From IMG/VR virus record IMGVR_UViG_3300018946_000033, positions 5,717-69,716 of that record: a stretch of 64,000 bases of DNA. One strand, given 5' to 3'. This stretch comes from a virus. Below are positions 1-64,000 of the stretch, piece by piece. Each line of letters starts with the position of its first letter. The first letter of the stretch is position 1. A model generated the notes under the pieces. The model ran no database searches. It was not told the origin of the DNA and saw nothing but the letters and a program-made list of their open reading frames with translations. Made by a program: the position numbers and the translations under genes.

Positions 1-2
1 CG

Positions 3-341
3 GGCGACGAGCCGGCCGTGATCACTACGGGCGAGACCGACCCGAAGGAAGCCGCGCTCAACTTCCTGACCAAGTACCTGAACACGCAGAACCAGAGCCC
101 CCAGGGATGGCGTGACAGCTTCATGCCGCTCGTGTCGGCCGAGTACCAGGCGACCCTCGCCGAACTGCAGCCCGAGGACGTCGGGGTGACCCGTGTAGGC
201 ACGCCCACCCGCGCCTACTCGGGCGGCGACCGGCTGTTCGTTGTTGAGGTGCCGGCCGCGACGGGCGGCACGATCACGGTCACGTTGAACGGCTCGTCCG
301 GTCAGTGGCTGGTGTCCGACTTGTCCCGGAGCCGGCAATGA
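3..341 (+). CDS. 5'-truncated conjugation-associated protein (NTF2/VirB8-like fold suspected)
   Basis: Frame open to window edge; ends GQWLVSDL like NTF2-type folds; ATGA-coupled to the M23 gene. Confidence 0.5.
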   Translation, partial: GDEPAVITTGETDPKEAALNFLTKYLNTQNQSPQGWRDSFMPLVSAEYQATLAELQPEDVGVTRVGTPTRAYSGGDRLFVVEVPAATGGTITVTLNGSSGQWLVSDLSRSRQ

Positions 342-1513
342 AGCGGGCACGGGTGATCGCCCTCGCCGTGTGCCTGACCGGCTCAGCAACCCTGCTGTGC
401 GTCGGCGGGACAGCCACCGTGTCGCTGATGTCAGCGTTCGGGGTTGTGCCCCCGGCGGCGCAGGCCGCGGGCTGCGGCGCGCCGGAACCGGTCGTGTCCG
501 CGCCGGCGCCGGCGTCCCCGGTGAAGGGCTTCACCGACGCGCAGGTCCGCAACGCGACCGCCATCGTCCAGGCCGGTCAGTCCATGGGCGTCCCGCCCCG
601 CGGGTGGGTGGTGGCGGTGGCCACCGCCATGCAGGAGTCGACGTTGAAGAACTACGCCAACGACAACGCGGCATATCCGGAGGTCAGGCGCCTCAGCCTG
701 GCGATCCCGCACGAGGCGGTCGGGCACGACCACGACTCGGTCGGACTGTTCCAGCAGCGCCCGGTAGAAGGCGACGGCGGCTGGGGCACCGTGAGCGAGC
801 TGATGACGCCCTCCGTCAGCGCGAAGAAGTTCTTCGACGCGCTGCTCAAGGTCTCGAACTGGCAGGGGCTGCCCGTGACGTTGGCCGCGCAGAGGGTCCA
901 GCGGTCCGCCTTCCCGGGCGCCTACGCCAAGCACGAATCAGCCGCGGCGGCTCTGGTCGGTGCGATCACGGGCGGGGCGGACAAGGTCGCCGCCGCGGCA
1001 CCGGTGGCCGGCGTGTGCGCCGAGCCGGACGTGGTGACCGCCGGCGGCTGGGTCCGCCCGGTGGTTGCGAAGCCCGGCTCCGGGTTCCGCACCGCGAGCC
1101 GCCCCACCCATCAGGGCGTGGACCTCATGGTCAGCCGCAGCACCCCGATCAAGGCGGCCAGCGCCGGTTCGGTGATCCGCATGCGGTGCAACGCCGTGCA
1201 TGCCGGTTCGGGTGGCGAGTGGGGCTGCGACCGCGACGGCCATCCCACGCTGGTCCGCGGCTGCGGCTGGTACGTAGACATCGCCCACGCCGACAACATC
1301 GTGACCCGCTACTGCCACATGGTCCGCCAGCCCGACGTGAACGTCGGCCAGAAGGTCGCGGCCGGGCAGCAGATCGGCTTGGCCGGCACGTCGGGCCACT
1401 CGAGCGGGGTGCACCTGCACTTCGAGGTTCACCTCCGCGGCGACACCTCCAGCGCGGGCGCGGTTGACCCGGTCCAGTTCATGCGCGACCACGGGGCGGC
1501 ACTCGGTGGCTGA
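338..1513 (+). CDS. Secreted peptidoglycan hydrolase: lysozyme-like domain plus M23 peptidase
   Basis: N-terminal hydrophobic anchor; ATAMQES...SVGLFQQ; M23 motifs HQGVD and HLHFE. Confidence 0.9.
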   Translation: MKRARVIALAVCLTGSATLLCVGGTATVSLMSAFGVVPPAAQAAGCGAPEPVVSAPAPASPVKGFTDAQVRNATAIVQAGQSMGVPPRGWVVAVATAMQESTLKNYANDNAAYPEVRRLSLAIPHEAVGHDHDSVGLFQQRPVEGDGGWGTVSELMTPSVSAKKFFDALLKVSNWQGLPVTLAAQRVQRSAFPGAYAKHESAAAALVGAITGGADKVAAAAPVAGVCAEPDVVTAGGWVRPVVAKPGSGFRTASRPTHQGVDLMVSRSTPIKAASAGSVIRMRCNAVHAGSGGEWGCDRDGHPTLVRGCGWYVDIAHADNIVTRYCHMVRQPDVNVGQKVAAGQQIGLAGTSGHSSGVHLHFEVHLRGDTSSAGAVDPVQFMRDHGAALGG

Positions 1514-2585
1514 CAACCAGGCGCCGAGGCGCTTCACCTCAGACGACGTCGAGAACGCCGTCAACATCGTCATCGTGCTCGCGGTCGCTGTGGCGAGCCT
1601 CGCGTCGGCGTTCACGCACATGCACGACTGGACCATGCGGGAAATGCCGGCCGGCACCGAGGGATGGTTCGGCTGGTCCAACGCGATGATCCCCGAACTG
1701 CTGGCACTGGCTGGGCTGCTGTCGCTGCGTCGGCGAATGAAGTACCGGGCGAAATACCGGATGGCCGCAGCGGTGACGCTGGGCGGTGCGGTGTTGTCCC
1801 TCGCCGCCCAGCTCGCCGCGGTCGGTTCCGGGGCGAGCGTGTCGGCGAAGTTCCTCGCGGCGCTGCCGGCGTTGGCGGTGCTGGCGCTGATCAAGATGGT
1901 GACGTCGGACCTCGACCTCGGCCGGAAGATGTCGAACGCCAAGGCTGAGGCCGCCGCGGAGGACGCTCGGCGGCGCGCGGAGCAGGCGGCAATTGTGGCC
2001 CAGGCGGAGGCGGAAATTGCCGCCGCTGAGGCGGCAAAGGAAGCGGCAACGGCGCAGGTCGGAGCGGCAAACGCCGAACGCGACGAAGCGGCAGAGCGGG
2101 CGGCAAACGCGCTGGCCGAGGTGGCGGAGTTGCGCCTGCTGCTGGAGGAGCGCGCGGCGACTCTTGAGGAAGCCGAGGCGGCAATCTCGGAGCGGCAAAC
2201 CGCTCTTGACCTGCGGGCCGACGAACTCCGCACCGCCAAGGAGGCACTCGCCGAGGCGGAAATGCGGGAGGAAATCCGGGCGCGCGTTGAAGCGGAAGCC
2301 GCTGGCAGCCAGCGCATCGCCAACCGGAAATCCGCACCGGCAAAGAGGGCGCCCCGCACGTCGGAGCTCCCCGCCAACCTGCCGCTTGTCGAGGGCGTGA
2401 AGCGGGAAACGGTGGCCGCCGTACTGGCGGCAATCGAGGCGAACCCGGCGGCGACGCAGGCGGCAATTGCCGCCTCGACTCGGCTGTCCGAGCGGACCAT
2501 CCGCACGGTCATCAAGGCGGCAACTTTGCCGGCGCAGACCAACGGCCACGACCACAACCTGACCCCCACTGGAGCCACCCCATGA
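1506..2585 (+). CDS. DUF2637/Spd-like membrane protein with coiled coil and C-terminal HTH
   Basis: About 4 TM segments with SAFTHMHDW, Ala/Glu coiled coil, HTH-like ATQAAIAASTRLSERTIRTV. Confidence 0.7.
   Translation: MADNQAPRRFTSDDVENAVNIVIVLAVAVASLASAFTHMHDWTMREMPAGTEGWFGWSNAMIPELLALAGLLSLRRRMKYRAKYRMAAAVTLGGAVLSLAAQLAAVGSGASVSAKFLAALPALAVLALIKMVTSDLDLGRKMSNAKAEAAAEDARRRAEQAAIVAQAEAEIAAAEAAKEAATAQVGAANAERDEAAERAANALAEVAELRLLLEERAATLEEAEAAISERQTALDLRADELRTAKEALAEAEMREEIRARVEAEAAGSQRIANRKSAPAKRAPRTSELPANLPLVEGVKRETVAAVLAAIEANPAATQAAIAASTRLSERTIRTVIKAATLPAQTNGHDHNLTPTGATP
1985..2530 (+). repeat. Cluster of GCGGCAA/GCGGAAAT direct repeats and an 18-bp palindrome (candidate clt or protein-binding array)
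   Basis: GCGGCAA at 1986, 2031, 2043, 2064, 2100, 2178, 2192, 2427, 2460, 2517; AGGCGGCAATTGCCGCCT at 2458-2475. Confidence 0.6.
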
Positions 2586-2785
2586 CCCACGCATTCGCCC
2601 TCGACGTGTTCGACGGCCCGGACTTGACGCTCGTCGCGCCCATCCGCGCGGAGGACGTGTCGGCCGCTAAGGCAGCCGCGCAGCTCCTCATCAACGGCCT
2701 GCCGAACACCGCCGGTCACCTGTACGAAGCACCCACCAATGCGAGGCCGGTGTACGTCGGCTTCGTCCAGCCCACCCAGCCCTGA
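2582..2785 (+). CDS. Hypothetical protein
   Basis: GGAG RBS, ATGA overlap, GC3-rich codons. Confidence 0.7.
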   Translation: MTHAFALDVFDGPDLTLVAPIRAEDVSAAKAAAQLLINGLPNTAGHLYEAPTNARPVYVGFVQPTQP

Positions 2786-2812
2786 CCCCCGACGTCCACG
2801 GAAGGACACCGC

Positions 2813-3028
2813 ATGAGCCCCGACCGTCCCGACCACATCACTGAACCGGCCACCGCGATGCAGGCCCACGTCCTGACGGACGGGTCCTTGGCCCTCGGCA
2901 TCACCACGAAGAGCGTCCGCCTCGACGTGACGCTCACCCCCGAGATGACCAGCCAACTCACCGACCGACTCGTGTACGACACCGCCCACGTCAAGCCCGC
3001 GCCCGCGCCGCTCCAGCGCGCGGCATAG
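2813..3028 (+). CDS. Hypothetical protein
   Basis: GAAGGA RBS, operon context. Confidence 0.7.
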   Translation: MSPDRPDHITEPATAMQAHVLTDGSLALGITTKSVRLDVTLTPEMTSQLTDRLVYDTAHVKPAPAPLQRAA

Positions 3029-3053
3029 CACTCCAACCGAAGGAGAAGGAACC

Positions 3054-3539
3054 ATGTCTGGAACACCCCCCGCAGAGGGCGAAGCCAAGGTCGACGGTGC
3101 GCTGACCTGGGTTTCCCTTGGTCTCGGATTCATCGGCGGATGGGCCGCCATCGCCACCTGGATCGGCGCGTTCGTCGGAGGCGCAGTTGGGATGCTCCCC
3201 GACTGGGCGCCACCCCTGCTGTTCGTGGTCGGCACGGCCATCATCGTGATCGACGTCTTGCGTGACGGCATCCCGAACCGGCCCGCCGTGTATTTCATGA
3301 TCCTGTTGCCGTCGATCGGCCTCGGAGTGAACGGCAAACTCTCGGATCAGCTCGACAAGTGGGGCGACAACATCAACCGGGTCACGTCGGAGAAGGCCGG
3401 CGAGTGGCTCGGCGAGGGCTCCTTGACTGCGCTCGCCCTGATCGCCATCGCGTTGGCGGTCGTGGTCGCACAGAAGGCGATCAAGAAGACGTCGCTCAAC
3501 CCGCTGGCGCAGCGCGCTGGGGCACGGGGTGGGCGATGA
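3054..3539 (+). CDS. Multi-pass membrane protein (Spd-like)
   Basis: Strong RBS AAGGAGAAGGA; about 4 hydrophobic helices; upstream of translocase. Confidence 0.7.
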   Translation: MSGTPPAEGEAKVDGALTWVSLGLGFIGGWAAIATWIGAFVGGAVGMLPDWAPPLLFVVGTAIIVIDVLRDGIPNRPAVYFMILLPSIGLGVNGKLSDQLDKWGDNINRVTSEKAGEWLGEGSLTALALIAIALAVVVAQKAIKKTSLNPLAQRAGARGGR

Positions 3540-3820
3540 CCAGCCAAAACGCGAACGTGGCGCAGCTCGATCGTGAGGAGGTCGGGCTGCGCCCCCGCAG
3601 GGTGTGGAGTCCCACCCGCAAGGCGGCCGAAGATGCGGCGGATCGCCGCAGGTTCCACGAGAAGCGGATCGCCGAGGCGGAGAGCGAAACGCAGGAGCGG
3701 TGGCAACTGGCGGCGTGGATCTCGGCGGAGCTGAAGTGCGCTCTGCGGCGCCTCTCATGGTCGGACCTTATGCAGGTCGCGATCGACCTCAACAAGCGCA
3801 ACGCGAAGGGATCGTCATGA
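3536..3820 (+). CDS. Hypothetical protein
   Basis: ATGA overlaps at both ends. Confidence 0.6.
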   Translation: MTSQNANVAQLDREEVGLRPRRVWSPTRKAAEDAADRRRFHEKRIAEAESETQERWQLAAWISAELKCALRRLSWSDLMQVAIDLNKRNAKGSS

Positions 3821-4266
3821 CTGTCAGTGAGCAGACGGAGCCATGCATGCGTGCAGGCATGCACGACGAGGCCCCACCCGCTGAGCGTGCGCAAGATCGC
3901 GGCTCCGCGTATACACGCGCGATAACACATGCACGCGGACTGTGGCAAGACTTGCGGGCCACCATCTCAACGTCACGCCACGTGACTGAAACGGCGGCGG
4001 CCGTCAGCGACAGCACGGGCCGCGCGACGCTCCGCCCGGCCACCCTCCGCGAGGTCGGAGCCGGCATCGTCCCCGCGCCCGGTGCCGCTGGCAACGCCGC
4101 CGTGTGGTGCTGGCTCCTCGCGGTCGGCGCGTTCCAGTTCGCGTGCGCCGCGCTGGCCGCGCTGATCGTCAACGCCGCCGTCGACTCGAAGCCGCGAGCC
4201 GGCGCGGCCCTTGCCCTGTCCCTGTTGACCCTGCTCGGGGTCGCCGTCGCCCACCTTTTGAACTGA
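3817..4266 (+). CDS. Membrane protein (Spd-like)
   Basis: Two C-terminal TM helices; coupled start. Confidence 0.6.
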
Positions 4267-4273
4267 GGACACC

Positions 4274-6535
4274 GTGACTCAGCCCGACGCGTCGAACTGG
4301 CCCAAGGCGCCAGCCGCGCCCCCGCGCCCAGAGAAGCCTCGGCCCCCGACGCTGATGCAGTGGGCGACCGCGCCCATGCGCCGCGCAGCCGACGACGCCA
4401 AGGCGAAGGCCAAGGCGGCGGCGAAGGCAAAGGCCAGGAGCGTCGGGCACGCGGCATCAATCAAGGCCCGTCACGCGTCGGCCGAGACTCGCACGCACCG
4501 CCCATCCGCTGTGGTCGCCGCCGTGCTGTTCGTGTTCGGGCTGAACCTGGCAGGCAACAACCGGCTCGGCGCCGTCGCTCTCGGCATCCTGGTCGTGGCG
4601 CTCGCCGCGCCGGCTGCGTACTGCGCCACGTACCTGCGTCTCCGCAGCCAGGCCATCCGCAACGGCAAGGTCGAAGAGTTCGCGGTCCGCAAGGACGGCA
4701 AGCGGGCGCGGGACACGGCCCGCCAGGTCGCCGCCGCCGCGGTGGCGTTCGGCGGGTGGACCTTCGTCGCCGGTGTCGTTGGCGTCAACCCCGGCTCGGT
4801 GCTCGGATCGGCCGGCGCGTTGTTCGTCGTCCTGCTCGGGTTCGCCCTCGCCGGCATCGTGACCCGCCGCCACTGGGCGCACCTCTCAGAAGAGCGGGAC
4901 CGGCACCGCACCAACGACCGCAAACCCACTGAGGTTGAGCTGCCGGTTGCCGAGGTTGAGCCTGCCCCCGTGCGAGTGAAGCGCGACGAGCACTGCACCT
5001 ACCAGCTCCCATCCATCGACATGCTCGGCGCCGGGGAACCCCCGAAGACCCGCAGCAAAGCCAACGACGTCGTCATTGCCGCGCTTCGTGGCGTGTTCGA
5101 CGAGTTCAAGGTCGACGCCGACGTCACCGGCTTCACCCGTGGACCCACCCTCACTCGATACGAGGTGGAGGTCGGGCGAGGCGTCAAGGTCGAACGGGTG
5201 ACAAAGCTCGCCCGCAACATTGCCTACGCAGTAAAGAGCGGCGACGTCCGCATCCTCGACCCGATCCCGGGGAAGAGTGCCATCGGCATAGAGATCCCCA
5301 ACATCGACAGAGAGAACGTTGCGCTCGGTGATGTGCTGCGGTCCGCCGCCGCCCAGGCGGACCACCACCCGCTCCTCGTCGGCCTCGGCAAGGACATCGA
5401 GGGCGGGTACGTCGTGGCAAACCTGGCCAAGGCGCCGCACATCCTGATCGCCGGCGCGACCGGTGCGGGCAAGTCGAGCTGCCTCAACACGCTGCTCTGC
5501 TCGATCCTGACCCGGGCCACACCGGACGAGGTGCGGCTGATCCTCGTCGACACGAAGCGCGTCGAGTTCACCGGGTACGAGGGCATCCCGCACCTCATCA
5601 CCCCGATCGTCACCAACCCGAAGAGGGCCGCCGACGCCCTCGACTGGGTTGTCCGCGAGATGGACATGCGCTACGACGACATGGCCGCAGCCGGCGTCCG
5701 CAACATCGACGAGTACAACGCGAAGGTCCGCGCCGGGCAGATCAAGGCGCCCCTCGGCAGTGACAGGGTTATCCGCCCGTACCCGTACCTGCTCGTTGTG
5801 GTTGACGAACTGGCCGACCTGATGATGGTCGCGCCCCGCGACGTCGAGGACTCAGTGGTTCGCATCACGCAGCTCTCGCGGGCGTCCGGCATCCACTTGG
5901 TGCTGGCCACCCAGCGGCCCTCTGTGGACGTGGTCACCGGACTGATCAAGGCGAACGTGCCGTCCCGGTTGGCGTTTGCCACGTCGTCGCTGACTGACTC
6001 GCGGGTCATCCTGGACCAGCCGGGCGCCGAGAAGTTGATCGGCAAGGGCGACGCCCTGTTCCTGCCGATGGGCGCGTCGAAGCCGACCCGCGTTCAGGGA
6101 GCCTGGGTGGACGCGAAGGAGATCGCGGACGTCGTGAAGCTCTGCAAGGAGCAGCGTGAGCCGGAGTTCGTCCCGGACGTTGTGGTGCCGCTGACCGGCC
6201 CGGCTGCGGTCCCGGTTCATGTTCAGGTTCCCCCGGCTCCGCGGCCGGGCACGTCCGGCGTGACTACCGCCGATGTGTTGCTGGCGGTAGTAGCGCGCCG
6301 TCCGGGTTGCTCGTCGGCGGACATTGCGGCGCACCGGGTGTGGGCTGAGCACGGTGGTGTTCCGCACCAGACGACGTTGTCCACGCGAGTGCCGGAGCAG
6401 CTCGCCGACGCAGGCCTGCTGACCCGGGACAAGCGGGGTGGCGCGTGGGTGAACTACCGCCTCACGCCGAAGGGCGAGGCACGCGCCGAGATTGTGGTCC
6501 CGTCGGTGTTCCCGCCGGAGGACGTGGCGGCCTGA
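4274..6535 (+). CDS. FtsK/SpoIIIE DNA translocase, TraB-type architecture
   Basis: N-terminal TMs; Walker A GATGAGKS, Walker [16 protein letters not shown]; C-terminal winged-helix-like segment. Confidence 0.92.
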
Positions 6536-6617
6536 GCCCGGCCTGTTTCTGTGGCGCCCGCGTGCGGCGGGCGTCGCGGTGACCGACCGGTCAGATCAAT
6601 CAACGAGAAGGAGTGTC

Positions 6618-6836
6618 ATGGCTGTTCGATTCGAAGTGTTGAGCCCCGATGGCAGGACGATGCTCTCCGGGGTGGACCGGAGCTTCGCCGACCTGCCCGC
6701 GCAGGCGGTCGCCGACTGCCTCGCGTTGGACTGGCCCTCGGGCCACGAGGTTCGCGTGTGGGCGACGGGCGACGCGGTCGCGGTCCGCGCTGTCGCGGAA
6801 TCGGTGGCGCCGGACGCTACGGCGGTGGCGCGATGA
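6618..6836 (+). CDS. Hypothetical protein
   Basis: GAAGGAG RBS; first of a coupled small-gene array. Confidence 0.7.
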   Translation: MAVRFEVLSPDGRTMLSGVDRSFADLPAQAVADCLALDWPSGHEVRVWATGDAVAVRAVAESVAPDATAVAR

Positions 6837-7093
6837 CCGCGTACAACGAGGACTCGCGGGTGCGGCGGGTCACCGAGTACATGCTCTCCGTCCAGACCGG
6901 CGACAAGTACGACGTGTGCGCCTGGTCCGCCACGGACAGGTGGTTCGCCTATCCGTCACTTGGTAGCTCGGCGATGCGGGCGGCCGATTTGCGGAGCCGC
7001 GAGGATACGGAGGAGTGGTTGTTGCAGGCCAGGACGGGCCCGTTCCGGACCGCCGATGAGGCGATCGCGTCGCTGATCGGGGACCCGCGATGA
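6833..7093 (+). CDS. Small protein, paralog of 8461-8733
   Basis: ATGA coupling; TGPFxxADEAI motif. Confidence 0.75.
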   Translation: MTAYNEDSRVRRVTEYMLSVQTGDKYDVCAWSATDRWFAYPSLGSSAMRAADLRSREDTEEWLLQARTGPFRTADEAIASLIGDPR

Positions 7094-7305
7094 GCGACTT
7101 CACCCGGCCGCAGCAGCACCTGTTGACCCACGTCGAGCCGGGCCCCGAGGTGACGCACGTGCGGGATCGTCTGAACGTTCGGTGGCACCGCGACGGCGAC
7201 TATTGGTGGGCCGACATTGGCTACGGCTACGAGGTCCACCACACATGGCCCGGGGTGTTGTCACGCGAGCCACTGACCGATGCGAGTTCCGAGGCGGCCG
7301 GATGA
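7090..7305 (+). CDS. Hypothetical Trp-rich phage protein
   Basis: ATGA coupling. Confidence 0.7.
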   Translation: MSDFTRPQQHLLTHVEPGPEVTHVRDRLNVRWHRDGDYWWADIGYGYEVHHTWPGVLSREPLTDASSEAAG

Positions 7306-7511
7306 GCCGGGCTGTGATCCGCATGTTCGACGGCATCCAGGTGATCGACCCGTTGGCAGCAGGCGACCGACCAGAGGTTCTGCTCCTGCGCGCGAACTGG
7401 TCGGCATTCCGCCGCGGTCGCGTCGACCTGCACTACACCGACGAGAGCGGCGTTCCACGCGTCGCCGAATTCGACTACGACAACATCATCGACATCGAGA
7501 TCACCGGCTAG
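7302..7511 (+). CDS. Hypothetical protein
   Basis: ATGA coupling. Confidence 0.7.
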   Translation: MSRAVIRMFDGIQVIDPLAAGDRPEVLLLRANWSAFRRGRVDLHYTDESGVPRVAEFDYDNIIDIEITG

Positions 7512-7596
7512 CTGCGCCGTTGGGGCGGCCCGAGCTTGCCGGCAGAGCCGCCCCTCCGACGCCCACAACCCCCGAGAGAGAAGGAGCACCAACATC

Positions 7597-7803
7597 ATGG
7601 CGCAAGCCGACATGCTCACCCTCGACACCACCTACACAATTCAACTGCTCAACCGGGACGGCTCGTGGAGCTGGTACTCGCAGGTGGAATACACCGACGA
7701 GGTCGACGCCCACGACTTGGGTCGCCGGATGTACGGCGGCGAGGTGGCGTACCGGGTCGTAACGATCACCCGGCACGTCGGCGAACCGGTTGGTGCGCGA
7801 TGA
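7597..7803 (+). CDS. Hypothetical protein
   Basis: GAAGGAG RBS. Confidence 0.75.
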   Translation: MAQADMLTLDTTYTIQLLNRDGSWSWYSQVEYTDEVDAHDLGRRMYGGEVAYRVVTITRHVGEPVGAR

Positions 7804-8000
7804 CCGACGGCAAGCGCTACGCCCTCTACTATCCGCGCGGCATCGACCAGTTCGCCGACAACCTGCGTCCGCACATGAGCAGCCACCCCATCACCGTGTA
7901 CGGCACCGACGACCTGAACCGCAGGCTCGCCGAAGCCGAGCAACTCGGCATTCAGGGTCAGGTCACGTGGGAGGAACTCACCGGGGAGGAAGGCCGATGA
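7800..8000 (+). CDS. Hypothetical protein
   Basis: ATGA coupling. Confidence 0.7.
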   Translation: MTDGKRYALYYPRGIDQFADNLRPHMSSHPITVYGTDDLNRRLAEAEQLGIQGQVTWEELTGEEGR

Positions 8001-8464
8001 GCCACATGGCGATCGTCGATGGCCCAAGCCGCGACGACACCTATTCCTGGTTCTGCCCCGAGGCTGTCAGGAACAACTGCCCGGAGCGGCACTTCGGCTT
8101 CGCCACCTACGAGGACGCCCTGTCTGCCGCGCTCAAGTCCGACCACAAGGTAGCCACCGAGGACGAGATGCCGGGCCGCTTCTGCGGCATGCCCGGCCTG
8201 GTCTGGTACTCGGAGGTGATCAAGAAGCGAGGCGACGAGCTGGAGGTTGGTGACTGGCTGGATTCCCTCGACCACCACGGCGCCTGTTCCATCTTCGGCG
8301 TCCGGGTCACAGAGCAGGGCTCCGGGTTCCGCGAAATCTGTTTCAGCGGGGGCTGGACGGTCTACGGCGACGGATCGTCCGACACCGTAACCGTCCGCGA
8401 CGACGTGATGTACGACGTCGTCAATCCGGACTCGATCTGCGACCCGATGGGAAACGCGGCATGA
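7997..8464 (+). CDS. Hypothetical Cys-containing protein
   Basis: GGAGGA RBS, ATGA coupling. Confidence 0.7.
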   Translation: MSHMAIVDGPSRDDTYSWFCPEAVRNNCPERHFGFATYEDALSAALKSDHKVATEDEMPGRFCGMPGLVWYSEVIKKRGDELEVGDWLDSLDHHGACSIFGVRVTEQGSGFREICFSGGWTVYGDGSSDTVTVRDDVMYDVVNPDSICDPMGNAA

Positions 8465-8733
8465 GTCGCTACGAGCACGATCATCGGGTTGAGACCGTCA
8501 CCGCCGCCTTCTACATGGTCGGCCTAAACGGTGTTGGTGCGGCGTACGACAACAACGCTGACAGTTGGTTCGGCGACGACCGGTACGACGTCGAGGCCGT
8601 AGCCCCCCACAGGTGGTACGTCCGGCCATCGAGGAGCCGCCGGAGCCCCAAGGAACACGCGCAGCCGACCGACACGGGCCCGTTTGCATCGGCGGACGAG
8701 GCCATCGACTGGGTCCTTGGAGGCAAGCGATGA
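8461..8733 (+). CDS. Small protein, paralog of 6833-7093
   Basis: ATGA coupling; TGPFASADEAI. Confidence 0.75.
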   Translation: MSRYEHDHRVETVTAAFYMVGLNGVGAAYDNNADSWFGDDRYDVEAVAPHRWYVRPSRSRRSPKEHAQPTDTGPFASADEAIDWVLGGKR

Positions 8734-8954
8734 GCGCCTTCACGATCGCCGCCGTGGTCGACGCGCTCAGCGACGGCCCGATCAGCGTGGACGAGCTGCT
8801 CGACAAGCTCGACGCCCGCACCCGCCTCGGCGAGTGGCACCCGGACTTCGGGGCGTCGCTGAACCACGCCATCCACCAGGGCAAGGTCCGGTTCGTCGCC
8901 GACGACTGCACGTTCGAGCACAACGGTCGTTGCGTACTGGAGGCGACCCGATGA
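8730..8954 (+). CDS. Small winged-helix-like protein
   Basis: VVDALSDGPISVDELLDKL...LNHAIHQGKVRF pattern. Confidence 0.55.
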   Translation: MSAFTIAAVVDALSDGPISVDELLDKLDARTRLGEWHPDFGASLNHAIHQGKVRFVADDCTFEHNGRCVLEATR

Positions 8955-9307
8955 GCGAATGGAGACGCGTCGAGCCGCTGGTTATGGGCGGCGGTGACTG
9001 TGGCGGCGACGCGCAGATCAGCGAAGCGTTCAACGCCCGATGGGTGCAGGAACACTCCGGCGGTGAGCACGCCGTAGTAACCCGGCAGTTCTACATCGCC
9101 GAGCACGAGGGCGGGGAGCCGTTCCTGGAGTGTCAGACGGAGTACGTCCTCTGCTCGGACCCTTCGGACCCGGGCTCGACGGAGTTGCTCTCCAGGGAGT
9201 GCTACGTCGACTGCGGCCCGTGTGACCGCGATGCGGATGCGGTTGTTGCAGCTCATCGGGCCGTGGCGCCGACGAACGAAGAGTGGGCTGCGGCGTTCAA
9301 CTCCTGA
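8951..9307 (+). CDS. Hypothetical acidic protein
   Basis: GGAGG RBS, ATGA coupling. Confidence 0.7.
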   Translation: MSEWRRVEPLVMGGGDCGGDAQISEAFNARWVQEHSGGEHAVVTRQFYIAEHEGGEPFLECQTEYVLCSDPSDPGSTELLSRECYVDCGPCDRDADAVVAAHRAVAPTNEEWAAAFNS

Positions 9308-9332
9308 CCACCACCAATCAACGGGGGATTCC

Positions 9333-10127
9333 ATGTTTCGCGAGAACCGACCGGCGTCACCGCACGGTTCGGCGCCGGCCGGGGCGCGCGACTGCCACCT
9401 GTACCGCTTCTACGTCCGCGACCCGCGCACCAACTACCAGACGAAGACGCTCGGCTACATCGGGGAGACGGTGCGGGCGCCGTTCGCCCGGTTGATGGAG
9501 CACATCAAGGCCCAGCCGTGGGCGGACACGATCGTCGGGTGGGAAGTCGACGACGCCGTGTACGCCGGGAAGGACGCCGTGCTCGAAGCGGAGCGGGCGG
9601 CGGTCGAGGCGGAACGGCCGCTCTACAACTACGAGTGGAACCTGGACAACCCGGAGCGCGTCGAGATCTGGAAAGCGAAGGAGCAGCGCGCCGCCCGGGA
9701 CGCCGCCGCGGGCAAGCAGACGTGGCAGCCGGGGGAGCGGGACCGCGCGTACCGCGCGCCCGCCCCCCGGTCGGCCCCGGCCCGCCGCCCGCCCAGGGAA
9801 CCGCGCCGTGAGGTGCTGCGCCCGCCGACGCTGCCGCCGAGGTGGCGGCGCAGACGCAACGAAGCCGCCGCGTGGACGGCCGCGTGGCTGGTCTTGGCTG
9901 GCACGCTGTGGTGGTTGGCTGGGGTGCTCCTGCCCGAAGCGGTCGGACCGATCGTGGTTGACGACCGGGCCCGCATCGTCGGTGCGGTGGCGGTGGCCAC
10001 GCTGCTGCCCGTTGTGACGATGCGGCGCAAGAGGCACCGGAAGGCGGCGCTGGGCGTGCTCGGCGTGCTGACCGTGGCGTTGTACCTGGCGATGCCCGAA
10101 CTGCTGGCCGACTTGTCGAGCAGATGA
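9333..10127 (+). CDS. GIY-YIG-like nuclease with three C-terminal TM helices
   Basis: LYRF...GYIGET..RLMEH...EAERAAVEAERPLYN; hydrophobic C-terminus. Confidence 0.75.
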   Translation: MFRENRPASPHGSAPAGARDCHLYRFYVRDPRTNYQTKTLGYIGETVRAPFARLMEHIKAQPWADTIVGWEVDDAVYAGKDAVLEAERAAVEAERPLYNYEWNLDNPERVEIWKAKEQRAARDAAAGKQTWQPGERDRAYRAPAPRSAPARRPPREPRREVLRPPTLPPRWRRRRNEAAAWTAAWLVLAGTLWWLAGVLLPEAVGPIVVDDRARIVGAVAVATLLPVVTMRRKRHRKAALGVLGVLTVALYLAMPELLADLSSR

Positions 10128-10154
10128 GGGCGTTCCGCGTGGCACCCCAACCAC

Positions 10155-10175
10155 GTCACGGTAGCGTGACACAAT
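10155..10175 (+). promoter_or_regulatory. Palindromic operator next to a leaderless -10 element
   Basis: GTCACG-GTAG-CGTGAC followed by CACAAT shortly before GTG. Confidence 0.5.
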
Positions 10176-10178
10176 GCG

Positions 10179-10388
10179 GTGGTGGAGATCAGCATCACCA
10201 TCGACGGGCGACCCGCCCACACCACCGAACAAGCCGCGAAGATCCTCGGCCTCGAACCCGAAGCCCTCCGCCAACGCATAAGACGCCGAAGGGCAGCAGG
10301 CGACCCAGTCAGCCCAGCCGGCCACCTCGACGCACGAACGCCCCTCTACTGGATCGAAGACCTGCAACCCAAGGAGCCAGCCCGATGA
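10179..10388 (+). CDS. Small HTH DNA-binding protein
   Basis: TTEQAAKILGLEPEALRQRIRR. Confidence 0.75.
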   Translation: MVEISITIDGRPAHTTEQAAKILGLEPEALRQRIRRRRAAGDPVSPAGHLDARTPLYWIEDLQPKEPAR

Positions 10389-10927
10389 ACGTCGCCGACT
10401 TCGCCGACTGGGTCAAGAAACTCGTCGACCACGCCGACAACCCGAAGATCGCCAAGGTCCAGACCCACACAGAGGTTGGCCGGTGGGAACACCCCTGCGG
10501 CGTCGTCATCACGTTCACTGACGGGTGGCGCGTCTTCAACCAACTCGTCGCATCCGGCGGCCCGCCGCGTCCGCTCAGCCAGGAACGTACGCCCGACTGG
10601 GCGGACAGGCCCGCCTATGTGCAGGGCCGAGCGGCCGACGACAAGGCCATCAAGGCGGCGCCCACCCCGGCGGGCAAGCCGAACCTCCCCGCCATGAAGG
10701 TTCGGGAAGTGCAGCAGCTCATCGTCGACCTCATCGCCGCGGCGAACCATCCCGACATCACGTCCGCCGAGACCAAGACCAGCCAGTTCTACGCCAACCA
10801 GAGGCCCGCAATCCGCGTCAAGATGGCCGACGACACGACGTTCACCGGCTACACGGTCGGCTACGCAGCGCCCGGCAGCACCACGTTCGCCCACCAAGCC
10901 CATCAGGTCCCGAAGGAGTGGTTCTAG
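10385..10927 (+). CDS. Hypothetical protein with internal domain duplication
   Basis: AAGGAG RBS; two similar halves. Confidence 0.7.
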   Translation: MNVADFADWVKKLVDHADNPKIAKVQTHTEVGRWEHPCGVVITFTDGWRVFNQLVASGGPPRPLSQERTPDWADRPAYVQGRAADDKAIKAAPTPAGKPNLPAMKVREVQQLIVDLIAAANHPDITSAETKTSQFYANQRPAIRVKMADDTTFTGYTVGYAAPGSTTFAHQAHQVPKEWF

Positions 10928-10929
10928 AC

Positions 10930-11043
10930 ATGTGCCCCGCCTGTGGTGCCCGCACGTCAGCCCAAGCCGGCCAGCCCGTTCCGCTGCACCAAGCGGAAGG
11001 CGACCGAGCGAAATGCCCGGGGTCGGGTCAGCCCGCCAAGTAG
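10930..11043 (+). CDS. Putative zinc-ribbon microprotein
   Basis: MCPACG...H...CPGSG; AAGGAG upstream. Confidence 0.5.
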   Translation: MCPACGARTSAQAGQPVPLHQAEGDRAKCPGSGQPAK

Positions 11044-11059
11044 CCCCGCGACGACGAAG

Positions 11060-11099
11060 GACCGCCGCGCCGCCCGCGTGATGGGCTGGCGCGGCGGTC
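11060..11099. terminator. Hairpin terminator
   Basis: GACCGCCGCGCC...GGCGCGGCGGTC inverted repeat. Confidence 0.7.
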
Positions 11100-11119
11100 T
11101 CGTTTGGGACAATGCCCAG

Positions 11120-11326
11120 GTGACGAAGCGGAAGCCCCTCACCTGGGACGGCGGGTGGCCGTTGTGTGAGGAGTGCATGGAACTCCTCGTCTCGTCCGGG
11201 TTCGTGGAGGCGTGCGCGTCAGTGGCCATCGAACACGCAACCAGCGCCGGCACGTTGGCGCGGCGCACGGTGAACGAGTACCACGCCCGGCGGCACCCCG
11301 CCGAGATGGCTCCGGTCGACGCGTAG
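11120..11326 (+). CDS. Small leaderless hypothetical protein
   Basis: GACAAT 6 nt before GTG; CxxC motif. Confidence 0.55.
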   Translation: MTKRKPLTWDGGWPLCEECMELLVSSGFVEACASVAIEHATSAGTLARRTVNEYHARRHPAEMAPVDA

Positions 11327-11339
11327 GCCCGCAACAACA

Positions 11340-11374
11340 AACCGCCCCACCTCCGCGATGAAGGTGGGGCGGTT
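11340..11374. terminator. Hairpin terminator
   Basis: AACCGCCCCACCT / AGGTGGGGCGGTT. Confidence 0.75.
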
Positions 11375-11467
11375 CTCGTTTGGCGCGACCGGCGTGCACA
11401 CCCAGGGAGATGTCCGGTCGCAGGCTGAGTGTGCGCCCCGCAAGCCCAAGAACGCCAGACACAAAAC

Positions 11468-11509
11468 GATGCCGGCCCGCCCACCCGTGAGGGCAGACGG
11501 GCCGGCATC
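11468..11509. terminator. Hairpin terminator at the end of the late operon
   Basis: GATGCCGGCCCG / CGGGCCGGCATC with T-run on the - strand. Confidence 0.65.
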
Positions 11510-11553
11510 AGTCTCCGCGCGGGCAGGTGGGGATGCCGCTCCGCGCGGAGGGT

Positions 11554-11904
11554 CTACGGCTGGTCGACGGGCGTGGGAGGCTCGGTGTCGGAGATCGACG
11601 GGGCCGCGCCGGTCACGAGCACCCCGAGGGCGGCGACGATGAGGTTCACAACCTCAGCCGACGTGATCCCGTCGGTGATGTACGTGGTGACGAGGCTGAG
11701 CACGGCGAGGGTCGCAGCGACGGCAGTCTTGATCCACTTGTACTGCGGGAGGTTCGGGGCGAGGTACACGCCGACCGCTGCGGTGAACGCAACTGCGATC
11801 TGCACCGCCTCGCCCTGCGTCACACCATCGGTGATGACGGACGCGACGACGACAGCGACAGCGGCGGCGAGGGACGCGATGGACTTGCCGAACTTGCGGA
11901 TCAT
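11554..11904 (-). CDS. Holin
   Basis: AAAGGAG RBS; 4 TM with duplicated ITDG(V/I)TxxE motif; end of lysis cassette. Confidence 0.8.
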   Translation of the reverse strand: MIRKFGKSIASLAAAVAVVVASVITDGVTQGEAVQIAVAFTAAVGVYLAPNLPQYKWIKTAVAATLAVLSLVTTYITDGITSAEVVNLIVAALGVLVTGAAPSISDTEPPTPVDQP

Positions 11905-11998
11905 GGTTGTGCTCCTTTGACGAGTTATGGCGTGGTTGTTTGCGGTGCCGGAGCGACGCGCAACGTCGCCATAACCGGGGTCGGTCCGTCTGCTCGGG

Positions 11999-12304
11999 CT
12001 ATGCATCAGTCCAGATGCCGCCGCGAATCCAGCCGTGCTTGTTGCAGCAGTTCCATAGGAGGCTCGGCTCAAGGTGCAGCGGTTCAACCGCGATGAGGTC
12101 GTGCTTGCCGACGTGCGCAAGCGCCCAACAGCCCTCGCCTACGTCGCCAAAGTCGAGCGGTTGGCGGGTGCACCAGTGCCACGTGATGACCGCTTCGGCG
12201 GTCCCCGCTGGCTCGTCGGGGTCGAACCGGTAGTAGACATCGCCACCGGCCGGGATCGCGTTGTCCCAGTTGCTCGGCGGATCGTCGTGGTCCAGGTGAG
12301 TCAC
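11999..12304 (-). CDS. DUF6527-like metal-binding protein
   Basis: PLHLEPSLLWNCCNKHGWIRGGIW. Confidence 0.65.
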   Translation of the reverse strand: MTHLDHDDPPSNWDNAIPAGGDVYYRFDPDEPAGTAEAVITWHWCTRQPLDFGDVGEGCWALAHVGKHDLIAVEPLHLEPSLLWNCCNKHGWIRGGIWTDA

Positions 12305-12414
12305 CTGCGCGCCTCCAGCGATCTTGGATGTAACGGGAAACGCCCGATGCGCAACATCGGGCGATAGGAATGAAGCTCAACGTTCGGTCGGAGGTGTCCG
12401 CTAGGGTGCCGCCC

Positions 12415-12750
12415 ATGGCTGGCCGTCCGGTTCTGAGCGACGCCGAACAGCGCACCGTCGAACTGATCGCCAAACTCGGTGAGCGGCGGGCCAGCCCCGA
12501 CCGCGACGACATGGAATGCCAGCGGATCGCCGAAGCGCTCGAGCAGGTACCGGTGCGGCGCCGCGGCGTCATCCTCAACGCCTGCCTCGGGCTGTACCTC
12601 GAAGACGGCCGACCCGAGACCGAGCCGATCGCCGTGATGCTCGTCGTGATGGGCGCCGACCCCGACCGGGCGTGGCAGTATCGACCACCACGGCCCAGGG
12701 TCAGCGAGGAGACAACCGATGCACGGCTGGCCGAAGTTGAGTCCCGCTGA
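12415..12750 (+). CDS. Hypothetical helical protein, paralog of next gene
   Basis: TAGGGT 7 nt before ATG (leaderless). Confidence 0.7.
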   Translation: MAGRPVLSDAEQRTVELIAKLGERRASPDRDDMECQRIAEALEQVPVRRRGVILNACLGLYLEDGRPETEPIAVMLVVMGADPDRAWQYRPPRPRVSEETTDARLAEVESR

Positions 12751-13051
12751 ACGCGTCGTCGTCGCGAAGGTCGGTGGGGCCGCCGAGTACGAACTCAACG
12801 CCCCCGAAGCCGAAGACCGCACCGACATCGCCGACCTGCTCGCCGAGGTGGCCGATCCGGACCGGCGACGGTTGGTGCTGGCCATGGCCGCTCAGGCGTA
12901 CGTCGATGAGGAGCACGGGCACCGGGTGGCGCAGCTGATCGAGCGCGACCACGGCGCGGACCTAGCCCTTGCGCGGCAGTACCGTCAGGCCCGGCTCAAG
13001 CGGCAGGGGTTCGACTTGGCCAAGATGGTCGAGTCGAAGGACCCCAAGTAG
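12719..13051 (+). CDS. Hypothetical helical protein, paralog of previous gene
   Basis: GAGGAG RBS; shared motifs. Confidence 0.7.
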   Translation: MHGWPKLSPAERVVVAKVGGAAEYELNAPEAEDRTDIADLLAEVADPDRRRLVLAMAAQAYVDEEHGHRVAQLIERDHGADLALARQYRQARLKRQGFDLAKMVESKDPK

Positions 13052-14459
13052 TCGTCGGCCGCGGCCAGCACTGATACGAGCAGTACGACGGCGTAGGCGC
13101 GGGCGTGTACCCGCAGCGCCAATCCCAGCGGATCCTCGACGTGCACGGGCTCGGCGTGACACTGCGGGTGGTGCTGGGCCGAGGTGACGGCGTGACACTC
13201 GCGGACGGCGACGGCGTGACGCTCGGGGTGACGCTGGGAGTAGGACTCGGCGGCGGCGTCACCGGGGGAGTGGTCCCCGCGGTGGTGAAGAGCAGCCGAT
13301 TCGGCGACCCAGCGCCGGCGCCCGTGACCTTCCCGGCAGTGGCGGCGGCGATCAGGGCGTCGTGGACCTGCCGCGCCGACGCGCCCGGGTTAGCCCCCAG
13401 GTACAGGGCGGCAGCACCCGCGACGTGCGGGCTCGACATGGACGTGCCCGACATGCTGGTCGTGCCGCCACCGTTCGCGGACGACACGATGCCAACGCCA
13501 GGGGCGAACAGGTCCACGCAGGTGCCGAAGTTGGAGAACGACGCCCGGGCATCCGACGAACTGGTCGCGCCCACGGTGATCGCCTCAGCGACCCGCGCCG
13601 GGGACTTCGTGCACGCATCCGTGTTCTCGTTGCCGGCCGACACGGCGAAGCTCACCCCGGCGGCTGTGGCGTTGCGGACCGCACTGTCGAGCGCCGCACC
13701 CGCGGACCCGCCCAGGCTCATGTTCGCCACCGACGGCCGCGACGCGTTGCCCACCACCCAGTCGATGCCGGCGATGATCTGCGAGTACGCGCCGGAGCCG
13801 CCGCAGTCCAGCACCCGCACCGACACCAGCCGCACGTCCTTGGCGACGCCGTACGTCGAACCGCCCACAGTGCCGGCCACGTGCGTGCCATGGCCCTGGC
13901 AATCAGAGGCGTCGGTGTCGTTGTCGATGAAGTCATAACCCGACCGCGCGCGGCCACCGAACTCCGGGTGGCTCAGGCGCACACCAGTGTCGAGGATGTA
14001 CGCGGTGACGTTGCCGGCCGCGCCGTACGTGTACGAGCGGCTCAACGGCAGGTCGCGCTGGTCGATGCGGTCCAAGCCCCACACCGGGTTCGTCTGCGTC
14101 CCGTCGAGGGCGACCTGCCGGTCCTGCTCCACGAACGCCACCGACGGGTCCGACGCCAACTGGCGGGCACCTGCCTCAGTCAGCGACGCGGAGAACCCGC
14201 GCACCGCCCGGGTGAACTGCCGGTCGACCCTGCCGCCGACGCGGCCAGCGAACCGGGACGCCGACGCCGCGCCCGAACCGGCCGCCGCCGTCCCCTCCTT
14301 GAAGACCACGATGAACCGGCCCGGTAGCGCGCCGGCCACACCAACACCCAGGACCGCGCCGTCGCGGGGCTCGTCGTCCGCCGAACTGGCAGTGGCGGTG
14401 AACCACACAGCGGCGGCAACAGCGGACGCGGTCACCAGCACGGAAACTTTGCGACGCAT
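12996..14459 (-). CDS. Secreted S8 subtilisin (proteinase K/aqualysin-like) with I9 propeptide
   Basis: Signal peptide; ILDTG, HGTHVAG, SAGN, GTSMSSPH; Pro/Ser/Thr tail; GAGGAG RBS. Confidence 0.95.
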   Translation of the reverse strand: MRRKVSVLVTASAVAAAVWFTATASSADDEPRDGAVLGVGVAGALPGRFIVVFKEGTAAAGSGAASASRFAGRVGGRVDRQFTRAVRGFSASLTEAGARQLASDPSVAFVEQDRQVALDGTQTNPVWGLDRIDQRDLPLSRSYTYGAAGNVTAYILDTGVRLSHPEFGGRARSGYDFIDNDTDASDCQGHGTHVAGTVGGSTYGVAKDVRLVSVRVLDCGGSGAYSQIIAGIDWVVGNASRPSVANMSLGGSAGAALDSAVRNATAAGVSFAVSAGNENTDACTKSPARVAEAITVGATSSSDARASFSNFGTCVDLFAPGVGIVSSANGGGTTSMSGTSMSSPHVAGAAALYLGANPGASARQVHDALIAAATAGKVTGAGAGSPNRLLFTTAGTTPPVTPPPSPTPSVTPSVTPSPSASVTPSPRPSTTRSVTPSPCTSRIRWDWRCGYTPAPTPSYCSYQCWPRPTTTWGPSTRPSWPSRTPAA

Positions 14460-14480
14460 GGGAGCTCCTCCCAGAACGGC

Positions 14481-15083
14481 TCAGCCCAAGCAGCCGAGCA
14501 GCGGCACGCACACCAACGGCTCCGGAGGGGTCGAAGGCTTCGGCACCGGCAGTGCCGGTGTAGTTGTAGGCGGACGCGGAACCGGAGCAGCCGCGGGCGG
14601 CGCAGGTGGGCGAGCCGACCCCGGACCTGTCGGACCAGGCTCGCTGCCGCCGGCCCCGCCCGGCTGGCGGACAGCACCCGGAACCTGCCGCATCTCCTTC
14701 GGGTTCGCGGTGCACCCGTACGTCGCGCGGGCCGCCTCCACGTCAGCGTCACGCGGCTGCAACCGGTCCAGCACCGTGCACACCAGCGCCGACACCTTCG
14801 CCTGCTGCGCGTCGCGCTTCGCGTTCGCCTCAGCGGCCAATTTCCGACGCTCCGCCAGGTCCTTCTCCAACGTCGCGAACCGCACGTCCGCGTCGTCCGA
14901 CGCCCGGTGATAGGCGATCGCCGCGCCGACATACGCGGCAGCCGCCGAACATGTCGTGATCGCGAACACGAACGCCGCGAAAATCTGCCACATCTTCCGC
15001 TGCGGCTGGTGCAGCACCAAACCCGGCTGGTCAGTTGCCACCGGGTGCAACTCCTCGTCCACCTCGCTACCGTGACGAGCCAT
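14481..15083 (-). CDS. Lysis-cassette membrane protein with coiled coil and Pro-rich tail
   Basis: One TM, coiled coil, paired Cys, Pro-rich C-terminus. Confidence 0.7.
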   Translation of the reverse strand: MARHGSEVDEELHPVATDQPGLVLHQPQRKMWQIFAAFVFAITTCSAAAAYVGAAIAYHRASDDADVRFATLEKDLAERRKLAAEANAKRDAQQAKVSALVCTVLDRLQPRDADVEAARATYGCTANPKEMRQVPGAVRQPGGAGGSEPGPTGPGSARPPAPPAAAPVPRPPTTTPALPVPKPSTPPEPLVCVPLLGCLG

Positions 15084-15420
15084 CGCCGCCGTCCCTCCGC
15101 ATGTTGTCCGGGTCCAACCCAGCTGCGAGCACCTCAAGGCGGAGCCTCGCGTTCGTCTCCCGGTACCGGTCCCGCTCGCCCGTCATGGCCTCGAGCAGGT
15201 GCGTCAACTCCGCGACCTTCGAGTCCAACGCGTTCAGCCGGGCGTGGACGAGCTTGTCGAACTCCGTCTCATGGTTCGTCGCAGCGGTCCGGAACGTCCC
15301 GCTCAGCGCGAGCCCTCCGACGATGACCGTCGCCGCCAGTGCCAGCGCGGCGGGTAGCACGTACTGCAGGATGCTGTCGCCGCTGGTGGCTTCCGCGAGG
15401 GCTAGGACAGTTACCCACAC
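15067..15420 (-). CDS. Lysis-cassette membrane protein
   Basis: TM followed by coiled coil; GAGGAG RBS. Confidence 0.7.
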   Translation of the reverse strand: MWVTVLALAEATSGDSILQYVLPAALALAATVIVGGLALSGTFRTAATNHETEFDKLVHARLNALDSKVAELTHLLEAMTGERDRYRETNARLRLEVLAAGLDPDNMRRDGGDGSSR

Positions 15421-15424
15421 CAGC

Positions 15425-15889
15425 TCATCTCCTCGACGGCGGTTTAGCGGAAGGTGTCGTGCGGGCCAAGATCACGGAAACCACGGCGATGAACAGCAGT
15501 TCCCCGACGCCCAAGTTGCCGACCTCGCCGGTCACGAACCACGAGCCGACAATCCCGAACGTCCACATCGTGTACCAAGCCGCGACCGCTCCCAGGCAGC
15601 CGCGCATCAGGATGTACGGGTTGCCCGCGCCGCCGCGATGCCTACCAAACGCGTACAGGGTCAGCATGAACAGCACAGCCAGCGGCGGGCCGTAGCCGCG
15701 CATGCCCCACGGGTTCACGTTGCGCAAGAACGTGAAGCTCACGCTGGCGTATCCAGTGTCGGGAAACGCGAGGAGCGACACCGCGTCCCAGCCCACGACC
15801 AACACGATCAGGGCGGCGACGGTGGTCCGCCACGCGTAGTAGCCGGCGGCGCGGCGCCAATGCCCCAACGCCTCACCTGGGTCGCTCAT
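15425..15889 (-). CDS. Four-TM membrane protein (holin-like accessory)
   Basis: Four hydrophobic segments directly after endolysin. Confidence 0.7.
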   Translation of the reverse strand: MSDPGEALGHWRRAAGYYAWRTTVAALIVLVVGWDAVSLLAFPDTGYASVSFTFLRNVNPWGMRGYGPPLAVLFMLTLYAFGRHRGGAGNPYILMRGCLGAVAAWYTMWTFGIVGSWFVTGEVGNLGVGELLFIAVVSVILARTTPSAKPPSRR

Positions 15890-15906
15890 CTCGCCGGCCC
15901 GGGCAT

Positions 15907-16671
15907 TCAGGCGGGCGGCTCGTTGTCGGCGCTGCCCAGCGCCGACAACAGTCGGTCAAGTTTTCGCTCCACTGCGGCGAGGCGTTCCGAACTGGCGGCG
16001 TCGGCGCGCTCGGCGATTGCGGCGACCTGCGCGTCAGTAAGGGTCAGCGATGGAGCGGGGCGCCCCACGAGGTCGGCCACCTTTGCCTGCACGTTCTTTT
16101 CCAAGACCAGCGCGATCCACGAGTCGCCGCCGATGCCGGACTTGCCGTCGTAGTGCTGCAGCAGCGCGCGGAGGCTCACAACGAGGTCTTCGGGCATGTC
16201 ATCTCCTATGGCTTGCATGGCTGGCTTCGAGACGATAGGCGGTGCGATGCGCCACGGCCGGATGTCGTCGGCGCGGGCGTCGCCGACGACGCTCAGGTGG
16301 CCATGGTCGAAATGCTTGTCCTTGCCGCCGTACGGCCGCCACGTCCACGCCGGGTAGCCCGTGACGGGGTAGCTGGAGAACATCTGCCCGCAGGAGATCG
16401 CGTACTTCACCCGCGGGTCGCGGCTCAGCCGAATCTGCTCGAGCACCGCCCGGGGGTCCAGCCGGTCGGCGAGGGGGAAGTCCTTCGCGCACACCACCGC
16501 CGTCTTGCCCAAGGTTGGGTAGATGTGCGGGTAGTGCTCCGAGGTGGAGTTGTGCGCGAGGTCCGCGATGGTGCCGAACGACGTCGCGGGCGCTTTGGGC
16601 GCGAGCGGCCGTAGCTGGTTGTGAAGGACGATGAGGGACTTCGCGACGCGCCACGGCCCTGTGTAGCCCAC
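15907..16671 (-). CDS. Endolysin, Zn-peptidase (LAS/M15-like) type
   Basis: AGGAGG RBS; GTIADLAH..SEH...CAKD...HFDHGHLSV; position after tail genes. Confidence 0.8.
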   Translation of the reverse strand: MGYTGPWRVAKSLIVLHNQLRPLAPKAPATSFGTIADLAHNSTSEHYPHIYPTLGKTAVVCAKDFPLADRLDPRAVLEQIRLSRDPRVKYAISCGQMFSSYPVTGYPAWTWRPYGGKDKHFDHGHLSVVGDARADDIRPWRIAPPIVSKPAMQAIGDDMPEDLVVSLRALLQHYDGKSGIGGDSWIALVLEKNVQAKVADLVGRPAPSLTLTDAQVAAIAERADAASSERLAAVERKLDRLLSALGSADNEPPA

Positions 16672-16706
16672 GGCGAACCTCCTACTGGTTGGTTGAAGGT
16701 CGCCGG

Positions 16707-16955
16707 TCAGGTCGACTGGAGCGCGATGGTGCCGTTGCTGTTGTACAGAACCCAGCCGGTCGGGCCGAACGTGGCCAGCACGGCGTTCGTGTCGCGGTGG
16801 ACCAGAATCAACGTGCCGCCGTCGATGGTGATCGAGCCGCTCACCGTGGCGTTGCCGAGCCGCGGCGCCCGGTCCAGCGTGCTGATGCGATCCTCGATGG
16901 CCTTCAGGCGCCGGGCCAACGCGTTCTCGTCGTGGGGTGGGGTGATCGTGCTCAT
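16707..16955 (-). CDS. Small minor tail protein
   Basis: LARRLKAIEDRISTL coiled coil; ATGA coupled. Confidence 0.65.
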   Translation of the reverse strand: MSTITPPHDENALARRLKAIEDRISTLDRAPRLGNATVSGSITIDGGTLILVHRDTNAVLATFGPTGWVLYNSNGTIALQST

Positions 16956-18049
16956 GTCGCCGCCTGACCGAGCGCCAACGTGACCTGTTCAGCCCTGCCC
17001 GCCTGGCCGGGCACAACGGACCAGCCCGTGACCCGGCGCATCTCATCAATTCCGGGGCCGCCCGACACGGTGGCCGGGTGGTACGGCGACGTGATCCGCA
17101 GCCGCGCCGGCACACCCAACGGGTACTCCCCGAACGCCGGCGACGCATCGCCGAACAAAGTCACGGTCGGCACAGTCGACTCGCCCAGCCCGGCCCGCTG
17201 CACCTCGGCAGTCCGGATCACCAGCCGGTCGAAGCTGACCTCGTCCTTGGCGGAGAACACGCCCTCGAAGATCGGGAACCCGGCGGCCAGGTCGTCGTCG
17301 TCGACCACCTCGTACAGCAGCATCGCCGCCCCCTCGCCCTGCCCAATGCCAGTCAAAGCGTTCGGCGCGCCGGTGCGGTCCTCCGGGTAGTCGTACAACG
17401 AGACACTGCCCGACGGGTACTCCAGCACGATCGGGTCGATGGTGGCCGACATGTGCGGCGCGGCCAACACCATTTGGTGCGTGAACACGCCGTTGGTGTC
17501 GCGGTCCACGACGATCGTGAACTCGAACCCCGGTGGCTGCGCGGCCAGCTTCGTGATCTCCGCGAGCATGTTGGCCCGCTCCTTGCCGACCCACGCGCCC
17601 GTGTACGACTGGCCAGACATGATGTCCGGGTCGACCGTGATGCGCAGGTCCCCGTTCGTCTGCGTCGGGAGCAGGTACAGAAACGTCCTGACCACGTTGA
17701 ACATGTCGTCGCCGACGAACGACCAGTCGGACTTGATGCTGCGCCGCCCCAGGTAACTTTCGAACGTGGCAGCCTCGATGCTCGCGCCCCGCCCGTTGTT
17801 GATCGGTCGGCGTTTCGTGACGATCCCGCCCCACACGAGGGTCCGCTCGTCGCGTTCCACGTACACGGCGGTGTGGTCGGGGACGGTGGCGCCCGCCGCG
17901 TCCACACCGCCCAGGTCGGTGAGGTCCAACGTGCACGACAGCGCACCCACGCCGTTGAGTCCGCTGCTGAACCGGTCGCAGTTCACCGGCAACTCCTCGA
18001 TGAGCGCGCCGCTCAGTAGGTCCGCGAACAGGTACCGGTAGGTGGCCAC
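16952..18049 (-). CDS. Minor tail/hub protein (ReqiPepy6 gp37-like)
   Basis: YRYLFADLLSGALIEELP, VWGGIV motifs; synteny. Confidence 0.8.
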   Translation of the reverse strand: MATYRYLFADLLSGALIEELPVNCDRFSSGLNGVGALSCTLDLTDLGGVDAAGATVPDHTAVYVERDERTLVWGGIVTKRRPINNGRGASIEAATFESYLGRRSIKSDWSFVGDDMFNVVRTFLYLLPTQTNGDLRITVDPDIMSGQSYTGAWVGKERANMLAEITKLAAQPPGFEFTIVVDRDTNGVFTHQMVLAAPHMSATIDPIVLEYPSGSVSLYDYPEDRTGAPNALTGIGQGEGAAMLLYEVVDDDDLAAGFPIFEGVFSAKDEVSFDRLVIRTAEVQRAGLGESTVPTVTLFGDASPAFGEYPLGVPARLRITSPYHPATVSGGPGIDEMRRVTGWSVVPGQAGRAEQVTLALGQAAT

Positions 18050-18052
18050 GGG

Positions 18053-19156
18053 TTACGCCTCGACGAGTGCGGTGTTCGTGCCCAGCCGCAGAACCGTGAA
18101 CTCGAACGGGTACCCCGTCTGAGCAAACATCGTCATCGACGACGCGGCGGCGTTGCCTCGTTGCAGCAGCACCGCGAACGTTGCGCTCGTCTGGGCTGGG
18201 CCCGTGACGTACGTGGTGTCGATGACGGCGAGGCCACAGTAGTCGTTGTCAGGCAGCGCCAACGGGGTCGTCGCCTGCAGGTCTCCGTTGGCGTACAAGC
18301 TGACCAGTGCCGTGTCGTTCGTGACCGTGGAAATGACGCGGGCGTTCACTGTGACCCGGTACGCGGTCGACACGGCCAGCGCGACGCCCTTGCTGAACTG
18401 GGTCACGGCGGTCGCGCCGGTAACGGCGGCGAAGTTGCCGCTCACGCGGCGCTTCGAGTAGATGTGCGTGACCGCGTTGGTGGCGTCCGCGAGGCGGAGG
18501 TTGGTGGTGCCGTTGAAGTGGTACGGCACCGTGGCGGTGGGCACGGTGATGTCGGCGTTCAACTGCCCAGGCGGCATCGACGTGGGCGCGGTGCCGATCC
18601 ACGGGATAGACCCGCCCAGCGCGGCGGCGAACGGGCGACGGTCAGCCACGTTGCCCGACGTGATGCTCGAAACCCCAGCACCCACGTTGACCTCGGCCAG
18701 CGTCACGTACGAACCGTCAGCGGGTAGCGCCGGAGTGCCGCCTCCAGGCGTCCCAGCGATCACGACCGGCGGCGGTCCGTCCCGGTCGTTGCCGATGACG
18801 AGGGCGTCGCGGACGCGGGCAACGATCAGATCCTTACGGACCAGCGACACGTGCGACGCGGCAATCGTCAACGTCGTCACGTCGGCGAGGGCGTAGCTGT
18901 ACGCGCCCTGCGCGGAGGTGCTCGACCCCTGGATCACGGCCATGCCAGGGTTGACCTTCACGGTCATGTTGGGCGTGCTCTGCGCCTGCACCAGCAGGTC
19001 CGTCTGCGCCGCGGTGCCCTTCACCCCGGACCGCACCCCGAGCGGGTTCGTCGACCCGGCGAACACGGGGCTGACCGTGCCGAGGCGAAGTTCCTGCCCC
19101 GTGTAGGCGGGGACGTTCACTGACGCGTCAAGAGCCCACGGGTCATACGTCGGCAT
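18053..19156 (-). CDS. Minor tail protein, possible receptor-binding
   Basis: PNMTVKVNPG, RKDLIVARVRD, LAEVNV motifs; synteny. Confidence 0.8.
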   Translation of the reverse strand: MPTYDPWALDASVNVPAYTGQELRLGTVSPVFAGSTNPLGVRSGVKGTAAQTDLLVQAQSTPNMTVKVNPGMAVIQGSSTSAQGAYSYALADVTTLTIAASHVSLVRKDLIVARVRDALVIGNDRDGPPPVVIAGTPGGGTPALPADGSYVTLAEVNVGAGVSSITSGNVADRRPFAAALGGSIPWIGTAPTSMPPGQLNADITVPTATVPYHFNGTTNLRLADATNAVTHIYSKRRVSGNFAAVTGATAVTQFSKGVALAVSTAYRVTVNARVISTVTNDTALVSLYANGDLQATTPLALPDNDYCGLAVIDTTYVTGPAQTSATFAVLLQRGNAAASSMTMFAQTGYPFEFTVLRLGTNTALVEA

Positions 19157-19239
19157 GGGATGGCCTCTCCGTCGTCGTCAGCCGGGCACGGTGAAAGCCG
19201 CGGGCGCAAAAGACGACCGCGGGATGGGGTTGAAGAGGG

Positions 19240-20166
19240 CTAGCGCCAGGCTGAGCGGAACCGCACCGTCGCGGAACCCTCGCCGTCGGCCGCCGCCAAC
19301 TGCAGCTCGTTCACGCCCGGGGCAAGCTCCCACCAGGCCGAACCGTGCAGGATTGTCGACGCGCGCGACGTGATGCCGTTCAGGAGGACTGAGCGGCGGT
19401 CGAAGTCGAGCACCACCCACTCGCCGCCGGCGATCACCGACGTCAACGCCATCGTTTGCCCGGTCGTCACATTGGTGATCTGAGGGTTCGACAGCGGACC
19501 CGAGAACGTGATCACCGGCCGCGTGCCGAACGTCCCGCCGTTCGTGACCGTCTCCGTCGTTGAGGATGACCCCACCGACACGATCGAGAACGGCACCGAG
19601 AACGGCACCACCAAACCGCCCACCGGGTCGGCGGGTGCGGTCATCGTCAGGACCGTCTCCGACGTGGAGTAGCGGCGCGGGTCCGGGGCGACGAGGGACA
19701 TCTGCCACTCGAACGCCGTCTCGTTCAGGTCGGCAACCTTGGGGTCGCCGACGATGCGAACCATGCACTGCCGGGTTAGGCCCGACGTTTCCGTCACGAC
19801 CAACGGGTACAGCGAACGAAGATCGGAGCACAGCGAAACGATCGTGTCCCGCGCCAGTAGGACCAGGTCGGTCGTTGGTGCGAGCGTGACGCCGCTGATG
19901 GTCATGGTGCGCGGCCCGAGGTACGACGGTCCGTCGAACCCGCCATGGTCTGATGGTCGCTCCGTCGCGCCGGTCCGCATGGAGGACCCGCCCCACCAGC
20001 CGTCGAACCCGGTCGCCCACCACTCCGTGCCGTTGTAGTCGACAGCGTTCGCGGCCCAGTCGTCGAGGCGCAGGTGGGCGGCGACAAGTGCTGTGGTTGG
20101 CGGCCGGTACGCGGACAGAGCAACGAACGCTTCGGGGGAGACGTATACCCCTGCGGGGATCGGCAT
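19240..20166 (-). CDS. Distal tail protein (Dit-like)
   Basis: LVAPDPRRY, WWELAPGVNEL, RSAWR; follows tape measure. Confidence 0.85.
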   Translation of the reverse strand: MPIPAGVYVSPEAFVALSAYRPPTTALVAAHLRLDDWAANAVDYNGTEWWATGFDGWWGGSSMRTGATERPSDHGGFDGPSYLGPRTMTISGVTLAPTTDLVLLARDTIVSLCSDLRSLYPLVVTETSGLTRQCMVRIVGDPKVADLNETAFEWQMSLVAPDPRRYSTSETVLTMTAPADPVGGLVVPFSVPFSIVSVGSSSTTETVTNGGTFGTRPVITFSGPLSNPQITNVTTGQTMALTSVIAGGEWVVLDFDRRSVLLNGITSRASTILHGSAWWELAPGVNELQLAAADGEGSATVRFRSAWR

Positions 20167-20183
20167 GTGTCACCACCGCCCCG

Positions 20184-23100
20184 TCATCGCATTGCCCAGG
20201 CGAGTTCGCTCTTGACCTGCTGGGCGATTTCGCGTGGCGACTGGTCCGAGCCGTTGACGTTGATGTTGACGGTGGGCCCGCCACCTCCGCCTTTGCCGCC
20301 GGCGGCCATGCTCTTCAACTGGTCCTCGGTGAACACCCACTCCGTTTTGCCGGTGCCGTTGTACGCCATGGTCAGGCCTGGCGGGAGCGGCCCGCCCTGG
20401 TCGTAGGCCCAGTGGATGTGCGCGTTGGGCTCTCCGGGTAGGCCGTGGTTGGCGAGCAGCGACGCGGAGAACCGGTGGTACTGGCCGTTGTAGATGTTGT
20501 GCGCCGGGTCGAGCTTCGAGATCAGTTCCTTCGACCTCGACCCGTAGTTCGACAAGATCCAGTCGAAGACGTCCTTGCGGGGCGGGATGTCCACGGCTCG
20601 GCCTTTGCTGTGCCACGACGCGTTGCCCGAGCTGGTGACCGCGCCTGGGCGTAGGCCGGAGTACAGGGCCAGCCCGGGGAACGCCTGGCGGAGCCTGCCG
20701 ATCTGCCACGCCCAGCCCGAGCCGGTCGGGCCGATCGGTGCCCCGGGCGGCGCCCCGGACGCGGCTCCAAGGGCCCGCATCGTGCCGCCGCTGCCCTCAG
20801 TGACCCGGGCGAGCATGCCTTTGACCAGGCCGAGCATGCCGTTGACGAGGTTCTCCGGCATGTTCGCGAGCATCTTGCCCAGGTCGCCGTACTGGCCCAA
20901 CTTGCCGACCGCGCCCTGGTACTGGCGGCGCAGCCACGCGCCGGGGTTGGCGACCCCGTCAAGGACCGACCCGACGATGCCGCCGACCGCGAACCCCGGA
21001 ATGCCCATGGCCTTCGCTGCGCCGGCCACGCCGCCTGACCGGGCCGCCGCGTTCCACTCGTGGATTGCCGATGGGCCCAGGGCGCGGGTGACCTCGGGCC
21101 GGAGGATCGCCTCGCCACCGCCCACGGCGATGAGTTGCGTGTCCCGCCCGGGCGTGTAGCCGGGGATGACGCCGCTGTACGCCGGGGCGATGCCGCCGGT
21201 GGCGAAGCCCTGGATCTCGCCGACCGTGCCGACGCCGAACTTCGTGGCCAGGCTGTTGTAGCCGCGGATCAGCGGGTTGATGACGCTGTTGACGACGAAC
21301 TCGACGGGCTTGCGGGCCAGTTCCTTCACGCCCTCCCACGCCTTGCCGATCGCGTCGACCCCGGCGCGGAAGCCTGGGACGACGTGGTTGCCGATGAAGT
21401 CGGCGAGGGCGGTGAACGTGGGCTTGATGAACTTGTCCCACACGGCGGAGATGGTGTCCTTGATGCCGTTCCAGATTGGGGTGATGACCTTGTCGAGGAG
21501 GAACCGGAACACCGGGGCGAGCACGTGGTCGATCTGCCACTTGATCGCGGTCCAGATGACGAGGATGCCCTTCCAGGCCAGGTCGATTGCGGCCTTGATG
21601 CCGTTCCACACGGGGGTGATCACGCTGTTCCAGAGCCACGTGAACACGGGGGCGAGAACGGCCTTGATGTAGATCTCGACCAAGCCGAAGATGATCTTTA
21701 TTGCCGTCCAGGCGATGTCGATCGCCAGCTTGATGCCGGCCCACACCGGAGTGATCACAGCGTTCCAAAGCCATGTGAACACGGGGGCCAGCACGGTCCG
21801 GACGACCGTCTCGATGACGCCGAAGATCGCCTTGATCGCGGCCCACGCGACGTCGATGGCCAGCTTGATCCCGGCCCAAACGGGCGTGATCACGTTGTTC
21901 CATAACCACATAAACACGGGCGCCAACACGTTGCGGATGTACGCCTCGGCCAGGCCGAAGATCACGTTGATCGCAGCCCATGCGACGTCGATGACCGCCT
22001 TGATCCCGGTCCACGCCGGCTGGACGATGTTGTTCCAGAGCCATGTGAAGACCGGCCCGAGCACGGTGCGGATGAACGTGTTGATGACGTCGAACACGAC
22101 CTTGATCGCGGCCCATGCCACGCTGATCGCCGACTTGATGCCTTCGAACGCGGGGACGACCGCGTTGTTCCGGAGCCACATGATCGCCGGGCCCAGCACC
22201 GTGGACACGAACGTCTTGAGCGCCTCGAACGCGGGCTTGATGACGTTGTTCCACGCGGCCACCACGACCGCGCCGATCGCCACGAACGCCGGCTCGATGG
22301 CGTTGTGCCACAGCCACAGCACGGCCGGCACAACGCCGTCCATGATCGCTGTCTTCAGGCCATTGAAGGCGGGCTTGAGGACGCCCTCCCACGCGGACAC
22401 CGCGGCGGACTTGATCCCCGCCCACGCCGCGTCAACGAACTCCCGGAACTTGCCGAAGTGGTTGTAGGCCGCGATCACGCCGATGACCAGCCCAGCCAGC
22501 AAGGTGACGATCAAGCCCACGGGAGTGGCGGCCATCGCCGCGCCAAAGCCCTTCGTCGCGGCAGTCGCGATGCCCGCGCCGACGCTGTACACGGCAAAGC
22601 CGGCAGCGACGGCGGCGATCCCGACTGCGATCGCAGTGATCTGCGCCGTCGAGAAGCTGCTCAGCATGTCGAAGAACCCGGTGAGGCCAGTCAGCGCGAT
22701 CGATCCGATCGGCGCGAGGCCGGTGACGATCTTTCCCACTACCTCGGCGATCTTCCCGCCGAGGTCGACGACCTTCGCGCCGTTGACCGCGATGTAGTCC
22801 AGGAACTTGTTGAACGACGGGTTGTTCGACAGGCCCGCCGCCCACGCCGCGAACTTCTCCGACATGCCCACAAGGCCGCCGCCGAACTTCTCCGTTAGCG
22901 GCCCGAACGCCACCATCAGATTCGCGAACGCCAACGCCACGTTGCCGACGACATCGCCCATGCCCTTCAGCGCCGGCCCCGCCGTCGAGCTGACGAACGC
23001 GAAGAACGGCTCCCACTTCGGTGACGCCAACGCCTCACCGGCGGACTTCGCCATGTCGCCCAACACCTTGCCCACATCGGCGACAAGGGCCTTCACCATG

Positions 23101-25478
23101 GGCAGCTTCGGTAGGAGCGCCTCAATGCCGGCCTGCACCCCGGGCAGCACCCCCGCCTCGGCGGTGCGCCGCAAGTCGTCGAACGTGCCCTTCAGCCCGA
23201 AGATGAACGTGGCGAACTCGCGCCCGGCCGGCGACAACCCCGCCATGGCCGTAGCCAGCTTGTCCATCGACGCCGAACCGGCAGACCCAGCGTCCTGCGA
23301 CGCCTGCTGCACCTGCTGCTGCGCCGAAACAACCGCCTGCTGCGCCTGAGCGATGCTGAACGCAGCCTGCCGCGCCTGGTCCGCCTGACCACGGCGGGCG
23401 TCCGCAATGGCCTGCTCCGCGGCGCCGATAGTCGCGGTCGACTTCAACGCAGACTGCGTCTCGGCCTGCCGGGCGATCCCAACCCCCGCCTCGGCCGCGG
23501 CGATCAGCTCCGCAGACCGCTGCGCCTGCGCCGCCGAGTCGCTGCGCGCGTCGCTGACGCCCGCCTCGGCCTTCCGCACCCGCTCCGACGCCGCGGCGAT
23601 CGTCTCCTGGGCGGCGAGAACCTGCTTCGACCCGTCGATGCCGGCCCGGTCCGACTCGGCCTTCTGCTCAGCAAGGCGCTGCTGCTGCACGCCCAGGTCA
23701 AGCACGCGCTGCTTCGCCTCGTCGTAGTTCAGCTTCGCCTGCGCCCGCTGCTGCTGCGACTCCGCGTCGGTCTTCCCGGCGAGCTCGGTGTTCAGCTTCG
23801 CGAGGGCCGTGCGCGCCGACTCCTCGTCGAGGGCGGCTTGGCGGGTTGCGAGAGCGTGATGCGCGATCGACGTGGCCAAGTCGTCGTTCGCCTGCTTGGC
23901 GGCCTTCTTCGCGTCGGTCAGCGCCAGGATGGAGATCCGCGCCTGATTCTGCGCCGCAGTCAACGACTGCTCGGCGCTCGTGACGGCCCGTTCCGACGAC
24001 AACTGCGCCGACGTGGCGGTCCGCCGCGCCACTGCGAGCGACCGCACGGCACCGGCGACCCGCTCGGCGGCGGCCACCGCAGCCTGCGCAGCGTCGCTGC
24101 GCGCCGTTTGCAATCGCTGCTCGGCCTGCGCAACTCGCTGCGACGCACTGATCTCGGCCGACGCCGCCGAAGCGCGCGTGTTCGCCAGAGACGCTGTCGC
24201 CGACTGCGCCTGGGCCACCGCCGACGCGATCTGGCTCGTCTTGGCCGCGTTCGATGCGGCGGACTTCCCAGCCTCCTCATGCGCGGCACCCATCGCCTGC
24301 ACGGCCTTCGTCACGCCAGTGAAGGCGAGGACGCCCACGCCGATGCCGATGCCACCCGCGACCGCCGCAGCACCGATCGCGGCAATCGCTGCTGTGGCCG
24401 CCGCCGCGACCGGAATGATCGCGGGGCCGATCGCCAAGCCGGCGGCGATGAGGGTCCCGATAGAGCCTGATGAGCCGGACGCCGCGGCATTGACCGCCCC
24501 GAGCTGCGCGGCGGCACCGCCAGCGTCCACGTCGACCCTGACCGTGGGGTTGGACCCGGCGAGCCGGGCCACCTCAGCCTCAACGGTCGCGAGTTGTGCG
24601 CTAGCCGCTGCCGTGTCCGCCCGGACCTGGATGCTCTCCGAGCTGGACCCGAGGTCGGAAAGTTCCCGATTGATCCGGCCAATCTCAGCGAGGGCCTGCT
24701 CCGCGCTGAGGTCGACGCCGATGCGCTTCGACTGCAGCGACTCGAGGTCCCGGCGGAGCTTGGCGACCTTCGCCTCGGCCTCCGACGAGTCGGCCGACAG
24801 TTCCACATTCGGGAGGGCTTTGATGGCACCGCCGATGCGCCGGTCGATGAGCTGCTCAAGCTGGCCCATCTTGGCCGTGTCCGCCTCGACCGGCACCTTC
24901 ACCGGCTTTGAGGCATCGCGCTGGAACTCCGCGACCTTGCGTTTGAGTGCGTCGACCGCGGCCAGTGCCTTGAGCGAGTCGACGTTGAGCGGGATGTTCT
25001 TGCCCGCGGCCTTCGCCGCCTCAATGTCGCGGGTCAGCGAACCGAGTTGGCGGCTCAGCGCCGCCAGCCGGGTCTGCGCCTCGCCGGCGTCGAGGTCGAC
25101 GCCGATCTTCTGGTCTTTCAGGGTGGCCAGGTCGGCGCGGATCGCCGCGACCTTCCGGTCGATCTTCGACGAGTCCGCGTCGAGCTTCGCCTCGGGCAGC
25201 GCCTTCAACGCCGACTCGATGCCCTTGCGGGCTGCGTCGCCAATGTCCTTGCCGACCTTCGCGCCGCGCGTGGTGGCCGCCGCCGCGCCGGCCTCAACGC
25301 CCCGGGCGAGACCTCCCGACACCTTGTCCTGAAGCTGCCGGCCAACCGCCGCGCCGATCTCGTCGCCGGCCTTGTTCGCGCCGGGACGTGCCTGTGCGAC
25401 GAACTTGTCCCAGAACGCCGTCGCACGGGGGTTGATCTCGACGTACACAGTGCCAACGGATGCGCCTTCGCCGGCCAC
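20184..25478 (-). CDS. Tape measure protein with C-terminal muralytic domain
   Basis: 1764 aa, Ala-rich coiled coils, about 40-aa Trp/Phe repeats, SWHSKGRAVD...HIH. Confidence 0.95.
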   Translation of the reverse strand: MAGEGASVGTVYVEINPRATAFWDKFVAQARPGANKAGDEIGAAVGRQLQDKVSGGLARGVEAGAAAATTRGAKVGKDIGDAARKGIESALKALPEAKLDADSSKIDRKVAAIRADLATLKDQKIGVDLDAGEAQTRLAALSRQLGSLTRDIEAAKAAGKNIPLNVDSLKALAAVDALKRKVAEFQRDASKPVKVPVEADTAKMGQLEQLIDRRIGGAIKALPNVELSADSSEAEAKVAKLRRDLESLQSKRIGVDLSAEQALAEIGRINRELSDLGSSSESIQVRADTAAASAQLATVEAEVARLAGSNPTVRVDVDAGGAAAQLGAVNAAASGSSGSIGTLIAAGLAIGPAIIPVAAAATAAIAAIGAAAVAGGIGIGVGVLAFTGVTKAVQAMGAAHEEAGKSAASNAAKTSQIASAVAQAQSATASLANTRASAASAEISASQRVAQAEQRLQTARSDAAQAAVAAAERVAGAVRSLAVARRTATSAQLSSERAVTSAEQSLTAAQNQARISILALTDAKKAAKQANDDLATSIAHHALATRQAALDEESARTALAKLNTELAGKTDAESQQQRAQAKLNYDEAKQRVLDLGVQQQRLAEQKAESDRAGIDGSKQVLAAQETIAAASERVRKAEAGVSDARSDSAAQAQRSAELIAAAEAGVGIARQAETQSALKSTATIGAAEQAIADARRGQADQARQAAFSIAQAQQAVVSAQQQVQQASQDAGSAGSASMDKLATAMAGLSPAGREFATFIFGLKGTFDDLRRTAEAGVLPGVQAGIEALLPKLPMVKALVADVGKVLGDMAKSAGEALASPKWEPFFAFVSSTAGPALKGMGDVVGNVALAFANLMVAFGPLTEKFGGGLVGMSEKFAAWAAGLSNNPSFNKFLDYIAVNGAKVVDLGGKIAEVVGKIVTGLAPIGSIALTGLTGFFDMLSSFSTAQITAIAVGIAAVAAGFAVYSVGAGIATAATKGFGAAMAATPVGLIVTLLAGLVIGVIAAYNHFGKFREFVDAAWAGIKSAAVSAWEGVLKPAFNGLKTAIMDGVVPAVLWLWHNAIEPAFVAIGAVVVAAWNNVIKPAFEALKTFVSTVLGPAIMWLRNNAVVPAFEGIKSAISVAWAAIKVVFDVINTFIRTVLGPVFTWLWNNIVQPAWTGIKAVIDVAWAAINVIFGLAEAYIRNVLAPVFMWLWNNVITPVWAGIKLAIDVAWAAIKAIFGVIETVVRTVLAPVFTWLWNAVITPVWAGIKLAIDIAWTAIKIIFGLVEIYIKAVLAPVFTWLWNSVITPVWNGIKAAIDLAWKGILVIWTAIKWQIDHVLAPVFRFLLDKVITPIWNGIKDTISAVWDKFIKPTFTALADFIGNHVVPGFRAGVDAIGKAWEGVKELARKPVEFVVNSVINPLIRGYNSLATKFGVGTVGEIQGFATGGIAPAYSGVIPGYTPGRDTQLIAVGGGEAILRPEVTRALGPSAIHEWNAAARSGGVAGAAKAMGIPGFAVGGIVGSVLDGVANPGAWLRRQYQGAVGKLGQYGDLGKMLANMPENLVNGMLGLVKGMLARVTEGSGGTMRALGAASGAPPGAPIGPTGSGWAWQIGRLRQAFPGLALYSGLRPGAVTSSGNASWHSKGRAVDIPPRKDVFDWILSNYGSRSKELISKLDPAHNIYNGQYHRFSASLLANHGLPGEPNAHIHWAYDQGGPLPPGLTMAYNGTGKTEWVFTEDQLKSMAAGGKGGGGGPTVNINVNGSDQSPREIAQQVKSELAWAMR

Positions 25479-25493
25479 AGCGCACCCCCGGAC

Positions 25494-25976
25494 CTATGTC
25501 ACGTCGTAGCCGTGGAGGCGTGCATGTTCGAGCGCGATCGCGCGCAGGGCGGCCTTCGCCGCGGAGTCGGCGCTGCGCTTCGGCTTCGAAGTGGAAACGC
25601 CCGGCCGTGGCCACGGCTTCGGCGGCTTCATGTCGCCGCCGTTGGCCCGGTTCAGGATGTACGCGACCTGCTGCAACGCGTCGATCTGCGCCGCCTGCAG
25701 CATCGCCGTGTGCGACCACCGGCCCCGGCCACTGCGGGCGTCGGCGGACAGCTTCGCCAGCTCGTCGTCGGCCAGCGCGTCCGTGACGGCCGTCTTATAC
25801 GCCGACTCCCCGGGCAACTCGTCCAGGAGGTTCATGCAGCGGCGGTACGTCAGCTTCGACGCGCCGCCCCCCGGCCGCCACAGGTCGCGCAGGTCAATGC
25901 GGTAGTAGTGCTGGAGGTCAGCTTCTATCGGCCCCGCGTGCGCGCCGAGGCGCGCCGTGAGGCCCGTGATTCCCCC
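25494..25976 (-). CDS. Tail assembly chaperone, frameshifted extension (gpT-like part)
   Basis: IEADLQHYYRIDLRDLW; reached by -1 shift. Confidence 0.8.
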   Translation of the reverse strand, partial: GGITGLTARLGAHAGPIEADLQHYYRIDLRDLWRPGGGASKLTYRRCMNLLDELPGESAYKTAVTDALADDELAKLSADARSGRGRWSHTAMLQAAQIDALQQVAYILNRANGGDMKPPKPWPRPGVSTSKPKRSADSAAKAALRAIALEHARLHGYDVT

Positions 25977-26299
25977 ATGCCTTGACCGCTGGCTTCTCCC
26001 CAGGCTTCGAAGAACCTGTCGGACTCCTCGGTCGTCGGGTCGAGCCTTGCCCAGGCGCGGGCGTCGGCCGGCGACAGCGTCCCGGTGGCCCACAGCAGCG
26101 TGTCGCCGCGGGAGAACAGGGCGTTCTTCGCGGACGCGCGCCATCTGGCCACGGGCGGGACAGTGATGTCGGCGTCGTCCTCCTCGGTGGACAGGGTGAC
26201 GACGACCGACCCGTCGTTCTCCTCCGCCTCGACCTCGGCCTCGAGCCGGTCCAGGTCCGCAGTGTCAGCAGCACCAGTGGCGCCGCGTGCCGCCGCCAT
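25925..26299 (-). CDS. Tail assembly chaperone (gpG-like)
   Basis: Between major tail and tape measure; slippery GGGGGAA near 3' end. Confidence 0.85.
   Translation of the reverse strand: MAAARGATGAADTADLDRLEAEVEAEENDGSVVVTLSTEEDDADITVPPVARWRASAKNALFSRGDTLLWATGTLSPADARAWARLDPTTEESDRFFEAWGEASGQGMGESRASRRASARTRGR
25970..25976 (-). other. -1 programmed ribosomal frameshift site GGGGGAA
   Basis: ATG GGG GAA TCA joins the -1 frame GGA ATC ACG. Confidence 0.8.
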
Positions 26300-26877
26300 C
26301 AGCCGAGCGCCGGGATAGCCGCGAACACCTGGTACGTGACGCCGACCGAGTTCGGGTACGCGGACAGCGTCACCTGGAACTCGATGCGCTCGCCGTTGGC
26401 GATGTTCAGGTCGCCCTGGTCGGTGACCTCGACCTGCGGGAAATAGAACCTCAGCCGGTTCGTGCCGTCGATCATGTCGACCACGGCCGCGTACAACTGG
26501 CGGGTGTACGTCCCGGATGTCACCTCGAACACGCCCGTGGAGGCGGCTGGGGTGATGGCGGTCAGGCCCTGGCGGAAGAACACCGCGGCCGAGTACTGGT
26601 TGAGTTCGGCGTAGGTGACCTCGATCGACGTCTTCTGCTCGGTGACGAGCGTCCGCTGGATGGCGGTCGAGCCGTAGATCTTGAAGTCCTTGGTGCTCGT
26701 CTCGTTCTTGATCGAGACGCCGGCCTCGGTGAGCCCGCCCATGTTCTTCCACGCGGCGGCCAGCGCGGTGCCGGAGTCGACGGGCGCGGTGGAGCCGGTC
26801 GGGGCCATCCACAGCAGGCCCGTCCCGTCTGCTCCGGCGGCCGATATGCCGGCGAGCTGCAATTCGTTGTCAGACAC
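26299..26877 (-). CDS. Major tail tube protein
   Basis: WMAPTGSTAP, MGGLTEAGV, FQVTLSAYP; synteny. Confidence 0.9.
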   Translation of the reverse strand: MSDNELQLAGISAAGADGTGLLWMAPTGSTAPVDSGTALAAAWKNMGGLTEAGVSIKNETSTKDFKIYGSTAIQRTLVTEQKTSIEVTYAELNQYSAAVFFRQGLTAITPAASTGVFEVTSGTYTRQLYAAVVDMIDGTNRLRFYFPQVEVTDQGDLNIANGERIEFQVTLSAYPNSVGVTYQVFAAIPALG

Positions 26878-26899
26878 GGTGGGCCCTTTCTCGGGTACG

Positions 26900-26930
26900 A
26901 AAAAAGCCCCGGCCGTGGCGGCGCGGAGCT
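26900..26930 (-). terminator. Intra-operon terminator-like hairpin with U tract
   Basis: AGCTCCGCGCC...GGCCGGGGCTTTTTT on - strand. Confidence 0.5.
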
Positions 26931-26992
26931 GACTGTGCGGATGTTTGGTGTGGCTGGCCCAACGTGGGGCGGTCAGGGTGGCGCGGGCGTTC

Positions 26993-27415
26993 TCAGCCGA
27001 CGCCGGTGTACTGGTGAGTGCGGACCTGGTAGGAGCCGCCGAAGCGCCAAACGACGCTGCGCGAGTCGTACGGCAGGCGAGTGGGCGCGGACAGCGTCTC
27101 GACTCGGAGCACGACGGCGCCGCCGAACATGTGGCCGACCAGCGCCGTGCGGATCGCGGTGCGGATGGCCCCGGCGTGGAGCTTCGCCCCGGCCAGGGAG
27201 TTGGCGTAGCAGTCGATGTCGACGCGGGCCACGTCGATCGTGGGTGTCACGTCGTTGCCGCCGAACCGGTCGATCGTGATGACCGGGTCGGTGCGGAGCA
27301 GGTCGAGGAGGTTCGTGGGGAGGGTCGTCGAGTCGGCCTCGACAACGTTCGCGTAGCCGAGGACCGTCTTGTGCCAGTCGATGAGGAGGTCCGGCACGTC
27401 AACGAAGTTGCCCAC
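26993..27415 (-). CDS. Tail terminator protein
   Basis: ITIDRFGG, ARVDIDCYA; synteny. Confidence 0.85.
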   Translation of the reverse strand: MGNFVDVPDLLIDWHKTVLGYANVVEADSTTLPTNLLDLLRTDPVITIDRFGGNDVTPTIDVARVDIDCYANSLAGAKLHAGAIRTAIRTALVGHMFGGAVVLRVETLSAPTRLPYDSRSVVWRFGGSYQVRTHQYTGVG

Positions 27416-27457
27416 GACGCCCCCGGTCCGTTGATGTCAGATGAGGGCGGCGAGCGC

Positions 27458-27880
27458 CTACTTCGTAGGCTGAGCGGGCCCGGCCTGCCCTGTGGCGTTG
27501 GCCGTTGCGGACGTGGTGGCCACGCCACCCTTGCCGGCTTCGGCCTGCGTCTTCGCGCGCTGCTCCTCAATGCTGGCGGCTATCACGGCCTTCGTGTCGC
27601 CCGGTGCCACCTCAACCTCCAGGGCGGCGGCCATCTCCTCCAACTCGGGCTTCTTCAACGACGCCAGGTCGCCGGCATCGAGCGCCTCGTCGGCCCTCAA
27701 CTCAACCGCGTGGCGCTCCTCGAACTCCGCCACCTCAGCGTCGGTGGGCTTCCGGGCGGTGCCGTCGTTGAGCCGCATCCGCGCAACCTGCGGGTCCACG
27801 TCCACGACGCGGTTCATACGGTCCAGGTCGGGCCGCATGCGGTCCTCGGTGACGGCGTACACGCTCCAGATCAGTGCCAT
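27458..27880 (-). CDS. Hypothetical virion protein with HeH/Rho-N-like motif
   Basis: LKKPELEEMAAALEVEV..DTKAVI. Confidence 0.6.
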   Translation of the reverse strand: MALIWSVYAVTEDRMRPDLDRMNRVVDVDPQVARMRLNDGTARKPTDAEVAEFEERHAVELRADEALDAGDLASLKKPELEEMAAALEVEVAPGDTKAVIAASIEEQRAKTQAEAGKGGVATTSATANATGQAGPAQPTK

Positions 27881-27905
27881 GGCGGCGCTCCATTTCGATG
27901 ATTGG

Positions 27906-28259
27906 TCAGATGCCGCGTGCGGCGATGGTGTCGACCGCCCGGCCGAGGGGTCGCTGCTTCTGCATGTACTTCGTGCCGAACTCCAACGCGAACGCGTAGA
28001 CGTAGTCGCCGCGCCGCACGTCGTTCGACACCCGCGCGTAGGCCACGCCGCCTCGCACCCCGGACGTCACCGTGAACCCGCCGCCGGCGACGCCCGGTTT
28101 CCCGGGCAGCCCGAACGCGTACGCGCCCGTGTCGACCGGGGCGATCCGTTCGGCCTCGATGCGGATCAACTCGGCGCGGCGGTGCAACTCCCCGACGATG
28201 AACGGCGAACCCAGCATGTCGTGAATGCCGGCGCGGTCTTCGACGAAGTCAACGGCCAC
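27906..28259 (-). CDS. HK97 gp10-like neck/tail completion protein
   Basis: APVDTGAY, YAFALEFGT, RPLGRA. Confidence 0.85.
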   Translation of the reverse strand: MAVDFVEDRAGIHDMLGSPFIVGELHRRAELIRIEAERIAPVDTGAYAFGLPGKPGVAGGGFTVTSGVRGGVAYARVSNDVRRGDYVYAFALEFGTKYMQKQRPLGRAVDTIAARGI

Positions 28260-28274
28260 TACGCGCCCCCGGCT

Positions 28275-28742
28275 CTACAGCAGGTGGTCGCCGTACGTGA
28301 CCGCCGGGGGGAATGACCACACCGGCATGGGCTGCCCGGTGGCGTCGCCGCTATCCGGCACGCCGGGAACGGCGGGGTCGTCGCGGGTGATGGCGACGTT
28401 GGCGCGGTACAGGTCTTCGCGGGCGTCGTATGCCAGTTTGAGTAGCGTCGCCGCCGAGTTCAGGTCGTCGGCCCGGTCCGGGTAGGACTGCTCGATCATG
28501 CCCGCGGTGCGGAGCGCGGCGCACTGGGTGGCGAAGGTGTGCAGCGACGGGTCGACTGTGCCGACCCGCACCGTAACCCACGCCTCGGATTCCTCGATGA
28601 GCCGGCCGACCTGCGTCGCCGTTGGCCGCGTGGTCGTGTCGAACGTGTTGAGCGCATCGCCGGAACCGTCTGCGGCGCCGACGATGGTCCGCACCGGTAC
28701 GTAGTCGGCGACCTGCGGAAGCGTCGGGGCCCAGACCGTCAT
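28275..28742 (-). CDS. Head-to-tail adaptor
   Basis: TTRPTATQVGRLIE; synteny. Confidence 0.7.
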   Translation of the reverse strand: MTVWAPTLPQVADYVPVRTIVGAADGSGDALNTFDTTTRPTATQVGRLIEESEAWVTVRVGTVDPSLHTFATQCAALRTAGMIEQSYPDRADDLNSAATLLKLAYDAREDLYRANVAITRDDPAVPGVPDSGDATGQPMPVWSFPPAVTYGDHLL

Positions 28743-30853
28743 TTGCCGACCCGCACCTTCCACGTCGCTGACACGGGGTCGACCGCGCCGGCCGTGGAGT
28801 TGTACAGCCTGATCGTGACGGTGTTGGCGGCTGAGACACGGGCCGTGGCGATGAGTCCGGCTTCGAGGGCCGCGGGCGGGCCGAGGTCGACCAAGTCGCC
28901 GCTCGCGGCGCCGGTAGCTGTCACGGTCAGTTCGGCGTTGCCGCCGGCAGCGATCGATGGGAAGTCCAACGTCGCCGAACCGAAGATCACCCCACCACGC
29001 ACGGCCGTGGTCACGTCACCAACCGCGGTGTTGGCGGTGGCGATCACGTTGGGGCAGGAAGCGTCAGCGTCAACGAAGTGGAGCAACGTCGTCTCGGTGC
29101 TGTTGTTCCCAACGATCGACCAGTTCGCGCCCTGGCTTGTGGTGAAGGGGTCGCGGATGCGGATGTTCGAGTACGTGGCTGCGGTCAGCCCGGTGTGTAC
29201 GCCGAACACGTTGCCGGCCACAACCCAGTTCTTCGCCCCGTCGGCGATGATGTCGTGGTAGTTGCCGGTGCGGATGAACGTGTTCCCGGTTATCGTGCCA
29301 CCGTCGGCGCTGCCACCGGCGCCGATCTGGATGGCCCCCAACGGGCTGCGGTCAAAGTTGTTGCCGTGAATCATGGTCGAGTTGACGTTGAGCATCTTGA
29401 TCACCGGCAATGTGGCGTTGGTGCTGTAGAACGTATTGCCGACGATCTTGATGCCCACCGTTGCGCCGGTTGACTGCTGGTCGATCCAGTTCAGGGGGCT
29501 TCCGGACAGCTGCTCGGCAAAATGACAGCCGATGACGCTGAGGTAGCCGCAGTCATCGCGGAGCAGCAGGCCCCGCGCAGCGTTGGCGAACGTGCAGTTC
29601 TGGAACGTGTTGTAGTTCGACACGCCGGTGAGGCTTGCGCCGGTGCTGAACGAGGATCCGAAGGTGCAGTTGGTGAAGCGCACCAACTCGGCGTTGTGCA
29701 GCGCCACGCCGGTGGCTGGGTTCGCGTTTGGGGCGAAGAACACGCCCTCGATGTCGACGTAGGTCAGGGACACGATCGAGTTCGTGATGTTCATGATCGT
29801 GTTGCCGACCGCGACGGTCCGGAGCGTCGCGCCGGGCCCGCTGATGCTCAACGGCGGGGTGCTCGTCGCGCCGCCACCGTTGATCTGGATGGTGCCGGCG
29901 ATGTTGTACACCCGTGGCGGGACCAGGATGGAGCCGCGCGTCGTTGGCCACCCGGTGGCCGTGAGTGCCGCCTGGAACGCCGCCGTGTCGTCGGTGGTGC
30001 CGTTGCCGACCGCGCCGTAGTCCAGAACGTTGTGGACCTCGGAGCCCTTCGTGACCTTCAACGCGATCGCGGTCGCCTGCGCCGTGGACACCGGCTTGTT
30101 GGCGTCGCTGGTGTTGGTGACGTTGCCCAAGCCCACCATGGTCGACGTGACGCCCGAGACCGTGCCCGTGAACGTCGGGCTGACGATCGGTGCCTTGAGG
30201 TCCAGCGCCGCCTGCGCGGCGGTCGAAATCGGCTTCGCGGCGTCGGACGTGTTGTTAGCGTTGCCCAAGCCGACGTCGACCGGGTCTAGGCTGACCGTGC
30301 CGACCTTCCCCGCCACCGAGGTAACGACCACGCCGGGCGTGGGGAGCTCCCGCCAGTTCGCCAGCAGCGTGGCGTCCGCCGCGGTCAGGAACCATGCAGT
30401 GCCGGTGTCGGCGCGGATCGTCCAGTTGCCCGGCACACCGACGAGCGCCAACATCGTCGGCTCATCCGCAACCCCGCCGAGAAACGAGCTCAGCTGCAGG
30501 TCTTCATCCTCGAGCAGCGCGGCGAGCGTCGCCTCCATCACGTCGAGACGGTGGTCCCGATCGGCGCGGACCTCCGACACCGGACCGCCGGCAACCTGCA
30601 CGTACAGGGTGTCCACGCCATCCGGTCCCCAAAACGGCGGGATCTGGGAGTACGAGTTCACCGTGAGCGTCGAGTTTGGGATCGCCCCACCGGGCGTGAG
30701 TGGCGTCGCACCGACGTACTCGGCGAGATCTGCCACAGCCAAAGCCTGGGAGTCTGTGTAGAACACCGCAGGCGCACCCGCGGCCGACGCGAACGTAGAA
30801 CTGACCGTCCATACCGTCATTTCGACGAGGTCGGAGAACAGGTAGCGCGCCAC
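28739..30853 (-). CDS. Fiber/spike with pectate-lyase-like beta-helix
   Basis: VGLGNxxNTSDAxKP repeats; NVLDYGAVGNGTTDDTAAFQ; Asn-ladder repeats. Confidence 0.85.
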   Translation of the reverse strand: MARYLFSDLVEMTVWTVSSTFASAAGAPAVFYTDSQALAVADLAEYVGATPLTPGGAIPNSTLTVNSYSQIPPFWGPDGVDTLYVQVAGGPVSEVRADRDHRLDVMEATLAALLEDEDLQLSSFLGGVADEPTMLALVGVPGNWTIRADTGTAWFLTAADATLLANWRELPTPGVVVTSVAGKVGTVSLDPVDVGLGNANNTSDAAKPISTAAQAALDLKAPIVSPTFTGTVSGVTSTMVGLGNVTNTSDANKPVSTAQATAIALKVTKGSEVHNVLDYGAVGNGTTDDTAAFQAALTATGWPTTRGSILVPPRVYNIAGTIQINGGGATSTPPLSISGPGATLRTVAVGNTIMNITNSIVSLTYVDIEGVFFAPNANPATGVALHNAELVRFTNCTFGSSFSTGASLTGVSNYNTFQNCTFANAARGLLLRDDCGYLSVIGCHFAEQLSGSPLNWIDQQSTGATVGIKIVGNTFYSTNATLPVIKMLNVNSTMIHGNNFDRSPLGAIQIGAGGSADGGTITGNTFIRTGNYHDIIADGAKNWVVAGNVFGVHTGLTAATYSNIRIRDPFTTSQGANWSIVGNNSTETTLLHFVDADASCPNVIATANTAVGDVTTAVRGGVIFGSATLDFPSIAAGGNAELTVTATGAASGDLVDLGPPAALEAGLIATARVSAANTVTIRLYNSTAGAVDPVSATWKVRVGK

Positions 30854-30918
30854 AGCCGCCCCCCGCCGCTTGGTCTGGGCACAACAGGAACCGCGTGGCG
30901 GGAACAGCCAAGGCGGGC

Positions 30919-31929
30919 TTAGAAGTAGGTGACGACCAAGCAGAGGCCCGGCCCTCCGGCACCACCGGCGCCGGAGCTGTTGCCGTTCAGGGCTGCACCG
31001 CCACCACCGCCGCCAGCGCCGTACGTCCCGCCGAGCCCGCCGGTCTGTGCGTCCGTCAGGATCGACGCTGCGCCGCCCCCGCCGCCAGCACCCGGCAACC
31101 CGGACCCGACCGGCTGGGTGTTGCCGGCGCCCGGCGAGGCGCCACCGACAACACCACCTGACGCGACCAAGGTGCTGGTACTCGCCGACGTGCCGCCGTT
31201 GCCGCCGTTCGCTGGGATGTCGGCCGAGCTGATGCCGCCGCCGGCACCGCCAGCAGACGCGCCGAACACGCTCGTCGCCGAAGCGCCGGCACCGCCGCTG
31301 GCGGACGCGGCACCGCCGGCACCGCCGACGCCAGCGTTGCCGTTGCCGTTGCTTCCCGCCGTTCCGGCCGCCGCAGTTCCGCCGCCGCCGCCGGTGGCGT
31401 TCAGCGACACCAGGTGCGTGCCGAACGACGTGACGCCGCCGGTCGTGCCCGCATTGCCGCTTGTGTCGTTGGTCGTCACGGCCGCGCCGCCGACACCTGC
31501 GGCGCCAACGGCAACGGCAACCGTCGCGCCAAGGTTCGACGCTGCCAAGACGGCCCGGGTAACGCCGCCACCGCCACCGCCACCGCCACCACAGCGGACT
31601 GTGCCTGCCGCGCCGCGACGGCCAGAACCACCGCCACCGCCTGAACCGATCGTCGTCACCGTCACCGTGACGGCGCCGACTGGCTTCGTCCACGTCCCGG
31701 CAGCGGTGAAAATCTGCACGTCGGGGGAACGTGGAGCCCATCGGACGCCGTCAGACTGCGTCGAGTCCGCCACAAGGGCATACCCGTTTGCGCCGACTGC
31801 GCGGCGAGCCACCGTGTTGTCTGCCGTGCCCACTATGAGGTCGCCCTTGGCGTCGACTACGTTCGGCGACAGGACCGTGCCGGCAGTGGTGCCAGCCGGC
31901 TGGCCCAGGAACGTGAACTCGTCGGTCAT
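30919..31929 (-). CDS. Glycine-rich fiber protein
   Basis: AKGDLIVGTADNT, QIFTAAGTWTKP, GGGGG runs, ends LVVTYF. Confidence 0.85.
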   Translation of the reverse strand: MTDEFTFLGQPAGTTAGTVLSPNVVDAKGDLIVGTADNTVARRAVGANGYALVADSTQSDGVRWAPRSPDVQIFTAAGTWTKPVGAVTVTVTTIGSGGGGGSGRRGAAGTVRCGGGGGGGGGVTRAVLAASNLGATVAVAVGAAGVGGAAVTTNDTSGNAGTTGGVTSFGTHLVSLNATGGGGGTAAAGTAGSNGNGNAGVGGAGGAASASGGAGASATSVFGASAGGAGGGISSADIPANGGNGGTSASTSTLVASGGVVGGASPGAGNTQPVGSGLPGAGGGGGAASILTDAQTGGLGGTYGAGGGGGGAALNGNSSGAGGAGGPGLCLVVTYF

Positions 31930-32210
31930 AGCCCACTCACCGAAATGGTTGGGGTGCCAGCGGACCGGACCCGCACCTTCGAGACGGTCCCACTCGTGCG
32001 GTCGGCGACCACGCGGGAACACAGCACCGCTGGTAGGGCCTCGTTGCCGTCCATCGAACCGGCCACGGGCCCAATCGCCGCGTCGGCCGCGTTGAAGTAG
32101 ATGATTGCGGGGTTGGCCAGCACAGTAATGCGGACCTGCCCGTAGTTCTGGTCAAGCGTGAACACCTTCTCGGTGTCCGCGACCAGCGTGAAGTGCTGGG
32201 GGTTCGCCAC
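31926..32210 (-). CDS. Small beta-rich virion protein
   Basis: Coupled to fiber gene; beta-strand pattern. Confidence 0.65.
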   Translation of the reverse strand: MANPQHFTLVADTEKVFTLDQNYGQVRITVLANPAIIYFNAADAAIGPVAGSMDGNEALPAVLCSRVVADRTSGTVSKVRVRSAGTPTISVSGL

Positions 32211-32309
32211 AGCGGGTGCGCCCCTTCCATGTCAGAGCGGCGGGGGGAGGGGTGGAGTGGCTGAGGCGCCCCGAGGCCAGCGGCCGTCGAGGCGCCCCGC
32301 GCCCGGTTG

Positions 32310-32771
32310 TTACTTGGTGTCCAGGAGCTTCTGAAGCTCCGCCTTGCCGGCCTTCACCGCGTCGTCGTACGAGTAGCCCCGCGCCACAGCGGCCTCAACC
32401 CACACGTCTTCGCCGTGCGTGCCCTTCGGCACCCCGCCACTCGCGGCGAGCTTCTTCTGCGCCTCGGTGCGGCGGGCGTCGAGGTCGGTGTCGACCTTGA
32501 CCGGCTCGCCAACGCCCGGTTCGGCACTGGCAACGGGCTTGCCGTCCAGCCCGGCCCGAACGTCGCCGGCCGTGACCGACCCCACCTCGTGCGTGCCAAG
32601 GGGGGCGCCACCTACGGCCGTGATCGCGTTGACCGACAGGAGGTGCTTGATCTCCGCGGGGGTGGCCGACTCCGGGACGAACGCACCCTTGTACAGCAGC
32701 TGCTTCTGTGACCCGCCGATGCCTTCGACCGTCACATGGGCGCACTGCCCGGTCACCTGGTACTTCGTCAT
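32310..32771 (-). CDS. Hypothetical head-associated protein
   Basis: Directly after capsid gene; GAGGGG RBS. Confidence 0.7.
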   Translation of the reverse strand: MTKYQVTGQCAHVTVEGIGGSQKQLLYKGAFVPESATPAEIKHLLSVNAITAVGGAPLGTHEVGSVTAGDVRAGLDGKPVASAEPGVGEPVKVDTDLDARRTEAQKKLAASGGVPKGTHGEDVWVEAAVARGYSYDDAVKAGKAELQKLLDTK

Positions 32772-32782
32772 GTTGAGTCCCC

Positions 32783-33706
32783 TCACGTGCCGGTGATGCG
32801 GACGCCGGCGGTCGGGTCCTGAATCACCGGTACGCAGATCCGGCGAGCCCACATGTCGTGGGCGTCGCGGCGGGCGATCCGCTCGACCTGGACCTGGATG
32901 CCGTTCGGGGACACCGCGTACCCGGGGTCCACCTCGACTTCGTCGGCCATCCCGCCAAGCGTCCGCGAGTCGATCAGCCACACGTCGTTTAGACCGCCGG
33001 GCAGGTTCCCGAGCGACGTCTTCGCGATCTTCAGGCCGTTGAACGACTCGATCTCGCCGCCGTACACCGGGTTGTCGGAAGCCTCGCGCCGGCGCAGCGA
33101 CGCGACCTTCTCGTCGGAGGCAAGCTCCGCGTACCGCTCGCTGGACATCAGCATCATGTCCAGCTCGTGGCCCAGCTCCAGGTCTTCGACCTGCGCCTTC
33201 GCCTTTTCCAGGTCGCGGAGCATCGTCGCGGTGGACTGGTCCCACGCCGCGGTCGCCGGGTACGTCGCCGTCACCCGCGACGCGATCGCGGCGATCGCGA
33301 CACGGTCAACCTTGCGGCGAACCGTGTTCGTGACCTTCCGCAGCGCCCAGTCCACGGATCCGTACATGGGCAGAGTCCGCTTGATGCGCTCGTCGGTAAG
33401 CCGGGTCGCTTGGCCCCACTTGACCACCGCAGCGATCGCCGCAGTGCCCGTCTGCGGGTTCGCGAAGGGGTACTCGGCACCGGCTGCGATCGCCTCGACC
33501 TCGCGGTCCGTGAACAGCGGCTCGTCCTCGGTGTAGGAAACGGCGCCGCCGGTCGCCCGGAACCGCGTCGGCAGCAACAGGTCCGCAACGAACTTGATGT
33601 CAGTGAGCTCCTTCAGCCGCCGCGACAGCGCCGCCGGGGAAAGGAGCAAAGTGTGAATAGTCTGCAGCTGTCCGGAGAGACTGGCCGGAGGCAGTGGATA
33701 GGTCAC
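32783..33706 (-). CDS. Major capsid protein
   Basis: AIAAGAEYP, VKWG, TDE motifs; synteny; GAGGTG RBS. Confidence 0.9.
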   Translation of the reverse strand: MTYPLPPASLSGQLQTIHTLLLSPAALSRRLKELTDIKFVADLLLPTRFRATGGAVSYTEDEPLFTDREVEAIAAGAEYPFANPQTGTAAIAAVVKWGQATRLTDERIKRTLPMYGSVDWALRKVTNTVRRKVDRVAIAAIASRVTATYPATAAWDQSTATMLRDLEKAKAQVEDLELGHELDMMLMSSERYAELASDEKVASLRRREASDNPVYGGEIESFNGLKIAKTSLGNLPGGLNDVWLIDSRTLGGMADEVEVDPGYAVSPNGIQVQVERIARRDAHDMWARRICVPVIQDPTAGVRITGT

Positions 33707-33823
33707 GGGCGGTACACCTCAATTCGTGGGCGCCCGAAACCGGGCACGGGAAAGGCCCCACGCACGCAGCCGGAGCGTGGGGCCAGGAAATGTGCAGAGA
33801 ACCTGAGGGCGGCACCGGAGCGC

Positions 33824-34219
33824 CTAGATCGCCATCCACTCGACGGCCGCACCGTCTGCGGCGGTCGTCAGGGCGATGCCATCGACGGCCCGGGCGTTGT
33901 TGATGTCGCCCGCTACGGCGCCTGCCGCTGCGGCAATCGTGGCGACCTTGCCGGCGTCCGCCGAGGTGATTTGGTCACCTGCGGTGATAGCGCCGGCCGC
34001 CAGGGAGATGTGAACCGCACCCCGTCCGTACATGGTGTAGTCGGCGTTCACGGCGGCGTCTGTGGCCGCGACTCCCACGTACTTGGCCTTCGTTGCTGCG
34101 GTGGCCGGGGCAGTGGTGCCCGACCCGGATACCGCCACGCGCTGGCTGCCGGTAACTGCGGCCGATGCGCGGGTGGTGATGCTGTCGCCAGGCATGTGCT
34201 TCGGCAGGTAGTCACCCAT
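33824..34219 (-). CDS. Capsid decoration/cement protein
   Basis: VGVAATDAA, AAGAITAGDQITSADAGK, GIALTTAA. Confidence 0.85.
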   Translation of the reverse strand: MGDYLPKHMPGDSITTRASAAVTGSQRVAVSGSGTTAPATAATKAKYVGVAATDAAVNADYTMYGRGAVHISLAAGAITAGDQITSADAGKVATIAAAAGAVAGDINNARAVDGIALTTAADGAAVEWMAI

Positions 34220-34221
34220 GA

Positions 34222-36102
34222 TCAGACCCCCGCACCGAAGACAGCGGCGTACAGGGCGTCGTCAGAGGTGCTGTACGAGTCGCTGACGCTTCCGGCCACG
34301 CCAGACGGGCCAACCGGGACAGCTTCGCCCGCGGACTTGGCGTTAAGGATGTCGGCGACAACGTCGGGGGCCTTGTCGTAGCGGGCCTCCCACGCGGCGC
34401 GCTCGGCCGGCGCGATCTTGCCGCTGTTCACCACCGAGTCGAACAGGGCCGCCTTCGCGGACACCCGCTTCTCCTCGCGGATCTGGGCGAGTTCGGCCGA
34501 CATCCGCTTCATCTCCGCCGCCGCTTCCGGGGGGAGTGCTGCGGCGATCGGCTCGGAACGAACGGGCTCGGTGGGCTGCGGCGCGGGCACGGGAACCGGG
34601 GTCGGCTCCGGTGCGGGAGTGGGTTCGCTGGGGCTCGGCTCGACCGGGGTGCGCTCGGCAACGGCGGCGAGGATCGCATCCTTGCCGGCGTCGTCAGGCA
34701 GGCCCAGCCCGCGAGCGATATCGCTCAGGTCGGACACGTCATCCTCCATGGGATTGGGTTCGGTGGTGATGACCGGCTCAGTGGCCGGGGAATTGGGGGC
34801 ACCCTCTGCGGGTGCCGGTGAATCGGTGGCCGGATCAGCGGCGGACTCGACTGCCACGTTGGTGGCGTCTGGCAGGCGAGGCGCTGGCGCGTTGTCGCGG
34901 CCCGCGTAGTTGAAGACGCTGAAGTCCCAAGCGTTCTTCGCCGCGAGGGCCCCTTCGGCGCTCTTCCTGACCGCCTTGTCGTCGACCTGCACGCGGTGGG
35001 CAAGACCCGCGGCCACAGCCTCTTCGGCGGAGTACCACGTCTCGGCGCGCATCGCTTCACGCCACACGGACGCTTCGCCGCCAGCGCGGGAGGCGTAGAT
35101 GTTCGCGAGGTTGTCGGACAACCGGGCAAGCTCGTCCTGCATCTTCGCCATCTCGGCTGCGTCGCCGATGCACATACCGCCGGCGTCGTGAATCATCACG
35201 GTCGCGTGGGGAGCAATGACCCGCTCGTCGCCAGCGACGGCGATGAACGAGCCCGCCGACGCGGCGAGGGCGTCGACATACGTGGTGATGTGCGCGGGGT
35301 GGTTCCGGAGAGCCTGGTAGATGGCCAGGCCGTCGAAGGCGCTGCCCCCGGGCGTGTTCAGGTGAACGTCGATGCGGTCGGCCTTGATTGCCATCAGGTC
35401 GCGGACGAAGTCCTGCGCCGAGACACCGAACCAGCCGATCTCGTCGTAGATCCATACCTCTGCCGCGCCGGTGCCGGCGAGATTCTGGATCTTGTACCAG
35501 TCGGTCTTGCCTTCGCGAAGACGTGCCATCGGTTGCGCCGTCTTCAGATGGGACTTATCCACGGGGCTCCTTCCGGAGTTGGTACGTAGGTCCACCGCTG
35601 CGCCCGAGGCAGTCAGAGGGATGTCGGTGCCGTCGTCGGCGAACACGACTCGCAGCCGGTCGAACGTGATGGGGCCGGTGCGGTCCACCAGGTCGGCGAG
35701 CTTGGCCAGGTCGTCGGTGTAGATGAGCGAGACGTGCGCAACCCACGGCGCGTGCTGCTCGGGCATGGCGTCGTCGGGGGCGGCTTCGACTACGGCGTTG
35801 TGGAAGTCGTCGACGGCTTGGCCGCCCACGCCGAGGACGATGCACGTGTCGCGCTCGTCGCTGGCCGGGTTGAACACCGACAGGGCGAAACCGTCGCCGT
35901 CCACCGTTCCAGTGCCACCGAGGGTCCGCATGGCGTCGAGCAGCGCGGACCGGGCGTCATCGTTCCAGTCGGCCGCGTCGCCGAGGAACAGCAGCGTCAG
36001 GTGCAACTCTTCGACCGGCAGACCCTCATCGACTGCGAGGCGCCCCGCGTCGGCGGCAGTAGGGATGAGGGCGACCATGCCCTTGGTCTTCGGTTCCGCC
36101 AT
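34222..36102 (-). CDS. 2H phosphoesterase - ClpP head maturation protease - scaffold fusion
   Basis: HLTL and HVSL; IYDEIG, LNTPGG, LAASAGS, MIHD, ETWYSAEEA; C-terminal coiled coil. Confidence 0.9.
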   Translation of the reverse strand: MAEPKTKGMVALIPTAADAGRLAVDEGLPVEELHLTLLFLGDAADWNDDARSALLDAMRTLGGTGTVDGDGFALSVFNPASDERDTCIVLGVGGQAVDDFHNAVVEAAPDDAMPEQHAPWVAHVSLIYTDDLAKLADLVDRTGPITFDRLRVVFADDGTDIPLTASGAAVDLRTNSGRSPVDKSHLKTAQPMARLREGKTDWYKIQNLAGTGAAEVWIYDEIGWFGVSAQDFVRDLMAIKADRIDVHLNTPGGSAFDGLAIYQALRNHPAHITTYVDALAASAGSFIAVAGDERVIAPHATVMIHDAGGMCIGDAAEMAKMQDELARLSDNLANIYASRAGGEASVWREAMRAETWYSAEEAVAAGLAHRVQVDDKAVRKSAEGALAAKNAWDFSVFNYAGRDNAPAPRLPDATNVAVESAADPATDSPAPAEGAPNSPATEPVITTEPNPMEDDVSDLSDIARGLGLPDDAGKDAILAAVAERTPVEPSPSEPTPAPEPTPVPVPAPQPTEPVRSEPIAAALPPEAAAEMKRMSAELAQIREEKRVSAKAALFDSVVNSGKIAPAERAAWEARYDKAPDVVADILNAKSAGEAVPVGPSGVAGSVSDSYSTSDDALYAAVFGAGV

Positions 36103-36112
36103 GGCGACCCCC

Positions 36113-38215
36113 TCAGTCCCAAGATCCGATAAGTTCGCCGCGACAGCGGAGGCCGCCTTCGCAGGCCTTGAACCCTGCGACGGGGTAGTCCTTGAGGGCG
36201 TCGGCGAGCGAGTCGTAGCGGCGGCCGTCAACCTCGGAACATTGATCACACCGCGCCTTGTCGTTGCGTTCCGAAGCGAGAAGGCTCGTCGGCGGTGCGA
36301 GCTCGAACACGGCCGTGCGGCCCGCGTTTTGCGCCGCGGTTAACGCCGCGCCCAGGTTGTCGACCGCCCAGCCCGATTCCGACGACGACATGTCGTCGAG
36401 CACCGCGCGGATCTGCTCCGCGAGTTCGTCCGCCGTGGCCGACCCGCCCGACACCTGCAGCGCCCTGCGCGCCGCAGCCGACGAGTACCCGTTGGCGATC
36501 ACGCCGGCCGTAGCCTCAGCGACAGTGGAGACACGCTCAGCGCCGGGCGTGTCCGGCAGGTCCACCGACACGCCAGCGGCAACGGCGACCGCGGCGGTCG
36601 CCAGGGCGGTGCTCGTCGACAGCGGCTGCATCGCAGCGCCGATAGCGGCAGCCACCCCGGCCAGCACGGCGGCGGACACCACGAGGGTGCCCAGCGCGCC
36701 CAAGTCCTCAGCATCAGCAGCCGCAACGGCCTGCTCGGTGAGATCCTCAACGACCGGCTCGGCAATGTCGGGCCACTGCTCGCGCAGCTCATCCAGGGCC
36801 GCCTGCCACTCGTCCTGCGACGAGTCCTCAGCAGCCGCGTTGAGGGGAAGTGCAAGCTGACCGGCCGTGGCGCCCTTCCTGCTCGCTCTCCGGGCGCGCA
36901 ACGCCACGGCCGGGGCATCAGGACGTCGCCGGTTCGCGGCGGCGAGAGTGCCACCGGCCACGCTCGGCGCCGGCTTCACCATGTCCTCGCGTTCCGGCAG
37001 GCGGTACTCGCGGCGAATCCACGCCTCAAGCGCAGGGTCCGCCGACAGCGCACCGGAGGAAAGGAGCTGCTGCAGCGACGTGGCGGTCACCTCGCGGCGA
37101 GAACCGACCCCGGCAACCACCACGCGGGGGACGGGGACGTCGGTGCCCCAGTTCCACTCGACGATGCGGGCCGCGATCTGCCGCGTGGCCTCAGAGGCGA
37201 TCTGCTCGCCCATCGATTCCAGGGCCAGCGTCCAGGAGTCGATGAACGCCTCGCCCAACGCGCGGGACCCGCCATTGCTGCCCTGCCCCAGCTCCAGGTG
37301 CGGCATGAGCATGGCTTTGCTTATCTGCGCGTCGAGCCACTTCAGGAACGACAGCGTGTCCGGGATCTGCCCGTCCAAGCCGAGGATGCGCATCCGGAAC
37401 CCGGGTGGAGCGGAGGCACCGGCGGTCTCGCCGCCACGCGCCGCAGACGCCATCCGCTGCGCTTCCTGCATCTGCCCATCAGTCGGCGCTGTGCCCGGCA
37501 GCGCCTCGTTGACCGGCACACCCGACGACCAGCGCCGGTTGGCGGTGGCGTGGACGCGGATCATCTCGCGCTTGATCAGCCACGGCAGCCAAGCCGCGCG
37601 CAGCAGCGAAACGCCCGCCCAGTTCGAGCCGGCCTCACGGTCGCGGCAGTGCCACACCATGTCCCGCGCGGCGATCTGCGGGGCGCCGTCCTTGCGTGCC
37701 TTGTCCTGCGTCACGCCCAGGAACGCCCCGGTGATCGGGTCGCCGTGGATCTGCGTGATGGTCTGCGGCGGGCGCTCGGCCAGCACCGCGAGGCGAGCCA
37801 ACCCCGACGACATATCCGCGCCCAGGGCAAACCCCATGTGCCCGTACCCCAGCGTCGCCGACAGAGTGACGCGGAGGTACTCGGCCCACGACACACCCCG
37901 GGTCCGGGCCGCCGTGTGAGTGTGCACGCCAACGATTGGCAGGTCCATGTCGTCCGACACCACGAGGGTGTGCGCCGGGTCGACGCCGTGCCCGTCCAAC
38001 TGCCACGACGCGCGGTGCAACTGCAACGCGTACCCCGACAGGCCGGCATTGATAGCCGAATCGCGGCGCATCGCCCCGTACGTGTGCACGCTGTTCGGGT
38101 GCACCAAGTCGACCGGGGTGTCGGCGAAGTACTCGTCGAGGAGCCCGCTGAAGTCCGAGTCGCTGACCCTGCCACCAGGTGTCGTCGGCGGCCGGAACGA
38201 GGTGGGGGCGGTCAC
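36113..38215 (-). CDS. Portal protein fused to MuF-like C-terminal domain
   Basis: GVSLLRAAW, GSRALGEAF; C-terminal CDQC...CEGGLRCRG. Confidence 0.85.
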   Translation of the reverse strand: MTAPTSFRPPTTPGGRVSDSDFSGLLDEYFADTPVDLVHPNSVHTYGAMRRDSAINAGLSGYALQLHRASWQLDGHGVDPAHTLVVSDDMDLPIVGVHTHTAARTRGVSWAEYLRVTLSATLGYGHMGFALGADMSSGLARLAVLAERPPQTITQIHGDPITGAFLGVTQDKARKDGAPQIAARDMVWHCRDREAGSNWAGVSLLRAAWLPWLIKREMIRVHATANRRWSSGVPVNEALPGTAPTDGQMQEAQRMASAARGGETAGASAPPGFRMRILGLDGQIPDTLSFLKWLDAQISKAMLMPHLELGQGSNGGSRALGEAFIDSWTLALESMGEQIASEATRQIAARIVEWNWGTDVPVPRVVVAGVGSRREVTATSLQQLLSSGALSADPALEAWIRREYRLPEREDMVKPAPSVAGGTLAAANRRRPDAPAVALRARRASRKGATAGQLALPLNAAAEDSSQDEWQAALDELREQWPDIAEPVVEDLTEQAVAAADAEDLGALGTLVVSAAVLAGVAAAIGAAMQPLSTSTALATAAVAVAAGVSVDLPDTPGAERVSTVAEATAGVIANGYSSAAARRALQVSGGSATADELAEQIRAVLDDMSSSESGWAVDNLGAALTAAQNAGRTAVFELAPPTSLLASERNDKARCDQCSEVDGRRYDSLADALKDYPVAGFKACEGGLRCRGELIGSWD

Positions 38216-38270
38216 AGCTAACACCGCCCCACACCGCTAGGTCTGCTCAACGATTCGACGGGTGGCGCGG

Positions 38271-38612
38271 TCAGCGGTACAGCTCGTACGTCACACTCGT
38301 CGGCGACGAGTAGTTCACCACCGCTTCGGCGGTCGCGTTCGACACGAACACCGACGAGGGCTTGATTCGCTTCGTCGCACCGGCTGCCACCGTGAACAGG
38401 CCGGCGGTCTGCGGCGACACGGTGGCGTTACCTGCCGCGGTTGTGCCGGGGTCGACGATCGTGACGGTGATCGAACCGCCGGAGCCGTTGTGCACCTCGA
38501 GGATCGCGCCGTTGGCGATGTCGCCGCCGGAGATCCTGTCGCCGTTCGCAACGTTGGCGGGGGCGCTGAGCGTGGCGGTGTTGCCGAGGACAACGGCGGT
38601 GAGCAGAGCCAT
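38271..38612 (-). CDS. Small beta-rich probable virion protein
   Basis: AGGAGG RBS; between terminase and portal. Confidence 0.7.
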   Translation of the reverse strand: MALLTAVVLGNTATLSAPANVANGDRISGGDIANGAILEVHNGSGGSITVTIVDPGTTAAGNATVSPQTAGLFTVAAGATKRIKPSSVFVSNATAEAVVNYSSPTSVTYELYR

Positions 38613-38672
38613 GAGGTGCCTCCTGCGGGCATGGTGAAGGGCCGGCGTGGGGGCCGGTGACAGTCGGTCGGG

Positions 38673-40193
38673 CTAGAAGGACATGTTCATGAAGTCCGGG
38701 CCGTCGTCCTCGGCCGGGCGGGGCGCGGCGGGCTTCGGGACGGGCGGAACCCACTTCGTGACGGCCACGCGCACCGCGTACGAGCCCACGTCCACCTGGT
38801 CGTCGTGGGAGCCGTTCGGGAACGACGCGTGCTCGGACACCCACTCCTCAAGCCACGACGCCCCTGCTGGTAGCCACACCCGGCCGGCTGAAGCTCGCGC
38901 CGAGTAGGGCAGGGCTCGGGAGAACTTGTCCGTCTCCGCCTTGAGCGGCGTCACGTGCAGGCCGCTACGGGTCGCCTCGGCGGTCAACGTCATCGAATGC
39001 TGCGTGGCCTCAACGAACGCGGTGTCTACGCGCCACCGCGCCGCGAGCGGGCGCACCAGGTCGAAGTGGTTGGCCTCGCCGACCTTCGCGCGGACCCGGT
39101 CCAGCAGGACAAGGTCACCGTCGAGGGTCAACGCCCACGCCGCGGCGACCGTGAAGTCAGCCGAGGTACGCGTCGAAGCGGCGAGGTCGACGGTGATGAA
39201 CCGCCAACACTCGTCGACCGGCCAGACCCGGCCAGCCAAGTCGAGGCGGTCTCGGCGCCCGTCCGCCGGGGCCGGGGTCCAGTACCGGAACCACAGCCGC
39301 TTGAACAGGCCGCCCTCGGCGGGGGCGGGGCGCTGCTGGTACAGGGCGGCGAAGACGTACTCGCCGACATCGTGGCGGATCTTCGCCCAGTCCCGGTAGC
39401 CGCGGGCCGACACCATCGGCTCGCCGATCGCCCGACCAAGCGGGTCGTCGGGGGAGTCGCAGATCGCCGGGATGCGAACCACGTCCCAGTTGGCACCCTC
39501 GTTGGCGAGGATCTGCATGATCGGCTCGGACTCGTGCCACAGCGTCTGAATCCACGTGACCGTGGTGTGCGGCGCCATGCGGGGAATGAGGACACCCTGC
39601 CAGGTGCGCATGCCCCGGTCGCGGTACTTCGCCGACTGCGCTTCCTCGAGGTTCTTCAACGGGTCATCGACGAGTATCCGGTCGCCCGGTCGGCCGGTGA
39701 TTTGGCCGCCGACGCCGGCGCAGTAAACGCCGCCCTTGTGCCCTTCGAGTTGCCACCTGCCGGACGCCCTCGAGTCGGCGCGGAGGCGCAGCCCGAGGTC
39801 GACGGTGCCCTCGTCGCCGTTGTACGTTTCGAGTGCCCGTTTGATTTCCGCGCCCCAGCGCAGGGCGATCTCGCCGCTGTAGCTGATGATGATGATGCGC
39901 TGCTCGGGGTCGTCGAGGAGTAGCCACACCGGGTACCAGTAGGAGCAGAGGGTCGACTTCCCCTCCTGCGGTGAGAGGAACACGGCGAGGCGCGTCCGGC
40001 CTTTGCCGTCGGCTTGGGCCACGAGCTTGCGGTTGATGAGTTCGAGCGCCGGGGTGCGGACCATCTTCGGGTCGAGTTCGCACGCCAGGTCGAGGGGTGA
40101 GTCCCAGCGGCGCGGCCCGACCGGTTTCGGTGTGAGCGCGGCGGCGAACGCCTGCCAGCCGGCGCGTTCCCATTCGGTGGGGGTTGCCGTCAT
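38673..40193 (-). CDS. terL: Terminase large subunit
   Basis: SPQEGKS, ILVDDPLK, ALYQQRP, VDLA, FPNGSHDDQVD. Confidence 0.95.
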   Translation of the reverse strand: MTATPTEWERAGWQAFAAALTPKPVGPRRWDSPLDLACELDPKMVRTPALELINRKLVAQADGKGRTRLAVFLSPQEGKSTLCSYWYPVWLLLDDPEQRIIIISYSGEIALRWGAEIKRALETYNGDEGTVDLGLRLRADSRASGRWQLEGHKGGVYCAGVGGQITGRPGDRILVDDPLKNLEEAQSAKYRDRGMRTWQGVLIPRMAPHTTVTWIQTLWHESEPIMQILANEGANWDVVRIPAICDSPDDPLGRAIGEPMVSARGYRDWAKIRHDVGEYVFAALYQQRPAPAEGGLFKRLWFRYWTPAPADGRRDRLDLAGRVWPVDECWRFITVDLAASTRTSADFTVAAAWALTLDGDLVLLDRVRAKVGEANHFDLVRPLAARWRVDTAFVEATQHSMTLTAEATRSGLHVTPLKAETDKFSRALPYSARASAGRVWLPAGASWLEEWVSEHASFPNGSHDDQVDVGSYAVRVAVTKWVPPVPKPAAPRPAEDDGPDFMNMSF

Positions 40194-40204
40194 GGCGACC
40201 TCCG

Positions 40205-40561
40205 TCAGCGTGCGCCGCCTTCGTACGGTGCGGCGTGCCCGGCTTGGATGAGGATGGTGGCGAGGTCGCGGCCGTCGGCGAGCGTGATGTCGCCAAGGGG
40301 TCGCCCGTACTTGTCGAGGCTCTTCGACGTGAACGTGACGGGGTCGCCGATGGTGAGCAGCGTGAGGACGAAGTCGCGGGCAGCGCGGCCGGCGGCCGTG
40401 TTCAGTTCGGGGGCGTTGCAGTGGCCGAGGCGGCAGTTCTCCACGCGGTACGTGTACCAACCGAGGTCGAGCTGCATCCGCAGGGAGTCGGCGTCGATGA
40501 CCCGAAGGACGACGGCGGGCACGGTCCAGGTCGTCACGACCGCCGCCTTCCAGGGGGTCAT
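40205..40561 (-). CDS. Thermonuclease (SNase-like)
   Basis: RVIDADS, DLG, RL..CNAPE, DKYGRPLG. Confidence 0.85.
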   Translation of the reverse strand: MTPWKAAVVTTWTVPAVVLRVIDADSLRMQLDLGWYTYRVENCRLGHCNAPELNTAAGRAARDFVLTLLTIGDPVTFTSKSLDKYGRPLGDITLADGRDLATILIQAGHAAPYEGGAR

Positions 40562-40823
40562 CGGATCTGCCGTCTCCACATCAACGAACGCACCGCGCGC
40601 AGGCTGCTCGCCGCCGCCCGCACCGCGCGCAACAGCCCTGCCGGGACAAAGGACGAGCGCTGCCCTTTGAACCCCTAACGTCTGCTCGATCAGCCCGACT
40701 CAAATTCGATGAGACATGGGAGGCTGTCGATCGTGCTCCCCGGAGCGCAAGGGGCCCGCCGCGTCGATCTTTTGCCACGCCGAACGTGCCGACGTGGCCC
40801 GAATCTCTTCACTAGGAGGTGCC

Positions 40824-41348
40824 ATGAAACGTCTCATCGCTGCGGTACTGACGACGGTTGCCGCGATGGCTTTGGTCGTGCTGCCAGCGAGTTCCGCTTC
40901 CGCACACCCGAACGATCACACCGTCGCGGTGTCAGGAAGTATGTACATCCACGATTCGGACTTCCAGGGCTGGGACGACGAAGACGTCTCGTTCCACAAG
41001 CTGGTGGTGGTCAGCGGCGACGCGCCGGTCGCCACTATGCGGTTCCAGGGGTGCGCCGACGAAGTACGAGTGGTGCTGGACGTGACCGTCGTCCACGAGG
41101 CTGGCGCTGGGCGGGTGAACGTCACGACCCGAACCCGCCTGTACGAGGGTGCCAGCTGCGCCACCACCGACCTGGACCAAAGCGACACGAGGCACCTCGT
41201 AAATGTGGGAATTAGCGCCCACGATAAGTGGACCACGAGGTCTGACGGGAACTACGTGACGGTGAGAATGACTGTTACTCACCGCGGCTGCCGCCCTGTC
41301 CCGTGGGATGTTTTCCCTCTCTGTTCACCGTCGCCGACGGTGCCGTGA
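40824..41348 (+). CDS. Secreted beta-rich protein (moron)
   Basis: AGGAGG RBS; Sec signal ending ASA; four Cys; opposite strand to late operon. Confidence 0.8.
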   Translation: MKRLIAAVLTTVAAMALVVLPASSASAHPNDHTVAVSGSMYIHDSDFQGWDDEDVSFHKLVVVSGDAPVATMRFQGCADEVRVVLDVTVVHEAGAGRVNVTTRTRLYEGASCATTDLDQSDTRHLVNVGISAHDKWTTRSDGNYVTVRMTVTHRGCRPVPWDVFPLCSPSPTVP

Positions 41349-41496
41349 ACCTTCTCGTCGCTGCGGCACTGACGGCGCGCTTCACCGCGGCGTCCGTGTC
41401 TGCGGCAGAGGGCTGCGCGTGGACCCAGATGTGGACGGGACCCGTCGGCGTCGGCGCGATCAACGCGGCAAGCCGGGTGCGGAAGCGGCTGATCAC
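41275..41496 (-). CDS. Small hypothetical protein
   Basis: AGGAGG RBS before GTG; 3' end overlaps the moron. Confidence 0.45.
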   Translation of the reverse strand: MISRFRTRLAALIAPTPTGPVHIWVHAQPSAADTDAAVKRAVSAAATRRFTAPSATVNREGKHPTGQGGSRGE

Positions 41497-41511
41497 GGGG
41501 GCCTCCTGCGG

Positions 41512-41745
41512 TTAGAGCGAGTCGTTCGGGTCGGCCTTGCGCATGCCGAGCGTTGACTGAATGCCAGCGGCGGCGGCGAGCCAGACGGCGACAATGGAGA
41601 GCGCGTTGAGGTTTGCCACGGAGTCCATCCAGAACGCGAACGTCAACCCGCCCCACACGATGGTGCCGGCGAAGACGACGAGCCACAGCCGCATCCACGC
41701 CTTGCCCGAGCCGAGCAGGGGACGGCAACGGTCGCGGAGCTTCAC
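41512..41745 (-). CDS. Small two-TM membrane protein
   Basis: Two hydrophobic helices. Confidence 0.65.
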   Translation of the reverse strand: MKLRDRCRPLLGSGKAWMRLWLVVFAGTIVWGGLTFAFWMDSVANLNALSIVAVWLAAAAGIQSTLGMRKADPNDSL

Positions 41746-41845
41746 CGGACCGCCCTTCGCCCTGAGTGCTGCTGCGGAGCTTCTCACGATGGCCTGTCGG
41801 CGTTCCCTACCTCAGCGGCGGGTACTTGCGTCAAGGGTCCGAGGT

Positions 41846-42130
41846 CTACGCCAAGTTCGCCCAGAACCGGCCGGGCTTGGGCATCCCGCTCGGGCCGCTG
41901 GCGAAGTGCTGCAGTGACGACATGCGCTCAAGCTGCTGCCCGTACGGGTCGCGCTTGGCCGCGTCGCTGCTGACGTAGACGACGTTGATGCAGGGCGTGT
42001 AGCCGCCGTCCGTGAACGGTCCGTGGACCACGGTGACCAGCCCGACGTGCTGCTGGTAGTGCTCGTCTACGACGAGGACCGGGTCGCCGGGCGCAACGGG
42101 CTGTGGCTGTTCGCTGTACTGCCGTTCCAT
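41846..42130 (-). CDS. Hypothetical protein, first late ORF
   Basis: GGAGG RBS; CINVVYVSSD. Confidence 0.75.
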   Translation of the reverse strand: MERQYSEQPQPVAPGDPVLVVDEHYQQHVGLVTVVHGPFTDGGYTPCINVVYVSSDAAKRDPYGQQLERMSSLQHFASGPSGMPKPGRFWANLA

Positions 42131-42189
42131 CGTGATACCTCCGCGTTTTCCCGGCGGCGGTGTTGCCGTCGGGCCTACCGCCGTGGGCG

Positions 42190-42410
42190 GTGGTCTGCGG
42201 TTGTGGTGTGTCGGGCTACCGACCGAGCGAGTTGGGCCGTGGCCGCACATGCCGCTGCTTGGTCGGCGAGATCGCCCGAAACAGAGGGAGCGGTCGTTGC
42301 GGCCACGGCGACAATGAGACGGCGCATCGAAGCACCACCCCAGACTGAGAGCGGGGGGTCGGGCGCGGCGGAAACCCCCGCCAACGCCGCGCCCGACGAT
42401 CGCCCCCGCA
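42190..42410 (-). ncRNA. Candidate structured leader RNA
   Basis: Stems 42236-42247/42298-42309, 42193-42208/42333-42345 and 42358-42370/42385-42397. Confidence 0.4.
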
Positions 42411-42420
42411 GGCACACCCG

Positions 42421-42459
42421 AACAGCAAAAACGCCTCGACCCGGTGAAGGTCGAGGCTC
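42421..42459 (-). terminator. Intrinsic terminator just downstream of late promoter
   Basis: GCCTCGACC-loop-GGTCGAGGC followed by GTTTTT. Confidence 0.8.
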
Positions 42460-42493
42460 AGGTCACCGAAGTGACACTCGTGGAACTGCCGTG

Positions 42494-42522
42494 AGCGTGA
42501 CAGCAAAACTACCGTCTGTCAA
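42494..42522 (-). promoter_or_regulatory. Putative late promoter
   Basis: TTGACA-17 nt-CACGCT; TGACAG...CTGTCA inverted repeat. Confidence 0.65.
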
Positions 42523-42524
42523 GG

Positions 42525-43268
42525 TCAAGCCGCGGAACGCGCCGCGGACCCATCCCGACGGCGACGCTCATCGACCGCGCGGGTCCTCGCCGACCGCATC
42601 CTCGCGTCCGCCGACCGGTGATACCGCAGCACATGCTCCGCCAGAACGTTGACCTCGTTGGTGTCAACCCACCGACTGCCGCAGGCGATGCACGTCGCCG
42701 ACGGGCCCTTCGACGGATCGACCCGCGCCAGGAGGCTCCCCATCGCGCCGCACTCCACGACCGGGCACGGGGCGTTCAAATGCCGCGACGGGGTCTGCCA
42801 GCCGGTGATGACTTCCGCTTGTCGCTGCCACGACTGGAGCTCGGCTGCGAACAGACACTGCTCGTCGTACGGGCGCGAGTTGGCCACGCCGACCGAACCG
42901 CGGATGTAGTCCTCGGCGGTTCGCCGTTCACCCTTCACGCCCCAGGCGATAGCCCGCCACCTTGAGCCGTGCTCAATGGAGGCGAGCAGGGACACTGCGT
43001 CGATGACGACGGGCACCGACTCGGGGCCACCCTCGCCGCCGGCACCACCGTCCACGCCGGGCTCGGTTGCCTGTCGCAGTTGCTCGATGAGGCCGGGGAC
43101 GATGGTCCTGTGCGGGCGGAGATGCTTCCCGTCTTCGTCCACGCCGTGCCGCTGCTCGGTGTTCTCCCGGGCGTCGCAGAGCGCCTCGGCCGCCGTAGTG
43201 ATGTCACCGAACAGGCCCACGGCATCCGCCCCGTTTTGTCGCTTGACCGTTTGGTGCGGATCGTACAT
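42525..43268 (-). CDS. Zn-finger putative late-gene regulator
   Basis: GLIEQLR, CPVVECG...CIACGSRW; directly upstream of late promoter. Confidence 0.6.
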   Translation of the reverse strand: MYDPHQTVKRQNGADAVGLFGDITTAAEALCDARENTEQRHGVDEDGKHLRPHRTIVPGLIEQLRQATEPGVDGGAGGEGGPESVPVVIDAVSLLASIEHGSRWRAIAWGVKGERRTAEDYIRGSVGVANSRPYDEQCLFAAELQSWQRQAEVITGWQTPSRHLNAPCPVVECGAMGSLLARVDPSKGPSATCIACGSRWVDTNEVNVLAEHVLRYHRSADARMRSARTRAVDERRRRDGSAARSAA

Positions 43269-43350
43269 GAGCGGTTCACGTTTTCGCTGGTCAGCGACGT
43301 GGGGCTATGTCGTGGCGGCTGAATGTGTGCATGGCCTGATGTGGGTGTGG

Positions 43351-44472
43351 CTACCGCGGACCGTCGTCGCGGCGTGACGCGTACATCTCGCCGAGCTTGT
43401 GCGCCGGGTCGCGGAGTAGCGAGTGTCGGCCACGGTCATAGCGGCGGGTGGTGCGCGCGTCGGCGTGGCCCATCGCGTCCTGCACGTCCTCAAGCGCGAT
43501 ACCGGCCTCGCGGGCGTTGGTGGCGAAGGCGTGGCGCAGCGAGTGCGGTGACAGCCGGGCGGCGGACGGAACCCCACCGGTCCGGGCGAGCCTGCGGATG
43601 AGGCGGAAGATCGACGGCTCGTCCATCCGCTTCGGTGTTCCGTTCTTGCCGCTCGTCGCGAACAAGGGGCCGGAGAGGTCGTCGATCTGCACGCCCTCGC
43701 TGGCGGCCCGCGCCACCCGGTACTCGTCAATCGCTTCGAGCGCGTGGGCGCTGATCGGCCGTTCGCGGATCTTCTTACCCTTGCCTTCATAGCGGATGGT
43801 GCGGTAACCGCGGTTGTGTCGGAGGTTATCCATGTCGAGCTTGATGGCTTCGCCGACGCGCAACCCGAGATCGGCAAGAAGCCTGAGCAGTGCCCGGTCG
43901 CGCACTGCCGACAATCGGCGGGCGGCGAGGCCAGGAGTAATGGGGCGGGGGTCGGCAAGGCGGGCTGCGGCCACGTCGTCGGCGGCGTCCAGGAGCGCCC
44001 GCACCTCGGCCTCGGTGAGGCCCACGGTGGCGGACGCGTCGCGGTCGAAGGAGGGGCGGTCGACGCCGGCGCACGGGTTGGTCGTGACTGCTCCGTTGGC
44101 GACGAGGGTCCGATACCAACTCGACACGGCGGACAGGCGTCGGGCCGCGGTGGACGACGAGCCCGTGGCCTGGATATCGGAGAGGTAGTCCGCCACGTCG
44201 GCGGTTCGGGCGAGTGCGGGCTCGAGTGGCTGCCGTCGGGCGGCGCACCAAGCTAGATACCGGCCGAGGTCGTTGAAGTACTCGCGGCGGGTGTGATCAG
44301 ATTTCCGCGACTTGAGCCATGTGAACGTGAGCCGGCGGACGTTGTATGGATCGGCGGGGTCGGCGGACGCCAGCGAGGGCAGCGCGGCGACGGCTGCCAT
44401 GATCTCGGCTTCCTCGCTGAGCGGTGCGCGCCGGACGGCCAGCTCGGTGCCGGTGGGGACCTCGATCGTCAT
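43351..44472 (-). CDS. XerC/D-like tyrosine recombinase (resolvase)
   Basis: SAM-like N-terminus; RDRA, GLRVGE, GKG, HSLRH, MGHAD, TTRRY. Confidence 0.92.
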   Translation of the reverse strand: MTIEVPTGTELAVRRAPLSEEAEIMAAVAALPSLASADPADPYNVRRLTFTWLKSRKSDHTRREYFNDLGRYLAWCAARRQPLEPALARTADVADYLSDIQATGSSSTAARRLSAVSSWYRTLVANGAVTTNPCAGVDRPSFDRDASATVGLTEAEVRALLDAADDVAAARLADPRPITPGLAARRLSAVRDRALLRLLADLGLRVGEAIKLDMDNLRHNRGYRTIRYEGKGKKIRERPISAHALEAIDEYRVARAASEGVQIDDLSGPLFATSGKNGTPKRMDEPSIFRLIRRLARTGGVPSAARLSPHSLRHAFATNAREAGIALEDVQDAMGHADARTTRRYDRGRHSLLRDPAHKLGEMYASRRDDGPR

Positions 44473-44481
44473 GACAAAATA

Positions 44482-44509
44482 GTACAGGATAATGACCCTT
44501 ATGCTGTAT
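44482..44509. other. dif-like recombination site
   Basis: GTACAGGATAA-TGACCC-TTATGCTGTAT, 11-6-11 imperfect palindrome. Confidence 0.75.
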
Positions 44510-44526
44510 CAATTGCCGGTGGTCGC

Positions 44527-44856
44527 TCATGGCCGCCGCCCAGCCTGCGTCGGGTCGCCCGGCAGGTGCGGCGACTCCACCACGGCCAGCACCGTATGGG
44601 TTGGGCGGTACATCTCCCGCATTGCGCGCATTATGTCGTGGACGGAAGCAGCGCGGACGGTACGCCTGTCCCACCAGGTGCGTGGGCCCTGGGCGAGCAC
44701 CTCGTCCGACTTGGTCCGCCGTCCGTGCCACCGCCGCTGGCAGTCCTCGGCAGCGAACCACGCGGACAGGCCGCCGGCCGGGATGGGCTTGCCGCACCCG
44801 CAGGCGCAGCGCTCCTCAGTGGCAACGTCGATGGTGGCCAGGATGTCGTCGGTCAC
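44527..44856 (-). CDS. Small Cys-motif protein
   Basis: CACGCG...C; GTGA coupling. Confidence 0.6.
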   Translation of the reverse strand: MTDDILATIDVATEERCACGCGKPIPAGGLSAWFAAEDCQRRWHGRRTKSDEVLAQGPRTWWDRRTVRAASVHDIMRAMREMYRPTHTVLAVVESPHLPGDPTQAGRRP

Positions 44857-45011
44857 CGGGGACGCCCCCTGGCATCCAGCAGGCCGAGGACTCGGTGGAC
44901 CGTGGAGGAGATCGCGTCCCAGCAGCGGACCACTAGCGGACGCGTAGACGGAACAGCCGCCAGGAGCGCACCAACTGCGAAAACCGTGAGCACGACGAGA
45001 AGTTCACGCAT
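44853..45011 (-). CDS. Small membrane protein, leaderless
   Basis: MRELLVVLTVFAVGALLAAV; GACAAT 7 nt upstream; absent from ORF track. Confidence 0.5.
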   Translation of the reverse strand: MRELLVVLTVFAVGALLAAVPSTRPLVVRCWDAISSTVHRVLGLLDARGRPR

Positions 45012-45089
45012 GGGCGCCATTGTCGCAGCGAGGGCCGCCGCCGGTCATGACGGCACGCCCTCACGGTTGCGGGCGTGGAGCGCTCTCCC

Positions 45090-45749
45090 TCATGCCGCAT
45101 TCCCTTCGATGACGAGCCCGCCTGCGTACCCCTGCAACTGCAACTCCACGGCGATCGCCTCCATCGTCTGCGCCCGCAACTCTTGCGGAACCCCGGCCCG
45201 GTCGAGGGCGCGGTGCACCATGCCGGCCATGGCCGCGCCGAACTGCTCGGCCATGCGTACCTGCCGTTCCGCCAACCCGGCGGCTATGGCGATCTTGCAG
45301 AAGTTCGCGCACCGGTCCCGTTCGCGTTCCTCCAGCTCGACCATCGCCCGCGTGTACTCGCCGGTCGGGACGGCGCCGCCGTCCTCGGTGGCGGCGAATT
45401 TCGTTGAGGTGAGCGCCTTGGTGATGTCGCCGTCGTGTTCGTCGGCGAGGCGTTGCACGGCGGCCGAGTACGACGCGACGCGGCGCGACGATTGGGCGAC
45501 GAGGCGGAGGAGGACTGTGCCGGGGTCGACGGTTTCGTCGTCGAGTCCCCATCTCGTGACCTCGGCGCGAACGGCGGCCTTGGCAACGACTTGGGGGGCG
45601 TTGCCGCCGTGCTTGGGGCAGACGGTGGCGCCGCGGTTGGGGTAGCGCATGCAGGGTTCGGTGTCTCGGTGGCCCCTGCATCGCGTGTGGATCTTGGAGC
45701 ATTTGGCGCAGTTATACGGTGCGGCGGCTCCTCGGGTCGCGCCGCTCAT
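45090..45749 (-). CDS. Terminase small subunit-like protein (HGG motif)
   Basis: C...C..GATVCPKHGG; EERERDRCANFCKIAIAAGLAERQV. Confidence 0.7.
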   Translation of the reverse strand: MSGATRGAAAPYNCAKCSKIHTRCRGHRDTEPCMRYPNRGATVCPKHGGNAPQVVAKAAVRAEVTRWGLDDETVDPGTVLLRLVAQSSRRVASYSAAVQRLADEHDGDITKALTSTKFAATEDGGAVPTGEYTRAMVELEERERDRCANFCKIAIAAGLAERQVRMAEQFGAAMAGMVHRALDRAGVPQELRAQTMEAIAVELQLQGYAGGLVIEGNAA

Positions 45750-45877
45750 AATGTTGAGTCTCGCACGCTCAACCCGGTGCGTGACGTGCCACGCCACACC
45801 CTGACCGCCACTTCGGCGAGCACACCGATGAGCACCATCGCCCCGGCTAGGGCAAGTTCGTGCAGCAAGCCCTTCAC
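45746..45877 (-). CDS. Small membrane peptide
   Basis: Coupled at both ends; one TM. Confidence 0.4.
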   Translation of the reverse strand: MKGLLHELALAGAMVLIGVLAEVAVRVWRGTSRTGLSVRDSTL

Positions 45878-46188
45878 TCGTCGCCGTCCTCTGCGCTGGT
45901 GGTGCCCCACACGTCGGAGGCGCGGCCGGGGATGAGCGTGAGCCCAACGGCGGAAGGGGCGAGGCAGTAGCCCTTGGGCCGGTGGGCGTCGAACGTGGAG
46001 ACGCCGGTCGTGGTGATGTGGCAGGACCCGCAGTGGCAGGTGCGGCTCCCGGACCACCGTTCACCGCAGGCGGCGTGGCGGTGGGGCAGCGGCGCAGGGA
46101 TGGCCGTTGCGACCCCCAATGCTGACCCGTGGGCGTCCTCGGAGGGCTCGGTGGTCCACAGCGGCAGGGGCACGCTCTGATCAGGCAT
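45874..46188 (-). CDS. FDXHR-motif zinc-binding phage protein
   Basis: CGERW..CHCGSCH...FDAHR...C. Confidence 0.75.
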   Translation of the reverse strand: MPDQSVPLPLWTTEPSEDAHGSALGVATAIPAPLPHRHAACGERWSGSRTCHCGSCHITTTGVSTFDAHRPKGYCLAPSAVGLTLIPGRASDVWGTTSAEDGDE

Positions 46189-46388
46189 TATGGGCTCTCC
46201 TCGCTGGTCAGGGCTTGGTCAACGTGCCGGTAGTCGCCGACGAGCGGCACACGCCCGACCAGACAGCCGATGCTTGCCGCCCGGTCGTGGGCGACCTGCT
46301 CGTTCGTCGTGGCGTAGGGCCAGCCGCCGCCGGGCTCGACCACGAGGAACAGGTCGCCGAGGATGTCCGCGCGGTGCGGGGCGCTCAT
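46188..46388 (-). CDS. Hypothetical protein
   Basis: ATGA coupling. Confidence 0.6.
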   Translation of the reverse strand: MSAPHRADILGDLFLVVEPGGGWPYATTNEQVAHDRAASIGCLVGRVPLVGDYRHVDQALTSEESP

Positions 46389-46627
46389 GCCGCCTGCTCG
46401 CATCCGCAGTGGTCGCTGGGCGGCTTGTGCCCGTACCCGGTGTCCTGGTGCGCGTCGGGGTTCTGGTGCCGCCACGTCCACATGTCGTCGATGGCTCCCC
46501 GGGCGGCGGCGAACTCCGCCTTCCGCCCAGCCTGGAGCAGGAGCCGGGCGCGGATCGACAGTGCGTCAATGCCGATCAGGTCGTCGGCGTAGACGGTGCA
46601 GCTGGGGATCGGATCGGCGGCGGTCAT
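46385..46627 (-). CDS. Hypothetical protein
   Basis: ATGA coupling. Confidence 0.6.
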   Translation of the reverse strand: MTAADPIPSCTVYADDLIGIDALSIRARLLLQAGRKAEFAAARGAIDDMWTWRHQNPDAHQDTGYGHKPPSDHCGCEQAA

Positions 46628-46773
46628 CGGGGCGCCCGCTGGCGGCTGGTAGCCGCTTCGCGCTGGCACGCGCCTTGGTTGGCCTGACATAGCCACGAGA
46701 AGTGGCGGTGGCAGAACTCGCCAGGTTGGGGCGGGCGGGGGGCGCTGTCGGGAGTCTGGGTCTGATCGGTCAT
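46624..46773 (-). CDS. Small Cys/His protein
   Basis: GAGGAG RBS. Confidence 0.5.
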   Translation of the reverse strand: MTDQTQTPDSAPRPPQPGEFCHRHFSWLCQANQGACQREAATSRQRAPR

Positions 46774-46805
46774 GTCGTTCTCCTCGCTGGTCGGGTGATG
46801 CCGGG

Positions 46806-47096
46806 TCATGCGGCGTTGCGCAGGTGGGGCTCGAGGCGGTCGAGGATTGGTGGAATGACGGCGCTGGTGATGCCCCCGATGTGCCACTCGGTGATCTCCT
46901 CGACCGGGGGCGCTTTCGGGCCGAGGTAGTTGCGGCCGTTGGCGTAGTTGTAGACAAAGGCGGCGCCAAGGTCGCCGAGGTCGACCTGCCACTCGGCGTC
47001 GCTCTTGAATTCGTCCCACACCTGGGACGGGCCGAACGCTGCGACGAGCGCGGCGTACGAAGCGCGGATCTGGCCGACGTACATGGTGCTGCTCAT
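46806..47096 (-). CDS. Hypothetical phage protein
   Basis: GAAGGAG RBS; KSDAEW...FVYNY motif. Confidence 0.7.
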   Translation of the reverse strand: MSSTMYVGQIRASYAALVAAFGPSQVWDEFKSDAEWQVDLGDLGAAFVYNYANGRNYLGPKAPPVEEITEWHIGGITSAVIPPILDRLEPHLRNAA

Positions 47097-47116
47097 GGGG
47101 TCTCCTTCGGGCTTGG

Positions 47117-47866
47117 TCAGGCGGCTTGTCGGGACGCGCGTGGAACTCCGGGGCAGCCGGCCCGGGTCGGTGCGGCGCCGGGCTTGTAGTACTTGCACCA
47201 CGAGCACGGCTTCGACGACGAGGCGGGCACGAACGCCCAGCCGACGTCCTCGGTCTCAAGGGCGAGGTCGGGGATCATCTGCTTCGTGGCCGCGAGCCGT
47301 TCGAGGGCCGCGGTGGCGACGCCCCGGTCGTACGGGCGGGTCCATTCGCGGGACAGACGGAAGTCGTGCGACGCCCGGGCGAGCAAGCACAGCCGGACCC
47401 AGCGGACCTCTTGGCCTGCGCGTTCGTAGCCGAGGCCGTAGATGTGCGCCTGCGTCTCGTACTCCGGGCTCATGTGCAGGGGCAGGCGGGCGAGACTTTT
47501 CTCTCCGACGACCTTCCAGTCGACTACGCACGCGTTGTCGGTGTCGTACGCGTCGCAGCTGCCCGACAGGTCGTCGGCGGGGTGGACGCGGTTTTCGACG
47601 AGCCAGCGTTGCCGGCCGAGCCTGACGTTTTCCGCCTCGAGCGCCTCGGCGATGGTGGCGTGCACGGCGGTCCCGACGAGCGGCGCCCAGGGTAGGCGCG
47701 GGTCGGGCTTGGTGGGGGTGTTGAGGAGCCGGTAGGCGAGGGCGCGTTGGCATTCGACGCCGACTTCGGACGGGCCGAGCGCGGTCTGCTTGGAGCGGGG
47801 GCTGTTCGCTTCGTGGCGGGCGAGGATCTGTTCGAGTTCGACGATGGTCGAGGGTGGCTGGTTCAT
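47117..47866 (-). CDS. Cas4-like PD-(D/E)XK exonuclease
   Basis: GPSEVG.C, GTAVH, GSCD, VDWK, QAHIY, CSWC. Confidence 0.85.
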   Translation of the reverse strand: MNQPPSTIVELEQILARHEANSPRSKQTALGPSEVGVECQRALAYRLLNTPTKPDPRLPWAPLVGTAVHATIAEALEAENVRLGRQRWLVENRVHPADDLSGSCDAYDTDNACVVDWKVVGEKSLARLPLHMSPEYETQAHIYGLGYERAGQEVRWVRLCLLARASHDFRLSREWTRPYDRGVATAALERLAATKQMIPDLALETEDVGWAFVPASSSKPCSWCKYYKPGAAPTRAGCPGVPRASRQAA

Positions 47867-49140
47867 GCGGCCCGCCTGCGGGTGTGCTGGCGGGTGAGGC
47901 GGTCGGACACTTCGGCGCGCATGGTGGCGCTGGCAGGGTGGATCATCTTCGCGGGGTCGACGATGACGCAGACCCGCTCAGCTCGAGACGCAGCGGTGTA
48001 CAGCCACTTGGCGGCGCCGCCTCGGAAGGCGCGGGCTTCGTTGACGACGGCGACGCGGGGCCACTGGGAGCCTTGTGCGGAGTGGCAGGTGACGGCGTGG
48101 GCGAAGGTGGCGGCCACGGTGTCGCTGTCACGGTCGGCTTTGGCGGCTTCCTGCCCGTCTTGGTCGGTGAAGCCGCGCTGGTCGGTGAGCCACACGGCTT
48201 CTTCGCCGGTGTCGGTGGTAACGGTGAGGCAGTACGCGTCGTCGGCTGGGGTTACGGCGGTGATGGTGGCTTGCTGGCCGTTGATGACGTTGAAGGCGGG
48301 GTCGTTGCGGAGGCACATGATGCGGTCGCCGATGACGGGTACGCCGGCGGGGTGTCCGTGGCTGGCGCGGATGGCGTTGATGATGATCCATCGGGTGGTG
48401 CGGCGGCCGACGATGATTTGGTCGTAGCGGGCGAGGTCGGCTGGCTTCCAGGGGGCGGTGGTGGCTCCTGCGGCGCCGTTCCAGGGTGGGGTTGGGTGGC
48501 CGTTTCGGAGGGCGGTGGCGAGGTCGATGATGGGGGCGGTGTCTGCTCCGCGGTGGATGGTGGTGAGTTGGGCGTCGGGTGCGCCGGTTCGCCATCGTGC
48601 TGGTCCGTTGACGGGTGGGAGTTGGTAGGGGTCGCCGAGGGCGAGGATGGGGATTTGGTAGCTGGATAGGTCGGCGAAGGTGCGGTCGTCGACCATGCTG
48701 GCTTCGTCGAGGACGATGAGGTTGGGTTTTTTCCCGCCGAATGCTTTGTCGTGGGGGCGGGGGTTGAAGAGGGGTTGTTGGCGTACGCGGTCGATGGTTC
48801 GTTCGAGTTCGTGGGCGCGGGTGCTGCGTGGGTCGAGGGTGGCGAGTTCTTTGCGTAGGGCGGCGAGTGTGGTGGTGCGTTCGCCGGCTGGGGCGTAGAT
48901 GGCGGCGTGGATTGTGGTTGCTCCGTCGCATCCTTTGGCGCGGAGGACGGCTGCTGCTTTGCCGGTGGGGGCGATGTAGGCGGTGGTGCCGGGGGCGCAG
49001 GTGTTGGCGATGTGGTGGACGAGGGTGGTTTTGCCGGAGCCTGCTGGGCCTTCGAGTCGGTAGTGGTTGCGTCGGCGGGTGCGGTACCAGGTGGTGGCGC
49101 TGGTGATGGCGTGGGCCTGGTCGGGGGCGGGGTTGTTCAT
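47863..49140 (-). CDS. Dda/RecD-like SF1 helicase
   Basis: GPAGSGKT, APTGKAA, LDEASM, GDPYQLPPV, TCHSAQGSQW, YTAASRA. Confidence 0.93.
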   Translation of the reverse strand: MNNPAPDQAHAITSATTWYRTRRRNHYRLEGPAGSGKTTLVHHIANTCAPGTTAYIAPTGKAAAVLRAKGCDGATTIHAAIYAPAGERTTTLAALRKELATLDPRSTRAHELERTIDRVRQQPLFNPRPHDKAFGGKKPNLIVLDEASMVDDRTFADLSSYQIPILALGDPYQLPPVNGPARWRTGAPDAQLTTIHRGADTAPIIDLATALRNGHPTPPWNGAAGATTAPWKPADLARYDQIIVGRRTTRWIIINAIRASHGHPAGVPVIGDRIMCLRNDPAFNVINGQQATITAVTPADDAYCLTVTTDTGEEAVWLTDQRGFTDQDGQEAAKADRDSDTVAATFAHAVTCHSAQGSQWPRVAVVNEARAFRGGAAKWLYTAASRAERVCVIVDPAKMIHPASATMRAEVSDRLTRQHTRRRAA

Positions 49141-49304
49141 CGGGTACCGCCTGCCGATGTGGCTTCCTGGTTTTTGGCGTGGTGGTAGGCGGCTGCGAGC
49201 GCCCAGGAGCCGGTTTCTGCGGGGTCTCTCCAGGTGCGGTGGTGGCGGGTCCATCCCTGGCTGAGGAGGTAGGCGGTTCGTTCGGTGTCGCGGGGTGTGG
49301 GCAT
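49137..49304 (-). CDS. Small hypothetical protein
   Basis: AAGGA RBS, ATGA coupling. Confidence 0.55.
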   Translation of the reverse strand: MPTPRDTERTAYLLSQGWTRHHRTWRDPAETGSWALAAAYHHAKNQEATSAGGTR

Positions 49305-49344
49305 GGGGGGTCCTTGTCTGCGGGGGTTGGTGAGGGCGTGGTGG

Positions 49345-49744
49345 GGCTGCGGGGGATGGGATTTCCTATCCCCCGCCATGATCGTTAAGTGTTTGCGCAG
49401 GTCAGGGTGGGTAAGCCATCGACCGTGCGGGTGATGCGGGGTTGCGGGGGCTGATCCCAGCCCTTCTCTACACGTAATGAAAAAAGTTGTGCATGACATA
49501 TGGGCGGTATCAGGCACGAACCATACGAAACCACCAGTACAACTTTTTGCTTCTTGTATGCGTTGGACTAAAAACATCGTTCTAATACCCGCAATACCCG
49601 CAGTATCAATGGATTTATGGCCTTGACCTGGGGTTATAGAAGTTGACCTTGGCGGGGGATAGACACCAAGATCAAACCCAATACCCGCAGACTGCGGGGG
49701 ATAGGCAAAACCTGCGGGGGATACGCACCCGCTAACCCCCGCGG
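49345..49744. repeat. Putative replication origin: AT-rich core flanked by iterons
   Basis: GCGGGGGATA at 49652, TGCGGGGGATA at 49693 and 49713; AATACCCGC at 49584, 49593, 49680; AT-rich about 49470-49620. Confidence 0.75.
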
Positions 49745-51520
49745 TCACGACGACACCCCCGGCAGGGGCATCTCAGCCGGAGGCGCGGGCGTCACCGAGT
49801 ACGACCAGACCTTCGTGTGCGGGTCGAAGTAGCCGTTGAGCCGGTACCCGCCACGGAACCGGCCCCGCTCGGCCGTGAGCATCTTCCCGAGGCCCTGCGC
49901 CGACGGGACCTGCCCGTCGCGTTTGCGGACCAGGAACGTGCCCTTCCAGTCGTAGTTCATGGCGTTCATGAGGTCGGGCATCGCCGAGTCCCGAAGCTCC
50001 ATGGTCTTCATGACCCGGTCGCCGAACAGCTCGTACCACCGGGCGTAGAACGCCCCGTACGTGGACTCCTCGTCGTCCGCCTCGGTCAGCCCAGCCCGGT
50101 TCGACATGAACCCCGGCTCCTTGAGCCAGCCCAGGAACCCGGCCGTCGCCGACGCCCACGGCGTGAAGCTCCGCATCGGCGCTTCGATTCGCGGTGCGCC
50201 GGCAGCGATCCAGCCGCGCATGAGCACGAGCAGGTGGAACAGCAACGTCGCCCTGTTCTCCGGCTCTTTGAGCCACTCGTCGAGGTCGCCGAGGGCGTAC
50301 TGCGAGGATGGGCGCAGGTCCGGGTCGGGCATGTTGGCGTCGAGGCGGATCAGGACCGCGCGGGATGGGATGTCCCCGCCGATCGAGATGGCGTTGCCCG
50401 TGACGAACCACGCCCGGTCGTTCGGGACGCGGGCGCTGACTGACCCGCCAAGGATGCGGTCCGACCACACCTTCGCGGTGAGCAGCGCCGCGAGGGTGGG
50501 CTGGTCAACCGCCTCGGCCTTGCCCACGTTGTCGAAGCACACGACGGCGCCGCCCTGGTCCACGAGGATCGACGTGATGGCCTTGCGGAGCTCCACGTCG
50601 TCCGACACCCACGAGCGGGTGTAGCCGCTGTAGATCGAGGTCATGATCTCGGTAAGGAGCGACTTGCCGGTGGATGGCGACGCCGCGTCAACGGCGAACA
50701 GTGGGAGAAGCGCACCGCCGAGGTAGCCGCGCATCAGGGGCGAGGTCAGGGCACCGATGTAGTTGGCGCGGCTTGGCCCAACCCACGGGAAGTCGCGCAG
50801 CAACGCGTCCATCAGGAACGCCTTCGCCGCTTGCAGGAGTTCCCGGCTGGGCCGTTCGGGGACGTTGGCGATTGGCAGCTTCGGGGAGTAGATGAGCGCC
50901 GTCACCGGGTCGTACCCGGGTTCCTGGACGAGCGAACCGTCGGGGCGAAACACGGGGGCGGTGACGATCCCGTTGAGGGGGCGGAGCCGTGGCCAGTGGG
51001 TCGAGGCGAGCGCCGCTGCGGCCACAGCGTCCTTCGGCATGGCCTCGACCTCGACGAGTTCCGATTCCCCATCGGGGAGTTTCCGGTTGCGCATCTCGTA
51101 GGTGAACGTGTGCTCGGCGAGGAGCCGGGCGAGGCGCTTCTGATCGACGGTGACGATGACCTGCGGCGGCACGTCCTTGTCGGTGACGTCGCCGCTGGGT
51201 GTTTCGACGGAGACGACGGCGCCGGCCCGGACGTACGTGTCGGGGAGGACGTTGTCGTTGATGGTGGCGGCGATGGTGCGGATCGATTCGGGATCGGCGC
51301 CGAGCTGGACGCGGGGCAGCCCGCGGCCGGCGGTGGCGTTGTGGACGCGGATGCGGTCCCGCGCGGCCTGGGCTTTGGATTCCTTCTCGGCTTTCTCCGC
51401 CTGCTTGGCCAGGAACCGCTCGTGGCGTTCCCGGTCTCGCTTCGCGGTCGCCGATTCGGGCGCCCCGACGGGCGGGACGAGGGTGAGCGCGGCGGCGCCG
51501 GGCTTGTCGCGGTTGGTCAT
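49745..51520 (-). CDS. Primase-associated P-loop helicase/replication protein
   Basis: PSTGKSLL, FDNV, RILGGS, TGN; coupled to prim-pol. Confidence 0.8.
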   Translation of the reverse strand: MTNRDKPGAAALTLVPPVGAPESATAKRDRERHERFLAKQAEKAEKESKAQAARDRIRVHNATAGRGLPRVQLGADPESIRTIAATINDNVLPDTYVRAGAVVSVETPSGDVTDKDVPPQVIVTVDQKRLARLLAEHTFTYEMRNRKLPDGESELVEVEAMPKDAVAAAALASTHWPRLRPLNGIVTAPVFRPDGSLVQEPGYDPVTALIYSPKLPIANVPERPSRELLQAAKAFLMDALLRDFPWVGPSRANYIGALTSPLMRGYLGGALLPLFAVDAASPSTGKSLLTEIMTSIYSGYTRSWVSDDVELRKAITSILVDQGGAVVCFDNVGKAEAVDQPTLAALLTAKVWSDRILGGSVSARVPNDRAWFVTGNAISIGGDIPSRAVLIRLDANMPDPDLRPSSQYALGDLDEWLKEPENRATLLFHLLVLMRGWIAAGAPRIEAPMRSFTPWASATAGFLGWLKEPGFMSNRAGLTEADDEESTYGAFYARWYELFGDRVMKTMELRDSAMPDLMNAMNYDWKGTFLVRKRDGQVPSAQGLGKMLTAERGRFRGGYRLNGYFDPHTKVWSYSVTPAPPAEMPLPGVSS

Positions 51521-52431
51521 GCTGCCACCGGCCGATGCGCGGTGGTGCCGTAGCCGAGCCGGCGCAGTTCGCGGGCGGCGGAGGCGTAGTCGCCGCCGAA
51601 TTCGAGCAGCGCGTACGCGCCGAACTTGGAGTACGACTCGAGGCCGAACGGCACGGAGCTGGAGAAGTTGCGGAGCCGGTCGGTGCCGAGCGCGTTGGTG
51701 GTGGCTGACACGCCTTCGCGTTTCCCGGGGCGCCGCCAGTACCCGGTTTCGCCGCGCTGCCCGGCGAAGGTCCAGTCGTGGGGTTGGAGGATCTCGGACC
51801 AGTTGGCGCGGCGGTTGTAGTCGTCGCCGGGGCTGACGCTGCCGTCGTGTGGGCGTGGCCGGGCGGGGCGGATGGGTGCGATGGGTGCGGGGTCGAGAAG
51901 GTTGCGGACGGCGGGCCAGTCGATGGCCTCTTCGTGGTCGCTGGTTTCGATGACTTCGTAGACACCGTCGTAGCTGTATTCGGCGCAGACGACGTGGGAT
52001 GGGGGGAGGAGGACGTAGCCGCCGACGGCTTTGAGTTCGAGGGCTTTGTCGCGGCCGACTGCTCCGCCGCGTTGGTTGGTGCCGGCGAACCACATGTGGA
52101 GGCCGCCGCTGGGGGTACGGATGGTGGCGGATGCTCCGCGGACTAGGCCGGCGCGCCAGGCGGTGCGGAACAGTTCGAGCCCGGCGCGGCCGTCTTTGGT
52201 GTCGATGTCGAGGACGTCGGGACCGGGGGTTCCGCAGGCGACGGCGATGTTGGCGGTGGGCCAGCGGTGCCACCAGCGGGTGATGGTGGCGGGGTCGACG
52301 GTGGCGTTTTTGAAGCCGTGGGGTGCGGCGGCGGCGAGGGGTTCTTTGCCGAGGGGTCGGCAGGGGAACACGGGCCAGCCGATTTCGGCGTAGGCGAGGG
52401 CTGCCTGGCCGAGTGGGGAGAGCTGGGTCAC
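51517..52431 (-). CDS. Bifunctional DNA primase/polymerase
   Basis: GWPVFPC, NIAVACG, VLDID, TPSGGLH, GGYVLLPPS. Confidence 0.93.
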   Translation of the reverse strand: MTQLSPLGQAALAYAEIGWPVFPCRPLGKEPLAAAAPHGFKNATVDPATITRWWHRWPTANIAVACGTPGPDVLDIDTKDGRAGLELFRTAWRAGLVRGASATIRTPSGGLHMWFAGTNQRGGAVGRDKALELKAVGGYVLLPPSHVVCAEYSYDGVYEVIETSDHEEAIDWPAVRNLLDPAPIAPIRPARPRPHDGSVSPGDDYNRRANWSEILQPHDWTFAGQRGETGYWRRPGKREGVSATTNALGTDRLRNFSSSVPFGLESYSKFGAYALLEFGGDYASAARELRRLGYGTTAHRPVAA

Positions 52432-52595
52432 CGCGCACCGTCGCGGAGCGCGTCGAGGATGGCGGTGTGCTGCTGGTCGATGTTGCCGGCGTGGCGGTGG
52501 AGGGCGTCGAGTACGTCGGCGATGCGGGTGATGTGCCGTTGGGCGCATTCGTTGGTTGCGTCTTGCCGGCCCTGCTCGTACTCGGTGTTGTGCAT
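52428..52595 (-). CDS. Small hypothetical protein
   Basis: GTGA-coupled to prim-pol. Confidence 0.55.
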   Translation of the reverse strand: MHNTEYEQGRQDATNECAQRHITRIADVLDALHRHAGNIDQQHTAILDALRDGAR

Positions 52596-52699
52596 TGTGG
52601 TGCCCCGTTCGCCGTCGTCGTCTTGGTGCTGGGAGGGGTGGTGCGATGCCGGTGAGTGCCAGGCGGGGAGCCGCGTCGGGGGCCTTCTAGGTCGGTGCC

Positions 52700-52815
52700 G
52701 TGGATATCCACGTGGATATCCACACGCTAACCGATCGCGGATATCCACGCAAGCGGGTCTGCCGGCTGATCGAAGGGTCGACGTTCTTGCGGTGTGGATA
52801 TCCATCCCGTACGGT
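52700..52815. promoter_or_regulatory. Operator array GTGGATATCCAC and leaderless promoter
   Basis: Tandem perfect palindromes 52700-52723; near copies at about 52738 and 52794; TACGGT at 52810. Confidence 0.75.
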
Positions 52816-52821
52816 TTGGGC

Positions 52822-53034
52822 GTGATGATGTCCCCGCTGAAGGCGACCCACCGGCCGCACCGCCCCATCCGTATTGAGGAGGAGCTGTGGAAGCCGTTCG
52901 GGGAGCTCGCGGGGGTCCGGGACCGAGCTGAGGTCATTCGCCAGTTCGTTGCCTGGTACATCCGTAAGCCCGGAGCGAAACTGCCGCAGCGCCCTGCGGC
53001 TCGCCGTGCGGACCCGGCCGACCCCTCCGAATGA
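52822..53034 (+). CDS. Ribbon-helix-helix regulator
   Basis: HRPIRIEEELW...RAEVIRQFVAWY. Confidence 0.8.
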   Translation: MMMSPLKATHRPHRPIRIEEELWKPFGELAGVRDRAEVIRQFVAWYIRKPGAKLPQRPAARRADPADPSE

Positions 53035-53081
53035 GTTACCTCGGGGCAGGCACCGGTCGTACCCGCTGAGCCTCCCGCCGC

Positions 53082-53396
53082 TCACGCCGACCACCTGCTG
53101 GTCTTGCGGTGCCGCGCGCTGACGAGCGCGTCAACGGGGTGCTTCGCGTGGTACCGGGCGACGGCAATCTCGACTGGCCCTTTGACGGCGACCATGAGAA
53201 AGATGCCGGCGACGGCTGCTGCGATGAGGGCCCAGTTGTTGGGCTGGTAGTTGTGCAGCAGTTCCTGGGCGATGTGCATGGCGGTGTACGCGGCGAGGAG
53301 GTCGGCTGCGGCGATGGGCAGGGGGTGGCCGAAGAGGAGCGCCCCGCCGAGGACCATGAGCGTGGTGGCGGCGAGGGCGAGCGTGGTGGCGGTCAT
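53082..53396 (-). CDS. Membrane protein
   Basis: Three hydrophobic helices; ATGA coupling. Confidence 0.6.
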   Translation of the reverse strand: MTATTLALAATTLMVLGGALLFGHPLPIAAADLLAAYTAMHIAQELLHNYQPNNWALIAAAVAGIFLMVAVKGPVEIAVARYHAKHPVDALVSARHRKTSRWSA

Positions 53397-53743
53397 CGCC
53401 ACACCGACACGGTGGTCTTGGGGTGGTCGACGCAGGCGGCGTGTAGGTCGCGGAGGAACTGCAGGCAGCCGTTGTAATTGCCCCACCCGTTGGCGGGGTT
53501 CATGGCGAGGTAGGTGGCTGGGTCTTCTTCCATGCGCCGGATTGCGGGGGCAAGCGCTTCGGCTGCGACGGGTGCGCTGACTCGGTGGAGCGCGGCGAGG
53601 TCGGCCCCCGCGTGGCGCCACATGGGTGCGACGTTGGAGGTGCAGTTGCCTTGCCAGATGGTGGTCGGGTCGGGGACAGCTTGGCCGTTGGTGTCGATGC
53701 TGGTGCGGCCAGTGTCGATTTCCAGGTAGATGTCGTAGCTCAC
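53393..53743 (-). CDS. Hypothetical phage protein
   Basis: MSYDIYL, TSNVAPMW, NPANGWG motifs. Confidence 0.75.
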   Translation of the reverse strand: MSYDIYLEIDTGRTSIDTNGQAVPDPTTIWQGNCTSNVAPMWRHAGADLAALHRVSAPVAAEALAPAIRRMEEDPATYLAMNPANGWGNYNGCLQFLRDLHAACVDHPKTTVSVWR

Positions 53744-54018
53744 GCTGCCCACCTGTCCCCGCTGTGCGCGTGGACGTACTGGGCGCCGTGGTGGCTGGTG
53801 AGGTGCCACGCGTCGACCTGCGACGCCGGGAGGTACCGGAATCCTGCGGTGTCTTCCATGGCGTTGGCCTCGTCTGCTGGTTGGTTGAGGAATCTCGCGC
53901 CGTACGCGTTGGCGTACTGCTGCGCTTCGGCGGGGGTGTCGGGTCGCCACTGGTGGCCCTGGCGGTCGACCATGAGGTTGTTGAACCCGGCCGGGTACGG
54001 CTCGGTGGTGCGGTCCAT
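53740..54018 (-). CDS. Hypothetical protein
   Basis: RBS, coupling. Confidence 0.6.
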   Translation of the reverse strand: MDRTTEPYPAGFNNLMVDRQGHQWRPDTPAEAQQYANAYGARFLNQPADEANAMEDTAGFRYLPASQVDAWHLTSHHGAQYVHAHSGDRWAA

Positions 54019-54048
54019 CGGTTTCCCCCGTTGCTGTGGTGGGGCTGG

Positions 54049-54600
54049 TCAGGCTGCGATGTGGTCGAGTGATCCGCCGAACAAGTCGTCGGGCTGGCTG
54101 CCCGATCCGCACTCGGGCGTCGCGGTCCGTGTCGGCAAGGCGTTCGGTCGGGCTGACGTGATGACCCAGAGCCGCCGGTCGACGGGCTCGTATGCGGTGG
54201 TGTCGCGTCGCCTGCTCGGCACGTCCCACCCGGGTCGGGCCGGCAGTTTGGCGGCGAGGAGCCACCCGGCCGCGCGGAGGCTGGCGCCGCCTTCGTCGCT
54301 TCGGGTGTACGTGACGGCGCGGTGGTATCCGCGGTGCTTGGCCGAACGCCAGCAGGCGCGGTAGAGCATTGAGCAGGCGTTGAATTCGCCTGTGGTCGCG
54401 ACGCGTGTCACTTCGATCGTCAGGCCGTCGTCGAGGTGGCGGGACACGGGCCGGCCAGCGGTGGCAACGCCGACCAGCGTGTCGTCCTGCGCTGCCCCGA
54501 TGGCGAAGAGGAACCCAGGCGGCGGCTGGTGGTGGCGGTGCCAAGCGGTGATGAAGTCGAACGCCCGGTCGCGGTAAACGGGCACGACGCGCAGGCTCAC
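54049..54600 (-). CDS. XF1762-like (Mom-related GNAT fold) protein
   Basis: HRHH, GRPVSR, EVTRV, NACSMLY, TYT, GASLRAAGW. Confidence 0.8.
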   Translation of the reverse strand: MSLRVVPVYRDRAFDFITAWHRHHQPPPGFLFAIGAAQDDTLVGVATAGRPVSRHLDDGLTIEVTRVATTGEFNACSMLYRACWRSAKHRGYHRAVTYTRSDEGGASLRAAGWLLAAKLPARPGWDVPSRRRDTTAYEPVDRRLWVITSARPNALPTRTATPECGSGSQPDDLFGGSLDHIAA

Positions 54601-54743
54601 GGCTGGCCGCCTGCCTCGTCGTCGCCGCTGGGCGGGTCCGCGACCTGGTCCCAGTTCCCGGCGGCTTTGAGGGTGGCGGCGATGTGGGGCCACTGCTGGC
54701 CGAATAGGGCGGCCAGGTCGGTGACCGCCGGGGCCCCGGTCAT
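54597..54743 (-). CDS. Small hypothetical protein
   Basis: Coupled at both ends. Confidence 0.45.
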   Translation of the reverse strand: MTGAPAVTDLAALFGQQWPHIAATLKAAGNWDQVADPPSGDDEAGGQP

Positions 54744-55102
54744 GCGGCGGCCTGCCACTGCTCTGCCCGCGCTGCCTTCGCGACTTCTTGGCATTTGCGG
54801 CTGCAGTAGTCGGACCTGACGTCGCGGCACACGATGAACCGCGGGCATTGGGTGCACCTGCGGGCGGGCTGGCCATAGTCGTCGTAGGGCACGCCGGCCT
54901 GGATCATGCCGACGGGTGTGCGGCGCAGCCGGTCCTCGTTGCATTGGGCGAGCACGGGGCACGCCTCGCATGCACGGATGGCTGTGCGGGCGCGGCGGTA
55001 CTCCTCGGACGCGACGCCGTGGACGGGTCGCGCGGGTGGGGTGAGCCAGTCGTCGGGGCGCTTCGCGCATGCGGCGAGGGTGCGCCAGTCGAGGTCGGTC
55101 AT
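54740..55102 (-). CDS. WhiB-like protein with C-terminal Zn finger
   Basis: WRTLAAC...CEACPVLAQC..GMIQAG; CTQC...YCSRKC. Confidence 0.8.
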   Translation of the reverse strand: MTDLDWRTLAACAKRPDDWLTPPARPVHGVASEEYRRARTAIRACEACPVLAQCNEDRLRRTPVGMIQAGVPYDDYGQPARRCTQCPRFIVCRDVRSDYCSRKCQEVAKAARAEQWQAAA

Positions 55103-55527
55103 GCCGCCGCTCGCAACTGCTCGGCGCGGATCGCGGCGCGGTGCCGGGTGACGGCCCGTTCGCTGATGCCCAACTCGCGGGCGATGGCGGCGGCGCCCTT
55201 GTGTTCGCGGTCGAGCGCGGCGATGCGCCGCCGGAACTCGAGGGAGCGGGGCCACGCCTTCGGCGCCTCGGGGCGGACGACCGCCCGTTGGCCGTGGCGC
55301 GCGCGCCGCTCGCCCTCGGTGGTGCCGCCCCAGATGCCGCGCTGGTCGGTGGCGACGGCGTACTCGAGGCATACCGCCTTGACGGGGCAGAATCCGCAGA
55401 GTGCAACGGCCGGCTGGTGGGTGATCTGCTCGTCTTGGTTGGGGAAGAACTCGCTGGCGGGGACGCCGAGGCAGGTTCGGTCGAGGTTGCCGTACAGCTT
55501 GTCGGCGAGCGATTTGATGTTGCTCAT
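55099..55527 (-). CDS. whiB: WhiB-family regulator with C-terminal HTH
   Basis: C..FFP...CGFCPVKAVC..GIWGG; IARELGISERAVTR. Confidence 0.9.
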   Translation of the reverse strand: MSNIKSLADKLYGNLDRTCLGVPASEFFPNQDEQITHQPAVALCGFCPVKAVCLEYAVATDQRGIWGGTTEGERRARHGQRAVVRPEAPKAWPRSLEFRRRIAALDREHKGAAAIARELGISERAVTRHRAAIRAEQLRAAA

Positions 55528-55600
55528 TGGGTGTCCTCGGTGCTTGTGGGGTGAGGGGTGAGGGGTGGGGCGCCGTCAGGTGGACGGCGCCCCGTCGAGG

Positions 55601-56092
55601 TCAGAAGGGGGGTTCCTCGTCGAATCCGGAGGTTGGGCGGCCGGTGGATCCGGCGGCGGACGCCCACGGGTCGTCGGCCGGTGCGCCCCCGCGGATCGAG
55701 TCGGACGTCGGCTTGCCGCCGCCGGAACGCTCGAGCTTCTGCACCTTCGCCGTGGCGAACGTCAGGCTCGGCCCGATGGAGTCGATGAGGAGGGACGGCT
55801 TGGAGCGCTTCCCGCCGCCGTTCTTGTCCTCCCAGGACTCGGTGACGAGCCGGCCGGTGACGACGATTTCGACGCCGCGCTGAACTGACTCGGCGAGGTT
55901 CTCGGCGAGCTGTTTGAACGCGACGGCTTCGACGAAGAAGACCTTGTCGTCTTCGTACTGGCCGGTCGCCTCGTTTTTCTTGCGGGAGTTGAAGGCAAGG
56001 TTGACCTTGGCGACGGCCATCCCGGACGGGGCGAAGCGCAGTTCGGGGTCGGCGGTCGCCCGGCCGACGCCGGTGAGGGTGGGCAGGCTCAT
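55601..56092 (-). CDS. ssb: Single-stranded DNA-binding protein
   Basis: ADPELRF, LAENLAES, acidic tail DEEPPF. Confidence 0.95.
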   Translation of the reverse strand: MSLPTLTGVGRATADPELRFAPSGMAVAKVNLAFNSRKKNEATGQYEDDKVFFVEAVAFKQLAENLAESVQRGVEIVVTGRLVTESWEDKNGGGKRSKPSLLIDSIGPSLTFATAKVQKLERSGGGKPTSDSIRGGAPADDPWASAAGSTGRPTSGFDEEPPF

Positions 56093-56298
56093 GAGGGGTT
56101 CCTTCGCTTGGTGATGGGTGAGACGTTGCTGGGGGTCGGGGTGGTGGGGGTCGGCGCTGCCGGCGGCCCGCATGCCTTGCAGCGCCAGCCACGGGCGTAG
56201 AGCTGGGCGGAGGTGTCGACACACTTGGGTCCGTCCACCGCGCAGTGGCCTTTGCGGACCGGCTGGTGGGTCGGGGCGACCGGCATCGGGGCGGTCAT
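56089..56298 (-). CDS. Small Zn-binding protein
   Basis: C..C..LYARGWRC; ATGA coupling. Confidence 0.6.
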   Translation of the reverse strand: MTAPMPVAPTHQPVRKGHCAVDGPKCVDTSAQLYARGWRCKACGPPAAPTPTTPTPSNVSPITKRRNPS

Positions 56299-56867
56299 GC
56301 CGTCACCCGCCGCTCGAGCACCCCGGCGATGTCGGGCGGGCTGTACAGGTCGGACTTCATGACCTTGCCGTCGGCCCGGTACACCGGCTGGCCGTCGGCG
56401 TCGAGCTTGCTCATGTTCGAGCGGTGAACCTCGGCGAGGACGGCGTCGAGGGGGATGCCGTAGCGGGCGGCGATGAGGTCGGCGAGCCGTGCGACCCGGG
56501 CCAGCCTGTGCGCTACCGCGGGAACGTTCCGGCTGGTCGTCGCGGCGCAGAGCCGCTGTACGGCGGCCATCATCCGGCTGATCGGCAGGTAGGCATCGGC
56601 GTAAGGGAGGGCGTAGGCCACGGCCCGGTCGAGGTCGATGCCGAACTCAAGCGCGGTGCCGTACGCGACGTACACGATGTCGGCCAGCGCATCGGCGATA
56701 TCAACCAGGTTGCCAGCGAGGACCGCCTCCCCGAGTTCGTCGGACTCTTCCTCGATGAGCGCGTTGCGGAGGGCGGCCCGCTCCGCTGTGACCCCGCCGG
56801 GCGGGGGTCCGAGCGGCTGCCCGAACGCGGCGTGGAACTCGCGCACGTCGTCGGCGATGCGGTTCAT
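56295..56867 (-). CDS. MazG-like nucleotide pyrophosphohydrolase
   Basis: VREFH, EESDEL, DALADIVYV, EVHRSNMSK, DGKVMK. Confidence 0.88.
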   Translation of the reverse strand: MNRIADDVREFHAAFGQPLGPPPGGVTAERAALRNALIEEESDELGEAVLAGNLVDIADALADIVYVAYGTALEFGIDLDRAVAYALPYADAYLPISRMMAAVQRLCAATTSRNVPAVAHRLARVARLADLIAARYGIPLDAVLAEVHRSNMSKLDADGQPVYRADGKVMKSDLYSPPDIAGVLERRVTA

Positions 56868-57211
56868 GACGCCGCCTGCTCGTCATCAGTTGTCCCGGTG
56901 ACGTTCCAGTCGACGTCGCTGCACCACCAGCACTGCTTGTGACCCGGGATGTCAGCGTCGCCCTCGTACTCCAGCCAGTGGTGCTCGCAGGTCCCCTTCA
57001 GGTACTCGCAGAGGTCGGCGCCCATCGCGTGATGTCCCGCGTTGGTGCCGTAGACGGCGAGGAAGCTCTCGATGCGCCAGAGCCAGCGCCTGTCGGGAGG
57101 CGTGGGGCAGGGGTTGCCCCTGGAGTCGGTGGTGGTACAAAGCGTCAGCGGGGCGCGGTCAACCCAGGTCGTGCCAGGAACAGCGCGGAAGGTCCCGTCG
57201 GCGGTCATCAT
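56864..57211 (-). CDS. Hypothetical Cys/His protein
   Basis: CEHHW...CWWC; coupling. Confidence 0.65.
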   Translation of the reverse strand: MMTADGTFRAVPGTTWVDRAPLTLCTTTDSRGNPCPTPPDRRWLWRIESFLAVYGTNAGHHAMGADLCEYLKGTCEHHWLEYEGDADIPGHKQCWWCSDVDWNVTGTTDDEQAAS

Positions 57212-57630
57212 GAGGCCACCGCCCGCTCAACGGGCTTGGTCCCTGCGATGATCCGCTCACCGTCGATGCCGTACTCCACGAGCCAGTCGGCGATGAACTC
57301 ACCGGACCCTTCGCCGTTCATGGCGAAGTTGACCCACCGGGCGATCTCGTCGGCCTTGTCGGGGGCGTGTTCGGTGAGGGCGCGGAGACAGGCGACGTAG
57401 CCGAAGTAGCCGGACATGCGCCCGAGCAGGAACGCCCATTCGCGGGCCGCGTCCTTGTCGACCCCGGGCGGGGTCTGCAAGTAGTAGTGGCTGCTGATCC
57501 GCGCGAGGTCGGCCTGGACTTGGCAGGCGAGGTGGCGGGCCAGCGCGTCGGCGGTGACGGTGCTGTCGTCGTAGGGGGCGACCTGCTTGACGTACTCGTG
57601 GGCGGGCTGTGCGAGTTCGGCGCTGTCCAT
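57208..57630 (-). CDS. Hypothetical protein
   Basis: AAAGGA RBS. Confidence 0.7.
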   Translation of the reverse strand: MDSAELAQPAHEYVKQVAPYDDSTVTADALARHLACQVQADLARISSHYYLQTPPGVDKDAAREWAFLLGRMSGYFGYVACLRALTEHAPDKADEIARWVNFAMNGEGSGEFIADWLVEYGIDGERIIAGTKPVERAVAS

Positions 57631-57704
57631 CTCGTATCCTTTCGGTGGTTGTGGCGTCCCGCTGGCTTCGCTGGCTCGGTGGGGCGCCATGGCTTTGCTT
57701 GGGG

Positions 57705-57902
57705 TCAGGCGATGTCTGGGAACTCGAGGAGCGCGAGGATGTCCGACTCGCGGAACCGGCGGTGCCCGCCGGGGGTGCGGATCGACGAGAGCCGCCGGGC
57801 TTGGGCCCACCGCGTTACCGTTTTCGCGTCCACGCGCAGGAGGCAGGCAACTTCGTAGGGCGTCATGAGCCGTTCGGTGGTGCGCGGTTCGGTGGTGCTC
57901 AT
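57705..57902 (-). CDS. bldC: BldC-like MerR-family DNA-binding protein
   Basis: LMTPYEVA.LLRVDAKTVTRWA...SIRTPGGHRRF. Confidence 0.85.
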   Translation of the reverse strand: MSTTEPRTTERLMTPYEVACLLRVDAKTVTRWAQARRLSSIRTPGGHRRFRESDILALLEFPDIA

Positions 57903-57944
57903 TGCTGGTCCCCGTTCGTGGTGGTCTGGTTGGTGGAGCGGCGG

Positions 57945-58529
57945 TCAGGTGCCGGCGAGTTCGGTGATGGTGACGACGACTTCGCCGAACGGGCAGCGTT
58001 TCGGGTCGGTGACCTTCGCGCCGAGCCGCACGAACGGCCCGTCGAGGTATTCGGCGGTGTCGTCGGCGATCAGGCCGTGGCCCGCGGCAACGACGCGCTT
58101 CCCGGCGCGCATCTTGTCGATGGGCGGCCCGAGGGCGTCGACGCACGGCTTCACGACGTGGGTGTAGTAGTTGCCCGCGTCTTTACGTCCGTGCGTCGGG
58201 AAGCGGAGTTCGAACTCAACTCGCACACGAGGCAGGCACTGGGGGAGCCGCGCGTATCGGGCGTAGGTGAACATCGACTCGCGCCACGTCTTGTGGACGG
58301 GTCCGGTCTTGCGCCAGTGCTGGTGCCCGCTGTTGACGGAGAGCATCCGGTCGGGGGCGGGGAACCTCAGCGTCCACACCCGCATGCCGTCGGTGCCCGC
58401 CTCGACGGCGAAGCTGACGGGTGCCGTGGTGTCCACGACAGGCTTGGGCCTGCGCTTGACTGGCTTCCTTGGGCCGGCGGCGAGGACCGGGGAGCCAGTC
58501 CCCGCCGCCGGTGACACGGTGGCGGTCAT
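57945..58529 (-). CDS. RusA-like Holliday junction resolvase
   Basis: LSVN, RKDAGN, KPCVDAL, LIADD. Confidence 0.75.
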   Translation of the reverse strand: MTATVSPAAGTGSPVLAAGPRKPVKRRPKPVVDTTAPVSFAVEAGTDGMRVWTLRFPAPDRMLSVNSGHQHWRKTGPVHKTWRESMFTYARYARLPQCLPRVRVEFELRFPTHGRKDAGNYYTHVVKPCVDALGPPIDKMRAGKRVVAAGHGLIADDTAEYLDGPFVRLGAKVTDPKRCPFGEVVVTITELAGT

Positions 58530-58948
58530 GACATGCCGCCGATGATCAGGGCGGAAATGAACAGGCAGCCGACGTGTAGCGCCTGGTCGGCCAAGTACAT
58601 GCCGTTCATGCCGTTGGATGTCAACTGCGCGAACTCGGCCGAACCGGTCCGTTCCAGATACCACCGCACCGGCCAGCGCCGGTCGATGAACCCGTGCGTG
58701 GCGGCGGAGAACAGGAGCGCCACGCCCACGCCGATCCACGACATGCGTACCCCCGCCACGGCGAGCGCGCCGAGGAACGCGGCGAGCGTCAGGTGGTAGC
58801 CGGCGAGGTGACCGAGCATGGGCCGCAGCCAGTTCTTCGACTGCGCTTTGCCGAGCGCTTGGGCGTGGGTTTGACCAGTGACGTGGTCCCCGACCTGGTG
58901 GCCCGCGTAGAGGGCGGCGAACGCGGCTGCGATCACGGTGGCGGTCAT
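58526..58948 (-). CDS. DUF3307 membrane protein
   Basis: HQVGDH, HGFIDRR, DQALH. Confidence 0.85.
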   Translation of the reverse strand: MTATVIAAAFAALYAGHQVGDHVTGQTHAQALGKAQSKNWLRPMLGHLAGYHLTLAAFLGALAVAGVRMSWIGVGVALLFSAATHGFIDRRWPVRWYLERTGSAEFAQLTSNGMNGMYLADQALHVGCLFISALIIGGMS

Positions 58949-59232
58949 GCTGCACCACCCACGGATGCCCACAGCGGGCAGTTGGTCCGGATGCCGCTAC
59001 TCAGGTCAATCTCTGCGCTTGCGGCGCAGCGCTCGGGGCTCACGTACCCCACGTCGGGCTCGCTCGTGTCGACAACGTGATGGACGCATGTCCTGCACGC
59101 ACGGACGCCGGGGTTGCTCCAGCACCGGCCGATATGATCGAGTGCCCGCGCCCGGGTGGAGTGGGACCGGCCACAGTGGGTGCACCGGTAGCGAGTGACC
59201 CGGATCTTCTCGGGTTCGATGGTGGCGGTCAT
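58945..59232 (-). CDS. Zn-finger protein
   Basis: CTHC...H..C...CRTC. Confidence 0.7.
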   Translation of the reverse strand: MTATIEPEKIRVTRYRCTHCGRSHSTRARALDHIGRCWSNPGVRACRTCVHHVVDTSEPDVGYVSPERCAASAEIDLSSGIRTNCPLWASVGGAA

Positions 59233-59459
59233 GCCGCAGCGCCCGGGCGGGTGTCGACCGGGGTGACGCCGTACGCGTTGCCGTCGAGGTCGGAGCCGGC
59301 GTTGACCAGGGCGTCCGCCATCTCGGCCTGATCGAGGCGGTAGCGCGCCTCGTCCAGGGCCATGGCCTTCTCCTGGCCGTACGTCTCGCCGGCCTGGCGG
59401 ATGGCTTCTGCGGCGTCGCGGCGGTACTCGGCTGCGAGCCCGGTCAGGTTGGTGCTCAT
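59229..59459 (-). CDS. Hypothetical protein
   Basis: ATGA coupling. Confidence 0.6.
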   Translation of the reverse strand: MSTNLTGLAAEYRRDAAEAIRQAGETYGQEKAMALDEARYRLDQAEMADALVNAGSDLDGNAYGVTPVDTRPGAAA

Positions 59460-60370
59460 GCTGCGATCGCCTTTCCCTTGGTGGTGGTGACGTTCAGCGG
59501 CCAGTCGCCGGTGATCCCGTCCGCGCGCTTGATCAGTTCGGCCGCGTCGTCGCGGAGCACCTGCGCCCGTTCGTCGGCACTGAGCGCCTCGTCGCCGGGC
59601 GGCTCCGACTCGCCGGCCTGGTCCTGCATCTCGGCGGCCTTGCCGCGCCAGTGGACGGCCAGCGACTCGGCCTGCTCCGCGAACCAACCGACCTGCGCCG
59701 TGTGCACTTCGGCGAGGGACATGCGGCCCAGAGCCCGCCACGTGCGGGCGAGGCTGTCCGGGTACTTCCGGTCGGCGTAGAGCTGGCGCAGGTCGGCGTC
59801 GGACATCACGGACCGTTCGGCGATGCGGCGCACCACATCCACGGCGGCTAGGGCGTCAGCGGCGGCGTCGTGCGCGTCGACTAGCTCGACGTCGTAGTTC
59901 TTGGCGACGTCGGCGAGCTTGCGGGAGCCCGGCCGGTACCGGTCCGTGGCCTTGTCGAGGACGAAGCCGTCGAGGACGGGCCAGATGTCACCGCCGCAGA
60001 AGGTGGTCAGCGAACCGAGGCCGTTGCGGGCGCACTCCGCGTCGAGCATCGACAGGTCGAACGCCACGTTGAAACCGACCACGGCGGTGCCGGCGCCCAG
60101 CGCGTACCGGATGGCGCCCGCGATCTCCCTGACGCCCTGCTCGGCGGGCATGCCGTGCTCGCGGGCGTGCTCGGTCGTGATGCCGTGCACGGCGGTCGCC
60201 TCGGCCGGGATGTCCACGTCAACGGCAATCAGCCACTCCTTGCGGTACTTGACCTCACCGTTCTCCACAATCGCGGCGCAGGCCGACACGATCCTGTCGC
60301 CGGCCACGTCCGTGCCGGTCGTCTCCAGGTCGAAGGCGAGGCAGCGGGCGGGCATCCACGGGGCGGTCAT
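59456..60370 (-). CDS. DnaQ-like DEDDh 3'-5' exonuclease
   Basis: FDLETTG, VHGIT, FNVAFD, AHDAAADA. Confidence 0.9.
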   Translation of the reverse strand: MTAPWMPARCLAFDLETTGTDVAGDRIVSACAAIVENGEVKYRKEWLIAVDVDIPAEATAVHGITTEHAREHGMPAEQGVREIAGAIRYALGAGTAVVGFNVAFDLSMLDAECARNGLGSLTTFCGGDIWPVLDGFVLDKATDRYRPGSRKLADVAKNYDVELVDAHDAAADALAAVDVVRRIAERSVMSDADLRQLYADRKYPDSLARTWRALGRMSLAEVHTAQVGWFAEQAESLAVHWRGKAAEMQDQAGESEPPGDEALSADERAQVLRDDAAELIKRADGITGDWPLNVTTTKGKAIAA

Positions 60371-61065
60371 GCGTCCGCCCGATCCGAAGCGGCGCGACAG
60401 GTGCACTCGCCGTCCACGTTTTCCCGCTGGGGGCACGTGGAGTAATGCCGGGCGCGATCGGCCAACTCGGCGAGGGCAGGCCCGTCAGCCGGCAAGCCCC
60501 GTGTCAGCGCCGTGTGCAACGGCGTGCGCTGAATCCATGCCTCCGGGTTCGCCGTTGCGTGGTGGGCATCGTCGAGAAGCTGGTCAGCGGTCCTTTCCGA
60601 CATGTGGTCGGTGCTGATCAGCAGGTACGTCCCTCGTGCGAACTTCGCGGCGATCCCGGTCGCGTTCCGGACCAGCCAGCGGGAGGCGTTGAACCGCCAC
60701 GTCTCGTCCATGTCGGCGATGGCGACCATCGGCCGTCCGTTGGGCTTCCACTTCTCGCCCTGCTCAACGTATTCGGCCCACGACATGCCGAGGTTTGCCG
60801 GCTTCGGGGTCGCCTCGGCCACCGTCCGGATCGCGCCGGACTCGATCTCGTCCAGCAGTTCCGCCATGGCGCGCCTGTCAACGACGTGACGGCATGGCCT
60901 CATGTCGACGCCCTGTGCGCAGCACCCGAACCACTCCGGGGCGGTCGGGTCCTGGCCTCGCGCGGCTTTGCAGGAGGCCAGGCTGGTGCCGCAGCCCTCG
61001 CAGGGGGCGGCGTCCCGGATCGCCTGACGGCGGGCCGCGATGACGTCCTTGTCGATGGCCATCAT
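60367..61065 (-). CDS. Hypothetical Cys-rich protein
   Basis: CEGC..C..CC..C N-terminus; coupling. Confidence 0.7.
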   Translation of the reverse strand: MMAIDKDVIAARRQAIRDAAPCEGCGTSLASCKAARGQDPTAPEWFGCCAQGVDMRPCRHVVDRRAMAELLDEIESGAIRTVAEATPKPANLGMSWAEYVEQGEKWKPNGRPMVAIADMDETWRFNASRWLVRNATGIAAKFARGTYLLISTDHMSERTADQLLDDAHHATANPEAWIQRTPLHTALTRGLPADGPALAELADRARHYSTCPQRENVDGECTCRAASDRADA

Positions 61066-62264
61066 CACTTCACCTGCCCGGCACGCACCGCGGCGAGAAA
61101 CTCGGCGTACTTGAACCCGGTCGCAACCTCGTCGTCGGACGGGTCGTGGCCCATGTGCGCCCGGTACTTCTCCTCGATGGCCGGCAGGTTCCACTTCAGC
61201 GGCTGGGCGGCCCGCATGATCGCGGTCCACACGTCGTCCTTGTTGGGCTCCTCCTCGGCGTCGATAGTCTGTGTGTCCGCGGACTTCGCCGTCGCGGATG
61301 CCTCAGCGACCTGGGCGGCCTTGGCCTTCCACGCATCCACCAACTGCGGATCGCGAACACCGGCGGAGCGCATCAGGCCCATCAGCTCGTTCACGGCATT
61401 GGTCGTTGTCGCCGCGGCGACGCGCGCCGCCCAATCGACCGTCGGGGCAGACGGCTTGACTTCCGAAGCGGATGGGGAGGGCGCGGCCGGCAGCGCGACG
61501 CGCTGCTCCTGCGGCGCCCCGATCGCGGTGCGAACCGCCGCGTCGATCGCCCCACCGAACGCCTGCGCCGGGGTGAACAGGCCGAAGAAGTCCAGCACCG
61601 GCACCACGTAGTTGCGGGACTCGACCTTCTCGCCGTCCTTGCCAAAGGTCAGTTTCTTGTCGCCTCGGGCTTCAAGCTTCAACAGCGCCGGGATCGGCTG
61701 TGTAGCGGCGGCGATCGACGCGGCCAGGGTGGGCAGCTCCGACGCGGCGTTCCACCCGTGGGCCTCCAACTTCAACGTGCCCATCGACGGGATGTCAGCC
61801 AGCATCAGCGACATGCGCGTGGTCGGCTTGCAGTCGTCCTTGGTCCGCTCGAACCGGCCATCCTCCGGGAACGGGCGCTTCGCCGCGGCGTACCGCTGCT
61901 GCGCCGCCGCCTCACACAGGCACGGCTGGCCGCGGAGCTTCTCGGCGATCCCGTCACACATCCGCGACCGGTAGCCGTTGCCCCACAGTTCGAAGTTCGG
62001 GTCGATGTTCTGCGGCGGCACGAACACCGGGATCTCGGTCGCCCGGGTCACCACCTCGAACTCAGGGCCCGACGGTGACTGCCACGGCTTCACCGTGCCG
62101 CCGTACAGGCCGGCAACGGCGTCGATGAGCGCCTTCGACGGCGACGTGATGCGGAACGAGTCGAGCGCGGCCGGGTACTCCTTGTTGTTCTTGGATAGGC
62201 GCTTCTCGCCTAGGCGGATGACACCGACCTGGGTCAGGCGACGCTGCAGGGATGCGATGGGCAT
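61065..62264 (-). CDS. Gp3-like recombination protein (probable annealase/RDF family)
   Basis: GVIRLG, FRITS, YGG, CDG, CKPTTR; adjacent to exonuclease. Confidence 0.75.
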   Translation of the reverse strand: MPIASLQRRLTQVGVIRLGEKRLSKNNKEYPAALDSFRITSPSKALIDAVAGLYGGTVKPWQSPSGPEFEVVTRATEIPVFVPPQNIDPNFELWGNGYRSRMCDGIAEKLRGQPCLCEAAAQQRYAAAKRPFPEDGRFERTKDDCKPTTRMSLMLADIPSMGTLKLEAHGWNAASELPTLAASIAAATQPIPALLKLEARGDKKLTFGKDGEKVESRNYVVPVLDFFGLFTPAQAFGGAIDAAVRTAIGAPQEQRVALPAAPSPSASEVKPSAPTVDWAARVAAATTTNAVNELMGLMRSAGVRDPQLVDAWKAKAAQVAEASATAKSADTQTIDAEEEPNKDDVWTAIMRAAQPLKWNLPAIEEKYRAHMGHDPSDDEVATGFKYAEFLAAVRAGQVK

Positions 62265-62287
62265 GGTTGTGGCTCCTGGGGTTCCGA

Positions 62288-63409
62288 TCAGAAGGGAATG
62301 TCGGTGGGCTGCTGGTCACGCGCGGCGACGATCAGCGCGAACGGGTCAGGCTTGAGTGGGGCAGGCTCAACATCGGCGGTGACCGGTTGGTCTTTGCGGC
62401 CCAATGTGAACGTGTGCGACGACACGGCCGCCGGCCCGCACTCGGAAAGCCAGGTGTACAAACCCAGGGCGTGGAGGAACCCTTGGAACGTCTGCTCCGT
62501 GGCCACGGCGAGCCGGGCCGTCACTCCGTCGGGGCGGAGTTGAACGATGACCGCCCCGTCGGTGTCGGGCATGGGGACGTCCACATCAGTGCCTTTGATC
62601 CGCACAAGGGGCGCCCACCGGTAGCCGGACAGTTGCAGCGCTTGGTTCGGGTAGAAGCTGGCACCTTCACCCTCACGGGACTTCCAGTCCACGAGAAGGT
62701 CGACGGTGCGCTTGTCGCGGCGTACGGCCTTCTGGATCGCCTCGGAGGTCTTGAGGCTCGAGTACTCGCCGTTAAACCGCAGCTGCCGTGCGACGAGCTT
62801 GCACGCCGAGTCGGTGGCGCAGGCGTCGAACCGGAGGAGCCCGTCGCAGGTGCCGGCGTACTTCTCGGCCGGGTTGATGACGGTTCCCTCGGCCATCAGG
62901 AACGACTCGGGTGTGATGCCGTACTCCTCGACGAATGCGAGGAACGCGGCAACGTACGGCTTGATGTCGTCGTCGTGGGGGCGGATCTCACCGTGCATGG
63001 ACCACCACTCGGCGACGTCGTGAACGCGCATGCCCTCGTCGGAGCGGCGGGCGGACTCGGCGAAGTGCCGGTCGGCGAGCCACTTCGCGACGCACGCGCG
63101 GCAGTCGCCGCACGGGCAGCGCGGGCAGCGGTCTTGCCACCCGTGGGTTTTGCGGCAGCGGCTGTTCGTGTTGTCGCAGGCCTTGACCCGTGATGCGGTG
63201 ATGACGGTGGGCAGTTCGATGAACGCCGCTTCGGCCGCGAGTTGCGTCTTCCAAATGTCCAGCCCGATCTTCGCGATGGCTTTGAACGCGGTGGTGACGG
63301 AGGTGAGTCGGCCGTAGGGCTCGAAGTAGTAAGTGCGGTCCCCGGTCTCCTCGTCGGTGGTGGAGTTGGCCGGGCCTAACCGGGGCGCGGGGTTGAGGTC
63401 GAGAGTCAT
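62288..63409 (-). CDS. PD-(D/E)XK exonuclease with Cys-rich insertion
   Basis: SVTT, GMRVH, YAGTCD, VDWK, LQLSGY. Confidence 0.85.
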   Translation of the reverse strand: MTLDLNPAPRLGPANSTTDEETGDRTYYFEPYGRLTSVTTAFKAIAKIGLDIWKTQLAAEAAFIELPTVITASRVKACDNTNSRCRKTHGWQDRCPRCPCGDCRACVAKWLADRHFAESARRSDEGMRVHDVAEWWSMHGEIRPHDDDIKPYVAAFLAFVEEYGITPESFLMAEGTVINPAEKYAGTCDGLLRFDACATDSACKLVARQLRFNGEYSSLKTSEAIQKAVRRDKRTVDLLVDWKSREGEGASFYPNQALQLSGYRWAPLVRIKGTDVDVPMPDTDGAVIVQLRPDGVTARLAVATEQTFQGFLHALGLYTWLSECGPAAVSSHTFTLGRKDQPVTADVEPAPLKPDPFALIVAARDQQPTDIPF

Positions 63410-63594
63410 CGCTTGGCCTCCTCGTCCCACGACCAGCGGAGGAACTCGGCGAGGCGGTTGGGTTCGCGCTTCTCAACCCGGCACGGCCGGCCTCGGCGGG
63501 CCATTTCGAAACTGGCGGTGGCCGCAGCGCCGACCGGGCCGAAGTCGATGGGGCCGGCGATCGTGTCGAACGTGACGATCAGGTGGGTGCTCAT
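63406..63594 (-). CDS. Hypothetical protein
   Basis: ATGA coupling. Confidence 0.55.
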   Translation of the reverse strand: MSTHLIVTFDTIAGPIDFGPVGAAATASFEMARRGRPCRVEKREPNRLAEFLRWSWDEEAKR

Positions 63595-63782
63595 GTCGGC
63601 CACCCCGTCCCGGTGGTCTTGTCGACGGGCAGGTCCGCGCCCATGGGGGCGAGGTCGGCGAGGAGCTGGTCGGCTTCCACCTCGTCGAGGCGGTCGCGGT
63701 CGGCGAGGCGGGCGGTCGCGGCGCGGAGCAGGTCACCCAGGCCGGTGCGGCGGTGGTGCGATCGGATCTCGTGGGCGGTCAC
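63591..63782 (-). CDS. Hypothetical protein
   Basis: GGAGG RBS, coupling. Confidence 0.55.
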   Translation of the reverse strand: MTAHEIRSHHRRTGLGDLLRAATARLADRDRLDEVEADQLLADLAPMGADLPVDKTTGTGWPT

Positions 63783-64000
63783 AGCGCACCTCCGGAGGCT
63801 TCCTTCAGGGCGGCCTCGGCGGCGACGGCCGTCAGGCTGAACGCGTGGGTCAATTTCGTGCCGGGCTCGTTAGCCACGAAGTCCTCGGCGGTCTTCCGCA
63901 GCCGGGCCACGTACTCGACCGCCGCGGCGGGGCTGATGGCGTGGAACTCGCGGACGAGCTCGCGTGCTGTTGCGATCTGGGCGCTGGCGACGGGGCTCAT
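63779..64000 (-). CDS. Hypothetical protein, may extend beyond window
   Basis: Open to window edge. Confidence 0.55.
   Translation of the reverse strand: MSPVASAQIATARELVREFHAISPAAAVEYVARLRKTAEDFVANEPGTKLTHAFSLTAVAAEAALKEASGGAL

Follow-up and report, generated by a model that had tools for sequence, protein, structure and literature searches.

The stretch of DNA analysed here (the window, 64,000 nucleotides; C70:187490-251489, in a contig of 289,913 bp) is the middle, or core, of an integrated element of 95.2 kb, which occupies a tRNA-Met gene on the chromosome of a member of the Micromonosporaceae. The host is a soil actinomycete, and its genome is a metagenome-assembled bin of 84 contigs. 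Inside the window, a plus-strand operon (1-11326) converges on a minus-strand late operon that runs from 40.6 to 11.5 kb, and recombinase, replication and early genes lie beyond it:

-294..341 (window part 1..341), plus strand: 211-aa single-TM protein, fifth gene of a T4SS-like module (gene call, TM scan)
338..1513, plus strand: secreted cell-wall hydrolase, M23 peptidase (PF01551, E 5.4e-21)
1464..2585, plus strand: 373-aa protein with 3 TM and an Ala/Glu-rich coiled coil, whose gene contains the repeat array (TM scan, translation)
1986..2523: array of 12 GCGGCAA heptamers (10 on the plus, 2 on the minus strand), candidate clt-like docking site
4274..6535, plus strand: chimeric FtsK-family translocase (the pump), 753 aa (PF17854, PF01580)
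6636..11326, plus strand: 14 co-directional small or medium genes closing the transfer operon (gene call)
11467..11510, minus strand: terminator hairpin at the convergent junction (20-pair stem, 14 G-C pairs, T-tail)
11554..16671, minus strand: distal late operon with a holin-like protein (11554-11904, 3 TM), a secreted subtilase (12996-14441, Peptidase_S8 with Inhibitor_I9), three small TM proteins and a candidate endolysin (15907-16671, language-model and structure neighbours) (TM scan, phrog_17055)
16952..28742, minus strand: tail module with minor tail genes, Dit (19240-20166), tape measure (20184-25448, 1754 aa), chaperone-position genes, tail tube (26299-26877), tail completion and connector genes (phrog_1885 and others; SPP1_Dit, Phage_TTP_17, Tail_completion_gp17)
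28739..31693, minus strand: right-handed beta-helix protein, 984 aa, between head and tail genes (PF12708, PF13229)
32310..40579, minus strand: head and packaging module with capsid (32783-33649), a protease of ClpP type with a fused 2H domain (34222-36102), Mu-type portal (36113-38215), TerL (38673-40193) and SNase-like nuclease (Pfam)
43351-44472 (with its site to 44512), minus strand: Xer-type tyrosine recombinase, 373 aa (PF00589, PF02899)
47117..52595, minus strand: replication genes, namely a 249-aa protein, RecD-like helicase (47863-49140; AAA_30, UvrD_C_2), a 591-aa protein, PrimPol (51517-52431; Prim-Pol) and a 55-aa protein
52699..52749: three palindromic boxes, GTGGATATCCAC-type / CGTGGATATCCAC-type, upstream of the PrimPol operon (family D7, clustered k-mer)
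53082..64000, minus strand: early genes, including Mom-like, two WhiB-domain proteins, MerR/HTH_17 protein, SSB, MazG, DnaQ-like exonuclease and Gp3-like protein
64173-64622, past the window: SsgA-like gene

The siphovirus genes are real and, by predicted function, the packaging, head and tail set is full. TerL, portal, protease, capsid, tail tube, tape measure, Dit and minor tail proteins were all found, in agreement with a preliminary description of the window. One small protein of the head module matches Phage_cement_2, and compared with prophages in G115 and G016 the identities are 60% for TerL, 47-57% for the portal and 48-49% for the capsid. The same description had seen an uninterrupted virion and lysis operon converging on an operon with an FtsK-family gene. 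The convergence stands, with the FtsK-family gene at 4274-6535 on the plus strand and the terminator between the operons, and so do the virion genes. For the lysis part, neither Pfam nor PHROGs gave an endolysin family, and two short plus-strand calls at 12370-13051 break into the distal late operon. The candidate endolysin is a lead only; among its Atlas neighbours, VldE or PG_binding_1 is present in 13-91% of the members. The phages nearest by terminase have 45-61 kb genomes, which puts in question whether 95 kb would fit the capsid.

Directly upstream of the recombinase ATG lies an 11-6-11 site of the form ATAA-N6-TTAT, and resolution of the Xer/dif kind by this internal recombinase is plausible on sequence. 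The resolvase and dif-like site proposed earlier are both present and both kept in a diverged relative (G609, below), although they do not imply a plasmid life style. Of the proposed prim-pol/helicase replicon with iterons, PrimPol, the RecD-like helicase and the repeats are there; the repeats are palindromic operator-like boxes in the promoter region, putative iterons at most. The early operon extends past the window into SsgA-like, excisionase-like and repressor-like genes and the integrase.

The borders lie outside the window. A 71-bp repeat with one mismatch (55 bp exact), the 3' half of tRNA-Met, occurs at window positions -27355 and +67841, that is 27 kb to the left and 3.8 kb to the right; the left copy is an intact tRNA-Met. 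These are the only two copies in the whole genome, a search of which for the 71-bp repeat gave no third copy, remnant or internal att. An intact 433-aa integrase (66413-67714) stands 127 nt from the right copy, beside the excisionase-like and repressor-like genes. In the left flank are dnaG (the housekeeping primase, -34001..-32151), an ABC transporter, ThuA and a gene that is matched in 16 of the 18 family genomes, 14 of which have a single match. The earlier statement that the window holds no att-flanked integrase or host genes was thus literally correct but misleading. Because one att pair and one terminal integrase bound both halves, virion genes and transfer-type module are one element. 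A gene just outside attR shares 68% identity with one of the left arm, a hint that the site had other occupants before.

The transfer-type operon and its FtsK chimera

The operon comprises two small TM proteins, a VirB4/TcpF-like ATPase, a 7-TM protein and the 1-TM protein, and then the M23 wall hydrolase, the TM/coiled-coil/HTH protein and the membrane-anchored FtsK chimera; the ATPase and the 7-TM protein sit just left of the window, beyond the view of the preliminary description. The ATPase matches AAA_10 (E 7.6e-17) and TcpF (E 3.4e-26), its P-loop GGGKST and a VGLDEA motif can be read in the translation, and the long frames (860, 556 and 753 aa) are unbroken. The 211-aa protein has no Pfam family for its window part and 30-33% homologues at the equivalent position in G609 and L146. 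Weak matches under their cut-offs were seen at the N-terminus of the hydrolase (lysozyme-like, PF18896 SLT_3, E 0.0018) and the C-terminus of the 373-aa protein (HTH_24, E 0.0083). None of the 14 closing genes has a Pfam family, and one of them (8951-9307) has 42-44% matches in L146. At the left end a small GntR-type regulator was read by eye; plasmids have one in this place too, and so do L146 and pSM17C.

The genes from ATPase to hydrolase form, by homology, a diverged paralogue of a near-universal chromosomal cluster of the family, and their order is that of transfer modules on actinobacterial plasmids. Five module genes are 32-62% identical to, and collinear with, a cluster on contig C62 of the host chromosome (hydrolase 49%); 116 of the 121 family genomes have a cluster of this type, and G000 alone has a second full copy. 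The module is closest to chromosomal clusters (60-65% identity), homologues on 110 actinobacterial plasmids reach 25-38%, and no match was found among 50,697 phage records. The order small-small-ATPase-large protein-small protein-hydrolase also occurs on pSM17C. Most chromosomal ATPases are longer (about 1035-1240 aa when full-length) than that of the element (860 aa), which has the short form found on pSM17C (about 864 aa) and in four further copies, also diverged, in P0003, P0023, P0028 and G609 (841-852 aa). Family searches of the element's proteins found neither a relaxase nor a VirD4-type coupling protein, so a classical T4SS mechanism is unsupported.

The pump joins a 4-TM N-terminus and a C-terminal 113 aa of its own to a host-type alpha/beta motor with Walker A and Walker B. 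Over the motor 345 of 399 residues (86%) are identical to host FtsK (on C51), both ends are unrelated to it, and in the tree the pump is sister to host FtsK (support 99/96); judged from these comparisons, the motor is derived from the host's own FtsK lineage. No gamma domain was detectable, and the C-terminal 113 aa (predicted structure at pLDDT 36.5) returned only itself in a search of 3136 candidates. Membership of the TraB family was considered and rejected (NCBIfam plasmid_TraB gave 55 bits where its cut-off is 800; FtsK PRK10263 gave 365 bits). The names TraB and Spd, used in the preliminary description, are not retained as family names. The pump is an FtsK chimera, it is accompanied by a VirB4/TcpF-like ATPase, an M23 hydrolase and a polytopic membrane protein, and no 'Spd' gene matched any family.

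Upstream of the pump, 12 of the 36 GCGGCAA copies in the window fall within 538 bp (16.95 expected for the entire window), and GCGGCAA is the most clustered 7-mer across the whole 95-kb element. Of the 24 codon pairs for Ala-Ala in the array gene, 10 are GCG-GCA, against 72 of 1948 in other C70 genes. Counting against a docking site, the heptamers lie mostly in frame within an Ala-rich coiled coil. Clustered repeats also occur in G609 (CCGGACC 10 times and CGGACCCC 7 times in 600 bp that separate the hydrolase and pump genes) and in L146 (12 GTCCGGA copies within 600 bp).

The joint layout and its possible meaning

The layout of phage plus module recurs in G609, an independent and much diverged IMG/VR contig, which is the one clear second member found and whose left end is cut by the contig. 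Collinear homologues are present there for 26 of the element's 143 proteins, with the joint layout kept at 30-66% identity (module 43-62%, pump motor 66%, tail genes 36-56%, TerL 34%, internal recombinase 40%, four early genes 32-56%). The junction between transfer operon and late operon matches, the recombinase homologue has a CACATAA-N6-TTATGTG site in the equivalent place, and a second recombinase stands at the right end, with a dif-like site. Retention of this layout across such divergence argues that phage and module were inherited together for a long time; on this comparison, the combination is conserved and not an accident. With the single att pair and the single terminal integrase, it bears out the earlier view of one element with virion genes and a transfer-type module.

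We propose, at what we judge an even chance, that this is a temperate siphovirus-type element that would spread both as virions and by dsDNA transfer through host hyphae. Integrase-mediated excision would lead to virion production. The FtsK chimera would also pump the double-stranded DNA of the element, much as TraB does, its private C-terminus docking on the GCGGCAA array, while the VirB4-like module would build an envelope passage and the M23 hydrolase open the way, so that DNA could reach adjacent hyphae or compartments of a hypha. As Cre/loxP does for P1, the internal recombinase may circularise or resolve the element's DNA at its adjacent symmetric site. We infer DNA transfer from the gene set; since the joint layout recurs in a distant relative, such viruses may also spread without particles.

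The strongest alternative, though unlikely in our estimate, is that the phage copied host sporulation and segregation gear for use within the infected mycelium, for example in steering septation, loading its DNA into spores or moving it across cross-walls, with no transfer to other individuals. The chromosomal kinship of the module and the sister position of the pump motor both fit this, as do the SsgA-like gene, the two WhiB-domain proteins and the MerR/HTH_17 (BldC-like) regulator; an ssgA-like gene is also reported for PhiNon1 (PMC5431353). In Streptomyces (PMC2782261), the cmdABCDEF genes, with a VirB4-like CmdB, affect sporulation septation and chromosome segregation, and the chromosomal cmd did not replace plasmid genes in transfer. 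Three features speak for the transfer reading instead: the ATPase has the short form of pSM17C, the pump has lost the detectable gamma domain and gained a C-terminus of its own next to a repeat array of its own, which is the logic of plasmid TraB/clt, and the GntR-type regulator is placed as on plasmids.

It is considerably less probable that the halves are chance neighbours, a decayed ICE that lost its integrase and middle att and was stranded next to an unrelated prophage, with no joint function. Relaxase, integrase, Rep and Par families were not found in the left 38.8 kb (69 left-arm proteins were called, and none of the 67 scanned in full matched an integrase), accretion commonly gives rise to phage-ICE tandems, and the gene outside attR resembles a left-arm gene. 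Chance adjacency, however, would have been lost over the divergence that separates G609, the long frames are intact with ATPase motifs present, and no third att was found. The preliminary description had named an AICE and a prophage lying side by side with their own att sites as what would speak against it; only the outer pair is there.

Lower still do we place the central claim of that description, a free conjugative phage-plasmid with iteron replicon and Xer/dif resolution. The element sits between att repeats in a dnaG-bearing chromosomal contig and is not a free plasmid in the state seen here. In two runs its depth in Logan contigs, which break at the tRNA repeat, was 22.9 against 21.5 for the host flank and 27.8 against 25.6 (ratios 1.07 and 1.09), about one copy per chromosome. 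Of ParAB and a repressor, suggested to lie outside the window, a repressor-like gene is present at the right end; ParB_N had no match in the element (the genome's only two are on C37 and C34), and no plasmid initiator scored above its cut-off (best initiator-like match RepC, 17.9 bits against 22.8). The recombinase with its symmetric site and the PrimPol and helicase genes with nearby repeats would suit a plasmid, but these repeats are palindromic promoter boxes. A transient replicating circle is compatible with the contig data, and actinomycete plasmid-phages are published, PhiNon1 being described as both tRNA-integrated and a 17-copy circle (PMC5431353).

An assembly chimera of phage with a chromosomal or plasmid fragment, conceivable for a metagenome bin whose Logan contigs break at the tRNA repeat, has the slightest chance, given the agreeing depths, a 24.4-kb Logan contig that continues from attR into the element, and the equal operon junction in G609.

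Comparison with known systems

In phage P1, Cre/loxP resolves dimers and closes the terminally redundant DNA into a circle. Like P1, the element has one tyrosine recombinase with one adjacent symmetric site a few kb from packaging genes (4.3 kb upstream of TerL); the element's site has a dif-type ATAA-N6-TTAT core. We infer the recombinase's function from this position and from its conservation in G609.

In its presumed way of working the element is like the TraB/clt systems of Streptomyces plasmids and AICEs (pSVH1, pIJ101, pSAM2): a hexameric pump of FtsK type is anchored in the membrane, has its own C-terminal end for (in the element, putative) DNA binding and lies near a cluster of short repeats, there is a GntR/Kor-type regulator, and a relaxase is lacking. 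Vogelmann et al. reportedly described the TraB architecture and its 8-bp clt repeats in 2011. The element differs in its plasmid_TraB score under the cut-off, in a motor that is 86% host FtsK and in a VirB4-like module, which TraB systems lack. The translocase of pVMKU (Micromonospora maris) likewise has a motor near chromosomal FtsK (72% to the element's, 75% to the host's) and adjoins a type IV coupling protein, but pVMKU is a plasmid, circular and 58 kb long, that encodes ParA and ParB; the 35 kb of it examined carries no annotated phage product, and among the matches listed for the VirB4-like protein on plasmids there is no Micromonospora.

By description, the module also resembles cmd (SCO4126-4131) and SLP2.19-23, co-directional membrane proteins around a VirB4-like ATPase with a chromosomal and a mobile copy, as the element's host has its C62 copy and a mobile one. 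The cmdABCDEF group of Streptomyces coelicolor is a conserved chromosomal cluster with a role in sporulation, and the SLP2 homologues are needed for conjugal transfer (Xie, Zeng and Qin, 2009; PMC2782261). The Micromonosporaceae cluster differs in including an M23 hydrolase and, in G115, also an 893-aa FtsK-family ATPase.

Published relatives of the hybrid as a whole are pZL12, PhiNon1 and phage-ICE tandems. The first two, pZL12/phiZL12 of Streptomyces and PhiNon1 of Nonomuraea gerenzanensis, are large tailed-phage genomes of mycelial actinomycetes with plasmid traits. The pZL12 paper has replication and transfer as well as a plasmid/lytic phage cycle in its title, and pZL12 is reported to have ParA and ParB; the element has no ParB_N match and was seen integrated only, at about one copy. 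All 102 matches of its TerL to plasmid records are below 60% identity, and among the 15 matches listed (29-33%) none is from Streptomyces. The pZL12 study is also said to have defined a traA-traC locus. PhiNon1, which has an ssgA-like gene, is reported both integrated in a tRNA 3' end and in circular form (PMC5431353). In phage-ICE tandems, a prophage and a conjugative module are adjacent at a tRNA site, as here (Huang et al., 2026, Sci Adv; PMC13651849). That study counts 612 curated cases in seven phyla, 28 of them in Mycobacteroides, in which the phage integrase can mobilise the whole unit, and its authors describe them as site-specific accretions of two complete elements and not as hybrids (PMC13651849). 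The element, by contrast, has an outer att pair and one terminal integrase only, its module is without an integrase or relaxase of its own, and the fusion is kept in the diverged G609.

Borders and copy number of the element

The window is the minus strand of C70:187490-251489, part of a contig of 289,913 bp and 69.7% G+C in a host genome of 6.32 Mb and 84 contigs. Because the DNA is 65-71% G+C all along, we called genes by third-position G+C, which gave 88 genes in the window and 322 on C70. Searches of the window returned no tRNA and no Rfam family. A tRNA-Asn and a tRNA-Met lie 27.3-27.6 kb to the left of the window (negative coordinates below), and the 3' half of the tRNA-Met recurs to its right, at 67841-67911, as a repeat of 55 bp exact or 71 bp with one mismatch. 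The genome holds these two copies (attL and attR) and no more, and a short-word BLAST search of C70 found no degenerate third copy. The right border carries the integrase:

66413-67714, minus strand: intact tyrosine integrase of 433 aa, 127 nt inside the right att copy

After the integrase come a divergent Cro/CI-type HTH gene, an HTH_17 excisionase-like gene and an SsgA-like gene. Beyond attL, the left flank holds ThuA, ABC transporter and primase DnaG genes, and one left-flank gene has matches in 16 of 18 family genomes, with a single match in 14. Given the att pair, the terminal integrase and the host flank genes, the element is a chromosomally integrated unit of 95.2 kb that reaches 27 kb (left) and 3.9 kb (right) past the window. 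Four public runs, all from a single study and labelled biocrust metagenome, contain the attR region, and the genome is therefore a metagenome bin; best protein matches from Dactylosporangium, Actinoplanes, Micromonospora and Pilimelia place it in the Micromonosporaceae.

The preliminary description had proposed a candidate phage-plasmid with an iteron replicon and a comparison of its coverage with that of the chromosome. Logan contig depths, which are one figure per contig, were 21.5 for the flank and 22.9 for the element in run X1, and 25.6 and 27.8 in run X2, both runs being possible sources of the assembly. The ratio of 1.07-1.09 indicates about one copy per chromosome and, together with the position of the element between att repeats on a 290-kb chromosomal contig, speaks against the plasmid. 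Of the repressor and ParAB genes to be looked for outside the window, the former has a candidate in the Cro/CI-type HTH gene near the integrase, and the latter were not found: in a six-frame search of the genome ParB_N was absent from the element (matches were confined to contigs C37 and C34), and protein scans gave no ParA family match. The one match to a plasmid initiator, RepC, scored 17.9 bits, under its cut-off. In the four runs the Logan contigs break at the tRNA repeat, with loose ends that belong to the tRNA-Met of other organisms, and neither an attP nor an attB form was readable in them; no empty attB was demonstrable in relatives, the right-flank gene being of a multi-copy family without synteny.

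On the host side of attR, at 67960-68235 (L003:15766-16041), a 91-aa gene is 68% identical to an element gene at -19311..-18925, which points to the remnant of a former occupant of the tRNA-Met site. Just inside attL, at -27251..-27217, are three copies of CCGTGGACACACC, two direct and one inverted, by a short GntR-like gene, read by eye, that abuts attL; these copies may be arm-type or operator sites.

The siphovirus half

The phage half, at about 11.5-67.9 kb, lies almost wholly on the minus strand. Pfam and PHROGs identified head genes (TerL, a Mu-type portal, a ClpP-type protease fused to a 2H phosphoesterase domain, and a capsid protein) and tail genes (tail completion, tail tube, a 1754-aa tape measure, Dit and minor tail proteins). 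Upstream of these late genes are an SNase-like nuclease, a Xer-type recombinase, a RecD-like helicase, PrimPol, SSB, MazG, a DnaQ-like exonuclease and a Gp3-like protein, and the small proteins of this half include two with WhiB domains and one of MerR/HTH_17 type. With terminase, portal, protease, capsid, tail tube, tape measure, Dit, an integrase by att and a repressor, this is a temperate siphovirus prophage. No endolysin family was matched by Pfam or PHROGs; a lead is the 254-aa protein at 15907-16671, whose language-model and structure neighbours are viral clusters with VldE or PG_binding_1 on 13-91% of members, and which lies beside small TM proteins and a 3-TM holin-like gene. Two lysis-region proteins had no meaningful match among PDB sequences.

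The capsid maturation protease at 34222-36102 carries its 2'-5' RNA ligase / 2H phosphoesterase domain at the N-terminus (E 3.8e-07). A 984-aa pectate-lyase-like beta-helix protein lies between the capsid and connector genes (28739-31693), an odd site for a depolymerase-like protein, and the lysis region includes a secreted subtilase with an I9 propeptide (12996-14441) that has a 68% paralogue on host contig C25.

The element has no close sequenced phage relative: all 1521 of the 1521 phage records matching TerL are below 60% identity, the best (37.7%) being a 61-kb Arthrobacter phage, and so is each of the 102 matching plasmid records. Where terminases are closest to that of the element, phage genomes measure 45-61 kb, as against the 95 kb that the capsid would have to hold here. 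TerL relatives occur in 17 of 301 family genomes (best 62%), where the genes in common are those of the head and some of the tail only. The VirB4-like genes of these genomes lie more than 3 Mb away, and related heads therefore occur without the VirB4-type module described below. In two family genomes with prophages of similar TerL, portal and capsid (G016 and G115), the module was absent from their vicinity. No delimiting repeats or tRNA were found for the G016 prophage; a tRNA-Met lies inside it, directly upstream of the terminase (G016:C1, about 8266717-8266793; locus L018). The first 16 kb of the 62,067-bp contig G115:C2 (L020, L024-L026) equal the last 16 kb of the 9.18-Mb chromosome contig G115:C1 at 99.4% and hold head genes akin to those of the element's phage; this may reflect a prophage at the chromosome end, overlap in the assembly or a copy outside the chromosome.

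The internal Xer-type recombinase has a 61% paralogue on host contig C13. Only one further site in the genome resembles its target (24 of 28 bases), at a distance of 14.6 kb from the C13 paralogue. In the related IMG/VR contig G609, a CACATAA-N6-TTATGTG site lies immediately upstream of the internal recombinase. Because there is one recombinase with one adjacent symmetric site, 4.3 kb upstream of TerL and kept in G609, the arrangement fits, by analogy with Cre/loxP, an enzyme that would circularise element DNA or resolve dimers. The earlier proposal of Xer/dif resolution of a plasmid is plausible in its resolution part; the site is no argument alone for a plasmid state. On C13 itself, a 62-kb contig, the near-perfect palindrome at C13:22671 and the recombinase paralogue at C13:37274-38323 may form a second single-recombinase system.

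The transfer half and its chimeric pump

The transfer half extends from -27.3 to +11.3 kb, and its plus-strand operon begins about 6 kb left of the window.

The plus-strand operon of the transfer half, in gene order
Genes 1-2, plus strand: 103-aa protein (3 TM) and 118-aa protein (1 TM)
Gene 3, plus strand: 860-aa ATPase with P-loop and Walker B read (PF12846 AAA_10, E 7.6e-17; TcpF, E 3.4e-26, with a score far under that model's exception-type cut-off of 1100)
Genes 4-5, plus strand: 556-aa protein (7 predicted TM) and 211-aa protein (1 TM)
Gene 6, plus strand: M23 peptidase with a weak lysozyme-like N-terminus
Gene 7, plus strand: 373-aa protein with TM segments, coiled coil and HTH
Remainder, plus strand: five small genes, then the 753-aa FtsK-family protein (the pump, 4274-6535), then 14 more genes

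Judged by these matches, gene 3 encodes a VirB4-family ATPase of the kind that marks VirB4-based T4SS and conjugation, and it is adjoined by a putative channel-type polytopic protein and a putative cell-wall hydrolase. Among the 139 of 143 element proteins that were scanned whole (in the transfer half 67 of 69 whole and one partly), none matched a relaxase family; a six-frame search found no PF03432 Relaxase genome-wide and PF08751 TrwC confined to C55, the other relaxase families being covered by the protein scans. Within the transfer half, integrase, relaxase, Rep and Par families gave no match at E up to 0.01, save the sub-threshold RepC, and neither Pfam nor NCBIfam matched a VirD4/TraG-type coupling protein. 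The FtsK-family pump occupies the position of the latter, a position that TcpA-type pumps hold in Firmicute systems.

The pump is a chimera. Its residues 241-639 are identical to the host FtsK on contig C51 at 345 of 399 positions (86%) and comprise the alpha and beta domains of housekeeping FtsK (PF17854, E 5.2e-25; PF01580, E 4.1e-66). In a tree of 27 motors, drawn without the unpublished L059 and the partial L068 and L069, the element motor is sister to the host FtsK (support 99/96) within the family clade, with a branch of 0.29 against 0.015 for the host. The first 240 residues (4 TM) and the last 113 are without counterpart in host FtsK, which has a canonical gamma sequence; the alignment stops at pump residue 639, and Pfam found no gamma domain (PF09397) in the pump at E up to 0.01. 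When homologues of the C-terminus were sought in 5.8 billion proteins, the pump itself alone was recovered among 3136 candidates. AF2 gives these 113 residues a pLDDT of 36.5, and their Atlas neighbours are FtsK_gamma clusters at 0.79-0.80, weak scores that shuffled proteins often reach. The TraB family to which the protein had been assigned does not hold: it scores 55.1 bits on plasmid_TraB (NF041214, cut-off 800) and 365 bits on FtsK PRK10263.

Plasmids of Micromonosporaceae and Streptomyces carry translocases near chromosomal FtsK (70-74% identity), on pVMKU beside a coupling protein, and some phages have FtsK-like translocases as well, with up to 51% identity among large mycobacteriophages; the idea of a mobile FtsK thus has precedents. 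A quick FtsK tree with G609, G610 (a further IMG/VR contig), the metagenome locus L146 and pVMKU shows long-branch distortion and does not separate one capture from several.

Gene 7 contains a repeat array. The heptamer GCGGCAA has 36 copies in the window, where 16.95 would be expected; 12 of the copies fall within 1986-2523, and it is the 7-mer with the strongest clustering in the whole element. Nine of the ten plus-strand copies are in frame and code for Ala-Ala-X. Among Ala-Ala codon pairs, GCG-GCA makes up 10 of 24 in this gene as against 72 of 1948 in the other genes of C70, and protein composition alone therefore does not account for the array. Locus L146 has a cluster of its own (12 copies of GTCCGGA), and in G609 repeats of CCGGACC and CGGACCCC are clustered between the hydrolase and pump genes.

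Further left, a minus-strand block encodes DUF4429/SHOCT, GNAT, epimerase and a 487-aa XRE regulator. Plus-strand small genes of the left arm at -22710..-10442 (L001, L002) include DprA/SLOG-like, NADAR, RNA-ligase-like and DUF6036 nucleotidyltransferase genes, reminiscent of anti-defence or leading-region sets. A 1.16-kb non-coding gap between divergent genes at -16117..-14955 (L001:14956-16118) is dense in palindromes and repeats (ACCCCCTGTACAGGGGGT twice, GATACCCC eight times) and could be a second regulatory switch or an origin. No 13-mer regulatory motif was common to the transfer arm and the phage half. Elsewhere in the host genome, at C55:8228-12627, a TrwC-type relaxase (1656-aa open frame) adjoins paralogues of the element's PrimPol and SSB, and this locus looks like another, classical conjugative element, judging by its genes.

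Relatives, readings and known systems

Five genes of the module (the VirB4/TcpF-like ATPase, the polytopic protein, the M23 hydrolase and neighbours) are collinear with paralogues at the start of host contig C62, with identities of 32, 51, 62, 45 and 49%. Of 121 family genomes, 116 carry the C62-type ATPase (113 of 118 when three flagged as unpublished are excluded), at 69-89% identity and nearly always as a single gene; a second full copy exists in the host genome only among the 121. This chromosomal cluster (C62:2220-10063, locus L030), which is thus single-copy in nearly all of the Micromonosporaceae searched, consists of two small TM proteins, the VirB4-like ATPase of about 1100 aa, a large membrane protein and an M23 hydrolase, to which an 893-aa FtsK-family ATPase is added in G115. 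Its function in the family seems to be undescribed; one genome paper merely names a lone 'VirB4-like' gene (PMC4182475). A class-wide sample had VirB4-like gene matches in 28 of 301 genomes, and in one other family the gene is universal (20 of 20 genomes, 30-33% identity).

The closest match to the element's own ATPase in 5.8 billion proteins has at most 65% identity, and its named top matches are Micromonosporaceae proteins, mostly on large chromosome-sized contigs. Plasmid versions were found on 110 actinobacterial plasmids at 25-38% identity (Rhodococcus 66, Streptomyces 13, Prescottella 12), none linkable to SLP2 by name, and there was no match among 50,697 phage records. A quick VirB4 tree clusters the element with three other short, long-branch copies (P0003, P0023 and P0028), a grouping flagged for long-branch attraction and a lead only.

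When IMG/VR was scanned in profile fashion with seven aligned VirB4-like proteins (alignment A3), four viral contigs were recovered. A single-protein scan of viral contigs found no close VirB4-like relative, and one of genome contigs gave two short contigs (59-62%). A metagenome scan with P0023 yielded 80 loci, P0023's own contig not among them, and tblastn of the element's proteins against these found the module together with an FtsK-like motor (50%) in L146 only; eight other loci match at about 28-32%. The joint layout recurs in G609, a contig of 85,698 bp with a CheckV completeness estimate of 97%, its left end cut by the contig start.

Gene order of G609, with identities to the element
Module, plus strand: 841-aa ATPase (62%), 7-TM-type protein (43%), hydrolase (52%)
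Next: 708-aa FtsK-family gene (motor 66%)
Converging run, minus strand: holin-like (33%), minor tail (46% and 56%), Dit (48%), tape measure (36%), tail tube (47%), TerL (34%)
Then: SNase-like (41%), Xer-type recombinase (40%), early genes (32-56%)
Right end: second tyrosine recombinase

Of the 143 proteins of the element, 26 have a homologue in collinear position in G609. By its second recombinase we read by eye an apparent tRNA 3' fragment, where ARAGORN called no tRNA. The 163-kb G610 has the module, an FtsK-like gene (51%) and homologues of the tape measure and Dit, differently arranged, and the IMG/VR contig G611 and L146 have the module with no recognisable phage genes. Other IMG/VR relatives of the tail proteins (hosts of 41-66% G+C) had no module within 10 kb. 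Since G609 shares the layout while the related-head prophages of G016 and G115 have no module nearby, the hybrid is conserved but rare, and not general in the phage group.

Together, these observations show that one att-bounded, chromosomal unit joins a temperate siphovirus genome to a VirB4-type membrane module and to an FtsK pump that is putatively re-aimed, and that this union is conserved. The earlier view of a single element with both virion and transfer-type genes is borne out, as a single att pair encloses both and G609 shares the union. On the favoured reading, the element's double-stranded DNA would be exported in a TraB-like manner. We propose, tentatively and with more doubt than confidence, that a temperate actinomycete phage lineage may have built a DNA-export machine of host parts, namely a copy of the VirB4-type cluster and a re-aimed FtsK motor, which would move its genome between hyphae, compartments or spores without virions. 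A new DNA-binding end would re-aim the host FtsK motor at the phage repeat array. If this is true, the locus is a TraB-like conjugation pump arising anew from a cell-division gene. The main rival explanation to TraB-like export is that the module serves a developmental or segregation role within the cell, as favoured by its chromosomal kinship and by the SsgA, WhiB and MerR-type genes on the element. An accretion-type phage-ICE tandem, that is, two complete elements with their own integrases and a shared att between them, was rejected, as there are only two att copies and the second recombinase is internal to the phage half, where it has a different site of its own.

Gene flow by phages and gene flow by conjugative elements are commonly treated as distinct routes. 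Should a single integrated element take both, host range, resistance to phage defence and spread within the mycelium would change, and actinomycete prophage predictions would under-call mobility. The locus also bears on the origin of actinomycete double-stranded DNA conjugation, with a motor that is 86% host FtsK and yet has a private anchor, C-terminus and repeat array, and the pair of chromosomal and mobile copies gives a handle on the role of the conserved VirB4-like cluster. We regard three points as new: the VirB4-type module is a copy, since diverged, of a chromosomal cluster kept throughout the family, the pump has taken its motor from the host, and a fusion bounded by a single att pair is common to the element and G609. 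No account of an actinomycete phage with a VirB4-like gene came up in a full-text literature search, which was too limited to exclude one in print.

TraB combines a membrane anchor, an FtsK-type motor and a C-terminal winged-helix DNA-binding domain; the pump has 4 TM segments and the motor, and its last 113 residues are at most a candidate for the third part. The clt of TraB systems is a pump-bound cluster of short repeats near the pump gene, and the array of the element is a candidate for such a docking site. On the small linear plasmid pSM17C the order is coupling protein, two small proteins, ATPase, large protein, small protein and NlpC/P60 hydrolase, with a GntR regulator elsewhere; the large protein and hydrolase are in the same places as the element's 7-TM protein and M23 hydrolase, a likeness by gene position. 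The chromosomal cmdABCDEF genes of S. coelicolor, a six-gene membrane operon with VirB4-like CmdB, resemble the module by description. They affect sporulation septation and chromosome segregation, and their SLP2 homologues are needed for conjugal transfer, for which the chromosomal genes are no substitute (PMC2782261). Phage-ICE tandems number 612 cases, presented explicitly as not hybrids (PMC13651849). PhiNon1 resides in a tRNA-Val gene, exists also as a 17-copy circle and has an ssgA-like gene (PMC5431353), and a further published relative in kind is pZL12, which has ParA and ParB (PMC4487206).

What the first reader, a model, noticed from the sequence alone, without database searches (positions are those of the whole stretch)
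34222..36102. 2H phosphoesterase fused to capsid protease and scaffold, with nested in-frame starts
Seen: intact HLTL and HVSL 2H motifs N-terminal to ClpP, and three in-frame starts each with an RBS: ATG 36102 (GAGGGG), GTG 35562 (GAAGGAG) and GTG 34737 (GGAGG). These predict full-length, protease-scaffold and scaffold-only products. Known: Acb1 is a 2H enzyme that degrades CBASS cyclic nucleotides, and prohead proteases can trigger CBASS. Inference: an anti-defence enzyme tethered to the trigger, or packaged and released by maturation cleavage.
Basis: partly seen in the sequence, partly recalled or inferred. Interest (0 to 1): 0.8.

Follow-up and report, generated by a model that had tools for sequence, protein, structure and literature searches.

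The report
Phosphoesterase fused to phage head protease-scaffold
A prophage head gene joins an apparently active RNA/nucleotide-cutting (2H) enzyme to the capsid-maturation protease and scaffold, with conserved internal start sites that should also yield shorter products; it is a new arrangement of an already predicted way for phages to load counter-defence enzymes into the capsid.

Summary
Window 34222-36102 (- strand) is one 626-residue frame between the portal and capsid genes. It encodes a 2H phosphoesterase (H34-L-T, H123-V-S), a disordered linker, a ClpP-related head-maturation protease (S282, H305), a second linker and a helical scaffold.

The fusion is not an artefact: 13 other protein clusters carry 2H N-terminal to ClpP.

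Both internal starts lie in the linkers.
- The scaffold start (GTG 34737) is conserved as SD plus GTG/ATG/TTG in 24 of 25 unique related loci.
- The protease start (GTG 35562) aligns with the initiator Met of unfused relatives. It belongs to a start-signal enrichment just after 2H domains: 18 of 76 loci, against 2-5 of 82-83 inside the domain.

The 2H module recurs in MuF, ADP-ribosyltransferase, scaffold and protease fusions. It is therefore best read as a capsid-targeted effector, as predicted in print in 2017 and 2022.

The module is LigT-like rather than a demonstrable Acb1 member, and its substrate is untested. The link to CBASS triggering by prohead proteases is an attractive hypothesis, not a result.

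This scan found 2H-head-protein fusions before on other DNA.

The parts
34222..36102 (-). Whole gene: 2H phosphoesterase - ClpP-type prohead protease - scaffold polyprotein (626 aa plus stop)
   Evidence: Open frame and translation; Pfam, PHROG and NCBIfam hits; lies between the portal (36113-38224) and decoration/capsid genes.
36107..36113 (-). SD-like GAGGGGG before ATG 36102; overlaps the portal gene's stop codon
   Evidence: Sequence; duplex energy -11.8 kcal/mol.
35608..36087 (-). 2H phosphoesterase domain (res 6-165)
   Evidence: PF13563 at 30.7 bits, above its cut-off of 27. AF2 model pLDDT 91.7. Fold matches LigT/CPDase with Z 14.5-15.1.
35992..36003 (-). 2H motif 1, H34-L-T36-L
   Evidence: His and Thr are invariant in 62 of 62 aligned relatives.
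35725..35736 (-). 2H motif 2, H123-V-S125-L
   Evidence: His is invariant in 62 of 62; Thr/Ser column is at least 90% conserved.
35518..35607 (-). Disordered linker 1 (res 166-195) holding the second start
   Evidence: pLDDT below 50 for res 166-200 in the full-length model; block means 75, 53 and 68 over res 161-185 in the domain model.
35560..35574 (-). Internal start 2: GGAAGGAG-N4-GTG (codon 181), predicted protease-scaffold product of 446 aa
   Evidence: Energy -10.5 kcal/mol, rank 1.4% of 432. Aligns with the initiator Met of unfused P0005. L066 keeps GGAGG-N8-GTG. Start signals are enriched just after 2H domains.
34990..35463 (-). ClpP-related head maturation protease domain (res 214-371) with S282 and H305
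   Evidence: NF045542 at 160.5 bits, above its cut-off of 120. PF00574 E 7.8e-28. S282 and H305 are invariant in A1 and A4.
34735..34747 (-). Internal start 3: GGAGG-N5-GTG (codon 456), predicted scaffold-only product of 171 aa
   Evidence: Energy -9.3 kcal/mol. 24 of 25 unique related loci have SD plus GTG/ATG/TTG here.
34225..34737 (-). C-terminal scaffold region (res 456-626), helical
   Evidence: Helices 460-465, 474-484, 525-559, 565-577 and 579-587. Weak PF10123 C-terminal-half match, E 0.012, stronger in relatives. phrog_2976 covers res 199-612.

Best explanation
This is a prophage head-assembly gene made of three modules joined by two disordered linkers: an accessory, catalytically intact 2H phosphoesterase; a ClpP-fold prohead protease; and a C-terminal helical scaffold that targets whatever is attached to it into the procapsid.

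Translation probably starts at three in-frame sites. It would give a full-length chain (2H-protease-scaffold), a protease-scaffold chain and a scaffold-only chain. All share the capsid-binding C-terminus, as in lambda C/Nu3 and Mu I/Z (recalled) but with one more tier.

The full-length form places a limited number of 2H enzymes inside the procapsid. The protease then cuts in the linkers. The folded 2H domain most likely stays with the DNA and is delivered to the next host, or acts late in the producing cell. There it hydrolyses a nucleotide or RNA phosphodiester: a cyclic or 2'-5'-linked immune signal, or 2',3'-cyclic phosphate RNA ends.

Shown here: the architecture, conserved catalytic residues, conserved start signals and recurrent fusion to head-interior proteins.

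Inferred: use of the starts, packaging, cleavage, delivery and substrate.
For: Architecture.

The fusion is real:
- 14 of 264 stored proteins carry both domains, always with 2H N-terminal.
- L066 DNA is one open frame.

The module is accessory:
- 0 of 26 ClpP-only loci have a 2H match within about 3 kb.
- The quick ClpP tree needs 7 gains or losses of the fusion, at least 3 of them forced by well-supported branches.

The enzyme looks active: His, Thr and His are invariant in 62 of 62 relatives, and the model has pLDDT 91.7 with a 2H fold.

The family points to the head interior:
- The top 150 relatives have a median length of 764 aa; only 10 of 144 are under 260 aa.
- Partner domains among 62 scanned: Mu-like_Pro C-terminal half 11, Phage_Mu_F 9, ADPrib_exo_Tox 5, CLP_protease 2, Peptidase_S78 1, NUDIX 1.
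- In phage records the domain sits in 'capsid maturation protease and MuF-like fusion protein' genes.

Nested starts. At the scaffold site 22 of 22 Val codons are GTG, against 258 of 599 Val codons in the window's phage genes; the other two strong sites use ATG and TTG.

Printed predictions: PMC5512222 section 20 and PMC9503650 section 21 (passages read).
Against: - No protein-level data exist. The internal sites could be relics of former gene starts.
- Within this gene alone their SD strength is only about 2 seen against 0.8 expected.
- The junction start is absent from most 2H fusions: 58 of 76 loci have none in the 30 codons after the domain.
- DNA was available for only one other 2H-ClpP gene (L066).
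- Proteases and scaffolds are normally degraded or expelled at maturation, so retention of the 2H domain is an assumption.
- Some 'unfused' relatives may be gene calls that began at the internal start. That would weaken both the gain/loss count and the 'aligns with initiator Met' argument.
- The lysogen's own genome shows no SMODS/CD-NTase gene (0 of 1, 98% complete).
Confidence: 0.55

Rival explanations
1. Counter-measure tethered to its trigger. The 2H enzyme works in the cytoplasm of the producing cell late in infection. Being made one-for-one with the prohead protease, it destroys the CBASS (or similar) nucleotide signal that the protease's own activity provokes. Capsid delivery would be incidental.
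For: Prohead protease activity activates CD-NTases: T4 gp21 (PMC12991175, abstract and passages) and lambda gpC, a protease with the associated Nu3 scaffold (preprint 10.64898/2026.10.06.757031, passages). Acb1 is a 2H-fold enzyme, and its structure matches the model at Z 11.4. SMODS genes occur in 23 of 200 genomes of the host's family (the count includes the unpublished genome G064).
Against: - A catalytic enzyme does not need 1:1 tethering; a neighbouring gene would do.
- The same 2H subfamily is fused to MuF, ART and scaffold-only partners that are not proteases.
- An internal start that makes protease without 2H would undo the coupling.
- There is no Acb1 family hit.
- No SMODS gene was found in the lysogen.
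Confidence: 0.15
2. RNA-end enzyme. The 2H domain is a LigT/ThpR-like 2',3'-cyclic phosphodiesterase or a Usb1-like RNase. It heals or trims RNAs (for example tRNAs cut by host anticodon nucleases or toxin RNases) and does not degrade signalling nucleotides. It could be packaged or not.
For: - The best structural matches are RNA/cyclic-phosphate enzymes: drCPDase Z 15.1, TT0787 15.0, PH0099 14.7, E. coli LigT 14.5, Usb1 13.5.
- The best PDB sequence matches are LigT/ThpR, E 0.0067.
- PF13563 is the only 2H Pfam family above its cut-off.
- Iyer et al. 2017 list an Usb1-like RNase role as one of two options (PMC5512222 section 20).
Against: TIGR02258 (ThpR/LigT equivalog) scores 17.6 bits against a cut-off of 65.7. 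Iyer et al. report that the polyvalent-type 2H domains never associate with RNA ligases (PMC5512222 section 20). Z differences of 3-4 partly reflect Acb1's smaller size (130 against 150-157 aligned residues).
Confidence: 0.2
3. Evolutionary relic. A 2H gene fused in frame to the protease gene by loss of a stop codon. The internal SD and GTG at 35562 is the leftover start of the old protease gene and is no longer used. The 2H part has no role tied to the capsid.
For: V181 aligns exactly with the initiator Met of unfused homologs. The fusion has been gained or lost several times (quick tree).
Against: - The catalytic residues and the whole domain are conserved at 42-77% identity across fused lineages.
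- The junction column is only V or M in 8 of 8 fused proteins that align without an insertion there.
- SD plus GTG is kept at 45% protein identity in L066.
- Start signals are enriched after 2H domains in unrelated architectures.
- No separate 2H gene lies beside unfused proteases (0 of 26 loci).
Confidence: 0.1

Closest known systems
2H phosphoesterase domains of phage 'polyvalent' / head-packaged proteins (2H-MuF and 2H-portal fusions; Iyer, Burroughs, Anand, de Souza, Aravind 2017, PMC5512222; Iyer et al. 2022, PMC9503650)
   Same: It is the same 2H subfamily: the window's domain finds MuF-fusion genes of Streptomyces phages at 36-44% identity. 9 of 62 relatives carry Phage_Mu_F. The logic is the same: an enzyme attached to a capsid-interior protein. 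The predicted role is the same: degrade nucleotide signals, or act as an RNase.
   Different: Here the carrier is the ClpP-type prohead protease plus scaffold, not MuF or portal. The passages I read mention assemblin-like peptidases at the C-termini of polyvalent proteins, and Nudix fused to a 'capsid-protein-processing serine peptidase', but not 2H-ClpP. Nested internal starts are not discussed there.
Lambda C/Nu3 and Mu I/Z nested protease-scaffold genes (recalled from textbook knowledge; the gpC/Nu3 association is seen in passages of preprint 10.64898/2026.10.06.757031)
   Same: A ClpP-fold protease gene whose C-terminal part is also translated alone, from an in-frame internal start, as the scaffold. 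The site is conserved in 24 of 25 related loci.
   Different: A third, outer tier adds an enzyme domain unrelated to assembly. Similarity to Mu I is limited to the C-terminal half of PF10123: E 0.012 here, and 4e-7 in P0011.
Acb1 (anti-CBASS nuclease, phage T4 / FBB1; PDB 7T26; Pfam PF23474)
   Same: 2H fold with two HxT/S motifs, and phage-encoded. The structural match is Z 11.4 over 130 residues, with Foldseek E 3.6e-5.
   Different: There is no PF23474 hit for this protein at E <= 1. 3 of 62 relatives hit it at E <= 0.001, best 9.6e-5. The one bit score I saw, P0049, is 17.7, below the 27-bit cut-off. LigT/CPDase-type enzymes match better. Acb1 is a small stand-alone protein (137-140 residues in the solved chains); this domain is fused and expressed with the head genes.
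E. coli ThpR/LigT and related RNA 2',3'-cyclic phosphodiesterases (PDB 5LDI, 1IUH, 1VDX, 5H7E)
   Same: These are the best structural and sequence matches among solved structures. Size and motif spacing are similar.
   Different: Identity is only 12-16%. The protein fails the TIGR02258 equivalog cut-off, 17.6 against 65.7 bits. It is fused to virion assembly proteins.
T4 Alt and internal proteins (capsid-targeted, protease-processed, injected; recalled, and described in the introduction of PMC5512222)
   Same: An enzyme is loaded into the prohead, freed by the prohead protease and injected with the DNA. 5 of 62 relatives of this 2H module also carry an Alt/VIP2-type ART domain.
   Different: Targeting here would come from covalent fusion to the protease-scaffold, not from a short N-terminal capsid-targeting peptide. 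Injection is not shown.

Membership tests
2H phosphoesterase superfamily | Two H-x-T/S-x motifs on a duplicated alpha+beta fold | tested here: met
   The motifs are H34-L-T36 and H123-V-S125. PF13563 scores 30.7 bits against a cut-off of 27. The AF2 model has pLDDT 91.7. It matches 2H structures at Z up to 15.1 and Foldseek probability 1.00.
2H phosphoesterase superfamily | Phosphodiesterase or cyclic phosphodiesterase activity | not testable with these tools
   This needs an enzyme assay. The only indirect support is invariance of His, Thr and His in 62 of 62 relatives.
ThpR/LigT RNA 2',3'-cyclic phosphodiesterase (TIGR02258 equivalog) | Score above the curated equivalog cut-off | tested here: not met
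   17.6 bits against a cut-off of 65.7.
Acb1 anti-CBASS nuclease (PF23474) | Sequence match to the Acb1 family model | tested here: not met
   No PF23474 hit in P0001 with max E-value 1. 3 of 62 relatives hit it at E <= 0.001, best 9.6e-5. P0049 scores 17.7 bits against a cut-off of 27.
Acb1 anti-CBASS nuclease (PF23474) | Acb1-like structure rather than a generic 2H fold | tested here: inconclusive
   7T26 gives Z 11.4, rmsd 3.3 over 130 residues. LigT-type enzymes give Z 14.5-15.1 over 150-157 residues. The difference is partly a size effect.
Acb1 anti-CBASS nuclease (PF23474) | Cleavage of CBASS cyclic oligonucleotides and rescue of phage from CBASS | not testable with these tools
   Biochemical and genetic assays are required.
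ClpP-related phage head maturation protease (NF045542 / PF00574) | Family model above its cut-off, with catalytic Ser and His | tested here: met
   NF045542 scores 160.5 bits against a cut-off of 120. PF00574 has E 7.8e-28. S282 and H305 are invariant in 14- and 10-sequence alignments.
ClpP-related phage head maturation protease (NF045542 / PF00574) | Position between the portal and major capsid genes of a head module | tested here: met
   The gene order is terminase 38673-40460, portal 36113-38224, this gene, cement/scaffold-like ORF 33824-34219, capsid 32783-33706.
Nested protease/scaffold gene pair (lambda C/Nu3, Mu I/Z type) | Conserved in-frame internal start with an SD ahead of a C-terminal helical scaffold region | tested here: met
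   24 of 25 unique related loci have SD plus GTG (22), ATG (1) or TTG (1) at the aligned codon. Res 460-587 are helical.
Nested protease/scaffold gene pair (lambda C/Nu3, Mu I/Z type) | A separate scaffold polypeptide is actually made | not testable with these tools
   This needs protein or ribosome-profiling data.
Head-packaged polyvalent/effector proteins (Iyer et al. 2017) | Effector domain covalently joined to a capsid-interior protein and encoded in the head module | tested here: met
Head-packaged polyvalent/effector proteins (Iyer et al. 2017) | Presence in virions and injection into the host | not testable with these tools
   A BFVD match is named 'Putative structural protein [Gordonia phage GMA2]'. 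The virion mass-spectrometry table of PMC4524720 is a supplement, which was closed, so I could not check it.

The most novel reading that the evidence does not exclude
A three-tier nested gene sets the copy numbers of scaffold, protease and a 2H enzyme in each procapsid. The 2H tier exists because the phage's own prohead protease is what protease-sensing CBASS systems detect. The phage therefore couples to the trigger itself an enzyme that destroys the resulting cyclic-nucleotide alarm, both late in the producing cell and, after packaging, at the start of the next infection.
Probability: 0.12. Interest if true: 0.8.

Novelty: new variant of a known kind. Interest (0 to 1): 0.45.

Why it matters
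If the 2H domain is packaged and active, this is a natural, easily engineered example of cargo loading into a capsid through a protease-scaffold. It would also give a direct test of the 2017 prediction that phages inject nucleotide-degrading enzymes.

Prohead proteases were reported in 2023-2026 to be the trigger of several CBASS systems. A phosphodiesterase fused to exactly that protein gives a simple experiment on whether phages pair trigger and antidote.

The conserved internal starts matter for annotation. Gene callers and curators currently label these genes 'RNA ligase', 'capsid maturation protease', 'portal protein' or 'hypothetical protein' for the same architecture. They also miss the scaffold-only product.

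Tried and rejected
- **Homolog DNA by identity.** I could check codons at the junction in only one other 2H-ClpP gene, L066, obtained through the search for related loci.
- **IMG/VR scan.** The scan with res 1-300 returned 25 loci. All match only the linker/ClpP part of the query (matches begin at residue 135-213), and none scored as carrying 2H.
- **Family genomes.** Among 400 other genomes of the host's family, 16 have the 2H domain. None of the 16 loci tested (L019 fragment left out) has a ClpP-region match beside it.
- **Full-length query against phage records.** 0 of 2299 matching records cover 80% or more of the query.
- **Sequencing artefact or split gene.** Rejected.
- **Inactive, purely structural 2H domain.** Rejected on motif invariance.
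- **ClpP tree.** The careful tree did not finish in the time allowed, so only the quick tree is reported.
- **Literature.** '2H phosphoesterase' + 'capsid maturation protease' found 0 papers. 'Acb1' + 'MuF' + 'packaged' found 0. A five-term Nu3 search found 0. 'BCSR5' returned 5 papers whose listed titles are genome announcements, reviews or taxonomy, none naming the phosphodiesterase structure 9Q2G/9Q2Y. PMC421614 (Liu and Mushegian 2004) is not held. The statement that a 2H-ClpP fusion is not in print rests only and the passages read in PMC5512222 and PMC9503650. Their figures and supplements were not seen.
- **Virion mass spectrometry for Gordonia phage GMA2.** The data sit in a closed supplement.
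- **Host defence context.** SMODS is not found in the lysogen.
- **Not run.** Complex prediction, the look-up of sequencing runs, read laying and the protein-atlas search, because none could settle translation starts, packaging or substrate.
- **Earlier scan findings.** The lookup by sequence found nothing. The lookup by words found 66 notes on the same theme in other genomes.
Full report
**1. What is there**

On the - strand the frame is open from 36249 to the stop at 34222-34224. ATG 36102 follows the portal gene's stop (36113) by 11 nt and is preceded by GAGGGGG. Homologs begin at the same place with MA(D/E)xPKTKGMVAL. The product, P0001, has 626 residues.

Family searches give these domains:
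- Pfam finds 2_5_RNA_ligase2 (PF13563) at res 25-142 (30.7 bits, cut-off 27) and CLP_protease at 228-371 (E 7.8e-28). It finds a weak match to the C-terminal half of Mu-like_Pro at 452-588 (E 0.012).
- NCBIfam places res 214-370 in 'head maturation protease, ClpP-related' (160.5 bits, cut-off 120). The LigT/ThpR equivalog TIGR02258 fails (17.6 against 65.7).
- PHROGs gives head maturation protease for 199-612. For res 2-223 it gives the middle of an 861-position 'head maturation protease' profile, and for 5-165 the end of an 891-position 'RNA ligase' profile.

The neighbours are terminase, a Mu-type portal, a cement/scaffold-like small ORF and the major capsid protein.

A full-length AlphaFold2 model has mean pLDDT 64.5. 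It shows three folded parts: 7-162, 203-391, and helices between 460 and 587. They are separated by stretches with pLDDT below 50 at 166-200 and 410-458.

**2. The fusion is real and accessory**

They come from several sources.
- One of them, L066, is available as DNA and is a single open frame.
- Close relatives of the protease-scaffold part lack the domain: P0003, P0005, P0009 and P0010 at 56-60% identity.
- 0 of 26 ClpP-only loci carry a 2H match within their flanks.
- On a quick ClpP-domain tree the fused state needs 7 changes, at least 3 of them forced by well-supported branches. The careful search did not finish.
- Caveat: some unfused entries may be gene calls that began at the internal start.

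**3. The 2H domain**

Conservation and distribution:
- The catalytic His-x-Thr/Ser pairs are conserved in all ten fused proteins. In 62 diverse relatives His, Thr and His are invariant, and the second Thr/Ser column is at least 90% conserved.
- An exhaustive search finds 1138 clusters at E <= 0.001 and 174 at E <= 1e-30.
- The 144 new proteins among the top 150 have a median length of 764 aa, and only 10 are under 260 aa. The domain sits at varied positions within them.
- Pfam partners among the first 62: Mu-like_Pro (C-terminal part) 11, Phage_Mu_F 9, ADPrib_exo_Tox 5, PG_binding_1 4, Acb1 3 (weak), CLP_protease 2, Peptidase_S78 1, NUDIX 1, GNAT 1, ART 1.
- In phage records the domain matches 400 records: Mycobacterium 209, Gordonia 169, Streptomyces 17, Rhodococcus 4, Mycolicibacterium 1.
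- In Streptomyces phages it lies inside 'capsid maturation protease and MuF-like fusion protein'. An example is TurkishDelight gp15, 1147 aa, with MuF at 129-251 and 2H at about 303-472.
- In Gordonia phages it lies in proteins of about 950 aa, labelled variously RNA ligase, capsid maturation protease or hypothetical.

Structure:
- The domain model has pLDDT 91.7.
- By Z-score it is closest to RNA/cyclic-phosphate 2H enzymes: drCPDase 15.1, TT0787 15.0, PH0099 14.7, Arabidopsis CPDase 14.5 and E. coli LigT 14.5.
- Acb1 scores 11.4 and a Burkholderia phage phosphodiesterase 12.3. Foldseek gives the same picture.
- The nearest predicted viral structures are large actinophage head proteins.

So the domain is a distinct, phage-type 2H subfamily. 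Membership of Acb1 or of ThpR/LigT is not met by sequence.

**4. Nested starts**

I scored SD:anti-SD pairing for all 432 internal in-frame ATG/GTG/TTG codons of 13 - strand genes. GTG 35562 (-10.5 kcal/mol) ranks at 1.4% and GTG 34737 (-9.3) at 2.5%. The annotated start scores -11.8. Both internal sites lie in the disordered linkers.

Scaffold site:
- 25 unique related loci align to res 436-490. In 24 of them an in-frame start codon with energy <= -9 lies within three codons of the aligned position, directly before the conserved Ser-x-Leu-Ser.
- The codons are 22 GTG, 1 ATG and 1 TTG. The exception is a 29%-identity match.
- GTG makes up only 258 of 599 Val codons in the window's phage genes. 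The conserved peptide E-E-D-P-V is therefore largely a conserved GAGGAGGAC-N3-GTG signal.
- This is the arrangement I recall for lambda C/Nu3 and Mu I/Z.

Junction site:
- V181 of P0001, and the matching V of P0002, fall in the same alignment column as the initiator Met of unfused P0005.
- In the second fused clade, the column that holds the initiator Met of unfused P0009 has M (P0004) or V (P0007, P0008, P0011, P0012, P0014).
- L066, at 45% identity, has GGAGG-N8-GTG there.
- Across 76 unique loci of any architecture, 18 have a strong start in the 30 codons after the 2H domain (20 of 96 NTG codons). Five 30-codon windows inside the domain give 2-5 of 82-83 loci (16 of 655 NTG codons). Later windows give 4-7 of 55-71 loci.
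- These loci are related, so the figures describe a pattern and are not probabilities. Most 2H fusions (58 of 76) lack such a start.

**5. How it most likely works**

The shared C-terminal scaffold should take all three products into the procapsid. The longest product brings in the 2H enzyme, and the protease should then cut the linkers.

The partners of this 2H subfamily (MuF, Alt/VIP2-type ART, scaffold and prohead proteases) are all capsid-interior proteins. This matches what Iyer et al. proposed: head packaging and injection to degrade nucleotide signals, or an Usb1-like RNase role (PMC5512222 section 20, read in full; PMC9503650 section 21, passage).

T4 gp21 activates a CD-NTase by cleaving a loop (PMC12991175, abstract and passages). 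Lambda gpC activates another through its protease activity, whereas Nu3 alone does not (preprint 10.64898/2026.10.06.757031, passages).

SMODS genes occur in 23 of 200 genomes of the host's family, a count that includes the unpublished genome G064. None was found in the lysogen itself.

Tethering does not explain the non-protease partners. An internal start that makes protease without 2H would also weaken it. I rank it below the packaging reading.

**6. Novelty**

Already in print are the class (2H on head-interior proteins), the nested protease/scaffold design and the protease-CBASS link. My searches found no paper joining '2H phosphoesterase' with 'capsid maturation protease', or Acb1 with MuF and packaging.

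This scan has noted the theme repeatedly on other DNA: 66 notes, several of them protease fusions.

What is added here is the ClpP-scaffold carrier with two conserved internal start signals, that is, a probable three-tier nested gene.

Verdict: a new variant of a known kind, of moderate interest. Substrate, packaging and use of the starts are all untested.

Noticed in passing
window 36113-38224 (-): The portal ORF has 703 aa, but Portal_Mu covers only res 49-409 and the PHROG portal profile res 42-506. The last ~200 residues have no family hit and end in a Cys-rich motif. This could be a fused minor head (MuF-like) module, but nothing confirmed it.
   Followed up: partly
window 33824-34219 (-): The 131-aa ORF between this gene and the capsid gene hits Pfam Phage_cement_2 just under its cut-off (23.6 against 24 bits). 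It also hits phrog_673, 'head scaffolding protein' (E 1.2e-11). It could be a decoration protein or a second scaffold.
   Followed up: partly
phage records H41-H120: The same 2H-containing head gene is labelled 'RNA ligase', 'capsid maturation protease', 'head maturation protease', 'portal protein' or 'hypothetical protein' in different, even duplicate, records of Gordonia and Streptomyces phages. Mycobacterium phages such as Cali and Alice match under genes annotated 'RNA ligase'; I did not check their lengths.
   Followed up: partly
L061: A 40%-identity copy of the 2H domain lies in a roughly 1100-aa open frame on a 12.5-kb contig of a MAG labelled Opitutaceae, outside the Actinomycetota. 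This could be mis-binning, or the module could have a wider host range.
   Followed up: no
L007, L008, L015, L018, L055, L063: In several 2H fusions the 90 codons after the domain contain no in-frame ATG, GTG or TTG at all. This is the opposite of the start-rich junctions seen in about a quarter of loci.
   Followed up: no
window 38271-38612 (-): [quoted passage not shown] That is an odd position for a tail gene.
   Followed up: no
P0016 (855 aa) and P0141 (954 aa): Some 2H-ClpP proteins carry about 260-340 residues of unassigned sequence between the 2H and ClpP domains. The linker can therefore host further modules.
   Followed up: no
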